Of a DNA stretch of 64,000 bases, positions 1-64,000 are shown piece after piece. How positions within the stretch are numbered: the stretch's first letter is position 1; each line of letters begins with the position of its first letter. The position numbers were made by a program, and so were the translations under genes. Location: the NCBI GenBank assembly GCA_045105515.1, contig JBGCDR010000045.1:11720-75719 (forward strand). Reading direction: 5' to 3'. The notes beneath the pieces are model-generated. The model did no database searches. It was not told the DNA's origin and saw only the letters and a list, made by a program, of their open reading frames with translations. Source of the DNA: Oligoflexales bacterium (lineage in GTDB: Bacteria; Bdellovibrionota_B; Oligoflexia; Oligoflexales; Bog-1112).

Positions 1-650
1 AAAAAGATAGTGTGCGTGGATTAAAAGATTTTTCCCATATTTGGGTCCTTTTCATATTCCATAAAAATAACACAAGCAGGTCCGTGGGCTTAGTTAGACC
101 TCCGCGGCTTGGGGGGGAGAAAAAGGTTGGAACTTTAGCTTCACGATCACCAAATCGGCCTAATCCTATAGGCTTATCGGTGGTACGATTAGTTTCGCTG
201 AGTTATCGTCCAGAGCATATTGAGCTTCTTGTTCAAGGTGGTGATTTTTTAGATTCGACTCCAGTTTTAGATATTAAGCCTTACCTACCATATGCTGATA
301 AGCTGGACGAAGTGTGTACTGCTTGGGTAGAACCCATTAAAGATCAAACGATGCCTGTTTACTTTAGTCAAAAGGCTATAGAAGATATTTCAGCAGCTGT
401 GGAAGAACAGGCGGATCTGGTTTGCCAATGCATTAAAGAATCTTTAACATTAGATCCTAGACCTTCTTTCGTTAAGAATAAAACAGGTGCCACTAAGAAA
501 GTACGCAGTTGGCGTAGTCTTATTTTTGGATTTGATGTTTCCTGGACTGTGGCCAATGGCACGTGCATTGTTGAAGGAGCTGAATTAAAAAAATATGAAG
601 TACTGCAGAAGTTAAATATAATTGGCAAACAGAGGTTTACTAGAAGTTAA
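1..650 (+). CDS. trmO: tRNA (t6A37-N6)-methyltransferase TrmO/TsaA, 5' truncated by the window edge
   Basis: Motifs FSHIWVLFIFH, VRPPRLGG, GTLASRSPNRPNPIGLS, TPVLDIKPY and DPRP; the frame is open to the window start. Confidence 0.9.
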   Translation, partial: KDSVRGLKDFSHIWVLFIFHKNNTSRSVGLVRPPRLGGEKKVGTLASRSPNRPNPIGLSVVRLVSLSYRPEHIELLVQGGDFLDSTPVLDIKPYLPYADKLDEVCTAWVEPIKDQTMPVYFSQKAIEDISAAVEEQADLVCQCIKESLTLDPRPSFVKNKTGATKKVRSWRSLIFGFDVSWTVANGTCIVEGAELKKYEVLQKLNIIGKQRFTRS

Positions 651-1194
651 CTGGGAACTCCATTGATTTTTCTGAATCACCAGTTGCGTTGCTTGCTACG
701 ATACTGAAGTAAATAGTCTGACCTTCCCAGTCCAACTGCTCCTGATCGCTAAGATCATAGGTGAAGCTAGGAGCAGTAAGATTAAGGTTACCAATCATAA
801 CCTCAGAAAGGAGACTTTCTGTGTCGTTTTCTGTTCTAGTATAGATTTTATAGGATACTATATCTGTTTCAGCAGGTGCATCCCAGGCAAAATTTAGATC
901 CACTGGGGTAGCTTCCTTTTCACCCACGATAGGTGGATTTTCTTCAGCTTGATTATTATTTGCAGCGGTATTCGAGTTACCATCGGTGGCATCTTCTGAG
1001 GTCTTTTTGTTGCCAATACTTGGCTTTTTGCTTTTGCCAGTAGCTTTATCATTACTGACTTTGACATTTTCCGATTCTACAGTTTTGATAGCATCATACT
1101 CAGGTTCAGTAGAGCAGGATGATAGAAACCAAATAATTGCAATACCTAATACATTGTGGATATTCCAAATTTTACCCATCGTAAATTTTCCCAA
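640..1194 (-). CDS. Lipoprotein with a low-complexity linker and a C-terminal fibronectin type III-like domain
   Basis: Hydrophobic leader ending in lipobox FLSS-C; C-terminal FAWDAP...SYKIY...YFSIVASNATGDSE pattern typical of FN3. Confidence 0.65.
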   Translation of the reverse strand: MGKFTMGKIWNIHNVLGIAIIWFLSSCSTEPEYDAIKTVESENVKVSNDKATGKSKKPSIGNKKTSEDATDGNSNTAANNNQAEENPPIVGEKEATPVDLNFAWDAPAETDIVSYKIYTRTENDTESLLSEVMIGNLNLTAPSFTYDLSDQEQLDWEGQTIYFSIVASNATGDSEKSMEFPVNF

Positions 1195-1245
1195 TATTCT
1201 TTTGTGTGAGGTAGACTCATGTTAGTGCCCTAACATCTTTTATAC

Positions 1246-1273
1246 TTATCGGATTGGATGAACTTAAAATTTA
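1246..1273 (-). promoter_or_regulatory. Putative sigma28 (FliA)-type promoter of the lipoprotein gene
   Basis: The minus strand reads TAAA-N16-TCCGATAA, close to the consensus TAAA-N15-GCCGATAA, about 50 nt upstream of the ORF. Confidence 0.5.
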
Positions 1274-1452
1274 TTAATCCAAATGAAACCGACTTAACCT
1301 CCTGTTGTAGCTGTTTAAATTTAACATTATTAAGGATTTTATAGCTTTGACTAAGGTGCTCCATTGTGGCCAGAAATTGATGATGATTAGCAATTAAAGT
1401 AGCTCATATATTATGATTGAATAAGAGAAATAATCTAATGTTTTGAATTCAG

Positions 1453-2097
1453 ATGCAAAAGATACATAATGAGGATTCTATGGCTATTAATTCAAATTCA
1501 CTGATGCACGACCTTAATAATCATCTTCAACTATTATTTAAGATGATTGATCAATTGCAAGATGTAGCAGGTTCTAGCTCATTAAATTCCCTCAAGAATT
1601 ATATTGAAAAAACTAAAAAAATTTCTGATCAGATCAGAGCTACTATAACAACAGCTCTTACTAATACCGTAACAAACGCAGATTTGGTTAGCATCACTGA
1701 TGGGATAAGAAGCCAGTGTTCTAGTGCATTTAATGTTCCGGTTAGCTTTAGGCACCGAGGTTATCCAACAGCACTAATCAACAAGGGGAGTTATTATGCA
1801 TTAGTTACCAATCTGATCAGAAACTCCTGGGAAGCAGGGGCTTCTGAGATTGTTGTAGAAATTAATGAAGATAGTTTGATTATTTCTGATAATGGACCTG
1901 GTATCAATGAAACTATTCTTAGTTTTATTCAAAACAAACAAACGATTACTAGTAAATCGCAAGGAATAGGCCGAGGATTTGCTCTTCTCAATGATTTTTG
2001 CATGAAAATGGGGTGGATTGCAAAAATATCCAACCGTATTGATGTTGATGGATGTAGTATTAAAATTCAGTTTCAGATTAAAAAGGATGGTTCCTAG
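1453..2097 (+). CDS. Sensor-less histidine kinase (HisKA + HATPase_c)
   Basis: H box LMHDLNNHL, N box NLIRNSWEA, G1 DNGPGI, G2 GIGRGF; no transmembrane or sensor region. Confidence 0.75.
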   Translation: MQKIHNEDSMAINSNSLMHDLNNHLQLLFKMIDQLQDVAGSSSLNSLKNYIEKTKKISDQIRATITTALTNTVTNADLVSITDGIRSQCSSAFNVPVSFRHRGYPTALINKGSYYALVTNLIRNSWEAGASEIVVEINEDSLIISDNGPGINETILSFIQNKQTITSKSQGIGRGFALLNDFCMKMGWIAKISNRIDVDGCSIKIQFQIKKDGS

Positions 2098-4195
2098 TTA
2101 AGTTTGGTCTTATTGCAAGGCTTGCAACCATAGATTCAGCACATTGAGGATCGTTAATAAATACTCTACCAGCTGATACCGAATCTTTTAATTTGATCAT
2201 GTCGTTGTTGAAAGAAGTCATCTGAGGGAGCAAAAAATCTTGTTCTATGGGATGAACTTTAGTATTTAGTGCTTCTTTTGGTTTAATACTGAATAAACCG
2301 ATCCAATTCTTGGGAAGGTGTTTTTCTAAGGCAATGGCACAGTGTCCCATTGTATAACGACAGTTTATCTCAACCAAAGGTCTCAAATAGAAATCAGTCC
2401 CATTTTTGAAAATGAAAGCATCCATACCTGCAGGCCCAGTGTAGCCAAGAGCTTGAAGTTGACTTTTGACAAATTGGGCACACTTCTTGACCATGTCCCA
2501 ATGGGAAAGGCCCGAACTATGCTTTTGGTAAACGGCTCGCGTAAGTTCCTTTTTACAATCAAATAGCTTTTGTCCCAAAATATGGCCAAAATAGCTCCGA
2601 TTTTTATGTGTCAAAAAACGAGTGATGCCGAGTAATGAAGGGGATGAATCGCTTCGAATCATCAACTGAACTGATAGGTCTAAAACTTTATTGAGGAAAG
2701 GTTCGACTATGACTTTGCCTTGGGATTTCAGAGTGTTTTTTAACCAGTTTAGTTCGTTTTCGAGCAAAGTTTGGGTACTGTTCATTTTTCTCTGGTTGCG
2801 CCCACTGCTACCATAGGGGGCTTTCACAAGTAAATCATTAAAATCTGAACTCAGATATGCACGGTGTCGTAAAAAATCCTCTAGCGTATTGCAAATATAA
2901 GGACATATAGCATGTGTCTTGAACTGTTTTTTTTCCTTTTGATCTAGGCTGTTCAAAAAGTCATGCTGAACCTTTACTGCCCAAGCTTTCGAAGCAATTT
3001 TCTTTAAAGGAACTAGCTGATAGCATGCTGATTTGAGCCATTCTTTGTCTTGGAGATGTTCATCCGTGAGAGATTGGTAGCGTTTACTCCATGCTTTAAA
3101 TATTTGATAAGTCCATCCCCATGGTTTAATCCTGCTAAAGGGACCGTTTAGCATTTTCTCCTCTTGATTACCGATGAAACGAGGTATTTTGAAACCTAAC
3201 TTTCTGAGGCTCGATAAAAATTCTTTGGATGGGGGTTTAGGCGCTATAACAATATCATGCTCATTCGCAATGCATAAGAGGACGTTCGTTAAGTCTGTAG
3301 TAAGGCTCTTGGTTCGAGGAAAAGTCTTGTCCGGGAATAGCAATTGTTCTTCAAAATTGGGATTGAAAATCCAAATGGAAGGAGGCCGTCCTTTACTCCC
3401 TTGGTAATGCTCTATTTGACTGATAAACTCTGAATCCATTTCTGCTGCAACCCTAGCTTGTTTTACAAATATAGATCCTTTTGCTCGTATGGGGCTTAGA
3501 GGTTTGTCCAATAGTTGTGAGTAAACTTCCCAGTCACTCTTGTCTTCAAACCCAGCTTGAACTTTGAATTTTCTAAACCAATGTAGACCATGTTTCACAT
3601 GGCCAATTTCATCATAATATACTTGTTTCAAAATTGCGGAGGTTAGATGATCTTCTATGCCCTCGAAGAGCTTCCAATAGTAGAAAGAGAAGTCCAAATT
3701 ACCCTGCTCTAAAGTAAGACTCATTTTTGCTGTAAATTCTAAAGGGTCTTTTACACCTGCTACACACTTCCAAAAAAAGTCATTAAGGTGTTCTTCTCCA
3801 AATCCAACTCCAAGCTGGTTCATTCTTGATAAATAGAGTTGCAAATGTTCCTGCTCTTCTAACATTGTCTTTGCAATACCAAGGCGAAATGGCTTAGGTG
3901 CTTTGGGAAACTTTAACAGTACAAGAGCCATCAATTCTAAGGCAAGCAACTCATGGTTTGCAAAAAAGTGTAAGACTCTTCCTCGGTTTTCTGGAATATG
4001 TAAGGAACTTTTGTTAGGAAATTTTCTCTTAGAATTACTTTTTTTACTCAATGAAATTATAGGGCTACGTTTTGGATCTGCCAAGATGAGGTTTTTATCT
4101 CCGGGCAAGATATCCGTAAAAAAATCTGGTTTATAGAGTTTTTCCTTTAGGTTTGCACCAAATAGGATCATTCTTGCATATTCGTATAGTTCCAT
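2078..4195 (-). CDS. Ferritin-like (DUF455-type) domain fused to an ATP-grasp-like domain
   Basis: N-terminal di-iron ligands NHELLALE, EEQEH, LEQ and DEIGH; C-terminal VKAPYGSSGR, IVEPF, GMDAF and EINCRYTMG. Confidence 0.7.
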   Translation of the reverse strand: MELYEYARMILFGANLKEKLYKPDFFTDILPGDKNLILADPKRSPIISLSKKSNSKRKFPNKSSLHIPENRGRVLHFFANHELLALELMALVLLKFPKAPKPFRLGIAKTMLEEQEHLQLYLSRMNQLGVGFGEEHLNDFFWKCVAGVKDPLEFTAKMSLTLEQGNLDFSFYYWKLFEGIEDHLTSAILKQVYYDEIGHVKHGLHWFRKFKVQAGFEDKSDWEVYSQLLDKPLSPIRAKGSIFVKQARVAAEMDSEFISQIEHYQGSKGRPPSIWIFNPNFEEQLLFPDKTFPRTKSLTTDLTNVLLCIANEHDIVIAPKPPSKEFLSSLRKLGFKIPRFIGNQEEKMLNGPFSRIKPWGWTYQIFKAWSKRYQSLTDEHLQDKEWLKSACYQLVPLKKIASKAWAVKVQHDFLNSLDQKEKKQFKTHAICPYICNTLEDFLRHRAYLSSDFNDLLVKAPYGSSGRNQRKMNSTQTLLENELNWLKNTLKSQGKVIVEPFLNKVLDLSVQLMIRSDSSPSLLGITRFLTHKNRSYFGHILGQKLFDCKKELTRAVYQKHSSGLSHWDMVKKCAQFVKSQLQALGYTGPAGMDAFIFKNGTDFYLRPLVEINCRYTMGHCAIALEKHLPKNWIGLFSIKPKEALNTKVHPIEQDFLLPQMTSFNNDMIKLKDSVSAGRVFINDPQCAESMVASLAIRPNLTRNHPF

Positions 4196-4440
4196 TGAAA
4201 AGTAATTCCTGATTTGTAAGCCGTCCGATTGTCTTTTTTATAAATAAAAAAATTTTTTAAAATGCCTAATCAATAAAATCTTACACAGCTTGGACAGTAA
4301 AGCTTAGTGGAACGCTATTTCGAAAAAAAAATCAGAATTGGACCGAGTTTAAAGGATTACAAATGCGGTTATGCTTTGCTCAAAAAGTTCGGAGGACATT
4401 TTAAAATAGTACATACAGCTGCAAAATTTTTCAAAAAATA

Positions 4441-4482
4441 CAATAAGAAAGCTCCCATAAAGGGAGGGAGGCTTTCTTATTG
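4441..4482 (-). terminator. Rho-independent terminator of the histone-like gene
   Basis: Perfect 12-bp arms CAATAAGAAAGC / GCTTTCTTATTG just after the stop at 4491, followed by a T-rich tract on the minus strand. Confidence 0.8.
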
Positions 4483-4490
4483 ACTTTGTT

Positions 4491-5744
<1,254 letters not shown>

Positions 5745-6027
5745 CTTATCATAATAAAGTATAATTAACAGCTTTTCTGCATAATATGATGACTTCTAAG
5801 ATACCACTTATGGGTTTATAAAGCGGCTAATTTTTTGAACCTACACGAGGGGCAGTGAGCCAGTCTCGTTTAGAGGTATAAATTAATTATTATTTTATAA
5901 CACCTATTTTTTGTGTTTCACAAGTATTATGTATTCACGGAAATCAAGTTGGTCTAAGTTTGCAACTTAAAGATAATTTTTGCAAACTCTCCACCTGGAA
6001 GTGCGATATTTCTTTAAGTCATGACTT

Positions 6028-6672
6028 ATGTCTACTAGGAGTGTAATTATGAAGTCTCAAAAGCTCGGATTTTTTCTTTTATTTGCAGCTGGTTTAGCTT
6101 ATTTGCTTTTCCAGAATTTTAATAGGAATCAGAATATAAAAAACACTCCCGATCAGGTGAGTCAGATATTAGCTTTTGGTGATAACCTGACTCTCGGAAA
6201 CTTAGCTGAGCCATCTCATTCTTATACAAAAAAATTAGAACAACTTGCAGGTATAACAGTAGAAAATAAAGGTCTTCCAAACGAAACTACAGAAGCAGCT
6301 TTAGCACGATTGCAAAATTTAGGTCATCCTCTTGGAGGAGAGCTTGTAATTATCACCCTCGGTGTATGGGATTTGATGACAAGAGTACCTCTTACTGAAA
6401 CTTTAAGCAATTTAGGAAAGATTTTTGAATTCTTCTTAAAGCAGGGCTATATGGTGGTTTACGGCGGATTTTCTATTCCTCCGACAGGTGATAATTGGCT
6501 TATGGCAATCGGTCAATTATGCGGTGAGTATGGAGTTCTCTATGCGGGCGACTTAACTCCTGAGGAATGGGTCTATAAAGAGAATGTCGAATTTACTTAT
6601 TCACCCTTGAATGCACAAGCCAATGAACGTATAGCAAATATAGTTTTTGAAAAAATTTCAGCTTATCTATGA
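6028..6672 (+). CDS. Membrane-anchored SGNH/GDSL (TesA-like) fold protein, probably catalytically inactive
   Basis: ILAFGDNLTLG (block I), NKGLPNETT (block II), ITLGVWD (block III); N-terminal hydrophobic anchor. Confidence 0.7.
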   Translation: MSTRSVIMKSQKLGFFLLFAAGLAYLLFQNFNRNQNIKNTPDQVSQILAFGDNLTLGNLAEPSHSYTKKLEQLAGITVENKGLPNETTEAALARLQNLGHPLGGELVIITLGVWDLMTRVPLTETLSNLGKIFEFFLKQGYMVVYGGFSIPPTGDNWLMAIGQLCGEYGVLYAGDLTPEEWVYKENVEFTYSPLNAQANERIANIVFEKISAYL

Positions 6673-6693
6673 CTAAAGGATTATTCTAAGCTA

Positions 6694-8490
6694 CTAGATA
6701 ATAATGGACACAATTTTGTTTGCATTGACGTCCACCAAACCTTGATCGGTTATTTTGAGCGAGGGAATAACCGGTAGTGCAAGAAATGAAAGCTGGAGAA
6801 ATGGTTCATGCAAGCTACATCCCATTGCTCTAGCTAGGTCCTTTAGTTTAAACAAAGAGTCTGCCACTTCAGTTGGTGGCGAACTTGTCATCAGGCCACC
6901 AATCGGAAGTGCCAAGTTCTCCCATTGCTCTGAATTCTTCCACACAGTAATTCCTCCATCTATAGTAATCAGCTTCTTGACTGCTTCGCACATAGCTTGA
7001 TCACTGGTACCAACAACAATTAAGTTATGAGAATCATGATTTATGGAGGTCGCAATGGCCCCTTCCTTAAGGCCAAATCCTCTAACAAAACCAAGCCCTT
7101 TATGACCTGTGTTTTTATGACGTTCTAGTACAGCAATCTTTAACAAATCCTGACTGATATCTACCTTCAGACCCTGCTGGGAATTATCAAGATATGCTTC
7201 GTGATGCTTGGTAACAATCTGGTTGGGCTCTACATCGATCACCCTAATTTTTATTTTTTGCTTTGAATCTAATTCAACTGCTAAATGAAAATCAGCTTGG
7301 CTGACTGGAGATAAGTTCATGTTCTTCCCGCCAAGTTGGATGTCTTGGTCAGGAGCTTGAGAACTAATATTATTGGGTTCACATTGAGCCCCTGATTTAA
7401 TTACCTTTTCAATTTGAAATCCTTCTTGCCAATGTCCCTCAAGGTTTGGTTTGAGCAAGCAGAGGTCTGCTAGGTACCCAGGAGCTATACAACCGCGGTC
7501 TGAAAGCCCATAGAGCTGTGCGGGGGCAAAGCTGGCAACTCGAAAAAGGTTTTCTGGTTCAATTCCTTGGCGTAGCCCTTCATTGATAATGTAATTTATA
7601 TGCCCTTCTTTATTGATATCAGCTGGATTGCGATCATCGCTGCACATAGCTAGTACAGAGGAAGTATATGAATTTATTAATGGCAGCAGGGTACTAGCAT
7701 TTTTCGCACAAGAGCCTTCACGAATAAGGACTTGAATACCTTTGGCTAGCTTTTCTTGAGCTTCCTCAAGAGAAATTGATTCGTGACAAGTACTTATACC
7801 GGCAACACCGTATGCATTGAGAGCTTTTCCGCTCAGCTGCGGGCAGTGCCCATCTCGTTTAAGCTCCTTAAAGTCCCATAGTTTTTGAAGTACATCTTCA
7901 TCTCCGCTTAGAAGCCCAGGAAAGTTCATCATCTCAGCAAGCCCCAAAACTCTAGGATGGTTGATAAACGGTCTTAAGTGTTCTGCAAATAGTTCAGCCC
8001 CTCCTGTCTCTAAACCTAAGGACTTTGAAGTTGCGGGCACACAGCTAGGAACCATAATGAATACATCCATAATAAGATCTTCGGTGGATTTGATTGCCCA
8101 GATAATTCCTTCACTACCTTTTACATTTGCAATTTCATGAGGATCCCAAATTGCAGAAGTTGTCCCAAATGGTAATACCGCTTGCTCAAATCGGTCTGGT
8201 GTCATCATGCTAGATTCAATGTGGACATGAGAGTCAATAAAACCAGGAACTAAATAGTGTCCCTTACCATTAAGCTCTTCTTTGCCTTGGTATGATTCGA
8301 AAGTACCGACGATGTGCTTGCCATTAATAGCTATATCTCCAGTTTTAAAAACCCCTGAAAAAACATCGAGAAACTTGACTTCCTTTATCACGAGGTCCGC
8401 TTTTTCAAGACCTTGAGCAATCCGTATCTGCTGTTTTAAGACTTGAGGATTTTCATAGTTAGCTTTACTAGGCATAGGCTTGCTCTCCAT
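6694..8490 (-). CDS. ade: Adenine deaminase
   Basis: PGFIDSHVHIESS, WDPHEIANV, LAEMMNFPG, DGHCP, REGS, SDDR, HDSHN and FLALPVIP motifs. Confidence 0.95.
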   Translation of the reverse strand: MESKPMPSKANYENPQVLKQQIRIAQGLEKADLVIKEVKFLDVFSGVFKTGDIAINGKHIVGTFESYQGKEELNGKGHYLVPGFIDSHVHIESSMMTPDRFEQAVLPFGTTSAIWDPHEIANVKGSEGIIWAIKSTEDLIMDVFIMVPSCVPATSKSLGLETGGAELFAEHLRPFINHPRVLGLAEMMNFPGLLSGDEDVLQKLWDFKELKRDGHCPQLSGKALNAYGVAGISTCHESISLEEAQEKLAKGIQVLIREGSCAKNASTLLPLINSYTSSVLAMCSDDRNPADINKEGHINYIINEGLRQGIEPENLFRVASFAPAQLYGLSDRGCIAPGYLADLCLLKPNLEGHWQEGFQIEKVIKSGAQCEPNNISSQAPDQDIQLGGKNMNLSPVSQADFHLAVELDSKQKIKIRVIDVEPNQIVTKHHEAYLDNSQQGLKVDISQDLLKIAVLERHKNTGHKGLGFVRGFGLKEGAIATSINHDSHNLIVVGTSDQAMCEAVKKLITIDGGITVWKNSEQWENLALPIGGLMTSSPPTEVADSLFKLKDLARAMGCSLHEPFLQLSFLALPVIPSLKITDQGLVDVNANKIVSIII

Positions 8491-8613
8491 CTGTAAATTT
8501 TCGCTGTTAATCTGGGTTTAATGGGATAATATTTCCACCCTGGATCAAAGCGGTATGGGACTTAAGAATACGTTATATCAGATCAGAATTATTCTACAGC
8601 ATAAGGATAAAAC

Positions 8614-10134
8614 ATGGCCAAGAATGCACGCAATGCTATCTCACCTTCTCGAGCTGAGAACTATCCAGAATGGTATCAGCAAGTTATAAAGGCTGCTGAT
8701 TTGGCGGAAAATGCTCCCGTACGTGGATGCATGGTTATAAAACCGTGGGGGTTTGGAATTTGGGAATTAATGCAGCGTGCTCTCGATGATATGATTAAGG
8801 CAACTGGTCATGTAAATGCTTGCTTCCCTTTGCTAATCCCACTTAGTTTTTTGGAAAAGGAAGCCACTCATGTTGAAGGCTTTGCTAAAGAATGTGCCGT
8901 AGTCACTCATCATCGTCTAGAGGGTGATGGGCAAGGCGGACTTAAGCCTGCAGGTGAATTAGAAGAACCTTATGTGATAAGGCCAACGAGCGAAACGATT
9001 ATAGGGCATTCCTATTCGAAGTGGGTCCAATCTTATCGAGACTTGCCAATACTTATTAACCAATGGGCAAATGTTATGCGCTGGGAAATGCGCACTAGAA
9101 TTTTCTTGCGAACCTCTGAGTTTTTTTGGCAAGAGGGTCATACAGTCCATGCTACCGCTGAAGAAGCTCAGGAAGAGACCTTGAAGATGCTTGATGTTTA
9201 TGAAGACTTTGCGGAAAATTGGCTTGCGGTCCCTGTCTTCAAAGGTCTTAAAACCCCAGACGAACGATTCCCTGGTGCTGAAGAAACCTATTCTATTGAA
9301 GCATTGATGCAAGATGGAAAAGCTCTTCAGGCAGGAACATCTCATTTTTTGGGCCAAAATTTTGCCAAGGCGTCTGATATCTCTTTTCTTGATCAAGAAG
9401 GAAACAGTCAATTTGCATGGACCACTTCTTGGGGGGTATCTACTCGTCTGATGGGGGCCTTGATTATGACTCATAGTGATGATGATGGTTTGGTTTTGCC
9501 TCCTCGCATAGCACCTTTTCATATTGTCATTCTACCAATTTATAAAAATGCGGAAGACAGAGCTCGAGTTCTTGAGTTTTGTCATTCCTTGAACAGGGAC
9601 TTGATAGCACAAAGATTTAATCATGTACCTCTCCGAGTTAGCATAGATGATCGTGATATCCGAGGAGGAGAAAAATCTTGGCAAAACATTAAAAAAGGGG
9701 TTCCTATCCGCCTTGAAGTTGGTCCACGGGATGTGGATAAAAATTCTGTATTTATGGGAAGAAGGGATCGGGCCCCTAAAGACAAGGTTTCGATGACTGT
9801 GAAACAACTTATTAGTGAAGTGTGCAGCATTTTAGAAACTATGCAGAATGAGCTTTTGCTTAAAGCAAAAGAGTTTAGGACAAAAAATACTAAAGTTATA
9901 GATAATATCGAGGAATTTGAAGACTTCTTTAGTGCTAGTGATGCCTCTCTTCAAGCTGGATTTGCTTTATGTCACTGGAATGAAGCAGCTATAGGACATT
10001 CTTTGCTGACAAAATACAAAGTGAGTCCACGCTGCATACCATTTGATAGCCCAGAATTCCCCCCAGAGGCAGGAAGGTGTTTATTCACTGGTAAAGAAAG
10101 TAGAAAACGTATCGTATTCGCTAAGTCATATTAA
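8614..10134 (+). CDS. proS: Proline--tRNA ligase, archaeal/eukaryotic type
   Basis: YPEWY, IRPTSET, QWANVMRWE, FLRTSEFFWQEGHT, QAGTSHFLGQNFAK, SWGVSTR and C-terminal FAKSY. Confidence 0.97.
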   Translation: MAKNARNAISPSRAENYPEWYQQVIKAADLAENAPVRGCMVIKPWGFGIWELMQRALDDMIKATGHVNACFPLLIPLSFLEKEATHVEGFAKECAVVTHHRLEGDGQGGLKPAGELEEPYVIRPTSETIIGHSYSKWVQSYRDLPILINQWANVMRWEMRTRIFLRTSEFFWQEGHTVHATAEEAQEETLKMLDVYEDFAENWLAVPVFKGLKTPDERFPGAEETYSIEALMQDGKALQAGTSHFLGQNFAKASDISFLDQEGNSQFAWTTSWGVSTRLMGALIMTHSDDDGLVLPPRIAPFHIVILPIYKNAEDRARVLEFCHSLNRDLIAQRFNHVPLRVSIDDRDIRGGEKSWQNIKKGVPIRLEVGPRDVDKNSVFMGRRDRAPKDKVSMTVKQLISEVCSILETMQNELLLKAKEFRTKNTKVIDNIEEFEDFFSASDASLQAGFALCHWNEAAIGHSLLTKYKVSPRCIPFDSPEFPPEAGRCLFTGKESRKRIVFAKSY

Positions 10135-10167
10135 CAAAGTTGTGAATCTTGCTCAGGAGCTCTCGCA

Positions 10168-10905
10168 ATGAAACAAGGTAAAAAAACAATTTTCACCATA
10201 AGTATTGTTCTTTCTTTTCTAACGCTTGCAGGCCTAGGCCTACTAATAAGCCTTAGTGGCAGCCAAACTCAAGTACCTTCTAGGGAGGCACTTGCTGATG
10301 TTTGGCAGGAAGTTTACGAGTTATACCAAAAAGATGATTATCAGGAGGCTGAGGCCAAACTATATCCTCACTGGGAAGAGTTTCCTAGTCTGGAGAATGG
10401 TTGCGAACTTATGGTTTCGGTATTTGCAGAGGCTAAAAATATTGAAGCATTAGAACTAGCCTCCAAAAAGTGTATCGAATTGGAAAAAGGTGGAGACACC
10501 ATTATTGAGGGTTTAGCCTATAGCTTATCCTTTCAGGGTAAAATTCATGATGGGATAAAGCGACTTGAATATCTTAAAGGAAGCCAATCTACCCCTCGTC
10601 TATTAGTTGCTTTGTCTAGGCTCCATTTAATGATAGGTGAGGATGAGCAAGCAAGAAGCCTCTATCTAGAGGCGATAAGGGATGCAGATGTTTGGTCTAT
10701 GTGGGTGAGTTATGCCCTTAAAGTACCAATATTTGGAGATAACCTGAATTTTATAGAAGATGTGATCAGTATTGTAGTAAGCAAACCTCATGTGCATGAA
10801 CAGGTGGAGATGCTTTTGCTAGATAAAGCTGACAGACTTAAAGACAAATTGATATATAAGCAGTTGGCAAAGAGAATCGGGCATAAAAATATGCACAATA
10901 GCTAG
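10168..10905 (+). CDS. Membrane-anchored TPR-like helical protein
   Basis: N-terminal TM helix; TPR-like segments such as LLVALSRLHLMIGEDEQARSLYLEAI. Confidence 0.55.
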   Translation: MKQGKKTIFTISIVLSFLTLAGLGLLISLSGSQTQVPSREALADVWQEVYELYQKDDYQEAEAKLYPHWEEFPSLENGCELMVSVFAEAKNIEALELASKKCIELEKGGDTIIEGLAYSLSFQGKIHDGIKRLEYLKGSQSTPRLLVALSRLHLMIGEDEQARSLYLEAIRDADVWSMWVSYALKVPIFGDNLNFIEDVISIVVSKPHVHEQVEMLLLDKADRLKDKLIYKQLAKRIGHKNMHNS

Positions 10906-10922
10906 GCGTGTAGGGCTTTATC

Positions 10923-11882
10923 ATGCAAGAAAAGAAATCTCTGAATTTTAAGCTAGAGCAAACATTACTCCGTGCAAATGAAAAAATAGTTGATCAAGAT
11001 TTTCTGCGCACAAGTTTCTTTATACTTCCATGCAACGATGGGGAAGCAAAGCGTTCCTGTGACATCCTGCTGGGCTTAAAAGCTCCGTTTATTCATATAA
11101 GTCGGCAAAGTTGGGGGGCTACCCTAGATAAAGAGTGGTCCAAGATTTCATGGAACCACCCAAACAGCATTAAAAGGGTGCTTATTTTCGAAATGCCAGG
11201 CCAGAGAAGTGTAGGTTCTGAGATTGAGCTTGAGAGCAACATTGAAAATATGGGGCTAGAGCTAAAAATTATAGACCATCATTATTATCGATGGGTTAAT
11301 CGTTATCAGCAAAAAAGTTCTCTAGAACAGTTGTGTGAAAGTATAAATTGGCCACTTGATTGGACAGACAAGGCAATTGCAGTAAATGATCGTTCTTACA
11401 TTCCTGGGATGAAGCAGCTTGGTTTAAGCCAAGATGAAATTATTCAGGTTAGAACATACGACCTCAAGGCTCAGGGATTCAAACCAGATTACATAGCAGG
11501 GCAGATGGCAAAGGCTCCGGAAGTCATTGAACAGTTGCAAAATCAAAAGCGTGGAGACCTTTGGGTTCTGCAAGGAGCTCCCCTTGAACGTATTTTTATA
11601 TTGCAGGAGCTTGCACTCCAGAGCCCGTCAGGTTTGAGCCATGTTTTGGAAATAGGGCCTAAAAAATTGAGTTTCTCTGGATCACCTCAGGTTGTTAACT
11701 GCCTCCTTGGACTTGATTACACAAAGTTTGGGTTTGCAAAGGGCTATACCTGTTATGGAGGTGGAGATGATAGCTTTTCAAAATTTTGGGGGTTTAGACC
11801 ACGCTATTCGCACGAGTCGATCAGAAAAAATTTCGTAGAAGAAATGCTTTTACACATTGGCAATGAAATTAAGGTAACTTGA
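10923..11882 (+). CDS. DHH-superfamily phosphodiesterase, NrN-like
   Basis: NDGE, FE, IIDHH, SSLEQ, AVNDRSYIPGM, DLKAQG and YGGG motifs in the order recalled for NrN proteins. Confidence 0.6.
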   Translation: MQEKKSLNFKLEQTLLRANEKIVDQDFLRTSFFILPCNDGEAKRSCDILLGLKAPFIHISRQSWGATLDKEWSKISWNHPNSIKRVLIFEMPGQRSVGSEIELESNIENMGLELKIIDHHYYRWVNRYQQKSSLEQLCESINWPLDWTDKAIAVNDRSYIPGMKQLGLSQDEIIQVRTYDLKAQGFKPDYIAGQMAKAPEVIEQLQNQKRGDLWVLQGAPLERIFILQELALQSPSGLSHVLEIGPKKLSFSGSPQVVNCLLGLDYTKFGFAKGYTCYGGGDDSFSKFWGFRPRYSHESIRKNFVEEMLLHIGNEIKVT

Positions 11883-11901
11883 ACCTAAACTAGGAGGGCT
11901 T

Positions 11902-13224
11902 ATGGATGAAATAGCATTGTTTAAAGAACACCTGAGGGAACGAGTCGCAAGTTGTGGTGAGGCTCTCGAAGAGCTCCTAATACCTGGGGTCGTTATCAGT
12001 GCGGGAATACCCTTTACCTACTTTGCAGATGACCAAGATGCACCGTTTGTCACAAATCCACATTTTTCTCATTGGTGCCCACAGCAAGGGCCTTATCATC
12101 TACTAATATTTTCGCCTAACAAGAAACCAAAGCTACTACGACACGCTCCAAAGGACTTTTGGTATGACCATAGCCCAAGTCTTGAAACCTTTTGGCAGTC
12201 AGAGTTTGAAATTGAAGAGTTTAATTCCAAGGACGAAATATGGGATCAGCTTGCTCACCATAAGGGCTTTGCATTCATTGGTCCAGAGGCAGAAAAAGCT
12301 CAAGAAAAGAATTTAAAGCCCAATCCGAAAGCTTTCGTTGCCCGCATGGACTGGCTAAGAGGACTTAAAAGTGATTATGAACTTAGCAATATATCTATCG
12401 CAAATAAGATGGCAGCTAAGGCTCATGGGGCTGCGCGCCAAGCGTTTGCAGATGGGGGCTCGGAGCTTCAAGTCCAACAGGCATATATGCAAGAGCTTGG
12501 CTGTCAAGAATGTGAACTCCCCTATCATAATATTGTAGGCCTCAATGAAAAAGCCGCTGTGCTACATTATCAGTTCAAACGCAAAGATTCTAAAGGACAA
12601 GTCCTCTTGATCGATGCCGGTGCGAGGTATCTAGGTTATGCCTCTGATATTACAAGGACTTATGCGCTTCAAGTGGTTCCTGGGCCCTTCAAGGATCTCT
12701 TAAAGGGCATGGAGCAACTGCAGCAAGAGCTTTGTGGATTGATTTTACCTAATGTTTCTTATCTGCATCTCCATGAGCAGGCGCATATTAAGATATCTGA
12801 ACTCTTGATTAAAACCGGTCTTGTCAAGGACATGCAGGTTGATGAATTAATTACTACAGGAATTAGTAAAGCATTTTTCCCCCATGGTTTAGGTCATATG
12901 CTTGGATTACAAGTCCATGATGTTTCAGGGCTCCAAAAAAATGCAGAAGGCGATCCGTGTGATCCAAGTTCCCGCTTTCCAACGCTACGTGCAGCTAGAG
13001 ATCTGCGTGCAAGGGAAGTTATCACTGTCGAGCCTGGATTATACTTTATCCCAATGCTTTTGAACCCTCTAAGGGAAGATAAGCGGGCTGCTAATCTTAA
13101 TTGGAAGATGATTGATGCGCTAATTCCTTACGGAGGGATTCGCATAGAGGATAATATTTTCATCCAAGAAGGTTCCCCAAAAAATATAACCCGCGAATTC
13201 TTAGGTAATGATTTTCTGATATAG
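11902..13224 (+). CDS. pepQ: Xaa-Pro dipeptidase (prolidase, M24B)
   Basis: NPHFSHW, AAVLHY, LIDAGA, YASDITRT, PHGLGHMLGLQVHDV, TVEPGLYF and GGIRIEDN. Confidence 0.93.
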   Translation: MDEIALFKEHLRERVASCGEALEELLIPGVVISAGIPFTYFADDQDAPFVTNPHFSHWCPQQGPYHLLIFSPNKKPKLLRHAPKDFWYDHSPSLETFWQSEFEIEEFNSKDEIWDQLAHHKGFAFIGPEAEKAQEKNLKPNPKAFVARMDWLRGLKSDYELSNISIANKMAAKAHGAARQAFADGGSELQVQQAYMQELGCQECELPYHNIVGLNEKAAVLHYQFKRKDSKGQVLLIDAGARYLGYASDITRTYALQVVPGPFKDLLKGMEQLQQELCGLILPNVSYLHLHEQAHIKISELLIKTGLVKDMQVDELITTGISKAFFPHGLGHMLGLQVHDVSGLQKNAEGDPCDPSSRFPTLRAARDLRAREVITVEPGLYFIPMLLNPLREDKRAANLNWKMIDALIPYGGIRIEDNIFIQEGSPKNITREFLGNDFLI

Positions 13225-13225
13225 C

Positions 13226-13242
13226 TAGGAAATAATTTCCTA
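13226..13242. repeat. Short inverted repeat between pepQ and fliM
   Basis: TAGGAAAT-A-ATTTCCTA (8-bp arms); could be an operator, function unknown. Confidence 0.35.
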
Positions 13243-13331
13243 TGTCACCTTGTGCCTATTGTTCTGAGCAGATTTTCCCTAGAAAATAGTGAATGGGTTA
13301 ACTTCTTAGAACATAGAAATGAGGTTTTGCG

Positions 13332-14312
13332 TTGAATCAGGTTCTTTCACAAAGCGAAGTTGATGCGCTACTTTCAGCAGTATCAGATAATAAAGTTGAT
13401 GTGGATGACGGTCTCGGTGGTGGTGAAGATCTTGGAGGAGTTGTCCAATATGATCTTGCCAATCAAGATAGAATTATCAGAGGCCGACTTCCTACCTTGG
13501 ATATTATCCATGATCGATTTATACGTTTATTTCGGGTAACTTTATCAAATGGCCTTCGGAAAATGGCAAACCTTAGTGTCAACTCGACGGGGCCTCTCAA
13601 ATTTTCAGAATTTATGAACTCGCTCCCTCTGCCTTCTTGCCTTAACATCCTCAGGCTTGATCCACTCAGGGGTGCAGCAATTATGGTAATCGAATCGAAA
13701 TTACTATATGCCCTCGTAGATAGTTTTTTCGGAGGAAACGACGTTCCCTATACGAAAATTGAGGGAAAAGACTTTACTCAGATCGAGATTAAGATTGCTC
13801 GCAAGGTAGTTCTCTCTGCATTGGATGACCTTGAAAAAGCATGGGAACCAGTTTACCCTTTGAAGATTGGCTATTCCAGAACTGAAATCAATCCTCAGTT
13901 TGTGGCAGTTGTTCCTCCCTCAGATGTAGTGATAGCAACTACCTTTGATGTGGAACTGGAAAAAGTCTCAGGAACCATAAAAATAGTTATACCTTACGCC
14001 ACGCTGGAGCCAATTAAATCAAAACTATCAGTGGGATTCCAAAGTGAGCAGTTAGAGGTGGATCATATTTGGATTAACAGGATCAAGGAGCAAATAATGA
14101 TCACCACGGTCAACCTGTTAGTCAAACTTGGGGAAGCTAATATTGATGTCAACGACCTAATAAACTTAGGAATCGGAGATATTATTCAGCTCGATCATGA
14201 TGCAACGACAGCTTTAGAGGTCTTGGTTGAAGGTTGTGCAAAGTTCCGTTGCATTCCCGGAGTTCTAAAAGGGCAAAGAGCTGTTAAAATCATGGAGTCC
14301 CTATCTGATTGA
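13332..14312 (+). CDS. fliM: Flagellar motor switch protein FliM
   Basis: CheY-binding LSQSEVDALL, FFGG, RTEINPQF, IPYATLEPI and a C-terminal SpoA domain; TTG start after GAGG. Confidence 0.96.
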   Translation: MNQVLSQSEVDALLSAVSDNKVDVDDGLGGGEDLGGVVQYDLANQDRIIRGRLPTLDIIHDRFIRLFRVTLSNGLRKMANLSVNSTGPLKFSEFMNSLPLPSCLNILRLDPLRGAAIMVIESKLLYALVDSFFGGNDVPYTKIEGKDFTQIEIKIARKVVLSALDDLEKAWEPVYPLKIGYSRTEINPQFVAVVPPSDVVIATTFDVELEKVSGTIKIVIPYATLEPIKSKLSVGFQSEQLEVDHIWINRIKEQIMITTVNLLVKLGEANIDVNDLINLGIGDIIQLDHDATTALEVLVEGCAKFRCIPGVLKGQRAVKIMESLSD

Positions 14313-14403
14313 ACCTTCCTGCAATATAATTTCTGAAAAATGTTTATAGAATCATCTAATTGATTTGTGGCATATTAGCCCCTTACAACAGTGACGTTAA
14401 GGG

Positions 14404-15894
14404 GTGAAGTGTATGACTGGTATGAATACAGAAAAGGTTTTTAGACAAGGTTTAACTTACGATGATGTTTTAATAGTTCCAGCTCACTCTCAGGTGCTTC
14501 CGCAAGAAACCAATCTTAGAAGCCGTTTTTCAAGAAATATTTTCTTAAACGTTCCTTTAGTTTCAGCTGCCATGGATACGGTAACTGAAGCTAGGGCTGC
14601 GATTGTTATGGCCCGTGAAGGGGGTATCGGAGTTGTCCATAAAAACATGGGCCTAGAAAACCAGGCTGCCGAGGTAAAAGCTGTTAAAAAGTCGGAAAGT
14701 GGCATGATCACTGATCCTATTTGTGTTGAGCCAACTCAAACCGTAGGTGATGTTCTAGCTTTAATGGGTCATCATAATATATCGGGCTTGCCTGTTCTCG
14801 ATCAAAATCGCTTGGTGGGAATTGTGACGGGAAGGGATATAAGCTTTGAGATTAACCTGACTAAGTCAGTGAAAGATGTGATGACGAAGGAAGTTGTAAC
14901 CGCTGTCGAAGGCACTTCCTTAGAGGAAGCTGTAGAAATCCTACACAAACATCGTATTGAAAAATTGCCAGTTTTGGCTCGTGGTAGTCAGTCTTTGGTA
15001 GGAATGTTTACCATAAAAGATATTGAAAAGGCTAGACGCCACCCTTTTGCCTCTAAGGACTCAAAGGGACGATTGATGGTTGCAGCAGCAGTTGGCGCAC
15101 GTGGGGACTATCTCGAGAGAACTGAAGCGCTCCTTGCAGAGGGGGTCGATGCACTTGTTGTCGATACAGCTCATGGTCATAGCCAATTGGTCTTGGATGC
15201 TGTTAAAAAAATCAAACAAAATTTTAAATCCCAAACTTTTGATTTACTTGGTGGCAATATTGCCACAGCTGATGCCTGTCAGGCTCTGGTTGAGGCTGGA
15301 GCAGATGGAGTTAAAGTAGGAATTGGGCCTGGAAGCATTTGTACGACTCGTATTGTGGCTGGGATTGGAGTTCCACAATTTACAGCTGTTCTTGATTGTG
15401 CAAGGGCAGGTAAGAGGCTTGGGATTCCAGTGATCGCAGACGGGGGCATCAAGTATTCAGGTGATGTTGTAAAAGCTCTGGCAGCTGGAGCTTCAGCAGT
15501 GATGATCGGTAGCTTATTTGCTGGTACCGATGAAACCCCTGGTGAAATGGTGATTTATCAAGGAAAAAGTTATAAAACTTATCGAGGTATGGGAAGTATA
15601 GGAGCTATGGTAGGGGGCAGTAAGGATCGTTACTTTCAATCAGAAGTCGACGAGCAGGGAAAGCTGGTACCAGAAGGAATAGAAGGTCGAGTTCCCTATA
15701 AAGGCCCTTTAAGTCAAAGCATATTTCAAATGGTAGGTGGTATTCGTGCAGCTATGGGATATATAGGTGCAGAGCATGTTGAGTCGCTACAGGAAAAAGC
15801 GGAATTTATGAGAATCTCTCCTTCTGGCCTAAGGGAAAGTCACGCCCACGATGTGTTTATTACTAGAGAAGCTCCCAACTATAAAATGGACTAA
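14404..15894 (+). CDS. guaB: IMP dehydrogenase with a CBS pair
   Basis: [48 protein letters not shown] and PEGIEG. The start may be the ATG at 14413 or 14422. Confidence 0.98.
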
Positions 15895-15944
15895 TTTTTC
15901 CGAACGATCATGTTGTAAGACAAACAGAGTTCAGGAGTCTTAAA

Positions 15945-17513
15945 TTGACATATATTAAAGGTAGCAGACCTTCCGACCATGGAATCTTAATTTGTGATTA
16001 TGGTTCTCAATATACCCTACTTATTGCTCGTAAGCTTCGCGAGATTGGAGTCTACGCTGAAGTGATAGATGGTATTAGTGAAGAGACACCCCATGATTTT
16101 GAGTGTATTGGCATCATCCTATCTGGAGGGCCTGATAGCGTCATGGAAAGTGAAGCTAGATTGTTACCAGAATGGGTATTAAAAAGTGAAAAACCGGTGT
16201 TAGGAATTTGTTATGGTATGCAGCTCCTAGTAAACGCTCTTGGTGGAAAAGTTAGACTTGGCAAAAAAAGAGAGTATGGGAAGGCACACATCCATGCCAC
16301 AGGCCAGTTTGGTAAAGAAGAACTGTTAGCGAGCCTTCCAGCGCGACAGACAGTTTGGATGAGTCATGGGGATGATGTGGAGTTGCTTCCTGAAGGTTTT
16401 GCAGCTTTTGCTTATACGGAAGATGAAGTTGTATGCGGCATTGCTCATGAAGAGATGCCTTATCTGGGCCTCCAGTTTCATCCAGAAGTGCTGCATACTG
16501 AGCATGGTAGTGGTATTTTAAAAAACTTCGTTCAGAACCTGTGCCATTATCCTTGTGACTGGAATGCTCCTTGCATGATTTCAGGCTTAAGTAAGCAGAT
16601 CTGTGATACTGTTCAAGATGGAAAAGTATTGCTTGCGGTATCTGGGGGTGTGGATTCTTCCGTTGCTGCTTTGTTACTAACTAAAGCTCTTAAGGTTGAT
16701 CAGGTTGTTTGTGTTTTAGTAGACCATGGTTTGATGCGAAAAAATGAGGTTATCCAGGTCTCGGAAAGCCTCCGAAAATTAGGCTTGAAGCTTGAAGTCT
16801 TGGAATGTTCGGAGCTTTATTTCAATGCTTTGGCTGGTGTAACAGATCCAGAAGAAAAAAGGAAAATTATAGGAAAGTTGTTTATTGAGGTTTTTGAGGG
16901 GTTTGCGAAAAAAGGAGAGGGTTATACTCATCTAGGACAAGGAACCTTGTATTCAGATGTAATAGAATCTGCAGGGCACGGATCTGGTGCAAAAGTAATA
17001 AAAAGTCATCACAATGTTGGTGGACTGCCTGAACGCTTGCACTTGCATCTTGTGGAGCCATTTCGTTTTTTATTTAAGGATGAAGTTCGAGTCTTAGGAA
17101 AAGCTTTAGGCCTCCCCGAGGTCCTGCTTAACCGTCACCCTTTTCCTGGTCCGGGCTTAGGGATTCGTATTCCCGGGGAAGTGACACAAGAGAAGGCCAG
17201 TGTTTTGCAGCTAGCAGATGAAATATTTGTTGATTGCCTTCATGACGAAGGTTATTACGACAAGGTTTGGCAAGCTGCAACGATCCTCCTCCCGGTTAAG
17301 TCCGTTGGGGTCATGGGTGACAATAGAACCTATCAGTGGACTTGTGTTTTACGGGCTGTGACTGGCACCGACGCCATGACAGCAAAGCCGGCAGAATTGC
17401 CGCTTAGCTTCCTTGAAATGGTAGCTAGCAAGATTGTCGGGCAGGTAAATGGAATTAATCGGGTCTTGTATGATGTGACTAGTAAGCCCCCAGCGACGAT
17501 TGAATGGGAATAA
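15945..17513 (+). CDS. guaA: GMP synthase (glutamine-hydrolysing)
   Basis: DYGSQY, GICYGMQ, QFHPEV, SGGVDS, IKSHHNVGG, HPFPGPGL and KPPATIEWE. Confidence 0.98.
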   Translation: MTYIKGSRPSDHGILICDYGSQYTLLIARKLREIGVYAEVIDGISEETPHDFECIGIILSGGPDSVMESEARLLPEWVLKSEKPVLGICYGMQLLVNALGGKVRLGKKREYGKAHIHATGQFGKEELLASLPARQTVWMSHGDDVELLPEGFAAFAYTEDEVVCGIAHEEMPYLGLQFHPEVLHTEHGSGILKNFVQNLCHYPCDWNAPCMISGLSKQICDTVQDGKVLLAVSGGVDSSVAALLLTKALKVDQVVCVLVDHGLMRKNEVIQVSESLRKLGLKLEVLECSELYFNALAGVTDPEEKRKIIGKLFIEVFEGFAKKGEGYTHLGQGTLYSDVIESAGHGSGAKVIKSHHNVGGLPERLHLHLVEPFRFLFKDEVRVLGKALGLPEVLLNRHPFPGPGLGIRIPGEVTQEKASVLQLADEIFVDCLHDEGYYDKVWQAATILLPVKSVGVMGDNRTYQWTCVLRAVTGTDAMTAKPAELPLSFLEMVASKIVGQVNGINRVLYDVTSKPPATIEWE

Positions 17514-17595
17514 TATAATTATCTGAAATTAGTGTTTTTTTGTCGAATTAGAACCCTCCAAGTTATTATTTTTCCCCTGCTTTTTGCTTATCCAT

Positions 17596-17623
17596 TAAAG
17601 ATAATAGGAAAAATTGCCGAATA
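17596..17623 (+). promoter_or_regulatory. Putative sigma28-type promoter
   Basis: TAAA-N16-GCCGAATA directly upstream of a structured leader. Confidence 0.5.
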
Positions 17624-17635
17624 TATAATTAATGT

Positions 17636-17745
17636 ATGGGGGTAATTACCCATCTTCACCAAGCCTCCTCCGAAAAGGGGAAGGCAAGTACTTTCTCAAG
17701 GGAGAGGAGTGCGAAACCTTATCCTGAGAGACAAGGTGGGATTCA
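17636..17745 (+). ncRNA. Candidate structured RNA or 5' leader (multi-hairpin), family unassigned
   Basis: GC-richer patch in an AT-rich spacer with consecutive hairpins ATGGG/CCCAT, GCCTCCTCC/GGGGAAGGC, GTACTTTCTC/GAGAGGAGTGC and CCTTATC/GACAAGG. Confidence 0.4.
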
Positions 17746-17759
17746 TTCAAGGAAGGATC

Positions 17760-17975
17760 ATGAACAATCCACAACAGGCAAACAAAACCAATTCGAATCA
17801 GATCATGGAAGATGATTTCTATATTACAAAATCGAGTAAGCCTATTGCACTAAGTGGAAATGATGTGCATAGAGCTTTTCTCTACGCTAAACAGTCCAAA
17901 ACCCATGATGCTGAATTCAATGAATATCTGACAGTGATGGGTGAACATGCAAAAAAGTTTAACTTGGAAAGATAG
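17760..17975 (+). CDS. Small protein, possible truncated DUF1778/TacA-like antitoxin
   Basis: ATG at 17760 after AGGAAGGA; PIALSGNDVHRAF resembles the C-terminal I-x-LS segment of DUF1778 proteins; overlaps the downstream GNAT gene. Confidence 0.4.
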   Translation: MNNPQQANKTNSNQIMEDDFYITKSSKPIALSGNDVHRAFLYAKQSKTHDAEFNEYLTVMGEHAKKFNLER

Positions 17976-18480
17976 CTTTGATGTAGTCTCACCGACTGAT
18001 TATCAAACGCTATCAGATTTAAACTTCAGATCTCCTTTCCTAGATTATCAGGATTATTTCAAGAATAAACTGATAAACTGTCGAAATACCAACAGGCAAA
18101 TTAGTGCAATTGTAAGATTCAACCAAAGCCAAATCTGTGGTTATTTTACTATCAAACTCATAGATTTACCTCAAATTTCCCTTGGTGAGAACTTTCCTTT
18201 GGCACTGCCTCTTAAGGTATGGAATATTGAACGTCTTTGTAAGAATTCAAATCTTATAATTCCGGCTATTGATCAAATGGGTAAATTATTGCTCGCTCTT
18301 GCAATAAGGGCCATGATCGAAACCCAAAAGACTAATGTTGTTGTTATAAACCCGGTGAAATTTTCTGCTGAAACCTTGAATAGTTTTAAATCCCTGGGAT
18401 TTCGCAGTTTGGGGAACAAAAACCTGCTTTTTTATAAACTTCCATTTTCGGTTGCGCCGGAGAAGATACGTGAGAATTAA
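17941..18480 (+). CDS. Divergent GNAT-fold protein, TacT/AtaT toxin-like
   Basis: ICGYFTI, WNIERL, MGKLLLALAI, VVVINP, FKSLGF and LFYKL follow the layout of GNAT toxins. Confidence 0.55.
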   Translation: MNMQKSLTWKDSFDVVSPTDYQTLSDLNFRSPFLDYQDYFKNKLINCRNTNRQISAIVRFNQSQICGYFTIKLIDLPQISLGENFPLALPLKVWNIERLCKNSNLIIPAIDQMGKLLLALAIRAMIETQKTNVVVINPVKFSAETLNSFKSLGFRSLGNKNLLFYKLPFSVAPEKIREN

Positions 18481-18623
18481 TTTAAGAATTCAAGCTTGTA
18501 TAAGCATAGTTGGTGCTTAGCATTTTTTACCTGTTAGCAAGAGTTATTTTATTCATCAATTTTTGTTATAATCCAATCTGGCACGTTTTAATTTTAGTAT
18601 TGCTTCGATAAAGTGGAAGCTAT

Positions 18624-20789
18624 ATGGCTGTAAGCATAAAAGATCGATCTGCAAGTATTATCGTGATAGAAAGCTTTTCAGCAATTAGGCAGACTATTAC
18701 CGATCAACTAAAATCCCTGGGTTTCAAAAATATAAATGGTGTCAGCAATACCAAAGATGCGATAGGGATTTTGGAAGTCGAAAAAGTAGACTGGATAATT
18801 TGCTCAAGTAATCTTGAGAGTCCAGAAAACAACATCCAGCTGCTATCGCTCATTTCATCTCGTATGGTCTTGAAGCATATTCGCATGACAATGTTTTTGG
18901 AAGAAGAAGAGCTAGGTTTGGTTCCCATCCTATATGAGAAAGGGCTTCTTAGTCATATCATGAAGCCACTCAATAAAACTGTCATTGAAGAAGGACTTAA
19001 TAAATTTGTTGAGCATTTTGAAAAGAATGCATGGAACGATGTAAAATTATCTGCTCATAATCTCAGGTCCTACTTGGATGAGAAAAAAAAGTATCGATCT
19101 TTAATTCACCTTGAACGGGGGTTACTAAGTCTGTATCCAGGAGAATGTGAGTATTTATTAAATTTAGCTAATCCACTCTTCAAGGAAGGAGAAACTGACA
19201 GCGCCAAGAATGTCTTGAAGCAAGTGCTTATGATAGACTCAGGGATGGCGGAACAGGCGGAAGAGCTTGCAAAATCACTGTTCGGTCAGGACTTTGATTT
19301 GAAAAAGGAAAACGAACAGAGTGAAAACGTTAACATCCTTGGAGTAGAGCACTGTCTTATCATAGACTCAGATGATGCGGCGAGAAAGGAAATTCGTGAT
19401 GTCTTCGAGGATTTTGGAGTCACTAAGATAAGTGAGTATGACAATGGTGATGATGCCTGGGTTTCGCTCAATGCTAATTCAGAACCGAGTTTGATTATCC
19501 AAGAATGGCGCATTCCCAAGGTGAGTGGCCCTATCATGATACAAAGAATTAGAGGTAAATTCCCATCTGTACCAATCGTAATTTTAAGTTCTTTGGTTAG
19601 CGATGATGATAAGCCACTGATTCAAGAGATGGGTGTTGAAACTGTGCATGAAAAACCACTACAGAGGGATGTATTTAAGAAGAGCTTGATATATCTGGTT
19701 CAACAGGAACGTCTTCCAGCTAATGCAAGTGTGCTCGAACGCAAGATTAGGCAATTTTTAAAATCTGGAAAAATTAAAGAAGCAATGGCTATTAAGGATC
19801 AGTTTGTCAATAATTCTGAAATTCCGGAAGTGCATAAGAAAAGCATCAATGCTGAATTTTGTTATCACAATGGTAACTATGTCGAAGCTAGAAATCTAGC
19901 TATTGAGGCAATAAAATCCGATCCAAATTCGATCTATTTACTCAACTTTATTGGCAAGTGTTTGATGCAACTTGAAGACCATAAAGCAGCAGTGATGTGT
20001 TTTAAAAAGGCTCAGGTTTTATCTCCAAAGAATATAGAAAGACTCTGTGATATTGCCAAGGCAAGTTATGAAGCAGGAGATACCGAAACATGTGAAAAAG
20101 CTTTGGCTCAAGGCAAAGCTATTGACCGGGAAAATGAAGGCTTAAAAGTGACGGAAGCACCTATTCGAATAGATCTGGGTCCACAGTCTGATGCCAAGGA
20201 TATTTTAGCCGAGATGGAATCGATCCAGGAGCTGGTGTCTTATATGAATAATAAAGCTGTCGCTCTGACTAAGAGTGGCATGATTAAAGAGGGGATTGAA
20301 CTCTATCACAAGACTATCGCCTCGATGCCTGATAACAAGAAGGACACCAAATTCTTGGTGATGTATAATCTAGGACTAGCATTGGCAAAGCATGGAGATC
20401 TGAAAGGAGCAAAGGCTCAGCTAGAAAGTATTTTATCTGAAAGTCCTAAAAAAATTGAGCGTAAATGTCATTCACTAAAGCTTAGGATTGAAAAAAGCTT
20501 AGATACCGGGTCTAAATTGGAATTTATAACTGCAGAAAAAAAAGAAGCTCCTTCTGCGGATGGTGGGAAAACTGCAGCAAAAGAAGGAGAAATAGAGGAT
20601 AGTGTTGCTGTTATTGGTTATATTCAATCAAACCCTGGTGAGATATGTTGTTATAAAGTATTTATAAACCCTGAAGAAATTGATGATAAATGGAAGTCTA
20701 TTAAAGATCAAATCCCACACTTTAAACCGAGAAAAGCTATCGAACGCGAAGAAGCAGCGGGACTAGAAAAGGTTATGAGGGCTGGCTAG
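18624..20789 (+). CDS. Pseudo-receiver/TPR signalling protein (paralog A)
   Basis: Two receiver-fold segments (IIVIES...HIMKP and LIIDSD...QEWRIPK...HEKP) plus TPR repeats; similar end to end to 28665-30875. Confidence 0.8.
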   Translation: MAVSIKDRSASIIVIESFSAIRQTITDQLKSLGFKNINGVSNTKDAIGILEVEKVDWIICSSNLESPENNIQLLSLISSRMVLKHIRMTMFLEEEELGLVPILYEKGLLSHIMKPLNKTVIEEGLNKFVEHFEKNAWNDVKLSAHNLRSYLDEKKKYRSLIHLERGLLSLYPGECEYLLNLANPLFKEGETDSAKNVLKQVLMIDSGMAEQAEELAKSLFGQDFDLKKENEQSENVNILGVEHCLIIDSDDAARKEIRDVFEDFGVTKISEYDNGDDAWVSLNANSEPSLIIQEWRIPKVSGPIMIQRIRGKFPSVPIVILSSLVSDDDKPLIQEMGVETVHEKPLQRDVFKKSLIYLVQQERLPANASVLERKIRQFLKSGKIKEAMAIKDQFVNNSEIPEVHKKSINAEFCYHNGNYVEARNLAIEAIKSDPNSIYLLNFIGKCLMQLEDHKAAVMCFKKAQVLSPKNIERLCDIAKASYEAGDTETCEKALAQGKAIDRENEGLKVTEAPIRIDLGPQSDAKDILAEMESIQELVSYMNNKAVALTKSGMIKEGIELYHKTIASMPDNKKDTKFLVMYNLGLALAKHGDLKGAKAQLESILSESPKKIERKCHSLKLRIEKSLDTGSKLEFITAEKKEAPSADGGKTAAKEGEIEDSVAVIGYIQSNPGEICCYKVFINPEEIDDKWKSIKDQIPHFKPRKAIEREEAAGLEKVMRAG

Positions 20790-20954
20790 ATACATTTTCC
20801 TCATCCTGGGTAGCGTTCTTCTGTTCTCATTTTAAAATTTCATAAAAATCTTGCACAGGTGGAGGCCTTGCCAAAAGCCAGGCTCTACTTTTTAGCAAAA
20901 AGCAGCTATAGTGAGGCCGTTTTCTTAGGCTTCCAATAAGGTGCAAGGAAGAAT

Positions 20955-22061
20955 ATGCATATTCTACATATAGATACGGAAAAAACATGGAGAGGTGGAG
21001 AAAACCAAATCAGGCTTTTGGTTGAAGGTTTAAGCGCTATGGGTATTGAAAACTCCATTGCGGCTCCTCCAGCAAGTGAATTAGCAAAAAGGATGGAAAA
21101 TACCTGCTGTGTTTTTAAAACTCCTTTACGAGGAGAGTTGAATGTTAATGCTGCTTATAAAATAGCTCGATTCTGTAAAGAAAATGGTGTGTCTATAATC
21201 GACTGTCAAAGTTCGCATGCGCACAGTATTGGTCTGATGTGTAAGCAGTTTTTTCTCCCAAGCTTAAAGCTTGTGGTGCACCGTCGAGTTGATTTCCCCC
21301 CAAAAACTGGCCTAGTTAATCGGTTCAAATACCTTCATCAAGGGATAGATAGGTATATTCCCATATCAAAGGCAATCAATGATGTTTTGCTACAATACGG
21401 GGTTTCTGAAGACAAGACGGTTACTGTTCCAAGTGCTGTGGACAAAAAAGTATATCAAAGTTTTGAGCGGAGCAGCGAAAAAGCTAAGTGGTGTGCCAAA
21501 TATAGCCTTGACCCTCAACTGCCCTTGATCGGACAGGCTGCTGCAATGACAGAGCAAAAAGGATATGAGACTCTTTTAAATGCTTTGTCGGTGCTAAAGG
21601 GTAAATCTTATGATTTTCATTGCTTAGTAGCTGGGGATGGGCCTCTGCGTCCGTCTCTTGAAAAATTGAGAGTTTCCCTAAACTTGGAAGGTTGCCTTAG
21701 CTTTATCGGATGGATTGATGAAGTCCCCTCATTTCTATCGGCGCTTGATGTATTTGCCATGCCTTCCAATTTTGAAGGCCTCGGCACGGCTGCGCTAGAT
21801 GCGATCTATGCAGGCTGCCCTGTGGTGGCGAGTTCAGTGGGAGGCTTGAAGGAAAGTATTATAGATGAACATACTGGTCTTCTAGCTGGAGTAAAAAATT
21901 CGAAGGAATTTGCTGAGCAGCTTGAGCGTATCCTTAAGGAGCCAGAGTTTGGTCGCAAGCTAAATAGACAGGCAAAGCACCATTGCGACCGTAATTTTTC
22001 TTTGGAGGCGATGGTGATGGGTAATTTAAAAGTATACCAAGAATTATTAGGGCTTAGGTAG
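20955..22061 (+). CDS. Glycosyltransferase family 4 (GT-B)
   Basis: WRGGENQ, QKGY, AGDGP, MPSNFEGLGTAALDA and PVVASSVGG. Confidence 0.9.
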   Translation: MHILHIDTEKTWRGGENQIRLLVEGLSAMGIENSIAAPPASELAKRMENTCCVFKTPLRGELNVNAAYKIARFCKENGVSIIDCQSSHAHSIGLMCKQFFLPSLKLVVHRRVDFPPKTGLVNRFKYLHQGIDRYIPISKAINDVLLQYGVSEDKTVTVPSAVDKKVYQSFERSSEKAKWCAKYSLDPQLPLIGQAAAMTEQKGYETLLNALSVLKGKSYDFHCLVAGDGPLRPSLEKLRVSLNLEGCLSFIGWIDEVPSFLSALDVFAMPSNFEGLGTAALDAIYAGCPVVASSVGGLKESIIDEHTGLLAGVKNSKEFAEQLERILKEPEFGRKLNRQAKHHCDRNFSLEAMVMGNLKVYQELLGLR

Positions 22062-22988
22062 CCGGCGTTTTAGATCATCTAAGAATTTCTGCAGAAAAAA
22101 CATGGTGGAGCGAACCTGAGGGTGGGTGACCGCAGATTTTACAAACTCTTTGAAACTATCCTTAATCCCATGTATGTAGTCGAATACAGGTTTCGATAGC
22201 CAGTAGATTAGAGGCTTTTCAAGAAGTCTTTGGGTTTTGATGAAGCCTAAGTTTATAGCTTTATCCTGGTCACTTAATTTGAACCTGCTCATAAAGCTAA
22301 GATCCATATATATGGTGTATTCTGCCGACTTAATATTTTCTAACGAAACTTGATCCACTAGGATATCAAAGCAGCGGTTCATGACTTCCAACATACCGCT
22401 GGGCATTGCAACATGCTGTTTGATGTCACTCAACGAAACAGCGACCACAAAATTTGCTCCTAGCTGTTTTGCCGCTGAAACTGGAATGTTCTCAGTAAGG
22501 GCGCCATCAACCAGCAGCATATTTTCGTGTTCCACAGGAGAGTAAATTCCTGGGAAGCTGCAGCTGGCCTGCACTAATTTGGCTAGGGGGCCTTTTGTGA
22601 AAATTTTGCTTTCACCAGTGATTAGGTCGGTGCATAAGATACTTAGTGGAATAGGAGCATCTTGGATATCTACAGCACCAAGCTCTTTCTCAATCACCCC
22701 AGCCAAACCTTGGTTGCTTGATAGGCCGAGTTTTACTGGAATAAGGTTAGAGATCCTTGAAAATGTTAGGGTGTCGAAGATCAGTCTAATTTCTTCTGTT
22801 GATTTTCCAAAAGCGTAGAGAGCGGCAACTATTGCACCTGCACTGGTTCCTGACATACAGGATATTTTGATATGTTTGTGCTCAAATGCACGCAATACTC
22901 CAATATGAGCAACTCCACGAGCTCCCCCGCCGCCCAGTGCTAAACCCAGCCTTGTTGTTAGTCCTAGATTCTGGAAACTCTTACGCAA
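22047..22988 (-). CDS. Patatin-like phospholipase
   Basis: LALGGGGARGVAHIG, GTSAG (catalytic Ser), ASCSFPG and LVDGA (catalytic Asp). Confidence 0.92.
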   Translation of the reverse strand: MRKSFQNLGLTTRLGLALGGGGARGVAHIGVLRAFEHKHIKISCMSGTSAGAIVAALYAFGKSTEEIRLIFDTLTFSRISNLIPVKLGLSSNQGLAGVIEKELGAVDIQDAPIPLSILCTDLITGESKIFTKGPLAKLVQASCSFPGIYSPVEHENMLLVDGALTENIPVSAAKQLGANFVVAVSLSDIKQHVAMPSGMLEVMNRCFDILVDQVSLENIKSAEYTIYMDLSFMSRFKLSDQDKAINLGFIKTQRLLEKPLIYWLSKPVFDYIHGIKDSFKEFVKSAVTHPQVRSTMFFLQKFLDDLKRRLPKP

Positions 22989-23164
22989 TTTTCAGTTCCT
23001 CAACATAGTACTACTATTCTAACGAGAATACGTCCGAAACCGAAACTTAAACCAAAGTTCTATTCATCTCCGATTCTAGGTGATGTTACAAAATATTAGA
23101 GAAATCTTCTTTGTCATAGGATAATATGCAACGTGATTTATGAAAGTATAAATATAGGAACTTT

Positions 23165-23890
23165 TTGAAGAACAATATGGAATTTAAATTCGATTTTCCA
23201 GAAGGTTATACCTTTGCAGGGAAGTATGAAATCATATCTTTTTTGGGTTCGGGGGCAGAGGGTGAAGTTTACCTAACCCGAGAAACTGATACAGGCATAG
23301 AAAGAACTGCTAAGTTTTTCTTTCCTAACAATAAGATTACTGGCCCAGACAACACAAGAAGATTAGCTAAAAAGCTCTATAAAATCAGAAATTGCCAAGA
23401 AATCATTCAGTACCATACCCATGAAAAGATCTGGTTTAGGAAACAAAAAATAATCTGTCTTATCTCTGAGTATGTGGAGGGAGAGCTACTTTCGGCATTT
23501 TTAGCACGCCAAAGGGGGAAAAAACTCAATTACTACATGACATTGCACCTTATATATGCGATAGCATGTGGCCTGCAAGTTATTCACGCGCTGGGTGAGT
23601 ATCATGGGGATCTCCATGAAGGAAATATTTTTGTCATGCAGTATGGCATGGGATTCAAGGTAAAGTTGATAGATGCGGTGGATTGGAGAGATTCTAGAAC
23701 TGCAAATATCAAGAAGGATGTCTGCGATTTAATTCATATTTTTTACGAATGCATTGGGGGTCGTAACTGTTATGCTAACCTCCCAATTCAGATCAAGCAG
23801 ATTATTTGTGGCTTGAGGAAGGACCTGATCACCAAAAAGTTTCGCAATGCAGGTATCTTGAAAACTTACTTAGAGCATATGGAATGGTAG
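23165..23890 (+). CDS. Compact Ser/Thr protein kinase-like protein
   Basis: LGSGAEGEVY, TAKFF, SEYVEG, YHGDLHEGNI and VKLID. Confidence 0.85.
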   Translation: MKNNMEFKFDFPEGYTFAGKYEIISFLGSGAEGEVYLTRETDTGIERTAKFFFPNNKITGPDNTRRLAKKLYKIRNCQEIIQYHTHEKIWFRKQKIICLISEYVEGELLSAFLARQRGKKLNYYMTLHLIYAIACGLQVIHALGEYHGDLHEGNIFVMQYGMGFKVKLIDAVDWRDSRTANIKKDVCDLIHIFYECIGGRNCYANLPIQIKQIICGLRKDLITKKFRNAGILKTYLEHMEW

Positions 23891-24672
23891 CGTTAAAACA
23901 ATCAATTTTACTTTTTAACCAAGATATGACTGGCCCTGAAACTGTCGTAACTGATCAGTTTACTTTGAGCTATCTCATTAGGCGTAATCCTGGGAGTAAG
24001 ATCACCGAGGATTCGGCAGGACTTTTTTTATTTGAAGATGGCTCCTTGGTTTGTGCTGTAGCAGATGGAATTGGCGGTCATAGGTCTGGCGAAAAAGCTT
24101 CTAGGTTTGCTATTGAGGCACTTCAGAAAAATTTGCAGGATCAGAATTTTTCACTGATGAAGAGGATGACCACCAGCTTTGAGGAAGCTAATCAGAAGGT
24201 CTTGGATTTGGGAAGTGGCGCTGGTTCAACTTTGGTTGTAGGCTCACTTCACGCATCATATAGTCGTTTTTATCATGCTGGTGATTCAATTGGTGTTCTT
24301 CTCGGAGGGCGTGGCAAAGTTAAATATGAAACTACAGCCCATTGTCCCTATGGTTTGGGAGTCGAAGCAGGCCTAATAACTGCTGATGATCAAAGCAGTG
24401 TTCCAGAAGACCTGCGTTATATGGTGACTAATTATATTGGTAGACCTGATTTACGCATAGAGGTGGCAACTCAGCAAAAACTTCATAAGATGGATCGTAT
24501 CTTTTTATATTCGGACGGTTTATCTGATAACTTCCGTTTAGATGAAATCCCTGTATCCCAGCGACCTAGTGAAATTTGTAGCTATATCGCTAATAATGCC
24601 CGTGACCGGATGCTTGGCAGCTCTGGTAAACAAGATGACCTCGCTCTTGTGGTAATCTGTCAAAACCCATAA
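23884..24672 (+). CDS. PP2C/PPM family Ser/Thr phosphatase
   Basis: TEDS, VADGIGG, AGDS, YSDGL and QDD; the ATG at 23884 overlaps the kinase stop. Confidence 0.88.
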   Translation: MVALKQSILLFNQDMTGPETVVTDQFTLSYLIRRNPGSKITEDSAGLFLFEDGSLVCAVADGIGGHRSGEKASRFAIEALQKNLQDQNFSLMKRMTTSFEEANQKVLDLGSGAGSTLVVGSLHASYSRFYHAGDSIGVLLGGRGKVKYETTAHCPYGLGVEAGLITADDQSSVPEDLRYMVTNYIGRPDLRIEVATQQKLHKMDRIFLYSDGLSDNFRLDEIPVSQRPSEICSYIANNARDRMLGSSGKQDDLALVVICQNP

Positions 24673-24792
24673 CGAAGGTTCACCTGTTGATTTCATTGTA
24701 GCTTTGCTACCAGATACTTTTCAGTTTTCCTAATATGCGAGCCTGGAGTATGGTAAGTTCGAGGGAACCATTCTCAGAAAAAGGTGTTTTGA

Positions 24793-27700
24793 GTGGACGG
24801 TGAATTAGAAGCAAAATCTCCTGTATATGCCCATTTGCATGTGCATAGTGAATATTCTATTGCTGATGGCAGTATCCGGATTAAAGAGCTGGTGCAGAAA
24901 ACGGTCGAACGTGGCCATTCTCATGTTGCATTGACGGATCACGGTAATATGCACGGTGCTATTGAATTTTATCAAGCTTGCAAGGGTTCTGGGATTGTCC
25001 CCATCATCGGATGTGAAGTCTATCATCATGGCTCGCAACTTAGCTTGGATTTTGCAGAAGAGAAGGGGCTTGAGGACCATAGTCATGGGCCCTTTCACTT
25101 AATTTTACTAGCAAAAGATACCCAGGGTTATCAAAGCCTCCTTAAGATCGTTTCGAGTGGGTACACTGATGGCAATTTAAATGAAGTGCCTGTTGTCCCT
25201 GAGGGAGCCTTGGATAAACATCCTCAGCAGCTAGTGGCCCTTACTTCTTGCTTGCGTGGAGAATTTGCATTTTGGGTAAAGGAACTGCGTAGGGTCTCCG
25301 GGAGAGGACCAATATGCTTTGACTCTAATGAACAAGCTGTGCGCGTTCCTTATCAGGGTTTGGCAGAATATGTAAAGGGTATGAAACGGCGTTTTGGAAG
25401 TTCCAACTTCTATGTTGAACTTATCAATAATAACTTGTCTGAACAACGACGTTTAATCCCTGACTTGGTTGCTGCAGCTGAGCATTTTCAGCTTCCCTTG
25501 GTTGCAACTGCGGACGCTCATTACCTTGATAAAGAGTTTGCTGATACTCATGCTCTTGCAGTGGCTATAAAAAATGGAATTACACTTAATCATATTCGTG
25601 AACGGCAGAGAAATGCTCATTTTCATCTAGCTAGCGATGAAGAAATGCATGATCTATTCGAGGAGTACCCTCAAGCACTTGTGAATACCATGGAGGTAGC
25701 ACGAAAGTGTTCAAGCCTCGAAATCAAGATGGATACCTATTATCTACCTAAGATAGACTTGGGGACTAATGAGTCATCAGTTGAAGCGCTTGAGCGTATC
25801 GCAAAAGAGGGATTAGAGGAGCGATTCAGAGTTCTTACCGAGTGCGGTGCAGCTCTTAGTGATGAGAAAAAAAAGGTTTATTGGGAGCGCTTAGAGTACG
25901 AGCTTAAAGTTATCGTGCAGATGGGTTTTCCTGATTACTTTCTTATCGTTCAGGACTTTATCAACTGGGCTAAACGTCAGCACATTCCAGTTGGCCCTGG
26001 ACGTGGATCTGGAGCTGGTTCTTTAGTAGCTTATGCACTTAAAATCACAGACTTGGATCCTCTTCCCTATAACCTAATATTTGAACGTTTCTTGAACCCG
26101 GAACGTGTCTCTATGCCAGACTTTGATGTGGATTTCTGTCAGTGGCGTAGAGAGGAGGTGATTCAGTACTGTGTAGGGAAATATGGTTTTAGTAATGTTG
26201 CTCAGATAACTACCTTTGGGAAAATGCAGGCAAAGGGTGCTGTAAAAAGTGTGGGCCGAGCCATGAACCTTGGCTATTCTCGAGTGGATCAATTTACAAA
26301 ATTGTTTCCCCCCGATCTTGGGATTACCTTGAAAGATGCCCTTGAGCAGGAGCCGAGATTAAAAGAGGAAATGGAAAAAGACGAAGGTCTTAAAGATTGC
26401 ATGAATTATGCACTTAAGCTCGAAGGGCTAGCCAGTCACACCTCTGTTCATGCTGCAGGCCTAGTCATTTCAGATGGGGACATGACCAACTTTGTCCCTG
26501 TTTATACTACTGATGGAAAATCCTATATTACCCAATATGAGATGAAACCAACTGAAAAGGTTGGTTTGGTAAAGTTTGACTTCTTGGGACTTAAAACCCT
26601 CACCGTGATCGATACAGCAGTTACTTTGGTGAGAAAAAACAAGGATCCAGACTTTAATATTGGCAAGATTCCACTCGATGACAAAACAGTTTATGAGATG
26701 GTATCTAAAGGCCATACGGTCGGAATTTTCCAATGTGAAAGTATGGGAATGACCCAGCTCATCCTGAAGCTCAAGCCGAGTACTTTTGAAGATATCATTG
26801 CCCTGGTTGCCCTGTTTAGGCCCGGACCTTTAGGCTCAGGTATGGTTGATGACTTTGTGGAACGAAAGCATGGAAGACAAAAAATTTCTTACCCACATCC
26901 ATCCCTTGCTCCCATTCTCAAAGACACTTATGGAATGATTTTATACCAAGAACAGGTGCAAAAAATTGCGGCAGTTCTTGCTAATTATTCTCTAGGAGAA
27001 GCTGATTTACTTCGCCGGGCAATGGGAAAGAAGATTGCTGAAGAGATGGCAAAGCAGAAGACCCGTTTCGTCACAGGGTCTGTTGAAAACGATATCGATA
27101 AAAAGCTAGCTGAAGAAATCTTTGACCTAATGGCAGAATTCGCTAAATATGGATTTAACAAGAGTCACTCTGCGGCTTATGGTCTTGTGAGCTATCAAAC
27201 AGCATACCTTAAAACTCATTATCCAGAAGAATTTTTAGCAGCCAGTATGACCTGTGATATGGATAACACCGAAAAAATTATTAGGTATGCAGAAGATTGT
27301 ATCCGTCTGGGTTTTACAATTATGCCGCCGGATATTAATCGAAGCTTTCGTGATTTTGACGTGCCAGGGTCAGGAAAAATAGGCTTTGCTTTAGCTGCGA
27401 TAAAAGGCGTTGGAGAAGCAGTTCTTGAGCCTTTGATTAAAGAAAGAGAGACGCATGGACCATATAAAAGTCTTGAAGATTTAGCAAACCGCATCAATTT
27501 ATCGAAGCTTGGTAAAAAAACCTTACAATTGTTAACTGCTGCTGGGGCTTTGGATTCTTTTTCTTACTCGCGCAGGGATGTGGACCGGATAATCCCAGAA
27601 TTGTTTACTTACAGCCAAAATCTCCATGAAGCGAAGTCTATGGGTCAGGTGAGTTTATTTGCACTTGATCAGCAAAAAGAGACATCTATTGAACAAGGTG

Positions 27701-28428
27701 GTGGTGCTCCATGGGTAGATAAGATTTTTCCAGCTGAAAAATCTTGGGGTATGGATGACCTTTTTCAAGAAAAAAAACTTCTGGGATTTTTTCTCTCTGG
27801 GCATCCTCTCGACTTTTACAAGACAGATGTACCTGCCTTTGGAATTGGTAGCTTAAAAAGTATTCTCGAAAAAGCACCAATGCGCAGTAAAGAAAAAGGA
27901 CCGATGGGTAAAAAAAGTGGTCTCCTAGTTGCTGTGGTAGCTCTTTTAAGTAGTGTGAAATATCGTCGAACCAAACGAGGCTCCTTGATGGCTCAGCTAC
28001 GTCTTGAGGAAAAGGGCTTCGGTATCGAAGCTACTATATTTGAAGACCAGTTGAAAGGTATTGAGATACCCGATGAAGATGTCCCTGTTTTAGCAATGGG
28101 GCATGCGGAAATTATCGAAGGGGGACAGCTCCGGTTCACCCTCGAAAGCCTTTATCAGCTGGAGGAAATTCGGCAAGAACGAGTCAAGGCACTTACGATC
28201 CAGCTAGAAGATGTCGGTCGCCTACAGGAATGTGAACACTGGTGCCGAGATATGCGCAAAGCTTTTCAAGATAACCATGGAAATACCCCTGTTTCGTTTC
28301 GAGTATCTTATCCAAACACAGTCGCTGTGATCAGCACTAAAGATCTTAAAGTAGAATTAAGTGACGCATTGTTGCAACGCATTGATCGTATCTGTGGAGG
28401 TGCCTATACCCTTAACTATCAGTTGTAG
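24793..28428 (+). CDS. dnaE: DNA polymerase III alpha subunit
   Basis: PHP domain HLHVHSEYS, GPGRGSGAGS, MPDFDVDF, KFDFLGL, RPGP and YGFNKSHS. Confidence 0.98.
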   Translation: MDGELEAKSPVYAHLHVHSEYSIADGSIRIKELVQKTVERGHSHVALTDHGNMHGAIEFYQACKGSGIVPIIGCEVYHHGSQLSLDFAEEKGLEDHSHGPFHLILLAKDTQGYQSLLKIVSSGYTDGNLNEVPVVPEGALDKHPQQLVALTSCLRGEFAFWVKELRRVSGRGPICFDSNEQAVRVPYQGLAEYVKGMKRRFGSSNFYVELINNNLSEQRRLIPDLVAAAEHFQLPLVATADAHYLDKEFADTHALAVAIKNGITLNHIRERQRNAHFHLASDEEMHDLFEEYPQALVNTMEVARKCSSLEIKMDTYYLPKIDLGTNESSVEALERIAKEGLEERFRVLTECGAALSDEKKKVYWERLEYELKVIVQMGFPDYFLIVQDFINWAKRQHIPVGPGRGSGAGSLVAYALKITDLDPLPYNLIFERFLNPERVSMPDFDVDFCQWRREEVIQYCVGKYGFSNVAQITTFGKMQAKGAVKSVGRAMNLGYSRVDQFTKLFPPDLGITLKDALEQEPRLKEEMEKDEGLKDCMNYALKLEGLASHTSVHAAGLVISDGDMTNFVPVYTTDGKSYITQYEMKPTEKVGLVKFDFLGLKTLTVIDTAVTLVRKNKDPDFNIGKIPLDDKTVYEMVSKGHTVGIFQCESMGMTQLILKLKPSTFEDIIALVALFRPGPLGSGMVDDFVERKHGRQKISYPHPSLAPILKDTYGMILYQEQVQKIAAVLANYSLGEADLLRRAMGKKIAEEMAKQKTRFVTGSVENDIDKKLAEEIFDLMAEFAKYGFNKSHSAAYGLVSYQTAYLKTHYPEEFLAASMTCDMDNTEKIIRYAEDCIRLGFTIMPPDINRSFRDFDVPGSGKIGFALAAIKGVGEAVLEPLIKERETHGPYKSLEDLANRINLSKLGKKTLQLLTAAGALDSFSYSRRDVDRIIPELFTYSQNLHEAKSMGQVSLFALDQQKETSIEQGGGAPWVDKIFPAEKSWGMDDLFQEKKLLGFFLSGHPLDFYKTDVPAFGIGSLKSILEKAPMRSKEKGPMGKKSGLLVAVVALLSSVKYRRTKRGSLMAQLRLEEKGFGIEATIFEDQLKGIEIPDEDVPVLAMGHAEIIEGGQLRFTLESLYQLEEIRQERVKALTIQLEDVGRLQECEHWCRDMRKAFQDNHGNTPVSFRVSYPNTVAVISTKDLKVELSDALLQRIDRICGGAYTLNYQL

Positions 28429-28664
28429 GGTTACTCATCCAATCCGTTGTAGGCTTATTCATCTAATAATTTTGTAAAAAATTTACTAATTAATAAAACA
28501 AATAAAATATTTCTACTTATTTTGTTCAACTAGTATTGCACTCATACCAATATCTAAAGTCCAAGTTGCTGAAATTTAGCCTTTATTTTTTTTAAGCTCG
28601 CTTCTCTTTAGAGATTGATCGTATGAATCGATATACTCAGAGTCCCCCCCTGCTAGGATTAATT

Positions 28665-30875
28665 ATGGTTTTTGTAGATAAATCGGCAAAAATAATGATC
28701 GTGGCTCAATCAGGAGCGGAAAGGCAGTTATTTTCTTCAACATTAAAAAAATCTAATTATGATGGAATTAGAACCGTAGCTAGTATCAAAGATGCTGTTG
28801 GCGTTTTAGAAGTTGAACTAATAGACTGGGTTCTTTCAACTTTATTCAAAGGTTCGGAATACAATGCATTAGCCTTGCTTGAGTTGATCTCTTCACGATT
28901 TGCACTTAAAGACACTCGCGTCACTTTAGTCTTGGAGCAAGAAGAAAGCGAAATTCTTCCAACAGCTTATGAGCTGGGTTTACTTAATCACATTCTTAAA
29001 CCATTCAATAAGGACAGCTTGCTGGATCTTTTTGATAATTTTCATAAAAATTTCGAACAGTTCTCTTGGAGTCATGCTAGGTTTGCTGCTGCTAGCCTTA
29101 GACAATACCTGCAAGCTGAAAAAAAACACCAGTCTCTTCTCAACCTTGAAAAGGGAATGCTTGGACTTTTTCCTGGAGAGTTAGAATATTTACTAAATAT
29201 GGCAAAGCCGCAGCTTGCTTTAGGAATGAAAGATAAGGCTAAAGCAAGCTTGTGCCAAGCAAAGCTGATAGCTTTTGGTCAAGATTCTAAAGTGAATGAA
29301 GTAGCAAGAGAGGTCTTAGGTGAAGAAGAAGCTGAAAAGCTCGATGAAAACCATCAAAGTGGAGCTGCGATTAACTCCCTTGGTTTAAAAAAATGTGTGA
29401 TTATAGATTCGGATGATGCAGCTCGTAAACTTTGTGCTGATAGCCTGAAAAACCTTGGTATTGAACAAGTACTTGAGTTTGATAATGGTGAATCTGCATG
29501 GCAGTGGTTGTCAGTCAATAAAGATTTTGATTTAATTTTGCAGGAATGGAGGATTCCTAAACTTACTGGACCCCTTCTGGTTCAACGCATTAGACAGAAA
29601 TTTCCTGTTTGTCCTATTATTGCGATTTCATCACTCTTAGGAGAAGATGATATACCCTTGGTTCAGGAAATGGGAATTGCCTCTATTGTAAAAAAGCCTC
29701 TTAATAAAGATGATCTCACAAAAAGAGTTGTTTATGTGGTGCAGCAAGATCGTGTGCCAACCAAGGTGCAAGTTCTCGAAGACAAAATTCGTAGACTACT
29801 TGAAGCAAAAAAATACAAAGAAGCACTAGCCCTGCGCGAAAAGTTTAAGAGGAACAAGGATATTCCAGAGGCTAGAAAGAAAATAATCGAGGCAGAGTTC
29901 GCATACAGTGAATCTAAGTTTGAAAAAGCCAGGGATCTCGCAATGGAAGTATTACGAACCCAGAGTGACTCCATAAATATTTTGAACTTTATCGGCAAAT
30001 GCCTTATGCAACTTAATGATTTTGTTGCTGCACTTAAGTGCTTTAAAAAAGCTCAAACTATGTCTCCTAAAAATGTTCAGCGTCTATGTGCGATTGCTGA
30101 AGCAAGTAATGAAGTCGGTGATTCAAAATCTGCCGGAGAAGCTATTGAACAAGCTCAGAAGATAGACCATGGTAACCAAGCAATAGAACAAACACAGATA
30201 ACGATGGATATCAGCTCAGGTAATACTGAAAAAGCCAAAGCAGTTTTAGAAAATCTAGAAAGCTTATCCAATGTGGTTTCCTATTTAAATAATAAGGCTA
30301 TTGCTTGTGCGCGCAGTGGTTTGTTTGATGATGGCATCAATCTTTATAAAAAGACATTGGAATCAATTCCTCAGAAAAGAATGGAGCACAAGTCCATAGT
30401 AAGCTATAATTTGGCTCTCGCCTTTGCGCGTATGGATAAGCTTGATGAAGCTATAAACCAGCTCGAGATGGTTATGGGACTTGGAAAATCGCAAGTATAC
30501 TTAAAAGCTAAATCTTTGTTAGCAAAAATAAACAAGGCTCAAAAATATGGTTCAAAGCTACAGCTAAATGAAAGCAATGAATCAAAGGATACAGATACCA
30601 TACAGAGTGAAATAAAAAGGCTCAATGCAGAGAAAAAACCTGGAAAAAAAGATGAAAAACGAGAGGAAAGTAGTCTTAAGCAACATAATGAAATTATCGC
30701 TGCCATGGACTCCGATCCTGGTGATTTATGTTGCTACAGAGTTTTTGTAAATCCAGAAAAATCAAGCCCCATAGTTGGAGGGCTTTTGAAACATAAAATT
30801 CGCTTTACTCCTCGTGAGGTGGTGGCACGCCAAGAAGCTGCGGGTTTAGAAAAGCTATTAAAGCGAGAGTCTTAG
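28665..30875 (+). CDS. Pseudo-receiver/TPR signalling protein (paralog B)
   Basis: Same architecture as 18624-20789; start placed at MVFVDK by alignment to the paralog (the ORF is open from 28623). Confidence 0.8.
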   Translation: MVFVDKSAKIMIVAQSGAERQLFSSTLKKSNYDGIRTVASIKDAVGVLEVELIDWVLSTLFKGSEYNALALLELISSRFALKDTRVTLVLEQEESEILPTAYELGLLNHILKPFNKDSLLDLFDNFHKNFEQFSWSHARFAAASLRQYLQAEKKHQSLLNLEKGMLGLFPGELEYLLNMAKPQLALGMKDKAKASLCQAKLIAFGQDSKVNEVAREVLGEEEAEKLDENHQSGAAINSLGLKKCVIIDSDDAARKLCADSLKNLGIEQVLEFDNGESAWQWLSVNKDFDLILQEWRIPKLTGPLLVQRIRQKFPVCPIIAISSLLGEDDIPLVQEMGIASIVKKPLNKDDLTKRVVYVVQQDRVPTKVQVLEDKIRRLLEAKKYKEALALREKFKRNKDIPEARKKIIEAEFAYSESKFEKARDLAMEVLRTQSDSINILNFIGKCLMQLNDFVAALKCFKKAQTMSPKNVQRLCAIAEASNEVGDSKSAGEAIEQAQKIDHGNQAIEQTQITMDISSGNTEKAKAVLENLESLSNVVSYLNNKAIACARSGLFDDGINLYKKTLESIPQKRMEHKSIVSYNLALAFARMDKLDEAINQLEMVMGLGKSQVYLKAKSLLAKINKAQKYGSKLQLNESNESKDTDTIQSEIKRLNAEKKPGKKDEKREESSLKQHNEIIAAMDSDPGDLCCYRVFVNPEKSSPIVGGLLKHKIRFTPREVVARQEAAGLEKLLKRES

Positions 30876-30886
30876 TTATTTGGATG

Positions 30887-32524
30887 TTAATGAATAACCG
30901 AAAAATCACTACCGATTAAAGATAAAGATGTCTGCCCACGCCAAAAATTTCTTCCTGCAGACACTAGAAAATGAGCCTTTTTTGCAAGTTTCAAATCTTC
31001 AAATACTTCATTAAAAAACATGATTTTATATGAGTTCTCGTGTTTGATGCTCACTGCTGTATGCCTCGGTAAGCCAGTTTTTTTATCGTTATAGAATACG
31101 GTTGATTCAATTTCTGCCTCTAGATGGAACAAAGGCTCTTCAAACTGGTGACCGAATGGGCGTAAATGTTCGAGGTGGTCGGTAAGCGGAAGGTAAAGAA
31201 GTTTTTCACCAATGGTAAAATCATAGGAAATGCTACTTTCCCAAAGTTTAGGTTCCTGAGTCTTAATCTTCAGTGCATGCGATTCTAGACAGTTCCTTAT
31301 ATTGTCTTCGTTTTGTGAGGAGAAAGAAAATCCTCCAGCAGCACTGTGTCCACCAAATTTGCTAAATAGGTGAGAAGCTGCTGACATAGCGTCAGTTACA
31401 TCGAAGCCCGGAATAGACCGTGCTGAACCTTTGCAGAAATCTTCATTTTTCTGAAATAGCCATACCGGTCGCCAAAATTCTTCGGCTATCTTACTAGCAG
31501 CGATACCAACAACTCCTTGATGCCAGTTCCCTCCAAGGAAAAGTACAGGTCTATCGAGGTATGCTTTTGCTTGCTCTCTTGCTTCTTCTACGATGCTTTG
31601 CTGTATAAGCTTGCGTTTCTCATTGCAGATTCCCATATGCCTAATGAGAGGATCCGGGTCACCTTCAATGAAGGCAACGACGACTTTGTTTGCATGTTCC
31701 AAACGCCCTACCGCATTGATGCGGGGGCCGAGCCGAAAGCCTACATCGCGCTCATCCATGCTTTGGTTTTGGATTGAGGAAGCTGCGATCAGTTTTTTGA
31801 GGACTTGCCGATCACTGCGTAGCAATGCAGCAACTCCATGCTGGGCTAGCTTGTGGTTGACCCCATTTAAAGGCACCACATCGCAAATAGTAGCCATGCC
31901 GGTTAGTGCTAGAATGTCAGTCCAGACGTTGGAAGTAACTTGAAAGACTTCTCCAAGTTTCCTCAATAGGACAAAGGTAATACCGCATCCACAAAGCTCT
32001 TGATAAAGAGGGTCTGGGTGCATTTTAGGATTAAGGATGATGCAGTCTGGCATTTTATCTGCTTGAATTTTATGATGATCTGTACAGATAAAATCTACTC
32101 CGGCCTCCTTGCACCACTTTGCCTCTTCGTTTGCTGTGATTCCCGTGTCCATGGTGATGATAAGTTCAGCTTTTTCTTCGTGCACTAAGTACTGTACCGC
32201 ATTTAGGTTGACACCGTAGCCTTCTGCAAAGCGGTCAGGAATATAGTAGGTAAAGTTGTTATAGCCAATACTTTGTAAAAACCAGATCCAGCTTACACAG
32301 CTCATGGTCCCATCGACATCATAGTCAGCATAGAGTGCGATCCTTTTATTGTTTTTGATAGCTTTTAAAAGGGTGTTGAAGGCGGCTGTTAAGCCATAGT
32401 CTCCGTACTTTAGCTGGTCTATCTCGGTAAATGCCCTGTTCTGACAAATTTGGAGGGTTAACTCGTTGTAATTTTGTGGATTTATTGAAGCTCGTGGCTT
32501 CCAGTGTTTAAATCGGTAACCCAT
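30887..32524 (-). CDS. recJ: Single-stranded DNA exonuclease RecJ
   Basis: YADYDVDG, PDRFAEGYG, TMDTG, TDHH, PRINAVGRL, GSARS and GGHSAAGG. Confidence 0.93.
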   Translation of the reverse strand: MGYRFKHWKPRASINPQNYNELTLQICQNRAFTEIDQLKYGDYGLTAAFNTLLKAIKNNKRIALYADYDVDGTMSCVSWIWFLQSIGYNNFTYYIPDRFAEGYGVNLNAVQYLVHEEKAELIITMDTGITANEEAKWCKEAGVDFICTDHHKIQADKMPDCIILNPKMHPDPLYQELCGCGITFVLLRKLGEVFQVTSNVWTDILALTGMATICDVVPLNGVNHKLAQHGVAALLRSDRQVLKKLIAASSIQNQSMDERDVGFRLGPRINAVGRLEHANKVVVAFIEGDPDPLIRHMGICNEKRKLIQQSIVEEAREQAKAYLDRPVLFLGGNWHQGVVGIAASKIAEEFWRPVWLFQKNEDFCKGSARSIPGFDVTDAMSAASHLFSKFGGHSAAGGFSFSSQNEDNIRNCLESHALKIKTQEPKLWESSISYDFTIGEKLLYLPLTDHLEHLRPFGHQFEEPLFHLEAEIESTVFYNDKKTGLPRHTAVSIKHENSYKIMFFNEVFEDLKLAKKAHFLVSAGRNFWRGQTSLSLIGSDFSVIH

Positions 32525-32692
32525 GATATCCCTATATTTTTTGTGCTGGAATCTGCGGTAGAATTCAAGTGTTTCAATAGCTTAGATAAGTTGCAGCAGG
32601 TGCTGGTACAGTAAAGCTATCTACTATATAAGATGCCCCAGGCCCTACCACAAGAAAAGTCTGTAAATTTGATCGATCAGCTTGCGGCAGGC

Positions 32693-32719
32693 TAAATTTC
32701 TATTTGCTTTTACCGATGA
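32693..32719 (+). promoter_or_regulatory. Putative sigma28-type promoter of the PilZ gene
   Basis: TAAA-N15-ACCGATGA about 65 nt upstream of the GTG start. Confidence 0.5.
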
Positions 32720-32784
32720 ATGGGGATGAGATGGAGGATTTTGCGCTAGCATGCCATTTGATGGCTTTTTGCTGAGGTGACTTT

Positions 32785-33204
32785 GTGGTCGGGTTAAGAA
32801 AAAACACTAAGAAACAAGAAAATATTAAGGATGTTAGACTAAGGTTCTGCAACCTAAAAGCTCGTGAAAAAAAAGCTATTACCGAATTTATTGCAATAAA
32901 TATCTCTAAAGATGCAGGTACCGCCGACAAAAAATTCGATCCAAACTCTCCCAAAGAGAAGCGCAGGGACATTCGGGTTGTTTTAAGCCGTTTTGAAGTT
33001 AGCGTCCATGCTGATGCTGGCCCCACCCTTGAAGCCCAGGATTTCAAGGGACAGCTTACTGATCTGTCTACAGGAGGTTGCTGTATTAGGGTTGCTCAGG
33101 ATGTAAAGCTCACAAAGAATAGTAAAGCAAAAATATCACTAGAATTTATCCTACCAGGATTTAGCCCTGACGTAGAAATTCTGGGACTTCGTTACGACGA
33201 TTAG
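32785..33204 (+). CDS. PilZ-domain c-di-GMP-binding protein with atypical domain order
   Basis: RxxxR (KRRDIR) and DxSxxG (DLSTGG) motifs; GAGGTG ribosome-binding site. Confidence 0.75.
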   Translation: MVGLRKNTKKQENIKDVRLRFCNLKAREKKAITEFIAINISKDAGTADKKFDPNSPKEKRRDIRVVLSRFEVSVHADAGPTLEAQDFKGQLTDLSTGGCCIRVAQDVKLTKNSKAKISLEFILPGFSPDVEILGLRYDD

Positions 33205-33293
33205 AAATTTTAAATTTTCTCTCTCGATTTTTTAAAAAAGCTGCCATAACTAATCGCTGAACTTGGTTTTCCACCTATAGGAAAGGTTTCACA

Positions 33294-33680
33294 ATGAGAG
33301 AAGTTTTAAGCTCCCCAAATCTTCCTGCTCCTCAGTTTCGGTATAGTGCATTTATCAAAGCAGGTCCCTTTTACTACACAGCTGGTATGATTGCATTGGA
33401 TATGAAAACTCAGAAGATGCTTAATAGTAATTTTGAAGAAGAAAGTAGACGAATATTAGAAAATTTACGAGGAGCCCTTCCTGATTTTGGACTTAGTTTT
33501 GAAAATCTGATTTCAGCTAAGATATATACAACAAATCTTCAGGAATTTTCAAAGATCAATCAGGTTTGGGAGGAGTACTTTCCAGATGGACTTATTCCCC
33601 CTACCCGTACTTCAATGGGGGTAGCAGCACTTCCATTGGGAGCAAAAGTAGAAATGGAATTTGTATTGTATAAGTCTTAA
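33294..33680 (+). CDS. RidA/YjgF/UK114 family protein
   Basis: YS, YTAGMIALD, INQVWEEYF, PTRT and ALPLGAKVEME. Confidence 0.9.
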   Translation: MREVLSSPNLPAPQFRYSAFIKAGPFYYTAGMIALDMKTQKMLNSNFEEESRRILENLRGALPDFGLSFENLISAKIYTTNLQEFSKINQVWEEYFPDGLIPPTRTSMGVAALPLGAKVEMEFVLYKS

Positions 33681-33931
33681 TGCCGAGATCCAGTTCCTTG
33701 TAAGAATTTATTCCAAATTTTTTATGTTTCTATTTGTTATTTTTGAGATAGAAACTCATTTCCCAACCTAATAATAGTTCTGGAATAAGAATTTTTAGTT
33801 TTCCTTAGAATCATTAGGTATACCAGTGTTTGCTCAGCCTTATCAGTTTAAGTTTATTTACATCTAAGTAAAAAGAATGTTAGGATCCTGCATATTAAGC
33901 TAAAATATCTATCCGTTGAGGAGGGTTAAAG

Positions 33932-34918
33932 ATGAGGGTGCGAGTCTTTTTGCTATTGCTTTGCTTTTACCATAATTCGGCATACCAAGCTTTGGGAAAA
34001 ACAGCACCACGACCTTTCGTAATTAATCCTCAAAATATAGTTAAGGATATTTTTAAAAAATACAAAACACCAGAAGAAATTCTGTGGAGTCAATATTTTG
34101 AGATAGATTTACAGTCCATTAGACTTCTTCATTCCGGTTTATTTCAAGAAGCTGAATGGAGGCTGGCTGAAGAAGGAAATAAAATAGGAGAGGAAGCCGT
34201 TCATTCCTTTTTAAATAGAATTATGGCTGAGGGTAAAGTCTTTGACCTCAAAGACTTAGGTATGGGTGGGGCAACTAGACCCCAGGCTGCCTCACTGTCT
34301 TATGGAGTCGTTGGCGTTTTTAAGGAGAAGAAGTCTCTGCATCCTTCAGCAGATTATAGGTCAGAAATTGCTGCTTATAATTTTGATAGGCTTATTGGAT
34401 TTCGTCTAGTTCCTATGACTGTAAAAAGAAAAATCAACAAGCGTAAAGGCTCAATGCAGTATTTTGTCAAAAATTCAGAGAGTGTTGTTAAACTAAAGGA
34501 TTATCGAAGGAGTAAGAATCTCAACGTATTTGATTATTTGATCAGTAATAAGGATCGGAATGAGGGCAATTTACTGATAGCAAACGGTCGGGAAATTGCT
34601 ATTGATCACGGGCTTGCTTTACGCGGAGCAAATCTACTTGGAAGGTACCTAAAGCTTACCGATCGCGTAGCAAATACCTTTGGGATTGCCAGTCACCCTA
34701 TTAGACAAATAATCATTCACCCTTCAAGGCAAATAGAAGAATATCAGGCAGATGAATCTATATTGAAAGGACTTGAATTTCTAAGTTTGGAAGATTTAAG
34801 AAACTCACTCAAAAAAAATTTAGATGAAAGTAGGATTAATCGAATTTTTGATAAAAAAAATAGGCTATTAAATAAGTTGATAGCTGCGGATCTTTATGCT
34901 GGTCATAGCCTACTATAA
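33932..34918 (+). CDS. Secreted atypical kinase (PI3/PI4-kinase / Fam20-like fold)
   Basis: Signal-peptide-like N-terminus; GVFK, SEIAAY, VPMT, GSMQYFV, FDYLISNKDRNEGN and IAIDHG. Confidence 0.7.
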   Translation: MRVRVFLLLLCFYHNSAYQALGKTAPRPFVINPQNIVKDIFKKYKTPEEILWSQYFEIDLQSIRLLHSGLFQEAEWRLAEEGNKIGEEAVHSFLNRIMAEGKVFDLKDLGMGGATRPQAASLSYGVVGVFKEKKSLHPSADYRSEIAAYNFDRLIGFRLVPMTVKRKINKRKGSMQYFVKNSESVVKLKDYRRSKNLNVFDYLISNKDRNEGNLLIANGREIAIDHGLALRGANLLGRYLKLTDRVANTFGIASHPIRQIIIHPSRQIEEYQADESILKGLEFLSLEDLRNSLKKNLDESRINRIFDKKNRLLNKLIAADLYAGHSLL

Positions 34919-35040
34919 ATAAATTAGTTATGAGTGCGTCTTAAAATGTGTTTTTTGCATATTCTCAGAATTTTCTAATACTAAATAATTGCTTAGCACT
35001 CTACTCCTCCAAATGAATCATACGTGATAGCCGAGCTTGC

Positions 35041-35067
35041 TAAGGTCTCGATGATTTTGTCCGAAAG
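35041..35067 (+). promoter_or_regulatory. Putative sigma28-type promoter of the cheA locus
   Basis: TAAG-N15-TCCGAAAG about 45 nt upstream of cheA. Confidence 0.4.
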
Positions 35068-35113
35068 ATTCCCTGAGCACATCTATCTGAATAAAGGGTT
35101 TACCGAGGATTGA

Positions 35114-37864
35114 ATGGTAGATATTGACCCTACATTGATGCAGACTTTTCTTGAGGAGTCTGAGGAAAATCTAGCAATAGCAGAAAAGCATTTGCTAGAG
35201 ATGGAAAATAGCGATCAATTCACCTTAGATGACATCAGTGCGATATTTAGGGCTATTCATTCTTTCAAAGGAGGCAGTTCCTTTTTTAATTTAACGACTT
35301 TAGTAAACTTACTCCATGTTGTCGAAAGTCTTTTGTCGAATTTACAAAATTCCGTTTTTCCTCCAAGCAAAGAAATGTTCTCAGCTGTCTTAGAATCTCT
35401 AGATGTTGCCAGGACAATGTTGTATGCGCAAGATTATGGAGAATCGACTGATATCACTCTTTATGTAGGAAAAATAACTCAATTAAATGCTAACGGACTT
35501 AATAAGAATACTGGGCTTCATCTATTTGATGAGGATGAGGAACAGTCTGAACCAGCAGCTGACCCGGTGAATTCGGACCCAGAGGCAACAGAAAAAAAAG
35601 TTCCTAATGAATCGAATAGGCATCATCTTGAAACTTCTCAAGTAGATGCCTCAAAGATCTCGGCATTTGAAGGTGAAAAAAAACAAAGTCCGACAAAACC
35701 TAGCACTATAAAAGCTCCAAATACAATAAACAAGTCAAGTGAACTTGAGAAAGAATCAAATAATAAACGCAGAGATAATGAACCTCGTAAATCGCAGCAA
35801 AGTAGCACGGTAAGGGTAAAAACTGAACTTATTGATAATATTCTTGATCAGGTGGGAGAAGTTATTTTAGTGAGAAACCAGCTTGCTAAAAAATATCCTG
35901 ATGAGGACATGGTTGGGGCTCTATCCCAGCGAATTGGCAAGCTCCACAATACTATACTTGAAACCCGGATGCAGTCTGTTTCAACTCTTTTCGAAAAATT
36001 TCACCGAGTTGTTCGCGATTTATCTTTGCAATTGGATAAAAATATAGTCCTTCATATCGATGCTGGTGAAGTCGAGCTTGATCGAACTATTTTGGAGTCG
36101 TTTTCTGATCCTATGACTCATTTAGTGAGAAATGCTGCTGATCATGGCCTCGAATCAACCAACGAACGGGTACACATTGGCAAAAGTCCACAGGGAAATC
36201 TTTATTTGAGTGCTAGCCAGAAGGGGGGCAAAGTTGAAATCGAAGTTGAAGATGATGGTGCTGGAATCGATGTTGAGAAAGTAAGAGAAAGAGCAGTAGA
36301 AAAAGGTCTTATTAGTGATCATATGGCCGAAGAAATGAGTGAGTCTGCATGCATGAACCTTATTATGCTTCCTGGTTTTTCAACTAGACTTGAAGCATCG
36401 GAGTTATCCGGTAGAGGGGTTGGAATGGATGTAGTTAAAAGCTCGGTGGAGGATGCTGGTGGTGCCTTAAAAGTTTTCTCACGTCAAGGAAAAGGAACAA
36501 AATTTACTGCATCCTTTCCGTTAACTTTGGCAATAGCGACAGCTCTTATTGTCAAAGCTAAGGATCAAAGATTTGCGATACCTGAGCTAATGGTAGACGA
36601 AATTTCTACAATACGTTGGAGTCAAAGAGATGAGGTTATCAAGATAAGTGAAGGACAAATGTTTTTCAAGCACCGAGGTGTGCTTATTCCTACTGTATTG
36701 TTATCTGATATTTTGCAGATAAATAATAATGGGACATCTCAAATTGATAAATATATGTTTAAAAATGTTGTCCTGTGCAAGCACAACGGAATTCCATTTT
36801 CTGTCATTGTTGATAAAATCCTTAATATCGAGGATATAGCGGTAAAAGGCCTTCCTTTACTCATTTCAGATTGTAGTGTTTTTTCCGGATTGACAGTCCT
36901 AGAGAATGGCGAAGTTTCAATGTTACTGGACATTTCTAAGGTAGGCGAAGATATTTTATCAAGAACTGCAACCAATGTTCATGAAGATGAGGTGAACGAT
37001 CTTAAGCAGACTGCGGGTGAAAGTCGCAAAGAGCAAATCATAGTTTTCACAAATGCAGAAAATGAGTACTTTGGTATTCATATAGACTTTTTATCTGAAA
37101 TTAGTGCAATTAAATCGGAAGAAGTTGAGAAAGTTGGAGACGCTGAGTTTTATAAGCTACATGGAAATCATGTTCCTTTGATTAGAATTGAAGACTATTT
37201 GCCTATTTCTGTTCCTGAGGACAGAAATAATCTCTTGGTTTTTGTATCTTCGACAAATTTTCCTATTGGAATTATCGCAACTAAAGCAATCAAAGTTCAG
37301 CATATTGGTGATGATTTGAATTCCAAGCTTGCAGATCGTAATGGGATTCTTTCAACTATAATCGATGACGGACATATGGTAACTATTCTTGATATGTATG
37401 CCCTGTTCCGGAGAAGAGCTCCCGAACACTTTAAATCATTCGAAAATATTGGTAAGGGAGTTTGTGTCTTGCTCGTAGAAGATACTTCTTTCTTTATAGT
37501 ATTGCTGAGTCAATATCTTAAGGAAGCAGGTTTCGAAGTGATTGTCGCAAAAGATGGAGTTGAAGCGTTAGAGAAGCTTCATAAGGAAGAAAATCAAATT
37601 AAGGCGATGATATCTGATATTATTATGCCTAAGATGGATGGGTTTGAACTTATAGAGCGAGTTAGACGTAGTAAAATAAAGCAAATTGCAAATATTCCTT
37701 CCATTGCTGTGACGGCAATTAGTGAAGAAGAACATATTTCAAGAATTAAGGAATCAGGGTTTGATGCCTGTATCTCTAAAAATGAGAAAGATAAGCTACT
37801 TAGTCGGCTTTATAATTTGGTTATTCAGGATGCTGAAACTATTGCAATTAAGAAAGCTTCGTAG
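35114..37864 (+). CDS. cheA: Hybrid chemotaxis kinase CheA (Hpt, dimerisation, HATPase, two CheW domains, receiver)
   Basis: FRAIHSFKG, HLVRNAADHG, DDGAGI, SGRGVGMDVV, PLTLAI and C-terminal LLVED...SDIIMPKMDG. Confidence 0.93.
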   Translation: MVDIDPTLMQTFLEESEENLAIAEKHLLEMENSDQFTLDDISAIFRAIHSFKGGSSFFNLTTLVNLLHVVESLLSNLQNSVFPPSKEMFSAVLESLDVARTMLYAQDYGESTDITLYVGKITQLNANGLNKNTGLHLFDEDEEQSEPAADPVNSDPEATEKKVPNESNRHHLETSQVDASKISAFEGEKKQSPTKPSTIKAPNTINKSSELEKESNNKRRDNEPRKSQQSSTVRVKTELIDNILDQVGEVILVRNQLAKKYPDEDMVGALSQRIGKLHNTILETRMQSVSTLFEKFHRVVRDLSLQLDKNIVLHIDAGEVELDRTILESFSDPMTHLVRNAADHGLESTNERVHIGKSPQGNLYLSASQKGGKVEIEVEDDGAGIDVEKVRERAVEKGLISDHMAEEMSESACMNLIMLPGFSTRLEASELSGRGVGMDVVKSSVEDAGGALKVFSRQGKGTKFTASFPLTLAIATALIVKAKDQRFAIPELMVDEISTIRWSQRDEVIKISEGQMFFKHRGVLIPTVLLSDILQINNNGTSQIDKYMFKNVVLCKHNGIPFSVIVDKILNIEDIAVKGLPLLISDCSVFSGLTVLENGEVSMLLDISKVGEDILSRTATNVHEDEVNDLKQTAGESRKEQIIVFTNAENEYFGIHIDFLSEISAIKSEEVEKVGDAEFYKLHGNHVPLIRIEDYLPISVPEDRNNLLVFVSSTNFPIGIIATKAIKVQHIGDDLNSKLADRNGILSTIIDDGHMVTILDMYALFRRRAPEHFKSFENIGKGVCVLLVEDTSFFIVLLSQYLKEAGFEVIVAKDGVEALEKLHKEENQIKAMISDIIMPKMDGFELIERVRRSKIKQIANIPSIAVTAISEEEHISRIKESGFDACISKNEKDKLLSRLYNLVIQDAETIAIKKAS

Positions 37865-37872
37865 AGGTTTGT

Positions 37873-38334
37873 ATGCGCTATTCAGTCTTCACAGCAGGAA
37901 AATCCTATTACGGAATTCCTATACAGCAGGTTCAAGAATTTGATTTTGAATATAAACTGTCCCCTGTACCCTATGCTGACTCTCGAATTTCAGGAGTATC
38001 CAGTTTACGTGGTAGAATCATAACGGTTATTGATTTGCGCAAGTGTCTTGGTATTAAGGAAGGAAATGAACCAAGGAGGAGAAAGGTACTGGTGCTTGAT
38101 TCTATCCAATTGTGTAAAGACTATGATACCTTCGATGAAAGGTTTTCTAAAGATGTGCTAGGAGTGGTTGTTGATCGTATAGAGGGAATTGTTGATCTGG
38201 ACTTTCATCACTCTTTAAATATCGACCAATCAAAAAAAGGGAACTTTATTGAAGCGGTTGTTAACCATGAAGATAAAGTTCTAAATTTGTTGTCATTTCC
38301 GTTAATTATTCAAGATATTTATAAAGGACCATAG
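37873..38334 (+). CDS. cheW: Chemotaxis coupling protein CheW
   Basis: YGIPIQQVQE, GVSSLRGRIITVIDL and GVVVDRI. Confidence 0.9.
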   Translation: MRYSVFTAGKSYYGIPIQQVQEFDFEYKLSPVPYADSRISGVSSLRGRIITVIDLRKCLGIKEGNEPRRRKVLVLDSIQLCKDYDTFDERFSKDVLGVVVDRIEGIVDLDFHHSLNIDQSKKGNFIEAVVNHEDKVLNLLSFPLIIQDIYKGP

Positions 38335-38336
38335 GT

Positions 38337-40703
38337 ATGGCTGAGAAGGGAAACGGTTTTAGTATCTTTCATCCCGTTATTCGTATTGAACATCGGGAGT
38401 TTTACGAGGCTATACTCAATGAGATTTCATCAATTTCGCCAGTTTGTAATCAGGCTAGGTCGACTGCTGCTGAAATAAGTAAGGATAGTGCAGAAGAAGA
38501 GTTGATCATAGACCTAATTAAAAAGGTTGAAGATTTCTCCAATGAGCTTCTATCTGTGACCAAAAATCTATTTGATCAATTTTATCAGACTAAAGAAAAG
38601 TTTTATGAATCTATGTTGATGATTATGGCCTACAATAAAATTAATCTGATGGATAGAAATCTACTTGAGAGAACTTGTGATGTCAGATGGTGGTCAATGG
38701 AATCACCCTTTACAATTTGCGTAGAAAGGTACAACCAAGTTAGTTCTGAAGCAAGAGATGTGGATCAGACAGTAATGGGCCTTGGAGAACAGTTAAAAGA
38801 TAATAAAAAAGCTTTAGAGGCTATAAAAGGAATCAGAGAATTTTTGAAACCTACTACTTGGCTAAAAGATAAGATAGATGATCTCGAGCATTTTTATACC
38901 CATGTAGAAGAAATTTATAAATGTCTAAAAGAAATCAGTAAAGAAAATCTTAAAACAAAGATTGATGTTTTTCTTAGAGATGTCAAAGATTGTTGTAATG
39001 CTGCAGCATTTGCATCAAGCCGTTTAGAAGATATAGTTAATTCCTATACAATTTATCGTGATGTAATAGTCACGGGAGCAGATGGAAATGTCATTGCAAG
39101 TGCAAATAAAGACAAGCGAAGCATCATTTTAGGGATGCTGGTTTCAGAGGAGGATTGGTATAAGTCTTCTATGGCCCTTAAAGATGGTAACCAATATCAT
39201 GCTCAAGATATTTGCAAGACAATAATTGAAGATAATCCATCCTTAGTTTATTCGACTACGCTCAGGGAAGGAAACTCTCCTAGAGGAAAAATCACTGGTG
39301 TGATGGGGGTATTTTTTGACTTTCAAAGTGAGGCGACCCTTATCCTCGATGAATATATGCCCCGTGATAAAAATGATGTCATTCAAGATGATTGTTATTC
39401 AATTTTTACAAATGAAAAGGGTGTGATTATTTGTTCTTCGGATGAGCAAACAATTCCTTCCGGAAACTATATGCACTTACCAAGATGGCATCGGGAATTG
39501 GGACCCGGAGAAAAAACATGTTCCTATAGTGTGATCGAAGGTAGGGAGAGCGCATTGATCACAGCCAAAACAGATGGGTATTTAGAATATAAAGGCCTTG
39601 GATGGAGTTCTCATGTAATTGTACCGAAATCCCATATCTTTGAGCATGAAAATAGTGGATTCAAGTTAAAACTTGATCGCGATGAAATGATGGAGTCATG
39701 TCTGATTCCCGAAATTAATAAAAAAACTTATGAGAGGATTCAAGAGTACAAGGAATCCATTCAGCTTATCTCGCTAAATGGTATTGTATTTGCCTCTAAG
39801 CTCGGCAAACGCGGAGCTGCACTTGGACCCATCTTTGATCGAATTACTAAGACTGGAGATTATGCTACTAATAAAATGGAAGAATTGTTAATTGAAATGG
39901 CTGAAGACGAGTTTGCTCAGAATGCCGAAGCTCTTGAAACATTTTCAAAACAAGCCATAGACCTAATTGATCGAAATTTGTTTGAGCGATCTGCTGATAT
40001 CAGGTGGTGGGCTACGGATACTATTTTTTCCAAGGCCCTTGAGGATCATACACCTGATAGCTGTGACGCTGCTTGCGAACGCTTAAAAGTTATTAATAAC
40101 AGCTACAATATGTACCGTAACTTAGTGCTTTGCGACCCTGGAGGCCAGGTGATAGCAACTTCGCGGACTGAGTCGCGAGGAGAACTGAAACAGATAGACG
40201 TCTCGAACGAGGAATGGTTTTTAGCTGCAATGCGCACCAATAGCTTTGGTCAGTTCGAGGTAGGGGATGTGTCTCATTCTGCTTTGGAACGTCACAAAGA
40301 AACCTCTCTCATTTATTCAGGTGGGGTGCGCAAAAAAGGAGCGCGAGAAGGGGAAGCGATCGGAGTCTTGGGTCTTCTATTTGACTGGGACAATGAAGCC
40401 CGCAAAGTACTAGAATCCTGTTTACAAAAAGATCAGGAAGGAAAGCGAATCAAAGGTACTCAAGCATTTTTTACTAATGGGAAAGGAAAGATTATAGAGT
40501 CTACGGATAATGAGCTATTTAAAGTTGGAGTTGATCTTAAGCTCCCTGATGAGCACTCCAATTTAGGTAGTGGACTTTCATTTTCAGGAATCTTTGAATA
40601 TGAGGGAAAGCGATATCTTTTAGGAACCTCTAAAACTAAAGGATACCGTGAGTATAAAGGGCTCGGATGGTCTGCCCATGTAATCCGGCCAATTGATGAT
40701 TGA
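38337..40703 (+). CDS. Soluble chemoreceptor-like protein with two Cache-like repeats and a divergent MCP tip
   Basis: Internal duplication (DRNLxERxxDxRWW ... GYxEYKGLGWSxHVI occurs twice); central IQLISLNGIVFASKLGKRG; no TM helices; follows cheW. Confidence 0.65.
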   Translation: MAEKGNGFSIFHPVIRIEHREFYEAILNEISSISPVCNQARSTAAEISKDSAEEELIIDLIKKVEDFSNELLSVTKNLFDQFYQTKEKFYESMLMIMAYNKINLMDRNLLERTCDVRWWSMESPFTICVERYNQVSSEARDVDQTVMGLGEQLKDNKKALEAIKGIREFLKPTTWLKDKIDDLEHFYTHVEEIYKCLKEISKENLKTKIDVFLRDVKDCCNAAAFASSRLEDIVNSYTIYRDVIVTGADGNVIASANKDKRSIILGMLVSEEDWYKSSMALKDGNQYHAQDICKTIIEDNPSLVYSTTLREGNSPRGKITGVMGVFFDFQSEATLILDEYMPRDKNDVIQDDCYSIFTNEKGVIICSSDEQTIPSGNYMHLPRWHRELGPGEKTCSYSVIEGRESALITAKTDGYLEYKGLGWSSHVIVPKSHIFEHENSGFKLKLDRDEMMESCLIPEINKKTYERIQEYKESIQLISLNGIVFASKLGKRGAALGPIFDRITKTGDYATNKMEELLIEMAEDEFAQNAEALETFSKQAIDLIDRNLFERSADIRWWATDTIFSKALEDHTPDSCDAACERLKVINNSYNMYRNLVLCDPGGQVIATSRTESRGELKQIDVSNEEWFLAAMRTNSFGQFEVGDVSHSALERHKETSLIYSGGVRKKGAREGEAIGVLGLLFDWDNEARKVLESCLQKDQEGKRIKGTQAFFTNGKGKIIESTDNELFKVGVDLKLPDEHSNLGSGLSFSGIFEYEGKRYLLGTSKTKGYREYKGLGWSAHVIRPIDD

Positions 40704-40742
40704 TAATTACCACGTTTTTAGTTAATAAGTCCCAAATTGGTA

Positions 40743-40774
40743 AGGACTCCTGAATGGTTTTTTTCGGGAGTTTT
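40743..40774 (+). terminator. Possible terminator hairpin after the che locus
   Basis: GGACTCCTGAA ... TTCGGGAGTTT stem with G-U pairs; the U tract is short. Confidence 0.4.
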
Positions 40775-40828
40775 GTGCTGATGAATTTAGAGAAATCTTT
40801 AGCGACTTCCAGTTCATGAAAGGTTCCG

Positions 40829-41767
40829 ATGAGAGCTAAAAGTTTGGCTTCGCTTGCGCTTGGTCAATTGGTTTATTTATTGGTAGTTATTTTATTCGGG
40901 GCATATGTGCGAGCTACTGGCTCCGGTGCAGGTTGTGGTAGCCATTGGCCTTTGTGCAATGGTGAAGTGATACCAAGCGCTCCCCAGCTTAAAACAATTA
41001 TCGAATTTACTCACCGCATCAGTAGTGGTTTAGCACTGCCTTTTGCTCTCGCTTTGTATCTACTGATGAGGCGTTTTGTTTCTGATAATAAACAAGCGCT
41101 TGGTGCGGCTAAATGGTCGATTTTCTTCCTGCTCACCGAAGGTCTGCTTGGAGCTGGTTTGGTTCATTTTGAACATGTGGCTGAAAATACTTCAGCCTAT
41201 AGAGCGCTCTCCATGAGCTTGCATCTAATCAATACATTTACCCTCATGGCATTTGCAAGCCTGACTTGGTTTCGATTATCTGATTTCAAGAGGACATCAA
41301 GATCTGAGCGTAGTGAGCAAAAAAAGCTAGCTACCCAGATGTATATTTTCGGCGGAGGTACTGCAATCTTGGTTTTGGGAATTAGCGGTGCAATTACGGC
41401 ATTGGGAGATACGGTATTTCCAGTAACTAGTGCAGGGGGAGCTTTTTGGGAGAGTTTCAGCTCAAGTTCCCATCTGTTTGTAAAGCTTAGGATTTATCAC
41501 CCATTTTTGGCCGTGTCAGGAGGCGCGTTTTTAATCTATATGGGTCGTAAGCTGAGTACCATGGCTTATCATTTGCGTCTGCCAGCTCAGTGCTTAGCAG
41601 TCTTGGTGCTTTTTCAACTAGCGCTGGGCTACATTAATGTTAAGCTACATGCACCTGTTTGGCTGCAATTAACTCATCTACTATTTGCTGAGCTAATTTG
41701 GATCACCTATGTCATATTAGCAGCTATGGCTGTGCAAGAGCTTAGGAGCCAATTACGAGCCGCATAA
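40829..41767 (+). CDS. ctaA: Heme A synthase, COX15/CtaA family
   Basis: GAYVRATGSGAGCGSHWPLCNG, EFTHR, conserved His residues and multiple TM helices. Confidence 0.85.
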   Translation: MRAKSLASLALGQLVYLLVVILFGAYVRATGSGAGCGSHWPLCNGEVIPSAPQLKTIIEFTHRISSGLALPFALALYLLMRRFVSDNKQALGAAKWSIFFLLTEGLLGAGLVHFEHVAENTSAYRALSMSLHLINTFTLMAFASLTWFRLSDFKRTSRSERSEQKKLATQMYIFGGGTAILVLGISGAITALGDTVFPVTSAGGAFWESFSSSSHLFVKLRIYHPFLAVSGGAFLIYMGRKLSTMAYHLRLPAQCLAVLVLFQLALGYINVKLHAPVWLQLTHLLFAELIWITYVILAAMAVQELRSQLRAA

Positions 41768-41778
41768 TGTGCTCGTTG

Positions 41779-41964
41779 CTAAGATTTTTGCACATCTATT
41801 TTAGGCTTATTCTCTTCTTCAGACATTTGAGTACTTTTCATCCCTGTACGCAAGTTACTGATAAATTCCCCTATAGATCCACCCAGCTGAGGGAGTTTCT
41901 TAGGGCCAAAAAGTAGCAATGCTATTCCTAAAATAATAAGCCATTCTGAAGAGCCAGGCATCAT
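41779..41964 (-). CDS. tatA: Twin-arginine translocase TatA/E subunit
   Basis: EWLIILGIALLLFGPKKLPQLGGSIG. Confidence 0.92.
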   Translation of the reverse strand: MMPGSSEWLIILGIALLLFGPKKLPQLGGSIGEFISNLRTGMKSTQMSEEENKPKIDVQKS

Positions 41965-42109
41965 AGCCAGTCATCCTTCCTAAATGCATATGGGTATTTG
42001 CTAAAAGGAATAGGTTAGCCTATTCCTGCCGGATTCGGCATGCTAGCAAAATGTTTGGTAACTGGAAATAGTTTTTGCGGCAATTGAGTTTGGAATCTTA
42101 TGCTTTGCT

Positions 42110-42133
42110 AATTTGAATTTGCAAATTCAAATT
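42110..42133. repeat. Perfect 24-bp palindrome
   Basis: AATTTGAATTTGCAAATTCAAATT equals its own reverse complement; lies between yjbQ and tatA. Confidence 0.8.
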
Positions 42134-42139
42134 TCTGTC

Positions 42140-42550
42140 TTAAGAATCTAAAAACTTCACCAAAATCCGCCTATTTTGTGCTGCTTTCCTGAATTCAGCT
42201 AGGTAGATCCCCTGCCAAGTTCCTAGCAGGACTTCCCCCTGTTCTATAGGCAGGCATAAAGACTGTTGCAATAATATTGATTTCATATGGGATGGAGAAT
42301 CATCAGGACCTTCCGCTGTATGCTTGATAAAGCTCAAGTGCTCTGGGGCTAAATGGCGTAAAAAAACTTCCATATCGATTCGTGCGCTATCGTCAAAAGC
42401 TTCGCTTATTGTGAGGGCACAACTTGTATGCATTATAAATAAATACATTATTCCACTTTGATAAGCTGCTGCTGTGCTTTGTACTTGTTCCGTAATATTA
42501 TAAAAGCGCTCGCCATCTGTATTTAAAATAAGCTCTTTTACCTTGGCCAT
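42140..42550 (-). CDS. yjbQ: YjbQ/UPF0047 family protein
   Basis: HTSCALTISE, HTAEGPDDSPSHMKS and LGTWQGIYLAEF. Confidence 0.92.
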   Translation of the reverse strand: MAKVKELILNTDGERFYNITEQVQSTAAAYQSGIMYLFIMHTSCALTISEAFDDSARIDMEVFLRHLAPEHLSFIKHTAEGPDDSPSHMKSILLQQSLCLPIEQGEVLLGTWQGIYLAEFRKAAQNRRILVKFLDS

Positions 42551-42868
42551 ATCAGAATCCTTATGTCATTGACTGTAAGTATTTTGCCATTCTTCTCTAC
42601 TTATCGGTATAAATTCAGAACATAATATTAAAATTATTGTCTTTCCATAAATTAAAGAGTAGTTAAGAAAGGTTGACCTATTCTTATCGAATTTAAACGG
42701 CGTCTGCATAGTAAACATTTGAGAATTGGTTTTCAAAAGTTGTTGAGGTTTGGAGAAAATTAAAATGCGCAAGTGGCTAAAAAGCTTAAAATTCTGGCAA
42801 AAGAAGAAAAGCGAACCCAATGAAGTTTATGTAAGGCTTATGGGCACTGTGCTTAAGTAATTCTTTAG

Positions 42869-44335
42869 CTATTTTAAACCACAACGGTTTAACATGCTGT
42901 CATACCTTGCCTTAGCTTCTTTAAGATGCTCTTGAAAATCTACAGAATGCCTGATGCTTGCCTCAAACTGGCCATCCTTTCCCATGAACGTTCCATTGCA
43001 AATCATTTGGTAGATTGCTCGGTTGCTGTCACCCATGGCGATTGTATGGAGAGATCGGGATGGCCATATGCTAGGATCATCAAAGTCCCAAATGATTAGG
43101 TTGGCAAGGTGATCTTTGGCAATTTTTCCAACTTGTAGCTGCGGATGAATGGAGCCGGGTATGTCCCAAACTTTACTCAATAGGGTTTCAGAACTGCATT
43201 GCATGCGGGATTTTTCCCAGAGCTGCTGCCTTTCCTTGCTTAGGTTGCTAAGGTCTTGCTTACTATTTCCAGATAAGAAATCTAAATAAGAATTTGAGCG
43301 GCTCAGATTATACATGGGCATTCCGGCAACAAATCTGAGCTCCTTTTGTATATTCATCGAATCATTGCTAGCTACACAGTCTGTCCCGATACACCATGGA
43401 ATTTGGTAGTGGTCCCAAAGATCTGTAGCAGAAGGTAAGGCAAAAACGAGGGATGAAAAAGGACAAAAGCAGAGATTTATCTGTTTTCCTTTCCCGAGAA
43501 TTTCCAGATCATTCTTATCTGAGAATATATTGTGAACAGCAAGGACTTGAATATTTTCGCTAAAAAGCCCTAGCTTGGAGAGCCATGAAACGGGTGAACA
43601 CCCTTCACGTTCCAAAATGCGTTTATATTCTTCCACGGATTGAGATATGTGGCAGTGAATGGGAATCTGTAATTTCTTTGCATCCAAGATTACCTTTTTC
43701 CACAAGTCCGCGCTGCATGTGTCGCTTGCATGGGGTCCAAAAGCTGCAAAAATTCCACTTTCTCTGTTATCAGTATCTTGATGAATGGTTAGAGTTTTCT
43801 CCCACTCTTCTTCCCAGCGGTTTTTTCCAGGCCCTGCAAGATCTTGTAAAGTAGGTGCCACGACCCCAGTGAGCCCTACCTCTTTCAAGGCATTGGCAAT
43901 CGCAGTTCCGTGGTAATAGTGATCCCATACAAGTCCTACACCATTTAAGATGTTTTCATAAGCTCCAATGCGGCTGAATGCTAGTACATCTTCATAGGTA
44001 AGGTAAGATTCTATATGATAAAAGAGATCTTCTATCATATTACCTTTCGTGCTTGTTACGCTTGCTGAAAGCCCCCTAAAAAGGTTCATTGTTATATGAG
44101 TGTGAGGGTTAATAAATGCCGGAGTTAGAAGCTTATTCTCATAAACTCGTAAATCTGGAATTTCCTGCTTCCATGATTTTAGGGATTTTTGCCAGTCCTC
44201 TGAAGGAGAGGTTCTTAACTTGCTGATCATTCCGTCTTCCCAGGACACTAAAGCGCTTGATAGTTTTGACGGAGTATTGGGTATAAATGCTAACTCGCAG
44301 GCAATACTAAAAGAGTTTTTTTGGAGAGTATTCAA
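42869..44335 (-). CDS. Metal-dependent amidohydrolase (nucleoside/heterocycle deaminase-like)
   Basis: PAFINPHTH, GPHA, IHCHISQS, AVH, CP, GTDCVASND and ANLIIWD. Confidence 0.85.
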   Translation of the reverse strand: MNTLQKNSFSIACELAFIPNTPSKLSSALVSWEDGMISKLRTSPSEDWQKSLKSWKQEIPDLRVYENKLLTPAFINPHTHITMNLFRGLSASVTSTKGNMIEDLFYHIESYLTYEDVLAFSRIGAYENILNGVGLVWDHYYHGTAIANALKEVGLTGVVAPTLQDLAGPGKNRWEEEWEKTLTIHQDTDNRESGIFAAFGPHASDTCSADLWKKVILDAKKLQIPIHCHISQSVEEYKRILEREGCSPVSWLSKLGLFSENIQVLAVHNIFSDKNDLEILGKGKQINLCFCPFSSLVFALPSATDLWDHYQIPWCIGTDCVASNDSMNIQKELRFVAGMPMYNLSRSNSYLDFLSGNSKQDLSNLSKERQQLWEKSRMQCSSETLLSKVWDIPGSIHPQLQVGKIAKDHLANLIIWDFDDPSIWPSRSLHTIAMGDSNRAIYQMICNGTFMGKDGQFEASIRHSVDFQEHLKEAKARYDSMLNRCGLK

Positions 44336-44478
44336 TTAATATCCTTTGCTTTAACTGAGACAGCAATCTTAAGAGTTAATTTTGCATGTAAGCACCATAA
44401 GCTTCAGCTTGGAACTAAGGTAGATTAGCATTATGGTCTTCAGCATGGAATTATAAATTAATGCATTTTAAGTAGTTT

Positions 44479-45219
44479 TTAAAAATTTGTCCTGAGATTG
44501 TGTACACGAAACTCTAGGCTATCTTTTACTTCAGATTTAGCTTTTTTCTTTGCCATGTAAGAGCCTACCCTGCCAAGGTCATTTATATTTGTTGCTGCTA
44601 TTTGGTACCCTACGAGTAGTGTGTGAGATCCGTATTCATAAAATAAGTAAATATTTGAACTTCCGAGTAATAGGTAGTCTCCTTTAGAAGCCTCAGTTAT
44701 CAAAATTTTGCTTGGTTCTCCAAGGTTTGAATCAAGTTTGCTAAGATTTTTCCAGTGACTTCCTTTGTTGTCTTGATCGTAAAGTGAGATGGTGGTTTGC
44801 GAAGTGATACTCGTCAATGAAATTCGAAAAAACCTCACTGCTGTGGTTGTTTCAACGAGATCATCAGCAAGTTTACGTGCAGTTTGATCTTTGTAAATCG
44901 ATGCGTGGAAAGATTCGCTTGTAACCAATTCCCAATGAAATTTATCGGGCTTTTTGTCTTTGAGAATTGCAGCGTATTTTGAAGCAATAATAAGGCTGTC
45001 AGGAAGGTCAAAAAAATCGTTGATATCAGCATGTTTTAAAAAACCATGATTCTGGTTATCGTCGTCCAAAATGATACTTGATAAGTGCATTTCGTTATTA
45101 TTTAACAAGGATTTTGGGTTAATTAAATATGAAAAATTATCATGAGTATTAACTGTAATTGCGAGACTTAAGGAAGAAAAACACAGAATCAGTATCGGTA
45201 GAAATATATTTTTGATCAT
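44479..45219 (-). CDS. Secreted hypothetical protein
   Basis: Signal peptide MIKNIFLPILILCFSSLSLA; AAGGA ribosome-binding site; no family recognised. Confidence 0.65.
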   Translation of the reverse strand: MIKNIFLPILILCFSSLSLAITVNTHDNFSYLINPKSLLNNNEMHLSSIILDDDNQNHGFLKHADINDFFDLPDSLIIASKYAAILKDKKPDKFHWELVTSESFHASIYKDQTARKLADDLVETTTAVRFFRISLTSITSQTTISLYDQDNKGSHWKNLSKLDSNLGEPSKILITEASKGDYLLLGSSNIYLFYEYGSHTLLVGYQIAATNINDLGRVGSYMAKKKAKSEVKDSLEFRVHNLRTNF

Positions 45220-45615
45220 AGATTATTCCTTTTTAAAGGGCTTAACTATACCAATGAGATCAACGAAAATACTAAAGCAACACCTTAATATCCACTTAAA
45301 ATTTTAAACTATTTAAATATTTTCTTTGAAATTAATGAAGTTTAGACAAAACAATGGTGTACATTTAAAAGTAAAAATCTAAGTCTTTATTAACTTTTAA
45401 CAAACATAGGAAATTTTCATCAATCAGAGGGACCACTTGATAGCTTTGAAAAACCTGTTCTTTTTAAAAAATAGGTTTTTATTGTCATTGAATATAAATG
45501 GATTTGACAACAAAACATTGATTTTTCAGTTTCATATGTTAACAAGCACGTTGGTTGAAAAAATAGTATGTGCAGTATAAAAAGTAGCCTCAATAACCGT
45601 CCACAAGGGATAAAC

Positions 45616-46317
45616 ATGGAAACCCTTATCTATCAAGGTAAGTCTTTGAAGTTTTTCTATCCAATGGGAAGTAAAAAGCTTAAGGCATTAGATTGTCCAA
45701 ATTTGAACCTTCCAAAGGGTAAGCTAATTGCCCTTGCCGGACCTTCTGGCTCAGGCAAGTCTACACTGTTAAATTTACTGGGATTGATAGAGCCTATTCA
45801 GGAAGGCTCCATGTTATTTGCTGGTTATGATATAGGCAAACTCTCAGAAAAAGAAAAAACCCAAATTAGGCGTGATGATTTAGGCTTCGTTTTTCAAGAT
45901 TTCCTATTATTTGATGCTCTTACTGCTTGGGAAAATGTTGCATATTTCTTAAAAAACATTCCTATTTCAGCAACGGAGCGGAATCAGCGGGTAAACAGTT
46001 CTCTTGAGGCTGTTGGTCTCAAAGAACATACCAGTAAGCTGCCCCTTGAATTGAGTGGAGGTCAAAAGCAGCGGGTCGCAATAGCTCGAGCGATCGCGAA
46101 ACGGCCGAAAGTAATCATTGCTGATGAACCAACGGCTAGTCTTGATCAAAATACCGGTCGTATGATTATGAATATCTTCTGTTCTCTAACCAAAAAATCG
46201 GGAACTACAGTCATCTTTGCTAGTCACGATCCTATGGCACTCGAATTTGCTGAACTCCGAATAAAGCTTATAGATGGTCATGCAGAGTTGGTAAAGAAGC
46301 AGAAGGAGGTCACATAG
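45616..46317 (+). CDS. ABC transporter ATPase (LolD/MacB-like)
   Basis: GPSGSGKST, LSGGQKQRVAIARA, ADEPT and SHD; ATG at 45616 after AAGGGA. Confidence 0.93.
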   Translation: METLIYQGKSLKFFYPMGSKKLKALDCPNLNLPKGKLIALAGPSGSGKSTLLNLLGLIEPIQEGSMLFAGYDIGKLSEKEKTQIRRDDLGFVFQDFLLFDALTAWENVAYFLKNIPISATERNQRVNSSLEAVGLKEHTSKLPLELSGGQKQRVAIARAIAKRPKVIIADEPTASLDQNTGRMIMNIFCSLTKKSGTTVIFASHDPMALEFAELRIKLIDGHAELVKKQKEVT

Positions 46318-47537
46318 TGGAAGCATTTTCAATAACCTTGAAGCTTGCGTTTCGCAACCTTGTGAGAAATAAGCGTCGATCAGTTGCAGTTTTACTGACA
46401 ATTATTGCAGGAACAAGCTCATTGTTTCTATTTGATGGCTTTAATACAGGAATTATGAATCAATACCGCGAGAATACGATCCATGCTCGTTATGGCTATG
46501 GGCAGATTAATTCAAAAGGCTATCATGACCAAGTTTATGAAAAACCTTGGGATCATTGGATAGAAGATGCCGACAGAGTTTTAAGTGAAATCCGTAGTAT
46601 TCCTCAAGTTACGCACGTTTTTCCCCGGATAGAGTTTTACGGCCTTTTAAATAATGGTCAGATTTCCCTCAGTGGCAGAGGACAAGGGATCGATGGGCTT
46701 GCTGAAATGGGGTTCTTCAACACCCTAAATATTGTCGAAGGTAAAGCACTGAGTGATGAGATTGATGGACTTGTCCTTGGTCAAGGTTTGGCAAAGTCTC
46801 TAAATGCACGAGTTGGAGATCGCATCACTTTGTTAGCAAATACGATTTATGGGAGCATCAATGGGGTTGACCTCGTAGTGACAGGTATATTCCATACAGG
46901 TGCTAAGGAATTCGATGATGTGGTTTTCCGTTTGCCTTTAAAACTTAGCCAAGAGCTTTTAGACACAAAGAAGATTGAAAAATTTGCTCTTGGGCTTGAT
47001 CAATTAAGCTCGTGGGACCAGGTAACCGAGGAAATAACTAAAAACCATCAGGGACTTGAGGCAATACCTTTTGCTGTCTTAGATAAGGTTTACTATCAGC
47101 ACGCGGTTGATTGGCTTGGCTCACAGTTTCAGGTTATAAAGTTGATTATCCTGGTGATCGTGCTACTTGGAATCTTTAATACCGTATCTACAAGTGTCCT
47201 TGAACGTAAACAAGAAGTTGGTAATTTAAGGGCTAATGGCGAATCCGCTGGGCAAGTTATCAGCCTATTTTTGACCGAAGGGGGAATTCTAGGCTTGATA
47301 GGAGCTATGATCGGTATCGCCTTTACCATCCTGTTGAATATGAGTATTTTAGGAAACGGCATCCTCATGCCGCCCAGTCCAGGTATCACCAGGCAGTTTA
47401 GAGTTTTTATCGAGCTACAGTTATTCGGCTCGGCTGAGTCTTTTCTACTTTGTCTACTTTGCGTCATAATTGGTACCTTTTTTGCATCTGTCCAGGTCGT
47501 CCGTATGCCTATTGGTAAAGCACTTCGCAGCCTGTAA
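46317..47537 (+). CDS. ABC permease, LolC/E-FtsX type
   Basis: LAFRNLVRNKRRS, one TM plus a large periplasmic domain plus three TMs, and ERKQEVGNLRANG. Confidence 0.92.
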   Translation: MEAFSITLKLAFRNLVRNKRRSVAVLLTIIAGTSSLFLFDGFNTGIMNQYRENTIHARYGYGQINSKGYHDQVYEKPWDHWIEDADRVLSEIRSIPQVTHVFPRIEFYGLLNNGQISLSGRGQGIDGLAEMGFFNTLNIVEGKALSDEIDGLVLGQGLAKSLNARVGDRITLLANTIYGSINGVDLVVTGIFHTGAKEFDDVVFRLPLKLSQELLDTKKIEKFALGLDQLSSWDQVTEEITKNHQGLEAIPFAVLDKVYYQHAVDWLGSQFQVIKLIILVIVLLGIFNTVSTSVLERKQEVGNLRANGESAGQVISLFLTEGGILGLIGAMIGIAFTILLNMSILGNGILMPPSPGITRQFRVFIELQLFGSAESFLLCLLCVIIGTFFASVQVVRMPIGKALRSL

Positions 47538-47548
47538 TAGGAGGAGCT

Positions 47549-48286
47549 ATGGGTTTCTTTAATCCGAGAAAAATGTCTTTCCGATTCTTTAGTTGTTTAT
47601 TGTTGATTGTTTTATCTGACGTAGCTTGGGCAAAGATAGATGCTGCGGCCATTCTTAAGGAGGCTGATGCCATTCGTAACCCAAAGGAAGATTTTCAGAT
47701 GCTGGTTACGATTCAATCCTCTGGTGGGGAGGAGAAAGAGTTTAAGGTGATGACGAAAGGTAATAATCGTACCATCGTTGAAACCCTGGCTCCCAGGCGA
47801 GATAAAGGCAGAGACCTGCTGATGGTCGATGAGAATATGTGGGTTTTTATTCCAAATTTAAAGCGTACAGTTCGGGTTAGCCTGAATCAAAAATTAAGTG
47901 GTGAAGCAGCCAATGGTGATATTAGTCGAATGCGATGGGCAATGGATTACGCCGCTAAAATCGTAGGTTCTGATGTAAAATCTTGGACACTATTGCTAGA
48001 GGCTAATAAAAAGGGGCTGACTTACGAAAAGATCATAGCATTTGTTGAAAAAGGCAGTTTTAGACCGCTGGGAGCGAAATATTTAACAAAGTCAGGCAAA
48101 GTCTTAAAAGACGCTGAATTCAAAGCTTATAAGCTGTTAGCTGGAAAAGTTCGGCCCAGTCAGATTGTAATCAAAGATGCGATTAAAAAGGGGAAGTTTT
48201 CAACCATTGTGATTAAGGAAATGTCAGTGAAATCACTTCCATCTTCGAAATTTAACTTAAGTGGTTTTCAGACTAGGAGTCGCTAG
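47549..48286 (+). CDS. LolA-like outer-membrane lipoprotein-sorting protein
   Basis: Signal peptide; APRRDKG..LL, NMWVFIPNLKRTVRVS and GKVLK motifs; typical position after a LolCDE-like transporter. Confidence 0.8.
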   Translation: MGFFNPRKMSFRFFSCLLLIVLSDVAWAKIDAAAILKEADAIRNPKEDFQMLVTIQSSGGEEKEFKVMTKGNNRTIVETLAPRRDKGRDLLMVDENMWVFIPNLKRTVRVSLNQKLSGEAANGDISRMRWAMDYAAKIVGSDVKSWTLLLEANKKGLTYEKIIAFVEKGSFRPLGAKYLTKSGKVLKDAEFKAYKLLAGKVRPSQIVIKDAIKKGKFSTIVIKEMSVKSLPSSKFNLSGFQTRSR

Positions 48287-49464
48287 TGAACCGCTTTTCT
48301 TTTATTGTTCTAATTTGGTTTAATTGTTTGCTACCTTCTTTGCTAGGAGGAGTAAGTACTGACAAAGAACTCGGACTCGAAGTACTATGGGATCTCGAAT
48401 TAGAGCGCTTTAGGGTTTTTCGTCCCCATGGTAAAGCCCAGATAGATTTTGACTCAGAATCTGGGATGTACAATATGAGTCTTTCATTTTTGGCCTGGAT
48501 GAATGAAGCAGCTGATGTGGAAAATCAGTTGGACCAATCTAGAATTGAAGCCCGTTCTGCGCTGTTTAATTTCTTTTTTGACTCTTACCTTGTCTCAATA
48601 GGTCAGATGATTGTTGATTGGGGTGAAACTTTTGGCTATCGGCCTTCGGATTTAGTAAATGCGAGGGATTTAAGGAATTTCCCACCTCTAGATCTTGATG
48701 CTAATAAAATTCCTGTAACAGCAATGAGATTTGCAGGTTCGTTAGATTTTCTGCAAGGAGAATTCATTTTTAGTCCCTTGAGTTCCTACCCTCTATTGCC
48801 TAAACGTCTTGCTGACGGTAGTACCTTACGAGCTCCAACGAGGAACGAATCATGGTTTGAACAATCTGAATATGGGATGAAGCTAGGTATCTTACTTGGC
48901 TCGGGAAATATAGACTTTTATACCTACAAGCATCTTAATCGGATCCCTATACTAGACTTAAGCTCTGAAGGATGGAGGTCTCATTACGAGATTCTAGATT
49001 CTTTTGGTCTGAACTCTGCATTTAGTTTTGATAGTTTTGTAATTCGATGCGATGGACTTTTAAGTCCACGTCACCCCATACTCGTGCGAGCGTTTTCAGA
49101 TTTGAAGGAGTATGACAGGTACTTCTCTTTGACTTTTGGTTTAGACTGGAGCTATGAGCAGGTGTCCTTGCTGGGATTGCAGGCTCACCTTGAACGTTAC
49201 CCTATTAAAAAAGAACCAAACCAAAAAGGCATTAGTATGCAAGCTCGTCATGAACTATCGAATTTTAATGTTAGCCTTGCTCTCTCACTTTATCGGGGTT
49301 TTATCCACAAAGATCACCGTGAGGAGATCAAACTAAGCAAGAAGGTTGGGCCTAACTTAGATTTAAGCATTGGGCTTGAGCGTCTGTTCTGGGTTGAAAA
49401 TTCACCTATTGCCTTGACAGCAAATTCGCGAAGCTTTACTGGCAAGATAGCCTATCAATTTTGA
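48286..49464 (+). CDS. Putative outer-membrane beta-barrel protein (DUF1302-like)
   Basis: Signal peptide, IGQMIVDWG...PSDLVN motif, alternating beta strands and C-terminal YQF. Confidence 0.65.
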   Translation: MNRFSFIVLIWFNCLLPSLLGGVSTDKELGLEVLWDLELERFRVFRPHGKAQIDFDSESGMYNMSLSFLAWMNEAADVENQLDQSRIEARSALFNFFFDSYLVSIGQMIVDWGETFGYRPSDLVNARDLRNFPPLDLDANKIPVTAMRFAGSLDFLQGEFIFSPLSSYPLLPKRLADGSTLRAPTRNESWFEQSEYGMKLGILLGSGNIDFYTYKHLNRIPILDLSSEGWRSHYEILDSFGLNSAFSFDSFVIRCDGLLSPRHPILVRAFSDLKEYDRYFSLTFGLDWSYEQVSLLGLQAHLERYPIKKEPNQKGISMQARHELSNFNVSLALSLYRGFIHKDHREEIKLSKKVGPNLDLSIGLERLFWVENSPIALTANSRSFTGKIAYQF

Positions 49465-49473
49465 GGAAGGCTT

Positions 49474-50433
49474 ATGCATAAAATTAAGGTTTTATATAAC
49501 AAGAAAGCATCTCAGGAGAGCTCGAAATCCTGGCGAAAAGAAATAGAGTTGAAACTATTCCGCAGTAAAGTTGATTTTATTACAGCTGAGTCGCGCGAAG
49601 AGTTTGTAGATAAACTAAAAATCGTTTCCTCAACAAATACTGATGCTGTGATTTGTGTTGGCGGAGATGGTACCTTTAATACTATCTTACAAGAACTTTC
49701 ACGGATTAAAATCCCCTTTTTAGTTGTTCCAACCGGAACCGCAAATGACTTGGCTCACGACCTTGGAATGGATGGTAAAATCGGAAAAGCCATAGAATCT
49801 GTACGCTCAGGCCAATGCAAAGTTATTGATTTGATTAAAGTTAATGATCAACTTATGGCAAGCAATGGAGGAATTGGTTTAGTTGGAGAAGTAGCGGGTA
49901 TGGTGAATCGCTACCGAGATACCGTTCCAGGTTTTAAGCAGGCTATGCGCTTGCTTAAGAGTCATACTTATAGCGTTATGGTAGCTTCTCGTTTGTTTCA
50001 GCCTTTTAAACCCGTTGTAATGAAGATTGAGTCTGATGGGTTTGAAGGTGAAATATCCTCAGGTCTTCTCTTGGTTAATAATCAGCCTTGCATAGGTGGT
50101 CATTTTGTCATTGCTCCAGATACACAAAATAGTGATGGACATTTCAACGTTACCATATTCACACATAATTCAAGGATTTCAATTGCAGCAGCTATTCTAA
50201 GAGTACTCCGGGGTTTGCCTCTGGATCATGATCCCGGAATCATCACCTTTGAAACTTCAGAATTAAAAGTAAAGGCTTCCAGTCCACTCAGATTTTTTGG
50301 AGATGGAGAACTATTAACTGAAGATAAAAATATACGTTTTTCATTGTTGCCTAAGGCCATCAAAATCTTTCAACCATTTTGTAGCCAAACAAACTATGCT
50401 AAGCCCATAGCAGCTATGGAGCAATTAATATGA
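49474..50433 (+). CDS. Diacylglycerol/sphingosine kinase family (YegS/DgkB) lipid kinase
   Basis: GGDGT, PTGTANDLA, IDL, NQPCIGG and DGE. Confidence 0.88.
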   Translation: MHKIKVLYNKKASQESSKSWRKEIELKLFRSKVDFITAESREEFVDKLKIVSSTNTDAVICVGGDGTFNTILQELSRIKIPFLVVPTGTANDLAHDLGMDGKIGKAIESVRSGQCKVIDLIKVNDQLMASNGGIGLVGEVAGMVNRYRDTVPGFKQAMRLLKSHTYSVMVASRLFQPFKPVVMKIESDGFEGEISSGLLLVNNQPCIGGHFVIAPDTQNSDGHFNVTIFTHNSRISIAAAILRVLRGLPLDHDPGIITFETSELKVKASSPLRFFGDGELLTEDKNIRFSLLPKAIKIFQPFCSQTNYAKPIAAMEQLI

Positions 50434-51470
50434 GTAAAATCTTCGTTACGGGTGGCACTGGATTTTTAGGAAGACTGGTTCTTGAACAATTGCTAACCAA
50501 TGGGCATGAGGTGGTTGCTCTTGCCCGTAAACGTAGTTTGAGCACCATTGATATCGAGAATTGCTCAATGCTTAAATGGGTTGAAGGAGATATTTGTGAG
50601 GCGCAGGTTTTAGCTAATCCTGATGACTTTGAAATCCTAGCTGACTGTAAGCAAATCATCCATGCTGCAGCCCTATATGATCTGACTGCTTCCCCTTCGC
50701 TACTCTACGATGCAAATGTTGTAGGAACCCATAATATCCTTTCTTTAGCGGAAAAAATTAAAAATTTAGAAGCATTTCACCATATCAGTACCCTAGCTAT
50801 TGCTGGCGATTATAAAGGCATATTTACTGAGGAAATGTTCGACGAAGGGCAAGAATTTCCCGAAGCTTACAGCTCAACCAAATTTGCTGCAGAGGGATGT
50901 ATCAGGCAATGGTTAAGCCCTGTTTCAAAGTATATTCATCGCTTAGGAGTGGTGGTCGGGCACAGTAAAACGGGAGTATTTACAAAAGTTGATGGCCCTT
51001 ATTATTTAATTCGAGGTCTTAAACGTTTACTGAATTTGTTACCCTGGTTGCGGTTAAGCCCAATTTACCCGATTCCATACTGTGAAAAAGCACGGATCTT
51101 TTTGGTGCCTGTTGATGTTGCTGTAAATGCATTGGTACAGGTAGTAAATTCACCAATAAAGCCGATCAGAGGATTAATTAAGACTTATCATATCATGGGT
51201 GAACTTGGGGGAATTCCTATTCGTTTTCTCTTGGAAAGGGTCTTTGGTGAGTTCAAATGTGGTCATATGTTCACTCCTTTTCCATCCAGCCCTCTAACCG
51301 AAGTGAGTTTAAAAGCACTTGGGATACCTAAGCAGACTGAAGTTTATATGCGGTCAAAATGCAGGTTTACCACAAATAAAATTTGCAAAGATTATCCTAC
51401 TATTATCTTTCCAAAATTTGAAGATTATGGGCCATCTATGCTTAAATATGCTCGGCAGAATCTAATTTAA
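50430..51470 (+). CDS. Extended SDR reductase (fatty acyl reductase N-domain-like)
   Basis: FVTGGTGFLG, HAAALYDL, NVVGT, HIST, YSSTK and DGPYY. Confidence 0.82.
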   Translation: MSKIFVTGGTGFLGRLVLEQLLTNGHEVVALARKRSLSTIDIENCSMLKWVEGDICEAQVLANPDDFEILADCKQIIHAAALYDLTASPSLLYDANVVGTHNILSLAEKIKNLEAFHHISTLAIAGDYKGIFTEEMFDEGQEFPEAYSSTKFAAEGCIRQWLSPVSKYIHRLGVVVGHSKTGVFTKVDGPYYLIRGLKRLLNLLPWLRLSPIYPIPYCEKARIFLVPVDVAVNALVQVVNSPIKPIRGLIKTYHIMGELGGIPIRFLLERVFGEFKCGHMFTPFPSSPLTEVSLKALGIPKQTEVYMRSKCRFTTNKICKDYPTIIFPKFEDYGPSMLKYARQNLI

Positions 51471-51484
51471 AATGGGACGATCTC

Positions 51485-53581
51485 ATGAAATATATAGTCA
51501 GCATTTCTTTTGGCACCTCTAAACAGAATTATGATCGCACTTTCAAATTCCGTGACAACTCTGTCCGCATTTCCCAGTATGGCGCAGATTTTGATACCAC
51601 CGTGGTAGCTCATTTATTAAAGAAATTTGATGGTCATTGTGATGTAATCGCTTTGTCAGGATTTCAACCACCGGTTAGAGTGGGTCGTAAGACTTTTCAT
51701 CATCCTGATTCAGAGCGGCTTAAGTCAATTCCAAAAAAAACTCCAATCACTATGGGTTATGTGTTTCATAGATCATTTTTTCCGTGGGCTGTAGGGCGCT
51801 CGGGCATAGGTAAAAGACTTTTTCAGCAGTCTGCTATTCTCTTTGCCTCTGGCTTAGCAAGCCAAGGAATGGCAGAAACATTGTCTGAGTATACACAAAA
51901 ACTATATTTTGCAGATCCGGTGTTTCATTGGGGTCTTCCTCACTATCTTTACGGTTTAGAGGAACTCTCAGACTACGTTAGTCGGTTTGCTCCACTCCTG
52001 CGTTTGAAGACTTTTGCTAAGACCTCAAGAAATGTTTGTATCTTCCCTAAATGGGCAAGTATGCACCCACGCTTTCAACAAATTGAGCAAGCGGAGATCT
52101 TCGTTGCAACCGCAACCTTAGCTGAGCGGTTTGAATATGGTACCTTTAAGGATAAAATTCTTTTACTTGATCATGTACCAGTGCATCTATCCAGACAACT
52201 GAAGCGAGCAGGAGTTCAAGAGATCCTTTGCTTTCTTCCAGATCAGCCCTTTATTGATACACCTGCAAGCTTGAGTTACGGTGTTTGGGAAGCTTTGCTG
52301 CAGCTTGGAAAGGCAGATGATCGGGATATCGGATTTGACGACGTACTTGAATTAATCGAAGATGCCAAGCTGAAGCCACGGATGCACACATTAAACCATC
52401 ATACAATTAAACCAGGCAGAAAATTTGCTTTTATTGTTCATCCTTTAAGTGTCCAAGATTTATTCAGGCACCCCTTGCTGAGTCCTGTGAAAAAAGTAGC
52501 AAGCCCATTTAATGGGCTGATTGAACAAGGATTAAAAAAATTACCAGGAAGGCCCTATGGTCGCATTCAAGGAGTGGTGAGTGAAAAGGATGGCCAAAGG
52601 GTAGAGGGGCTAGTTTACACTCTTTTTGATACCCCTAAACAACTCTTGGCAGCTAAGCCTGAGGAAGTTTACAAAAAATTGATTAGACTGTGCGAGCGAG
52701 CTAAACAAGATGGAGCCCATATTGTTGGCTTAGGTGCGTTTACTAAAGTGGTTGGAGATGCTGGTGTCACGGTAGCTGCAGCCAGCCCCATTCCTGTAAC
52801 AACAGGAAACTCTTTGTCTGCGTCTGCATCTTTATGGGCAGCCAAAGTTGCATGCAAAAAAATGGGGATCCTGGAACATAAAACTCCCGATAAAAGGTAT
52901 CGAGCTACTGCTATGATTGTGGGTGCAACAGGTAGCATCGGAGCAGTTTCGGCAAAACTATTATCCAAGGTGGTTGATAAATTAGTTTTGACAGCACCTA
53001 GACCAAACAAACTTCTAGAAATAAAAGATGAAATAGAGGCTCTTTCTCCCGGAGTTTCCATAAAAATTGCAACTAATAACAACAAATATTTGTCAGATAG
53101 TGACTTAATTGTCATCTCCACTAGCTCTCCAGATGGAAATGTCTTTGATCTGGGAAAGGTTAAGCCTGGCGCAGTAATTTGCGATGTTTCAAGGCCACTA
53201 ACCTTCGGTGCAGAGCAGGCAGCTACCAGGCCGGATGTGTTAATCGTTGAAAGCGGCGAGGTTGTTCTTCCTGGCGATTATTCGGTTAGCTGTGACCTAG
53301 GTCTTGAAGATAATATTGTCTATGCATGCCTGGCAGAAACTGCTCTTTTAGCGCTAGATGGTCGTATGGAGAATTTTACTATTTCTCGTACCATAGATTA
53401 TGAAAAAGTTAGCGATATTTATGAAATAGCTAGGATACATGGAGCAAAATTAGCAGCTATTCGTGGACCTAGTGGTCTTATTACCGATCAGGAAATCTTG
53501 TTGTGCCGTGAGCATGCAGAACTTAAAAAGCAGAGTTTCAAAATTCGAAGACCATCTTTCGAAAGGCTTATGCATGAATAA
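51485..53581 (+). CDS. Two-part protein: unknown N-terminal domain plus a long-chain acyl-ACP reductase-like domain
   Basis: C-terminal half has FAFIVHP, GLGAFTKVV, TTGNS, VGATGSIG, CDVSRP and ACLAE (catalytic Cys position of cyanobacterial AAR). Confidence 0.7.
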   Translation: MKYIVSISFGTSKQNYDRTFKFRDNSVRISQYGADFDTTVVAHLLKKFDGHCDVIALSGFQPPVRVGRKTFHHPDSERLKSIPKKTPITMGYVFHRSFFPWAVGRSGIGKRLFQQSAILFASGLASQGMAETLSEYTQKLYFADPVFHWGLPHYLYGLEELSDYVSRFAPLLRLKTFAKTSRNVCIFPKWASMHPRFQQIEQAEIFVATATLAERFEYGTFKDKILLLDHVPVHLSRQLKRAGVQEILCFLPDQPFIDTPASLSYGVWEALLQLGKADDRDIGFDDVLELIEDAKLKPRMHTLNHHTIKPGRKFAFIVHPLSVQDLFRHPLLSPVKKVASPFNGLIEQGLKKLPGRPYGRIQGVVSEKDGQRVEGLVYTLFDTPKQLLAAKPEEVYKKLIRLCERAKQDGAHIVGLGAFTKVVGDAGVTVAAASPIPVTTGNSLSASASLWAAKVACKKMGILEHKTPDKRYRATAMIVGATGSIGAVSAKLLSKVVDKLVLTAPRPNKLLEIKDEIEALSPGVSIKIATNNNKYLSDSDLIVISTSSPDGNVFDLGKVKPGAVICDVSRPLTFGAEQAATRPDVLIVESGEVVLPGDYSVSCDLGLEDNIVYACLAETALLALDGRMENFTISRTIDYEKVSDIYEIARIHGAKLAAIRGPSGLITDQEILLCREHAELKKQSFKIRRPSFERLMHE

Positions 53582-54689
53582 TAAAGCATACTTTTCAAAA
53601 CTAAATTACACCTTGGCTAACGAAGATAGTAGTTTAGAGTATCAAATGGTCAAAGAGCTTAAACCTGAAAGGGTCTTGAGTGTATGCGGTAGTGGAGGTC
53701 GGGCTTTGCCCCTTGCTGCTCACACTAGAAAAGATCTGGTTTGCTGTGATATGGCAGAAGAACAGTTGCTACTTGGAAAACATCGGATGGCAACTTACTC
53801 CCTCGATTTTCGTGATTTTTTGATGTATTGGGGGTTTGCTCCTTTCTCAACGACAGAAAACCGTGGTATTCGTCAGGAAATATTTTCGCAGTTAACCCTA
53901 GATGAAAAGACCCGAGCTTATTTTGATGACTTATATCACCAGATTGAATATGAAGGGATCTTATACCATGGTAGTTGGGAGAAGACTTTTACTGGGGTTC
54001 CCCTAACTCTAAAAAGATTAATCGGTGGTAGCTATGATAAAATCTTTAACTTCACTGATTTAGAGGAGCAAAAACGTTATTTCGATAAAGCTCTTGAAGA
54101 CTCTTTGTGGCTTGCTGTTCCGCGCATGGTCTTAAAGGCATTTGGTAATGCAGCATTTTTCAATGCGTTCTTATATAAAGGTAATTTTGCAAAAAAGAAT
54201 ATACCTGAATCCCATTATGAAATTTACCGAAAAGCTTATAGAAGGCTTTTTTATCAAGGATTAACCAGGGAAAATTTTTTTCTGCAGCTCTCATTTCTAG
54301 GAAGAATTGCTTACCCAGAGGCAAATCCTGTTGAAGCTAAAGAGGAGTTTTTTCCAGAAATTGTTTTGGGTCTTAAACAATGTCATGTAACTTTTGAAAA
54401 AAAAGATATCATAGATTGTGCCGTCGAAGCCACTGAAGGATTTAACTTTGTTTCCTTTAGTGATGTACCTTCCTATTTATCGGGAATATCGGAACGAGAT
54501 TACCTACAGAGACTAAAAAATGGCTTGCGGCATAATGCTCTTGTGGTCGTCCGGTGCTACCTGAGAATTCCCGAAAATACTGATTTGTCGGGATATGAAG
54601 ATGTTACTGAAAAGTATCAAAATCTCATCGATGCAGAACAAACTCAAGTTTACAGAATTTTTGTTTATCAATTCAGGGGAAATTTATGA
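53574..54689 (+). CDS. DUF3419/BtaA-like SAM-dependent 3-amino-3-carboxypropyltransferase
   Basis: LNYTLANED, VLSVCGSGG, GSWEK, ENFF and SFSDVPSY; the ATG at 53574 overlaps the upstream stop. Confidence 0.7.
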   Translation: MNNKAYFSKLNYTLANEDSSLEYQMVKELKPERVLSVCGSGGRALPLAAHTRKDLVCCDMAEEQLLLGKHRMATYSLDFRDFLMYWGFAPFSTTENRGIRQEIFSQLTLDEKTRAYFDDLYHQIEYEGILYHGSWEKTFTGVPLTLKRLIGGSYDKIFNFTDLEEQKRYFDKALEDSLWLAVPRMVLKAFGNAAFFNAFLYKGNFAKKNIPESHYEIYRKAYRRLFYQGLTRENFFLQLSFLGRIAYPEANPVEAKEEFFPEIVLGLKQCHVTFEKKDIIDCAVEATEGFNFVSFSDVPSYLSGISERDYLQRLKNGLRHNALVVVRCYLRIPENTDLSGYEDVTEKYQNLIDAEQTQVYRIFVYQFRGNL

Positions 54690-56098
54690 ACTGTGTCAAA
54701 CTTGTACTTGCTGCTATAAAAAAAGAACCAGAAAAAATTGCTATTCAAATGATCCGGGGAGATAAGGCCAGCTTTAGAGAATTGGAAGTTATAGCTCGAA
54801 AAACACAGGCATTGTTGCTTGAAAAAGGGGTCCAAAAAGGGGATCATGTCTTGCTCTTTATTCCTTTGAGTCCAATGCTATATGGTACGATCATTGGACT
54901 TGCAGCAATGGGAGTTTCTATTGTTCTTGTTGAGCCTTGGATGCCAGTAGCAAAAATTAATAGGTTGATAGGCAAAATAAGACCAAAAGCTTTTATTACT
55001 GGAAGTCTGGGTATGCTTTGGGGGATGCGGTCTCAAGGGGTACGTAATATTCCTCTATGGCTTAAGGAACGTTCTATCGATCAAATGATTGGAATAAATG
55101 ACTTAAAAATTGAGGAACAGCTCGATGAGGCACCAGCAATTATTACCTTTACCACTGGGACCACTGGAGAACCTAAGGGGATGATTAGAAGTCATAGCTA
55201 TTTGGCGGACCAGCACCGTATCTTATCCGCCTCTTTAGGTAGTGAACTCGGTCCCGACTTGTGTATATTTGCTAATTTTGCATTGGGAAACCTAGCTTCT
55301 GGGAGGACCTCAATCATTGTTACCCCTAAATGGAAAGTAAAAGACCTCAATGCTCTGGATAGTCTGCCAGATGATTTAGCACCACAAAGTTTGACATGTG
55401 GCCCTGGATTTTTGCTTAAATTGATGAAGCACGCGAATGTGCCTTCACTAAAATCTATTCATGTGGGTGGAGCACTCACTGATTGTTGGATATTTGAGCA
55501 TGCTTTTGATAAATGGCCATCTACTCATTTTACTCATCTATATGGAAGTACAGAAGTTGAACCCGTTGCCTTGGTAGATGCAAAGCTTGCAGTGAAAAAA
55601 AGCAGAGAAGCTGGATTTTTCCAGACTGTCTTTTTAGGAAAACCCATCGAGTCCATTAAATCTCGAATTGAGGCTGATACGGTCTGGGTAAGTGGACCCC
55701 ATGTTTGTCCGAAGTATCTCTATAACCCGAGCGAAAATCATAAAAATAAGCATACTGATCATGATGGCCAGGTATGGCATCGTATGGGTGACCGTATTAA
55801 GCAGGATGAAGGTTTTTGGTGGTATAGAGGCCGTTCAGGTCAAGCTGAAGAATCATTCATGAATGAGCAATATCTTTATAAAGCGATAGGATCGAGTGCA
55901 GGTTTTCTTAATGAAGAAGGTGGGATACCCATATATTATGGGCAGAATGCAAGCCTGCAGAAGGATGTAATCCAAAGGGCTATTCCTCGGATTACGAAAG
56001 TAATGAGCATTAATATAAAGCGGGATCCGCGTCATAAAGCCCGTATAGATCGGGTTGCGAGTATGAATGCAAGGCATTGGATTGGAGGGATTTTATGA
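54686..56098 (+). CDS. ANL-superfamily adenylation enzyme, OleC-like
   Basis: FTTGTTGEPKG, YGSTEVEP, VSGPHV, WHRMGD, GR and C-terminal DPRHKARID. Confidence 0.8.
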   Translation: MNCVKLVLAAIKKEPEKIAIQMIRGDKASFRELEVIARKTQALLLEKGVQKGDHVLLFIPLSPMLYGTIIGLAAMGVSIVLVEPWMPVAKINRLIGKIRPKAFITGSLGMLWGMRSQGVRNIPLWLKERSIDQMIGINDLKIEEQLDEAPAIITFTTGTTGEPKGMIRSHSYLADQHRILSASLGSELGPDLCIFANFALGNLASGRTSIIVTPKWKVKDLNALDSLPDDLAPQSLTCGPGFLLKLMKHANVPSLKSIHVGGALTDCWIFEHAFDKWPSTHFTHLYGSTEVEPVALVDAKLAVKKSREAGFFQTVFLGKPIESIKSRIEADTVWVSGPHVCPKYLYNPSENHKNKHTDHDGQVWHRMGDRIKQDEGFWWYRGRSGQAEESFMNEQYLYKAIGSSAGFLNEEGGIPIYYGQNASLQKDVIQRAIPRITKVMSINIKRDPRHKARIDRVASMNARHWIGGIL

Positions 56099-56946
56099 GG
56101 AGTCCATGGGTAGAATATTTGCGTGAACGCTTTCCTTTGCCTGTCTATCTCACCCTTGTAGGTGGTTTTGTTAGTTCAGGCGCAATACTGAGTGGAAAGC
56201 CTTTTAGCCTGATGAGTGTCGTTACAGCATTTTTTGCAGTCTTGTCTTTCTTTGGATTACTTAGGTTAATGGATGAGTTTAAGGACTATGATATCGACTT
56301 GATCGCTCACCCTGAGAGGCCCTTACCAAGGGGGCTGCTAGGTGTTAGACAGGTTAAAAAAATAATCATTAGATGGGAAGTACTGATGCTTATGCTTGCC
56401 CCTTTTATTGGCTTAATTTTTAATTGGCAAGCTGCAAGTATTTATATTTTAATGATCGGGCACCTTTGGCTCATGTACAAAGAATTCTATGTGAGTGAGT
56501 GGATAGAAAAACATACTATCCTATATGCATTTTCTCATCAGCTTGTTCTCATTTGGGTTTGTAGTTTTTGCGTGGTTATAGCTAATCATTCTGGATTATT
56601 TAAAGCCGAAACATGGTGGTATGGAACTTTGATACTTGGATCATTCTTCACCTATGAAATTTGTCGCAAACTTGATCCTAGAGCCCATGAAATGTTACGA
56701 ACCTATCGTAATTTATTTGGACTTATACAGACAGGTATTTTGCTTATGTTTTCTTGCCTTATAGCATGCTTGTCAGCTTGGAAATTGGGTTTAGGCTTCC
56801 CACTTTGGATTGCCAGTATGGCAGTTGTTGGAGCATATTGTTGCTTTGCTAAGAAAAATTTTAAGACCGTTGAGTCAGTGGCTACCCTTTCACTTGTTCT
56901 CCATCTATGGACTTTGCCTCTTCTAAAACTATTGGAGTCAATATGA
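56095..56946 (+). CDS. UbiA-superfamily membrane prenyl/alkyl transferase
   Basis: YLRERFP, RLMDEFKDYDIDLIAHPERPLPRG and YEICRK; multiple TM helices; ATGA overlap with the upstream gene. Confidence 0.8.
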   Translation: MRSPWVEYLRERFPLPVYLTLVGGFVSSGAILSGKPFSLMSVVTAFFAVLSFFGLLRLMDEFKDYDIDLIAHPERPLPRGLLGVRQVKKIIIRWEVLMLMLAPFIGLIFNWQAASIYILMIGHLWLMYKEFYVSEWIEKHTILYAFSHQLVLIWVCSFCVVIANHSGLFKAETWWYGTLILGSFFTYEICRKLDPRAHEMLRTYRNLFGLIQTGILLMFSCLIACLSAWKLGLGFPLWIASMAVVGAYCCFAKKNFKTVESVATLSLVLHLWTLPLLKLLESI

Positions 56947-59672
56947 GACAAATCATCCTAAATGCAAATCGATCCATTGCGGAGTTCGTAAAATATGGTG
57001 GCGGTAAAGCCAAGAATATGGCTTTGTTGACGCAAAAAAATTACTTAGTGCCTCACTGGTTTTGTATAGGAACTTATGGTTTTGATTTATTTGTTAAAGA
57101 GCACGATCTTAGATCTGAGCTCAGAATTCAAAGCGAAAATTTTGCTTCAGAAGCCATGCGTATTGAGGGCCTATTTAGTCAGCTTCCAATGCCTTTAGTC
57201 ATCAAAGAAAGTATAGCTGCAGCAATGAAGGATAATAGCCTTGAAAACGAATTCGTAGCAGTTCGATCTAGTGGCTTAGATGAGGATTCACCGGACCATT
57301 CCTTTGCAGGTCAATATTCATCATTCCTTTATCAAAAAGGGATTGAACAGCTTATAAGTAGCTTGAAGTTATGCTGGGCTAGTGGATTTTCTGAGCGCTC
57401 CTTGAGTTATCGAAAAGAGCGTTCAATTAGCCTCGACGGGATACGTGTGGGTGTCCTTATCCAAAAGATGGTGAACCCAAAGTCAGCTGGAGTTGCCTTT
57501 TCGCGCCATCCTATTAAAGTTCTTGAACGGGAAAAAGTTCTCATTAGTTCTGTTTGGGGCTTAGGAGAAGGTTTGGTAAGCGGTGCATTAGATGCTGATG
57601 AGTTTGAGGTAGAACGTAGTAGCCGGGTAGTTGATGGAAAGGTTGCTAACAAGGAGTTTAAGTACCATAGATGTGATCTAGGTGGAATTGAGAAAGTATT
57701 ACTTTCTGATGAATCCAGACAGGCACCTTCTATAGATGATGAGCAAATTAGGGAAGTTTGTGATTTATGTATTAAGCTTGAACAAGACTTTGGAGTTCCA
57801 CAGGATTGCGAATGGGTCTATGAAAATAAACAATTATTTTTAGTCCAAACGAGGCCAATTACAAACCTGCCAAAAGATGCTTTTTTTGATTCAAAAGTGA
57901 ATGGACATAACCCTATCCTTTGGGACAACTCGAATATAGTAGAATCCTATTCTGGGGTAACTTCACCTCTAACATTTAGCTTTGCTAGTCGAGCTTACCA
58001 GCAGGTCTATGTGCAATTCTGTGAGCTAATGGGTGTTCCAGAAGATTTAGTCCAAGAGTACGAACCAATCTTCAGAAATATGTTGGGGCTTATAAGAGGG
58101 AGGATCTATTATAATCTTATCAATTGGTACCAGCTTGTTTTAATGCTACCTGGGTCAAGTAGTAATAAAGGTTTTATGGAAACCATGATGGGTGTCAAGG
58201 ATCAAGTGAGACCTGAGCTGAAAGAAATCTTCAAAAAAGTTGAAAATCCTCCAGAGTATAGTTTCGTAAAGCGTGTTTGGCTTACCATTAAAACCTTCCA
58301 AAGGTTTGTTGGTATTGATAGCATCATCAATAGTTTTCAGACCCACTTTAATCACGTTTATGAGGAGGCAAAGCAGGTTGACTTTGCTTCTTTGTCCTTG
58401 AGTAAACAGATGGACTATTATCATCACCTTGAGCGGCAATTGCTTAAGAGGTGGCATGCACCCATAATTAACGATTATCTATGCATGTTGTTTTTTGGTC
58501 TGTTGAAAAAACTTACCGATGCTTGGATTTCTGGTGAAGTCAAGAACGATACACTCCAAAATGATCTCCTTTGTGGAGAAGGGGGTTTAGATAGTACTGA
58601 GCCAACTAAATGTTTAATGCGCATCGCAAAAAAGATCGATCAAGGAGAGGTAAAAATTCGTACTTGGTTTTTGTCTCATGACCCTGAAGATCTGTGGGCA
58701 CAGTTTCAATCAGGCCTGGGTCCCTTGGATATCTATAAACAATTTACTTATTTTCTCGATCAGTTTGGTTTCCGTTGTGTTAACGAGCTTAAGCTTGAGG
58801 AACAAGATTTACATGATGATCCAAGTTTTGTTGTTGGTTCTGTGCAGAGTTATATTCGTTCTAAGTCCTACCATATTGAAGAAATGGAAAAACGTGAACG
58901 GTTTATAAGGTCAGAGGCTGAAAAAAAAGTAAAATCTTTGATAAAGACTTGGCAAAAGCCAATTTATCTATGGGTTCTTAGCCAAGCTCGGAAAGCAGTT
59001 AAGAATAGAGAAAACCTCAGGTTTGCTCGAACTAAATTTTTCGGAATTTCAAGGCACCTATTTCGCAGTATGGGAGGGAATCTGTGCAAGCTAGGTCATT
59101 TGGCTTCAGAAAAAGACATCTTTTTTATTACTATTGAAGAATTAGTAGCTTTTGTGGAAGGTCGGGCGCTTTTGACTGATTTTAAAGAGCTAGTAAATAC
59201 AAGGAAAAGAGAGTTTTTAGAATATCAAAATACTCCTGAGCCGCCTGAGAGATTTACAACTCAAGGAGCTGCAACAGCAGCCTGCTCTTTTACTGCAGTA
59301 TTGGCTGAAGCAGATCTGCTACGTAATAAATTCCTCAGTGATGATCCCAATGTTTTTTTTGGAACTCCTTGCTGTCCAGGAATAGTCGAAGGAGTCGTTA
59401 GGGTAGTTAAATCCCTTGATGATGCAAAAGGGCTTGATGGGGAAATACTTATTACGGCAAGGACTGATCCTGGATGGGTTCCATTATATCCATCTTGTTC
59501 CGGATTGATTATTGAACGAGGCAGTTTATTATCCCATTCAGCGGTAGTAGCAAGAGAATTGGGTTTACCCACTATTGTTGGTGTTAATGGTAGCCTTGTG
59601 AGCAAGATATCTACAGGAATGAGGGTTAGAATTGATGCGGGTAAGGGAGAAGTAAAAATCTTGGAGCAATAA
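56943..59672 (+). CDS. PEP synthase / rifampin phosphotransferase-like enzyme (ATP-grasp, substrate domain, swivelling His domain)
   Basis: GGKA, AVRSS..DED..SFAGQY, QKMV, GLGEGLVSG, QTRPIT, TDPGW and SHSAVVARELG; ATGA overlap. Confidence 0.9.
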   Translation: MRQIILNANRSIAEFVKYGGGKAKNMALLTQKNYLVPHWFCIGTYGFDLFVKEHDLRSELRIQSENFASEAMRIEGLFSQLPMPLVIKESIAAAMKDNSLENEFVAVRSSGLDEDSPDHSFAGQYSSFLYQKGIEQLISSLKLCWASGFSERSLSYRKERSISLDGIRVGVLIQKMVNPKSAGVAFSRHPIKVLEREKVLISSVWGLGEGLVSGALDADEFEVERSSRVVDGKVANKEFKYHRCDLGGIEKVLLSDESRQAPSIDDEQIREVCDLCIKLEQDFGVPQDCEWVYENKQLFLVQTRPITNLPKDAFFDSKVNGHNPILWDNSNIVESYSGVTSPLTFSFASRAYQQVYVQFCELMGVPEDLVQEYEPIFRNMLGLIRGRIYYNLINWYQLVLMLPGSSSNKGFMETMMGVKDQVRPELKEIFKKVENPPEYSFVKRVWLTIKTFQRFVGIDSIINSFQTHFNHVYEEAKQVDFASLSLSKQMDYYHHLERQLLKRWHAPIINDYLCMLFFGLLKKLTDAWISGEVKNDTLQNDLLCGEGGLDSTEPTKCLMRIAKKIDQGEVKIRTWFLSHDPEDLWAQFQSGLGPLDIYKQFTYFLDQFGFRCVNELKLEEQDLHDDPSFVVGSVQSYIRSKSYHIEEMEKRERFIRSEAEKKVKSLIKTWQKPIYLWVLSQARKAVKNRENLRFARTKFFGISRHLFRSMGGNLCKLGHLASEKDIFFITIEELVAFVEGRALLTDFKELVNTRKREFLEYQNTPEPPERFTTQGAATAACSFTAVLAEADLLRNKFLSDDPNVFFGTPCCPGIVEGVVRVVKSLDDAKGLDGEILITARTDPGWVPLYPSCSGLIIERGSLLSHSAVVARELGLPTIVGVNGSLVSKISTGMRVRIDAGKGEVKILEQ

Positions 59673-60694
59673 TGAATATTGAAATTATTCCAGCTAAGAT
59701 CGATCAATTGAGGGTAGAAGATTTTTGCAAATTTCAGCAAACGCATGGAAATCGCGAGTATGATAAAGGATTTTTACCTACAAAGGTTTGGCAACAATTT
59801 CTTGAGCAAGCTCCAGAATCTCTTGCTGAATTCTGGCTTGCTTATTATGAGGATAAGCCTGTAGGTAGGATTGGTGCTTCCCTTATGCCATCATATCAAG
59901 GGCTAGGAAGCATCGGTTTTTTTGAATGCGATTTAACTCTAAGTTCATATCGAGAAATAATCTTCGCTCTTTTGCAAAAAGCCATTGATTGGTTGAAGGC
60001 CAGATCATGTTATAAAGCAGTTGGACCAATGAATATGAACACTTGGTTTCCATATCGTTTTCGTAGCGATGAAGATATTGTTAAACGCTATATTTGGGAA
60101 CCTGTACACCCTCCTGAATATCTTGAGGAATGGATTAGCTTCGGATTTTCTGTAAATGCAAGATATAAGGCTTTCAATACAGATCAACTTGCTGGTTTTA
60201 TAAGAAAGACTAAACCTTCTTATAATAGTTGTATAGAAAAGGGTTTTCACTTCCGTGACTTCGATCAGGACTGTTTCTTAGAACGTGATGTCCCGATTCT
60301 TTATGAAATGAGTATGGAATGTTTTAAAGACAACTATTTGTTCGAACCTATCAGCCTAGATTCTTTTCGCTCTCTCTATGTACCAATAGCAGATAAGATA
60401 GATCATTCTTTAGGCCAGCTTTGCTTTGCAAAGGATGGAAGCCCTGCCGGTTTTGGCTTTTCTTTTATCGATGGTGATTCTTTTGTACTAAAAACTCTAG
60501 CAACAATGCCTCAGCAGCGAGGGCATGGTATCAGCAATGCTTTGGCTTATTTGGCTGGAACTACAGCCTATGACAGAGGTTTTAACAACTACATTACTGC
60601 AATTATACATGCTGGAGCACAGAGTGAATCCTATGGAAAAAAAGGTAACATCATCTGGGAACATAACTACGATCTCCTTGAAATATCGATCTAA
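59672..60694 (+). CDS. GNAT-fold acyltransferase (tandem GNAT)
   Basis: VGRIGAS, GFFEC, GPMN and C-terminal LKTLATMPQQRGHGIS (acyl-CoA-binding motif A). Confidence 0.75.
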   Translation: MNIEIIPAKIDQLRVEDFCKFQQTHGNREYDKGFLPTKVWQQFLEQAPESLAEFWLAYYEDKPVGRIGASLMPSYQGLGSIGFFECDLTLSSYREIIFALLQKAIDWLKARSCYKAVGPMNMNTWFPYRFRSDEDIVKRYIWEPVHPPEYLEEWISFGFSVNARYKAFNTDQLAGFIRKTKPSYNSCIEKGFHFRDFDQDCFLERDVPILYEMSMECFKDNYLFEPISLDSFRSLYVPIADKIDHSLGQLCFAKDGSPAGFGFSFIDGDSFVLKTLATMPQQRGHGISNALAYLAGTTAYDRGFNNYITAIIHAGAQSESYGKKGNIIWEHNYDLLEISI

Positions 60695-60831
60695 GTCCGC
60701 TGCCTAATGGATAATTTTGCTTAAATTTGATAGAATTTATTTGCAATTGAGCACTAATCATCGAAAGCATTTCCTTGTTAAATACAAGTTCAATGATTAT
60801 ATAGAGATATACCGAAAATGGAGGTTTAGCT

Positions 60832-61230
60832 TTGAAAAAATTTAGAGTCTTACTGATTGAAGATGATGATACTCAGAGAGAATTACTTAGTGAGACCATA
60901 CCATTTAAATCAAATCTAGATATTACTGTCACAACTGCAGAAGATGGCTTATGTGGAATTCAAAAATCCGAGTCAGAAAGTTATGATGTGGTTGTTACAG
61001 ATTATTATATGCCTAATTTGGATGGTCTTGAGTTCATCAAAAAATTTCGAGAACATGAAACTAATAAGAAGGTTCCGGTAATTTTCGTATCCGGATTCTT
61101 TTCAGAATTAGATACCGCAAATAATAAACAATATTTCGAAAATGTCACTTTTTTACAAAAACCTTTTTCGATTAACGACCTGATTAAGAAAGTAGACTTT
61201 TATTTGCTTGCTAAGGACCTTCCAGCTTAA
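60832..61230 (+). CDS. Single-domain response regulator
   Basis: LLIEDD, VTDYYMP, FVSG and LQKPF; TTG start after GGAGG. Confidence 0.9.
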   Translation: MKKFRVLLIEDDDTQRELLSETIPFKSNLDITVTTAEDGLCGIQKSESESYDVVVTDYYMPNLDGLEFIKKFREHETNKKVPVIFVSGFFSELDTANNKQYFENVTFLQKPFSINDLIKKVDFYLLAKDLPA

Positions 61231-61346
61231 GCTTTCATTCCAGTACGATCTTAAAAAAAGTCAGGTTTGAAAAAAGATTCTCCGCAAAGGGAGATCTGTA
61301 GGAATATTATTATAAATATTGTGGTAGGTTTGTTTTGTTTCTATTA

Positions 61347-62678
61347 CTACTTTGCTTTGAGTATTCTAATTTCATTGCGCTCATAGCTTGATATGATGGC
61401 TTCGTTGATCCCATCTTGATCAATGTCACTTACGAGCACAGCGCCCGCTTGACCAAAATTTTCAGCTAAAATATTGGTACTAAAACTTCCTGGCTCAGTT
61501 TGCTCTAGCCAAAAAACTCGATCGTCTCCGTCTCCAGAAACCAAAATATCTGTTAGGCCATTCCCACTCAAGTCACCAGTTCCAAAGATTCCTGGAGCTG
61601 CCTGGAGCATAAACATATTGCCAGGACGAGAAACAATTCCTTCAGAGATTCTAGTCCTTTTCCAGGGTTTTCGCGGGTCTTTGGGGATATCGTAAACATA
61701 AATGGCTGATTCCCAAGGATCAGGATTTCCCTTTTTCGTATTAGTGTGATTTGAGCCAATTGCCCTCACTACACCATCTCCATATAAGTCTTCGACAAAG
61801 CTCAATTGGATAGCTGGACCGACTTGATCATCGATAATATGTCTTTGCCAAATGCCATTTGGGTTTTTTTCTGATATAGGTGCAATTTGTTCAAGCCAAG
61901 CAAAAGAGGCAGCTTTGCCGTAAAAGTATTCCGCACTAGCGATGTCAAGTAGGCCATTATTATTAAGATCAATCAGGCTTGGAAGCGCACCTAGTCCTTC
62001 TGCAAGAGGGCGAGGTGTTGACTCAAAATAAGGGGGCTCTGGAATTCCTTTGAACCACATTGTGATGGCAGTATCCTTTATCCGCCCTAGAGGTCCAGAC
62101 TTACGCTCGCCAACAGTAATCATGTCCTCAATTCCATCGCCGGTTAAATCAACAAATTGAACTCCATGAAAGAATAGATGATAGCCAGGCTTAACAATGT
62201 CGTGTTTTTTGAATCCATTACCCGTATTTTCAAAGAGGGTGATCCCTCCGCAAGGTTTTCCAAAAGGGAGCATTTCACATACTAAAAAGCCACTTGGGAT
62301 AATGATATCTAGTTTCCCATTTTTGGTAACATCATGGACAAATGGTTTGTTCGGAAAGCGAATGCCGTCTGAAGGAGTTACTAAGGGGATTTTATCCCAT
62401 TGATCTAGACTAGATCCTTGCTTATAAATCGTTACTTCACCAGGAGGAACAGATACGCCGATTTTTCCAAATTTGGAAACAATGAGCTCTTCATGACCAT
62501 CCTGATTCAGGTCAGCAAGCTCTGCGAACGCAGGTCCGTTTGCGTTTTTGTCGATGGTAAACCTTTCGAAGGTAACATTACCATGCAGGTTTGAAGTAGA
62601 AAGAAAACTCAGGAGTGTTGCTGAAAATTTTAGAGATCTTAGGGTAAAACGTACCCAAGAAGAACATTTGGTAGCCAT
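61347..62678 (-). CDS. Secreted FG-GAP/VCBS-repeat beta-propeller protein
   Basis: Repeated DxxxDG/NG motifs (DLNQDG, DVTKNG, DLTGDG, DLNNNG, DLYGDG, DLSGNG, DIDQDG); ATG at 62678 after AAGGAGG. Confidence 0.85.
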   Translation of the reverse strand: MATKCSSWVRFTLRSLKFSATLLSFLSTSNLHGNVTFERFTIDKNANGPAFAELADLNQDGHEELIVSKFGKIGVSVPPGEVTIYKQGSSLDQWDKIPLVTPSDGIRFPNKPFVHDVTKNGKLDIIIPSGFLVCEMLPFGKPCGGITLFENTGNGFKKHDIVKPGYHLFFHGVQFVDLTGDGIEDMITVGERKSGPLGRIKDTAITMWFKGIPEPPYFESTPRPLAEGLGALPSLIDLNNNGLLDIASAEYFYGKAASFAWLEQIAPISEKNPNGIWQRHIIDDQVGPAIQLSFVEDLYGDGVVRAIGSNHTNTKKGNPDPWESAIYVYDIPKDPRKPWKRTRISEGIVSRPGNMFMLQAAPGIFGTGDLSGNGLTDILVSGDGDDRVFWLEQTEPGSFSTNILAENFGQAGAVLVSDIDQDGINEAIISSYERNEIRILKAK

Positions 62679-62967
62679 CTTGGCCTCCTTAACTCTTTGT
62701 TTTTTATACTGCTTTGTTGATTTTATTGTGGTCTGTTTTATTTCCACTGTCAATATTAATCCAGATGGAATGATGGAATTTTAAATTCTGCAGAATATTT
62801 TTGCTGTTAAATTATATGGACAAATTCTTCCTAGTCCACTGAATCAAGTTGTTTTCGAACTGCCTGATTTTTCGCTAATAATTTTTGGACGGATGTTTTT
62901 TTTGCAGCTAGGCATAGGCTCTACTATAATTGACATCAGTTAATATAGGGTCAAACAGGAGTAGTCT

Positions 62968-63534
62968 TTGGATCAGGATATCACCATTGGAGCCGGTCAA
63001 ACTCTTTTTAGACAAGGAGAGAAAGGTGGCGATCTTTATTTCATTAAAGCTGGTGAAGTCGAACTTAGTGTTAGAGATGAAGAAACAGGCAAGGAAGCTA
63101 TTGTTGCGATTTGCGGACCCAAGTCTGTGATTGGCACTATGTCATTTCTTGAAGACGAGCCCCGCAGTGCCTCGGCAAAAGTTAAGTCTGAAATCAAATG
63201 CACAAAGATTTCCCAACTGCAAAGAGACAGGATGATGAAAACCATACCCAATTGGTTTCGCATACTCGTGAAAGATTTATCGGGAAATATCAGAAGAACG
63301 AATAAAATTTTTATTAAACTGAATGCTGAAATAGACCTTTTAAAAAAGAAGGTAGGAGCGCGGGATAAGCAAAAATCTAAATTAGAGGCAGACTTAGAAA
63401 TATCTCGAACTCAAGCAGAAGACATTGGTGCGAAAGCGAAAAAAAAAGAAGAATCAATGCTTGAAGAAATCAAATCCTTGCAAAAAAAAGTTGTGAATTT
63501 GCAGGCTGAGCTAGCAAACCCTAAGAATTCCTGA
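62968..63534 (+). CDS. Cyclic-nucleotide-binding domain protein with a C-terminal coiled coil
   Basis: LFRQGEKGGDLYFIKAGEV and PRSASA; charged heptad tail and no HTH; TTG start after AGGAG. Confidence 0.85.
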   Translation: MDQDITIGAGQTLFRQGEKGGDLYFIKAGEVELSVRDEETGKEAIVAICGPKSVIGTMSFLEDEPRSASAKVKSEIKCTKISQLQRDRMMKTIPNWFRILVKDLSGNIRRTNKIFIKLNAEIDLLKKKVGARDKQKSKLEADLEISRTQAEDIGAKAKKKEESMLEEIKSLQKKVVNLQAELANPKNS

Positions 63535-63556
63535 AAAAATTCTCATGTAATTGTAT

Positions 63557-63880
63557 TCAGAGAGTGGAAGTTTTTTCAAAGTGTTTGACGAACAATTCGT
63601 CCAATAGTACCTGCCATTTTTTCCATGTCAGCTTGTTGTTTTTTTTCAGTACTTCACTCATGATTCCATATAATGGCTCTCCATTATCGTCAAATTCTGG
63701 GAGATGACCCCGGTTGAAAAGACAATGAAAAAGCTCATGATATATCAGCATCTTGAAACGCAACTCTTCTCCATCTCTAAATGCATCAGATCCATCTCTA
63801 TGAACTTCTATTTCCTTCCACCTAACACCATTATTTCCACCACCTATTTTTGGTTTCGCTAAGTAGTGTCTGGTCGGAAA
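63557..63880 (-). pseudogene. Zinc metallopeptidase (HExxH) fragment, possibly a disrupted gene
   Basis: HELFHCLFNRGH plus a GIM Met-turn; the frame stays open upstream of 63763 to a TAG at 63881-63883 with no further ATG/GTG/TTG. Confidence 0.4.
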
Positions 63881-64000
63881 CTAAATTCTTGCCTTTGCAA
63901 CTCAGTTTTTTTTATCGCGGTTGAAATTAATTTTAAAAAATCTTCTTATTTTCCAGTGATAAGTGAAAAATACCATATTTTCGGCAATTAAATATCTTCG

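Follow-up and report, generated by a model that had tools for sequence, protein, structure and literature searches.

In phytol salvage, two successive kinases (VTE5/VTE6) feed UbiA-family transferases, either chlorophyll synthase or VTE2. Canonical UbiA enzymes carry a first Asp-rich motif of the NDxxDxxxD type and a second DxxxD motif. In the DGTS pathway (BtaA/BtaB), BtaA moves the 3-amino-3-carboxypropyl group of SAM onto a lipid hydroxyl. The genes for DevBCA, an ABC exporter of the FtsX/MacB type, lie next to those for a fatty-alcohol-based envelope lipid, the heterocyst glycolipid. A PigC homolog and an enzyme that forms acyl-CoA take part in tambjamine biosynthesis. The thioester reductase of this pathway is fused to a transaminase, according to an excerpt of PMC9594044, and PigE reduces a thioester, according to an excerpt of PMC8341465.

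Here we analyzed twelve genes from an Oligoflexales bacterium (assembly GCA_045105515.1, contig JBGCDR010000045.1, forward-strand positions 11,720-75,719). This stretch of 64,000 nt is referred to as the window, and all positions are numbered within it. Our favored reading, to which we give slightly better than even chances, is that the twelve genes form one conserved biosynthesis-plus-export unit for a specialised amphiphilic lipid that is destined for the envelope or surface of the cell. The cluster family itself is real, conserved, uncharacterised and of lipid type. Full-text literature searches found no published description or product for this gene combination, in agreement with the original prediction, which knew of no characterised product. 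That prediction is partly supported: it stood for gene order, families and the functional unit, whereas its OleC and Lol labels are weaker than given, the exporter adjoins the enzymes in only 10/28 long related loci, and ORF10 has no second Asp-rich motif.

Organization of the locus

The region 45616-60694 contains twelve co-directional ORFs (Table 1); in the ORF listing, the frames span 45568-60694. After reading the first codons, inner ATG starts were adopted at 45616, 53574, 56095 and 56943, the longer frame of ORF1 opening at 45568. Start and stop codons overlap at eight positions: 46317 (1 nt), 48286 (1 nt), 50430 (4 nt), 53574 (8 nt), 54686 (4 nt), 56095 (4 nt), 56943 (4 nt) and 59672 (1 nt). 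At the other three junctions the genes are spaced by 11 nt (after 47537), 9 nt (after 49464) and 14 nt (after 51470). The co-directional packing, overlap positions and gaps below 15 nt, re-read from the ORF coordinates, are identical to those first proposed.

Table 1. Features of the twelve-gene locus, in window coordinates.
Feature	Description	Length	Position	Strand	Main evidence
Upstream region	AT-rich intergenic region upstream of ORF1	-	45220..45615	none	sequence read
ORF1	ABC transporter ATPase	233 aa	45616..46317	+	Pfam ABC_tran 2.6e-33, 115.9 bits
ORF2	MacB/FtsX-type permease with periplasmic core domain	406 aa	46317..47537	+	MacB_PCD 2.1e-12, FtsX 7.8e-14
ORF3	Secreted LolA_like carrier	245 aa	47549..48286	+	Pfam LolA_like PF17131 2.1e-34
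ORF4	Outer-membrane beta-barrel, DUF1302/porin type	392 aa	48286..49464	+	structure only
ORF5	YegS/BmrU-family lipid kinase	319 aa	49474..50433	+	DAGK_cat 2e-22, YegS_C 5.2e-15
ORF6	Extended-SDR thioester/aldehyde reductase, FAR-like	346 aa	50430..51470	+	NAD_binding_4 6.8e-36
ORF7	Two-part reductase	698 aa	51485..53581	+	AAR/PigE-N-like C-terminal half
ORF8	DUF3419 protein, BtaA-family, SAM-dependent fold	371 aa	53574..54689	+	DUF3419 3.9e-23
ORF9	Adenylate-forming (ANL) enzyme	470 aa	54686..56098	+	AMP-binding 4.4e-25
ORF10	Divergent UbiA-superfamily membrane transferase	283 aa	56095..56946	+	Pfam UbiA 2.2e-12
ORF11	PEP-synthase/RPH/PigC-type phospho-His dikinase	909 aa	56943..59672	+	PPDK_N 8.4e-71, PEP-utilizers 1.7e-18
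ORF12	Two-domain GNAT acyltransferase	340 aa	59672..60694	+	Acetyltransf_1 2.7e-9 at 36-115

The AT-rich region upstream of ORF1 is likely the promoter region of the operon; its sigma-70-like matches are all weak (9 of 12). The upstream neighbor is divergent (44479-45219, - strand); the AT-rich gap before ORF1 measures 350 nt, and the gap after ORF12 137 nt. A simple terminator scan of 45000-61500 gave no clear operon boundary, with 21 weak terminator-like sites on both strands, many of them intragenic, against 13.4 expected from shuffles.

Domains were assigned by Pfam and NCBIfam profile searches with model-specific cut-offs, PDB searches and Atlas structure models. In Pfam, NCBIfam and the Atlas structure search, the order of the genes was as proposed, and each family assignment was borne out at the level of domains. 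Pfam likewise confirmed that the twelve products include no PKS or NRPS core.

Conservation in related genomes

We compared 49 related loci, of which the 28 of 19 kb or more are called long. The kinase-SDR-AAR triad (ORF5-ORF7) is present in 28/28 long loci, in constant order. DUF3419 genes are found in 27/28, AMP/UbiA genes and the dikinase in 23/28 each, and genes of the ORF9, ORF10 and ORF11 types travel together across relatives. Gene order and strand are shuffled between related loci. The co-occurrence check proposed with the original prediction gave a positive answer: all six core families occur together in 20/28 long loci, and among 401 sampled genomes, which are related and not independent, the ORF7 type was detected in 105 and the ORF11 type in 122, with both in 102 and neither in 276. 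The dikinase type occurred 20 times in these 401 genomes without an ORF7 match, and the ORF7 type three times without the dikinase. The distribution is patchy: in the phylum of the source bacterium, 33/131 genomes have an ORF7 homolog, and in its family only 1/15 genomes besides the source genome (G000).

Because neighborhoods are conserved though shuffled, and because of the genome-wide co-occurrence, comparative evidence indicates that the twelve genes are functionally linked as a unit. The same set recurs, rearranged, in related genomes, which is more than chance association; across Bdellovibrionota and Oligoflexia the set is conserved as one unit.

Lipid kinase and reductases

ORF5 scored 119.6 bits with the YegS/Rv2252/BmrU model TIGR00147, above its cut-off of 118.65, and carries a GGDGT motif at residues 63-67. 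In NCBIfam, ORF6 matched PRK07201 (5.6e-63) and the thioester-reductase domain TIGR01746 (3.5e-25). Its GGTGFLG (residues 8-14) and YSSTK (147-151) correspond to the GxTGxxG and YxxxK motifs.

The C-terminal half of ORF7 (residues 310-698) is an AAR/PigE-N-like thioester reductase, with PDB matches 4ppm and 6jzq. In NCBIfam, residues 313-681 match the PigE N-terminal model (7.8e-46) and the AAR model TIGR04058 (4.7e-14). This half shares with AAR and the PigE N-terminal reductase the fold, the nucleotide-binding Gly motif (GATGSIG, 480-486) and the catalytic Cys: Cys615 aligned to AAR Cys294 of 6jzq, and the Cys is invariant in 12/12 sequences. However, ORF7 is twice as long, and its score with the AAR equivalog model TIGR04058 (52.4 bits) is below the cut-off of 449.7. 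The additional N-terminal half (1-305) displays an AAR-like fold without the Cys (model pLDDT 85), and among known folds it is closest to AAR (Z 11.6), followed by the carmabin TAD (Z 11.2). Moreover, ORF7 has neither an aldehyde-deformylating oxygenase nor an aminotransferase as partner, but is paired with a lipid kinase and an SDR-type reductase. The thioester reduction by PigE, as given in the excerpt of PMC8341465, and the recovered AAR structures are precedents for the reductase chemistry of ORF7.

Head-group enzymes

ORF8 scored 82.7 bits with DUF3419, well over the gathering threshold of 28.2, and NEDxxxE, GSGxR and D..Q are conserved among 38 cluster-linked homologs. Several sources name homologs of ORF8 'S-adenosylmethionine-diacylglycerol 3-amino-3-carboxypropyl transferase'. 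A second DUF3419 copy elsewhere in the source genome reaches 205 bits. Because ORF8 scores so far under this copy, its substrate may differ from that of BtaA. ORF8 belongs to a separate DUF3419 subfamily tied to the cluster. Compared with the DGTS pathway, ORF8 belongs to the Pfam family of BtaA, but a higher-scoring paralog exists in the genome, and Pfam detected no BtaB-type or any other methyltransferase domain among the twelve products; in place of methylation, acylation or formylation of the amine would be expected.

The second domain of ORF12 has a weak Acetyltransf_7 match (residues 253-293), and in the Atlas ORF12 has GNAT clusters with lengths near 340 aa as neighbors. A GNAT gene is present in 15/49 loci and Formyl_trans_N in 14/49, never both in one locus, and 20/23 long loci with the dikinase have one or the other. 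The variant formyltransferase retains NIHHGLLP..RG. Since these two alternating enzymes both act on amines, the product probably contains an amine. The aminocarboxypropylated, acylated amphiphile originally proposed thus gains indirect support from the exchange of GNAT for formyltransferase in the sister variant, its structure being a prediction.

The same genes could instead serve glycerolipid head-group remodelling. ORF5 and ORF8 would then act on diacylglycerol or an existing membrane lipid, like DgkB/YegS and BtaA, to give a homoserine-type, N-acylated, phosphorus-poor lipid, whose backbone would owe nothing to the reductases and the UbiA-like protein, these contributing a side group. This is consistent with the ORF5 score in the YegS/BmrU lipid-kinase model, with the family and the names given to ORF8 homologs, and with the GNAT/formyltransferase alternation, which would suit a homoserine head group bearing an amine. 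However, the kinase is inseparable from both reductases in every long locus, so that the reductase product is a likely kinase substrate. The operon also has no BtaB-type methyltransferase by Pfam, and the better-scoring DUF3419 copy is the likelier true BtaA. We consider head-group remodelling improbable.

Adenylating enzyme, UbiA-like protein and dikinase

ORF9 contains a TGTTGEPK motif at residue 157. It had been called OleC-like; the generic likeness to adenylating enzymes holds, but OleC models (1.5e-17) are not the best NCBIfam match, which is PRK09274 (1.7e-44). The label denotes a likeness, not membership.

ORF10 scored 47.2 bits with Pfam UbiA (gathering threshold 34.2), and its nearest PDB relatives are DGGGP synthase (2.9e-4) and chlorophyll synthase (3.4e-4). 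Residues D60, E61, K63, D64, D68, R75, R79, E188, R191 and K192 are invariant in 13 sequences. The first Asp-rich motif is present in an altered form (D60 E61 xx D64 xxx D68, invariant 13/13) and aligns with the DGGGP synthase motif. No second DxxxD was found in these 13 sequences: E188, R191 and K192 occupy the region, and D194 is not conserved. Because this motif of canonical UbiA enzymes is missing, ORF10 may be no alkyl or prenyl transferase at all. In one related locus (L017), AMP-binding and UbiA domains are encoded in a single 828-aa ORF, and 760-aa ORFs in two others (L029, L030) combine AMP-binding with a C-terminal part aligned to ORF10 by tblastn.

ORF11 has the ATP-grasp and mobile His domains of its family (PPDK_N 239.4 bits, PEP-utilizers 66.4 bits) and a PDB match to 5fbs (1.3e-70). 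Its His865 lies within SLLSH, which we take to be the phospho-His motif. It shares with RPH and PigC a three-part, full-length architecture of ATP-grasp PPDK_N, central and swivelling His domains. RedH (3.2e-98), PigC (1.4e-97) and RPH models all matched at about 1e-92 to 1e-98, over the full length for PigC and RedH. However, ORF11 reaches none of the equivalog cut-offs (RPH, 311 vs 999 bits; PigC, 328 vs 1300; RedH, 330 vs 1350; true PEP synthase TIGR01418, 265 vs 740) and falls in its own subfamily, NF004881 (872.2 bits, just below the cut-off of 883). Altogether, all the enzymes retain catalytic motifs, in ORF10 the first acidic motif.

The likeness of ORF7 to the PigE reductase and of ORF11 to PigC and RedH would also suit a diffusible specialised metabolite, such as a signal or an antibiotic. 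Its synthesis would involve fatty acid activation, reduction of a thioester to an aldehyde and ATP-dependent condensation by a PigC/TamQ-like ORF11, with exit through the MacB-type pump. The thioester reductase-transaminase fusion of the tambjamine pathway (excerpt of PMC9594044) offers a parallel, and some cluster variants come with genes for P450, MBL-fold and nitroreductase proteins, as secondary-metabolite clusters do. Against this, the PigC and RedH scores of ORF11 are far under the cut-offs, and its RPH score is equally good. Pfam revealed no aminotransferase, pyrrole-forming, PKS or NRPS domain in the twelve products; the pyrrole-building enzymes and aminotransferase that mark a prodiginine or tambjamine cluster beside a PigC-type ligase are thus absent from them. 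Moreover, the cluster encodes a lipid kinase and a UbiA-type membrane enzyme together with a LolA_like carrier and a barrel for the outer membrane, which speaks for a product that is very hydrophobic and stays bound to membranes. A diffusible metabolite is therefore doubtful.

Exporter genes

ORF1 and ORF2 provide the domains of a MacB-type (type VII) transporter: an FtsX transmembrane domain (52.2 bits), a MacB periplasmic core (48.2 bits) and a separate ABC ATPase. The best NCBIfam models for ORF1 were the DevA family (194 bits, 1.9e-57; cut-off 296) and, second, LolD (TIGR02211, 168.7 bits; cut-off 307.75). ORF2 scored 94.8 bits with lolCE TIGR02212 (cut-off 362.45), and a better LolCE candidate is found elsewhere in the source genome (G000:C178, 247.5 bits). 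ORF3 reached 119.2 bits with PF17131 (gathering threshold 30), and its hydrophobic N-terminus, from our reading of the sequence, is a putative signal peptide. ORF4 had no sequence match in Pfam, NCBIfam or PDB; its Atlas model matched DUF1302 porin clusters (TM 0.91, feature score 0.98). No membrane-fusion protein of the MacA/DevB or MFP/HlyD type was detected by Pfam among the twelve products.

The permease had been described as LolC/E-type. The architecture is indeed shared with LolCDE-LolA: the permease is of MacB/FtsX type and has a periplasmic domain, the ATPase is a separate protein, the periplasmic carrier is soluble and of LolA fold, and there is no membrane-fusion protein. However, ORF1 and ORF2 are far below the LolD and LolC/E cut-offs, a DUF1302-like barrel takes the place of LolB at the outer membrane, and the presumed cargo is a small lipid and not a lipoprotein. 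"Lol" describes a likeness, not membership. With DevBCA-TolC, the locus shares an FtsX/MacB-type exporter adjoining predicted fatty-alcohol lipid genes and the DevA model as best match of ORF1, but this match is below its cut-off, and a LolA_like carrier and an own barrel stand in place of a DevB-type protein.

The transporter adjoins the enzymes in 10/28 long loci, 9/10 with an own outer-membrane barrel gene; Bdellovibrio loci keep the fixed order LolA_like, barrel, DUF3419. That ORF1-4 are a general MacB/LolA_like envelope transporter without a role in product export, next to separate fatty-alcohol/lipid enzymes (ORF5-12), is the least probable explanation, since, although 18/28 long loci lack such a transporter within 10 kb of the enzymes and the genome's second LolA_like/FtsX/FtsX/ABC set (C239) has no biosynthetic neighbors, only 9 nt join the two halves inside one overlap-rich operon, nearly all adjacent transporters have their own barrel gene, and transporter genes lie beside the enzymes even in distant Bdellovibrio (30-35% identity, differing orders and strands), with DUF3419 directly after the LolA_like and barrel genes.

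Proposed pathway and significance

For the favored biosynthesis-plus-export unit, the following pathway can be proposed. ORF9 would activate a fatty acid, and the AAR-like ORF7 (Cys615, NAD(P)H site) would reduce the acyl thioester to an aldehyde, which ORF6 would take to a fatty alcohol. ORF5 would phosphorylate this alcohol, and ORF11 would add or activate a second phosphate, or activate another hydroxyl. ORF10 would couple the phosphorylated lipid to an acceptor, and ORF8 would move 3-amino-3-carboxypropyl from SAM onto a hydroxyl. The resulting amine would be N-acylated by ORF12, or N-formylated in the sister variant. Finally, the ORF1-ORF2 pump would extract the product from the inner membrane, with ORF3 as periplasmic carrier and ORF4 receiving the product at the outer membrane.

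We infer this alkyl-phosphate/UbiA/aminocarboxypropyl scheme from the genes, and an ether bond and a prenyl or alkyl chain in the product are pure conjecture. Several points count against the favored reading: by Pfam, neither an acyl carrier protein nor a polyprenyl-diphosphate synthase is encoded among the twelve products, and a saturated alkyl diphosphate is a poor electrophile for UbiA-type chemistry. The AMP-UbiA fusion also fits poorly with ORF9 acting first and ORF10 late. Further points are the missing second motif of ORF10, the low DUF3419 score of ORF8, the 18/28 long loci without a nearby exporter, the genomes in which the ORF7 or the ORF11 type occurs without the other, and the patchy distribution.

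The logic of the scheme resembles that of phytol salvage, in which an alcohol and two enzymes that phosphorylate are combined with a membrane transferase of the UbiA family, and chlorophyll synthase is among the nearest solved relatives of ORF10, with DGGGP synthase. Unlike in phytol salvage, one kinase is of the DAGK_cat family and the other an unrelated PEP-utiliser dikinase, a fatty acid would be the source of the alcohol, ORF10 has no second Asp-rich motif, and the steps are predictions. A bolder version, which we regard as a long shot, is that the fatty alcohol and the two unrelated kinases yield an alkyl (or 2-alkenyl) diphosphate as a non-isoprenoid donor for the divergent UbiA, giving an ether lipid with an N-acyl- or N-formyl-homoserine-type head and Lol-like export to the outer membrane as free lipid. 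If true, the cluster would reveal a Lol-like route carrying a free lipid rather than a lipoprotein, and its product would be a signature envelope lipid for a quarter of Bdellovibrio-like bacteria.

Operon anatomy and genomic context

The ORF listing of the window contains twelve co-directional ORFs (ORF1 to ORF12, 5' to 3'), which encode in order an ABC ATPase, a permease, a LolA_like protein, a barrel, a lipid kinase, an SDR, an AAR-like protein, a DUF3419 protein, an adenylating (AMP-binding) enzyme, a UbiA-like protein, a dikinase and a GNAT. When inner ATG starts were used for four of them, the ORF coordinates matched exactly the overlaps and gaps listed in the original prediction (see table). 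Upstream of ORF1 lies a 350-nt AT-rich spacer, then a divergent gene. Downstream of ORF12, a 137-nt spacer is followed by a receiver-only response-regulator gene with its own Shine-Dalgarno sequence. A homolog of this receiver gene turned up close to the cluster in just 2 of 80 related loci, so the gene probably does not belong to it.

A scan for consensus promoters and terminators gave 31 promoter-like sites against 38.9 expected. The sequencing-run search listed three DNA runs carrying the stretch, all from one study and perhaps its source, and no RNA run. An origin from a mobile element or island was rejected, because the GC content of the operon (~0.40) equals that of the rest of the window and its neighbours are housekeeping genes (proS, guaB, guaA, dnaE, recJ, fliM and a che cluster).

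Coordinates of the operon and of other features in the window, elsewhere in the source genome (G000; C, contig) and in fetched loci (L). Positions are those of the window unless a contig or locus is named.
Feature	Position	Strand	Remarks
Operon ORFs (twelve)	45568-60694	+	
Inner ATG starts	45616, 53574, 56095, 56943	+	Pfam matches all start downstream
Junction overlaps (eight)	46317 (1 nt), 48286 (1), 50430 (4), 53574 (8), 54686 (4), 56095 (4), 56943 (4), 59672 (1)	+	
Junction gaps (three)	after 47537 (11 nt), 49464 (9 nt), 51470 (14 nt)	+	
Secreted protein upstream of operon	44479-45219	-	246 aa; unrelated to the ~240-aa family; no tblastn match in any locus
Stand-alone response-regulator receiver domain after operon	60832-61230	+	132 aa; TTG start
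FG-GAP repeat protein beyond receiver gene	61347-62753	-	convergent
2-kb bin with strong AT skew	4001-6000		skew -0.32; covers the 417-aa ORF
417-aa ORF	4491-5744	-	no Pfam match; overlapped by 285-aa + strand ORF
Two paralogous receiver-plus-TPR proteins	18624-20789, 28623-30875		721 and 750 aa; flank dnaE
Ser/Thr kinase fragment and PP2C phosphatase	23165-24672		
PI3/PI4-kinase-like gene	33932-34918		
Paralogous envelope system (L087)	G000:C239:3290-8413		LolA_like (151 bits), two MacB_PCD/FtsX permeases, ABC ATPase; then 379-aa and 629-aa proteins without Pfam match; no biosynthetic neighbours
Second DUF3419 gene (L088)	G000:C405:2559-3656	-	205 bits on Pfam model vs 82.7 for ORF8; contig only 4.2 kb
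Ca2+-dependent PI-PLC-like gene	L088:852-1781		adjoins second DUF3419 gene
~240-aa family, example	L022:7237-7980		no homolog in window

Conservation of the gene set

The ORF7-homolog alignment was used to fetch the DNA around relatives, one genome per species. Of the 576 stretches confirmed in this way, the analysis retained the best 80, each with flanks of up to 10 kb. All ORFs were clustered in the 49 Bdellovibrionota/Oligoflexia-type loci among these best 80, including 28 long loci of at least 19 kb. The kinase-SDR-ORF7 triad was present in all 28 long loci, always in the same order. DUF3419 was found in 27 of the 28, AMP/UbiA in 23 and the dikinase also in 23. Co-occurrence in other genomes had been put forward as a check on the original prediction, and the same gene set indeed recurs, with all six core families in 20/28 long loci.

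Order and strand vary between loci for three modules: kinase, SDR and ORF7; AMP, UbiA and dikinase, then GNAT or formyltransferase; and ABC, FtsX, LolA_like, barrel and DUF3419. Gene content is kept despite the shuffled order, a classic sign which argues that these genes are functionally coupled. A protein family of ~240 aa without Pfam match adjoins the cluster in seven loci (L004, L022, L024, L026, L029, L030, L049), often just upstream of the kinase or ABC gene.

Full-length tandem AAR-like proteins of the ORF7 type also occur outside Bdellovibrionota, at 34-44% identity, in Actinomycetota, Marinobacter, Hahella, Oleiphilaceae and others (L050-L052, L054-L071, L073-L082). In these loci, which make up the remaining 31 of the best 80, the ORF7 type stands alone or with an SDR reductase only. 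In Marinobacter sp. ATCH36 it lies among unrelated genes (aldolase, peptidase, Na/H exchanger).

Co-occurrence was also counted in a sample of 401 genomes, all belonging to the same phylum as Bdellovibrio sp. HCB-162. ORF7 homologs (E up to 1e-30) were present in 105 and dikinases of the ORF11 type (E up to 1e-120) in 122; 102 genomes had both, 3 ORF7 only, 20 the dikinase only and 276 neither, counts which are uncorrected for relatedness and carry no probability because related genomes are not independent. ORF7 homologs were found in 33/131 genomes of the window's own GTDB phylum and, besides the source genome, in 1/15 genomes of its own family, which argues that the cluster is an accessory, patchily kept trait.

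Exporter genes

Pfam identified ORF1 as an ABC ATPase, ORF2 as MacB_PCD plus FtsX and ORF3 as LolA_like. ORF4 had no sequence-family match in Pfam, NCBIfam or the PDB sequence search (0 hits), and in structure comparison its Atlas model fits DUF1302 porins (TM 0.91). The architecture of the Lol-like export system originally proposed was recovered, but ORF1 and ORF2 score far under the NCBIfam cut-offs for LolD, LolC/E and DevA. Elsewhere, the genome contains both a stronger LolCE candidate and another LolA_like/FtsX/FtsX/ABC set. Together with the scores, this indicates that ORF1-4 form a paralogous, dedicated system built like Lol and not the housekeeping Lol pathway. The cluster would work like a Lol pathway, or like DevBCA-type glycolipid export, coupled to the synthesis of a fatty-alcohol lipid.

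Biosynthetic enzymes

ORF5 scores above the cut-off of the YegS/BmrU lipid-kinase model (119.6 vs 118.65 bits) and has retained GGDGT. ORF6, which contains GxTGxxG and YxxxK, falls among the extended SDRs of thioester-reductase/FAR type. In ORF7 (698 aa), residues 310-698 match cyanobacterial AAR (6jzq) and the N-terminal part of PigE (PDB 4ppm); that PigE reduces a thioester is supported by PMC8341465. The catalytic Cys294 of AAR aligns with ORF7 Cys615, invariant in 12/12 aligned homologs, and GATGSIG occupies the nucleotide-binding position. A Foldseek search with whole ORF7 returned the C-terminal half only, and residues 1-305 were modelled separately (pLDDT 85). The best folds for this model were AAR (Z 11.6) and carmabin TAD (Z 11.2). 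Taken together, the two halves make ORF7 a probable tandem of AAR-like units, the second alone catalytic; the N-terminal fold is graded probable and not certain because its AAR match lies only ~2 Z above the broad periplasmic-binding-protein fold background (Z ~9).

ORF8 belongs to the DUF3419/BtaA family (82.7 vs 28.2 bits), with 0 hits in the PDB sequence search at E up to 1. The second DUF3419 gene of the genome, on C405, may be a true BtaA-type betaine-lipid enzyme. ORF9, initially called OleC-like, is an adenylating enzyme, but a generic one (best model PRK09274, 1.7e-44; OleC only 1.5e-17). For ORF10, UbiA superfamily membership was retained, with DGGGP synthase and chlorophyll synthase as closest solved relatives. 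The sequence is divergent: the acidic residues of the first motif survive (D60 E61 K63 D64 D68, invariant in 13/13), but invariant E188, R191 and K192 stand in place of the second DxxxD. Prediction of an ORF9-ORF10 complex from two alignments gave a score of 0.00 with no verdict, and carries no weight for or against their pairing. ORF11 shows the complete RPH/PigC/PEP-synthase architecture, His865 included, and falls below all equivalog cut-offs, in a subfamily of its own. ORF12 is a two-domain GNAT, with nothing better than one match at E 0.11 in the PDB sequence search.

Each of the twelve proteins sits in a known superfamily, and none reaches an equivalog cut-off except for the broad lipid-kinase subfamily; the system does not qualify as LolCDE, DevA, AAR, RPH, PigC or canonical UbiA. 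Homologs bear only the public names 'dehydrogenase', 'predicted amino acid dehydrogenase', 'DUF3419 family protein' and 'hypothetical protein'. Culturable organisms with homologs on record include Oligoflexus tunisiensis, Halobacteriovorax marinus and Bdellovibrio isolates. In agreement with the initial view that the combination has no characterised product, a full-text literature search (bioRxiv supplements and subscription journals outside its scope) returned no published description of it. PMC12419801 concerns other LolA-like and UbiA-like neighbourhoods.

Natural variants and proposed pathway

GNAT was found in 15/49 loci and a 250-aa Formyl_trans_N protein, which retains NIHHGLLP..RG, in 14/49, never both; of the 23 long loci with a dikinase, 20 carry one of the two. 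Because both enzymes modify amines, a primary amine is very probably present in the product. ORF8, of the BtaA family, is the one core enzyme that introduces an amine. Loci with the formyltransferase have an adenylating enzyme with an alpha/beta-hydrolase domain at its N-terminus. In L017, a single 828-aa ORF contains both AMP-binding and UbiA domains, and 760-aa ORFs in L029 and L030 join AMP-binding to a C-terminal part aligned to ORF10 (tblastn); these fusions tie ORF9 and ORF10 together. Proteins of ~800 aa, grouped as AMP-UbiA fusions by single-linkage clustering, were rejected as such, being alpha/beta-hydrolase-AMP fusions by Pfam. Some variants also carry P450, MBL-fold hydrolase and nitroreductase genes.

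From the domain identities, intact catalytic motifs and linkage established here, we infer the following chemistry. ORF9 would convert a fatty acid to an acyl thioester, ORF7 would reduce this to the aldehyde and ORF6 the aldehyde to the alcohol, which ORF5 would phosphorylate to an alkyl phosphate. The main argument for an alcohol as ORF5 substrate is the invariant triad. Sphingosine kinases have the same DAGK_cat fold and act on the terminal alcohol of a long chain, which they phosphorylate. Next, ORF11 and ORF10 would couple the intermediate in the membrane after phosphorylating or activating it, ORF8 would add aminocarboxypropyl from SAM, ORF12 would acylate the amine, and ORF1-4 would carry the product to the outer membrane.

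The scheme is weak in several places. No ACP is encoded in the operon, ORF10 is non-canonical, and an alkyl diphosphate is chemically awkward unless allylic. The exporter adjoins the enzymes in only 10/28 long loci, nine of these with the barrel gene. Finally, the AMP-UbiA fusion hints at closer coupling than the linear scheme gives.

Altogether, these results describe a real, conserved and uncharacterised cluster, predicted to direct synthesis of a specialised lipid with a dedicated exporter. Standard genome mining largely overlooks lipid-type clusters that lack a PKS/NRPS core. About a quarter of the sampled species in two phyla of predatory bacteria (105/401, 33/131) keep this one as a unit, in an ordinary chromosomal context and with its own envelope transport route. 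Its GNAT/formyltransferase variants and natural fusions are ready-made experimental handles. Should the product prove to be a new surface lipid, the cluster would bear on UbiA-like and PigC/RPH-like chemistry beyond known roles, on how hydrophobic non-lipoproteins cross the periplasm (LolA_like carrier and DUF1302 barrel), and on the way in which Bdellovibrio-like bacteria construct an outer membrane unlike that of their prey.
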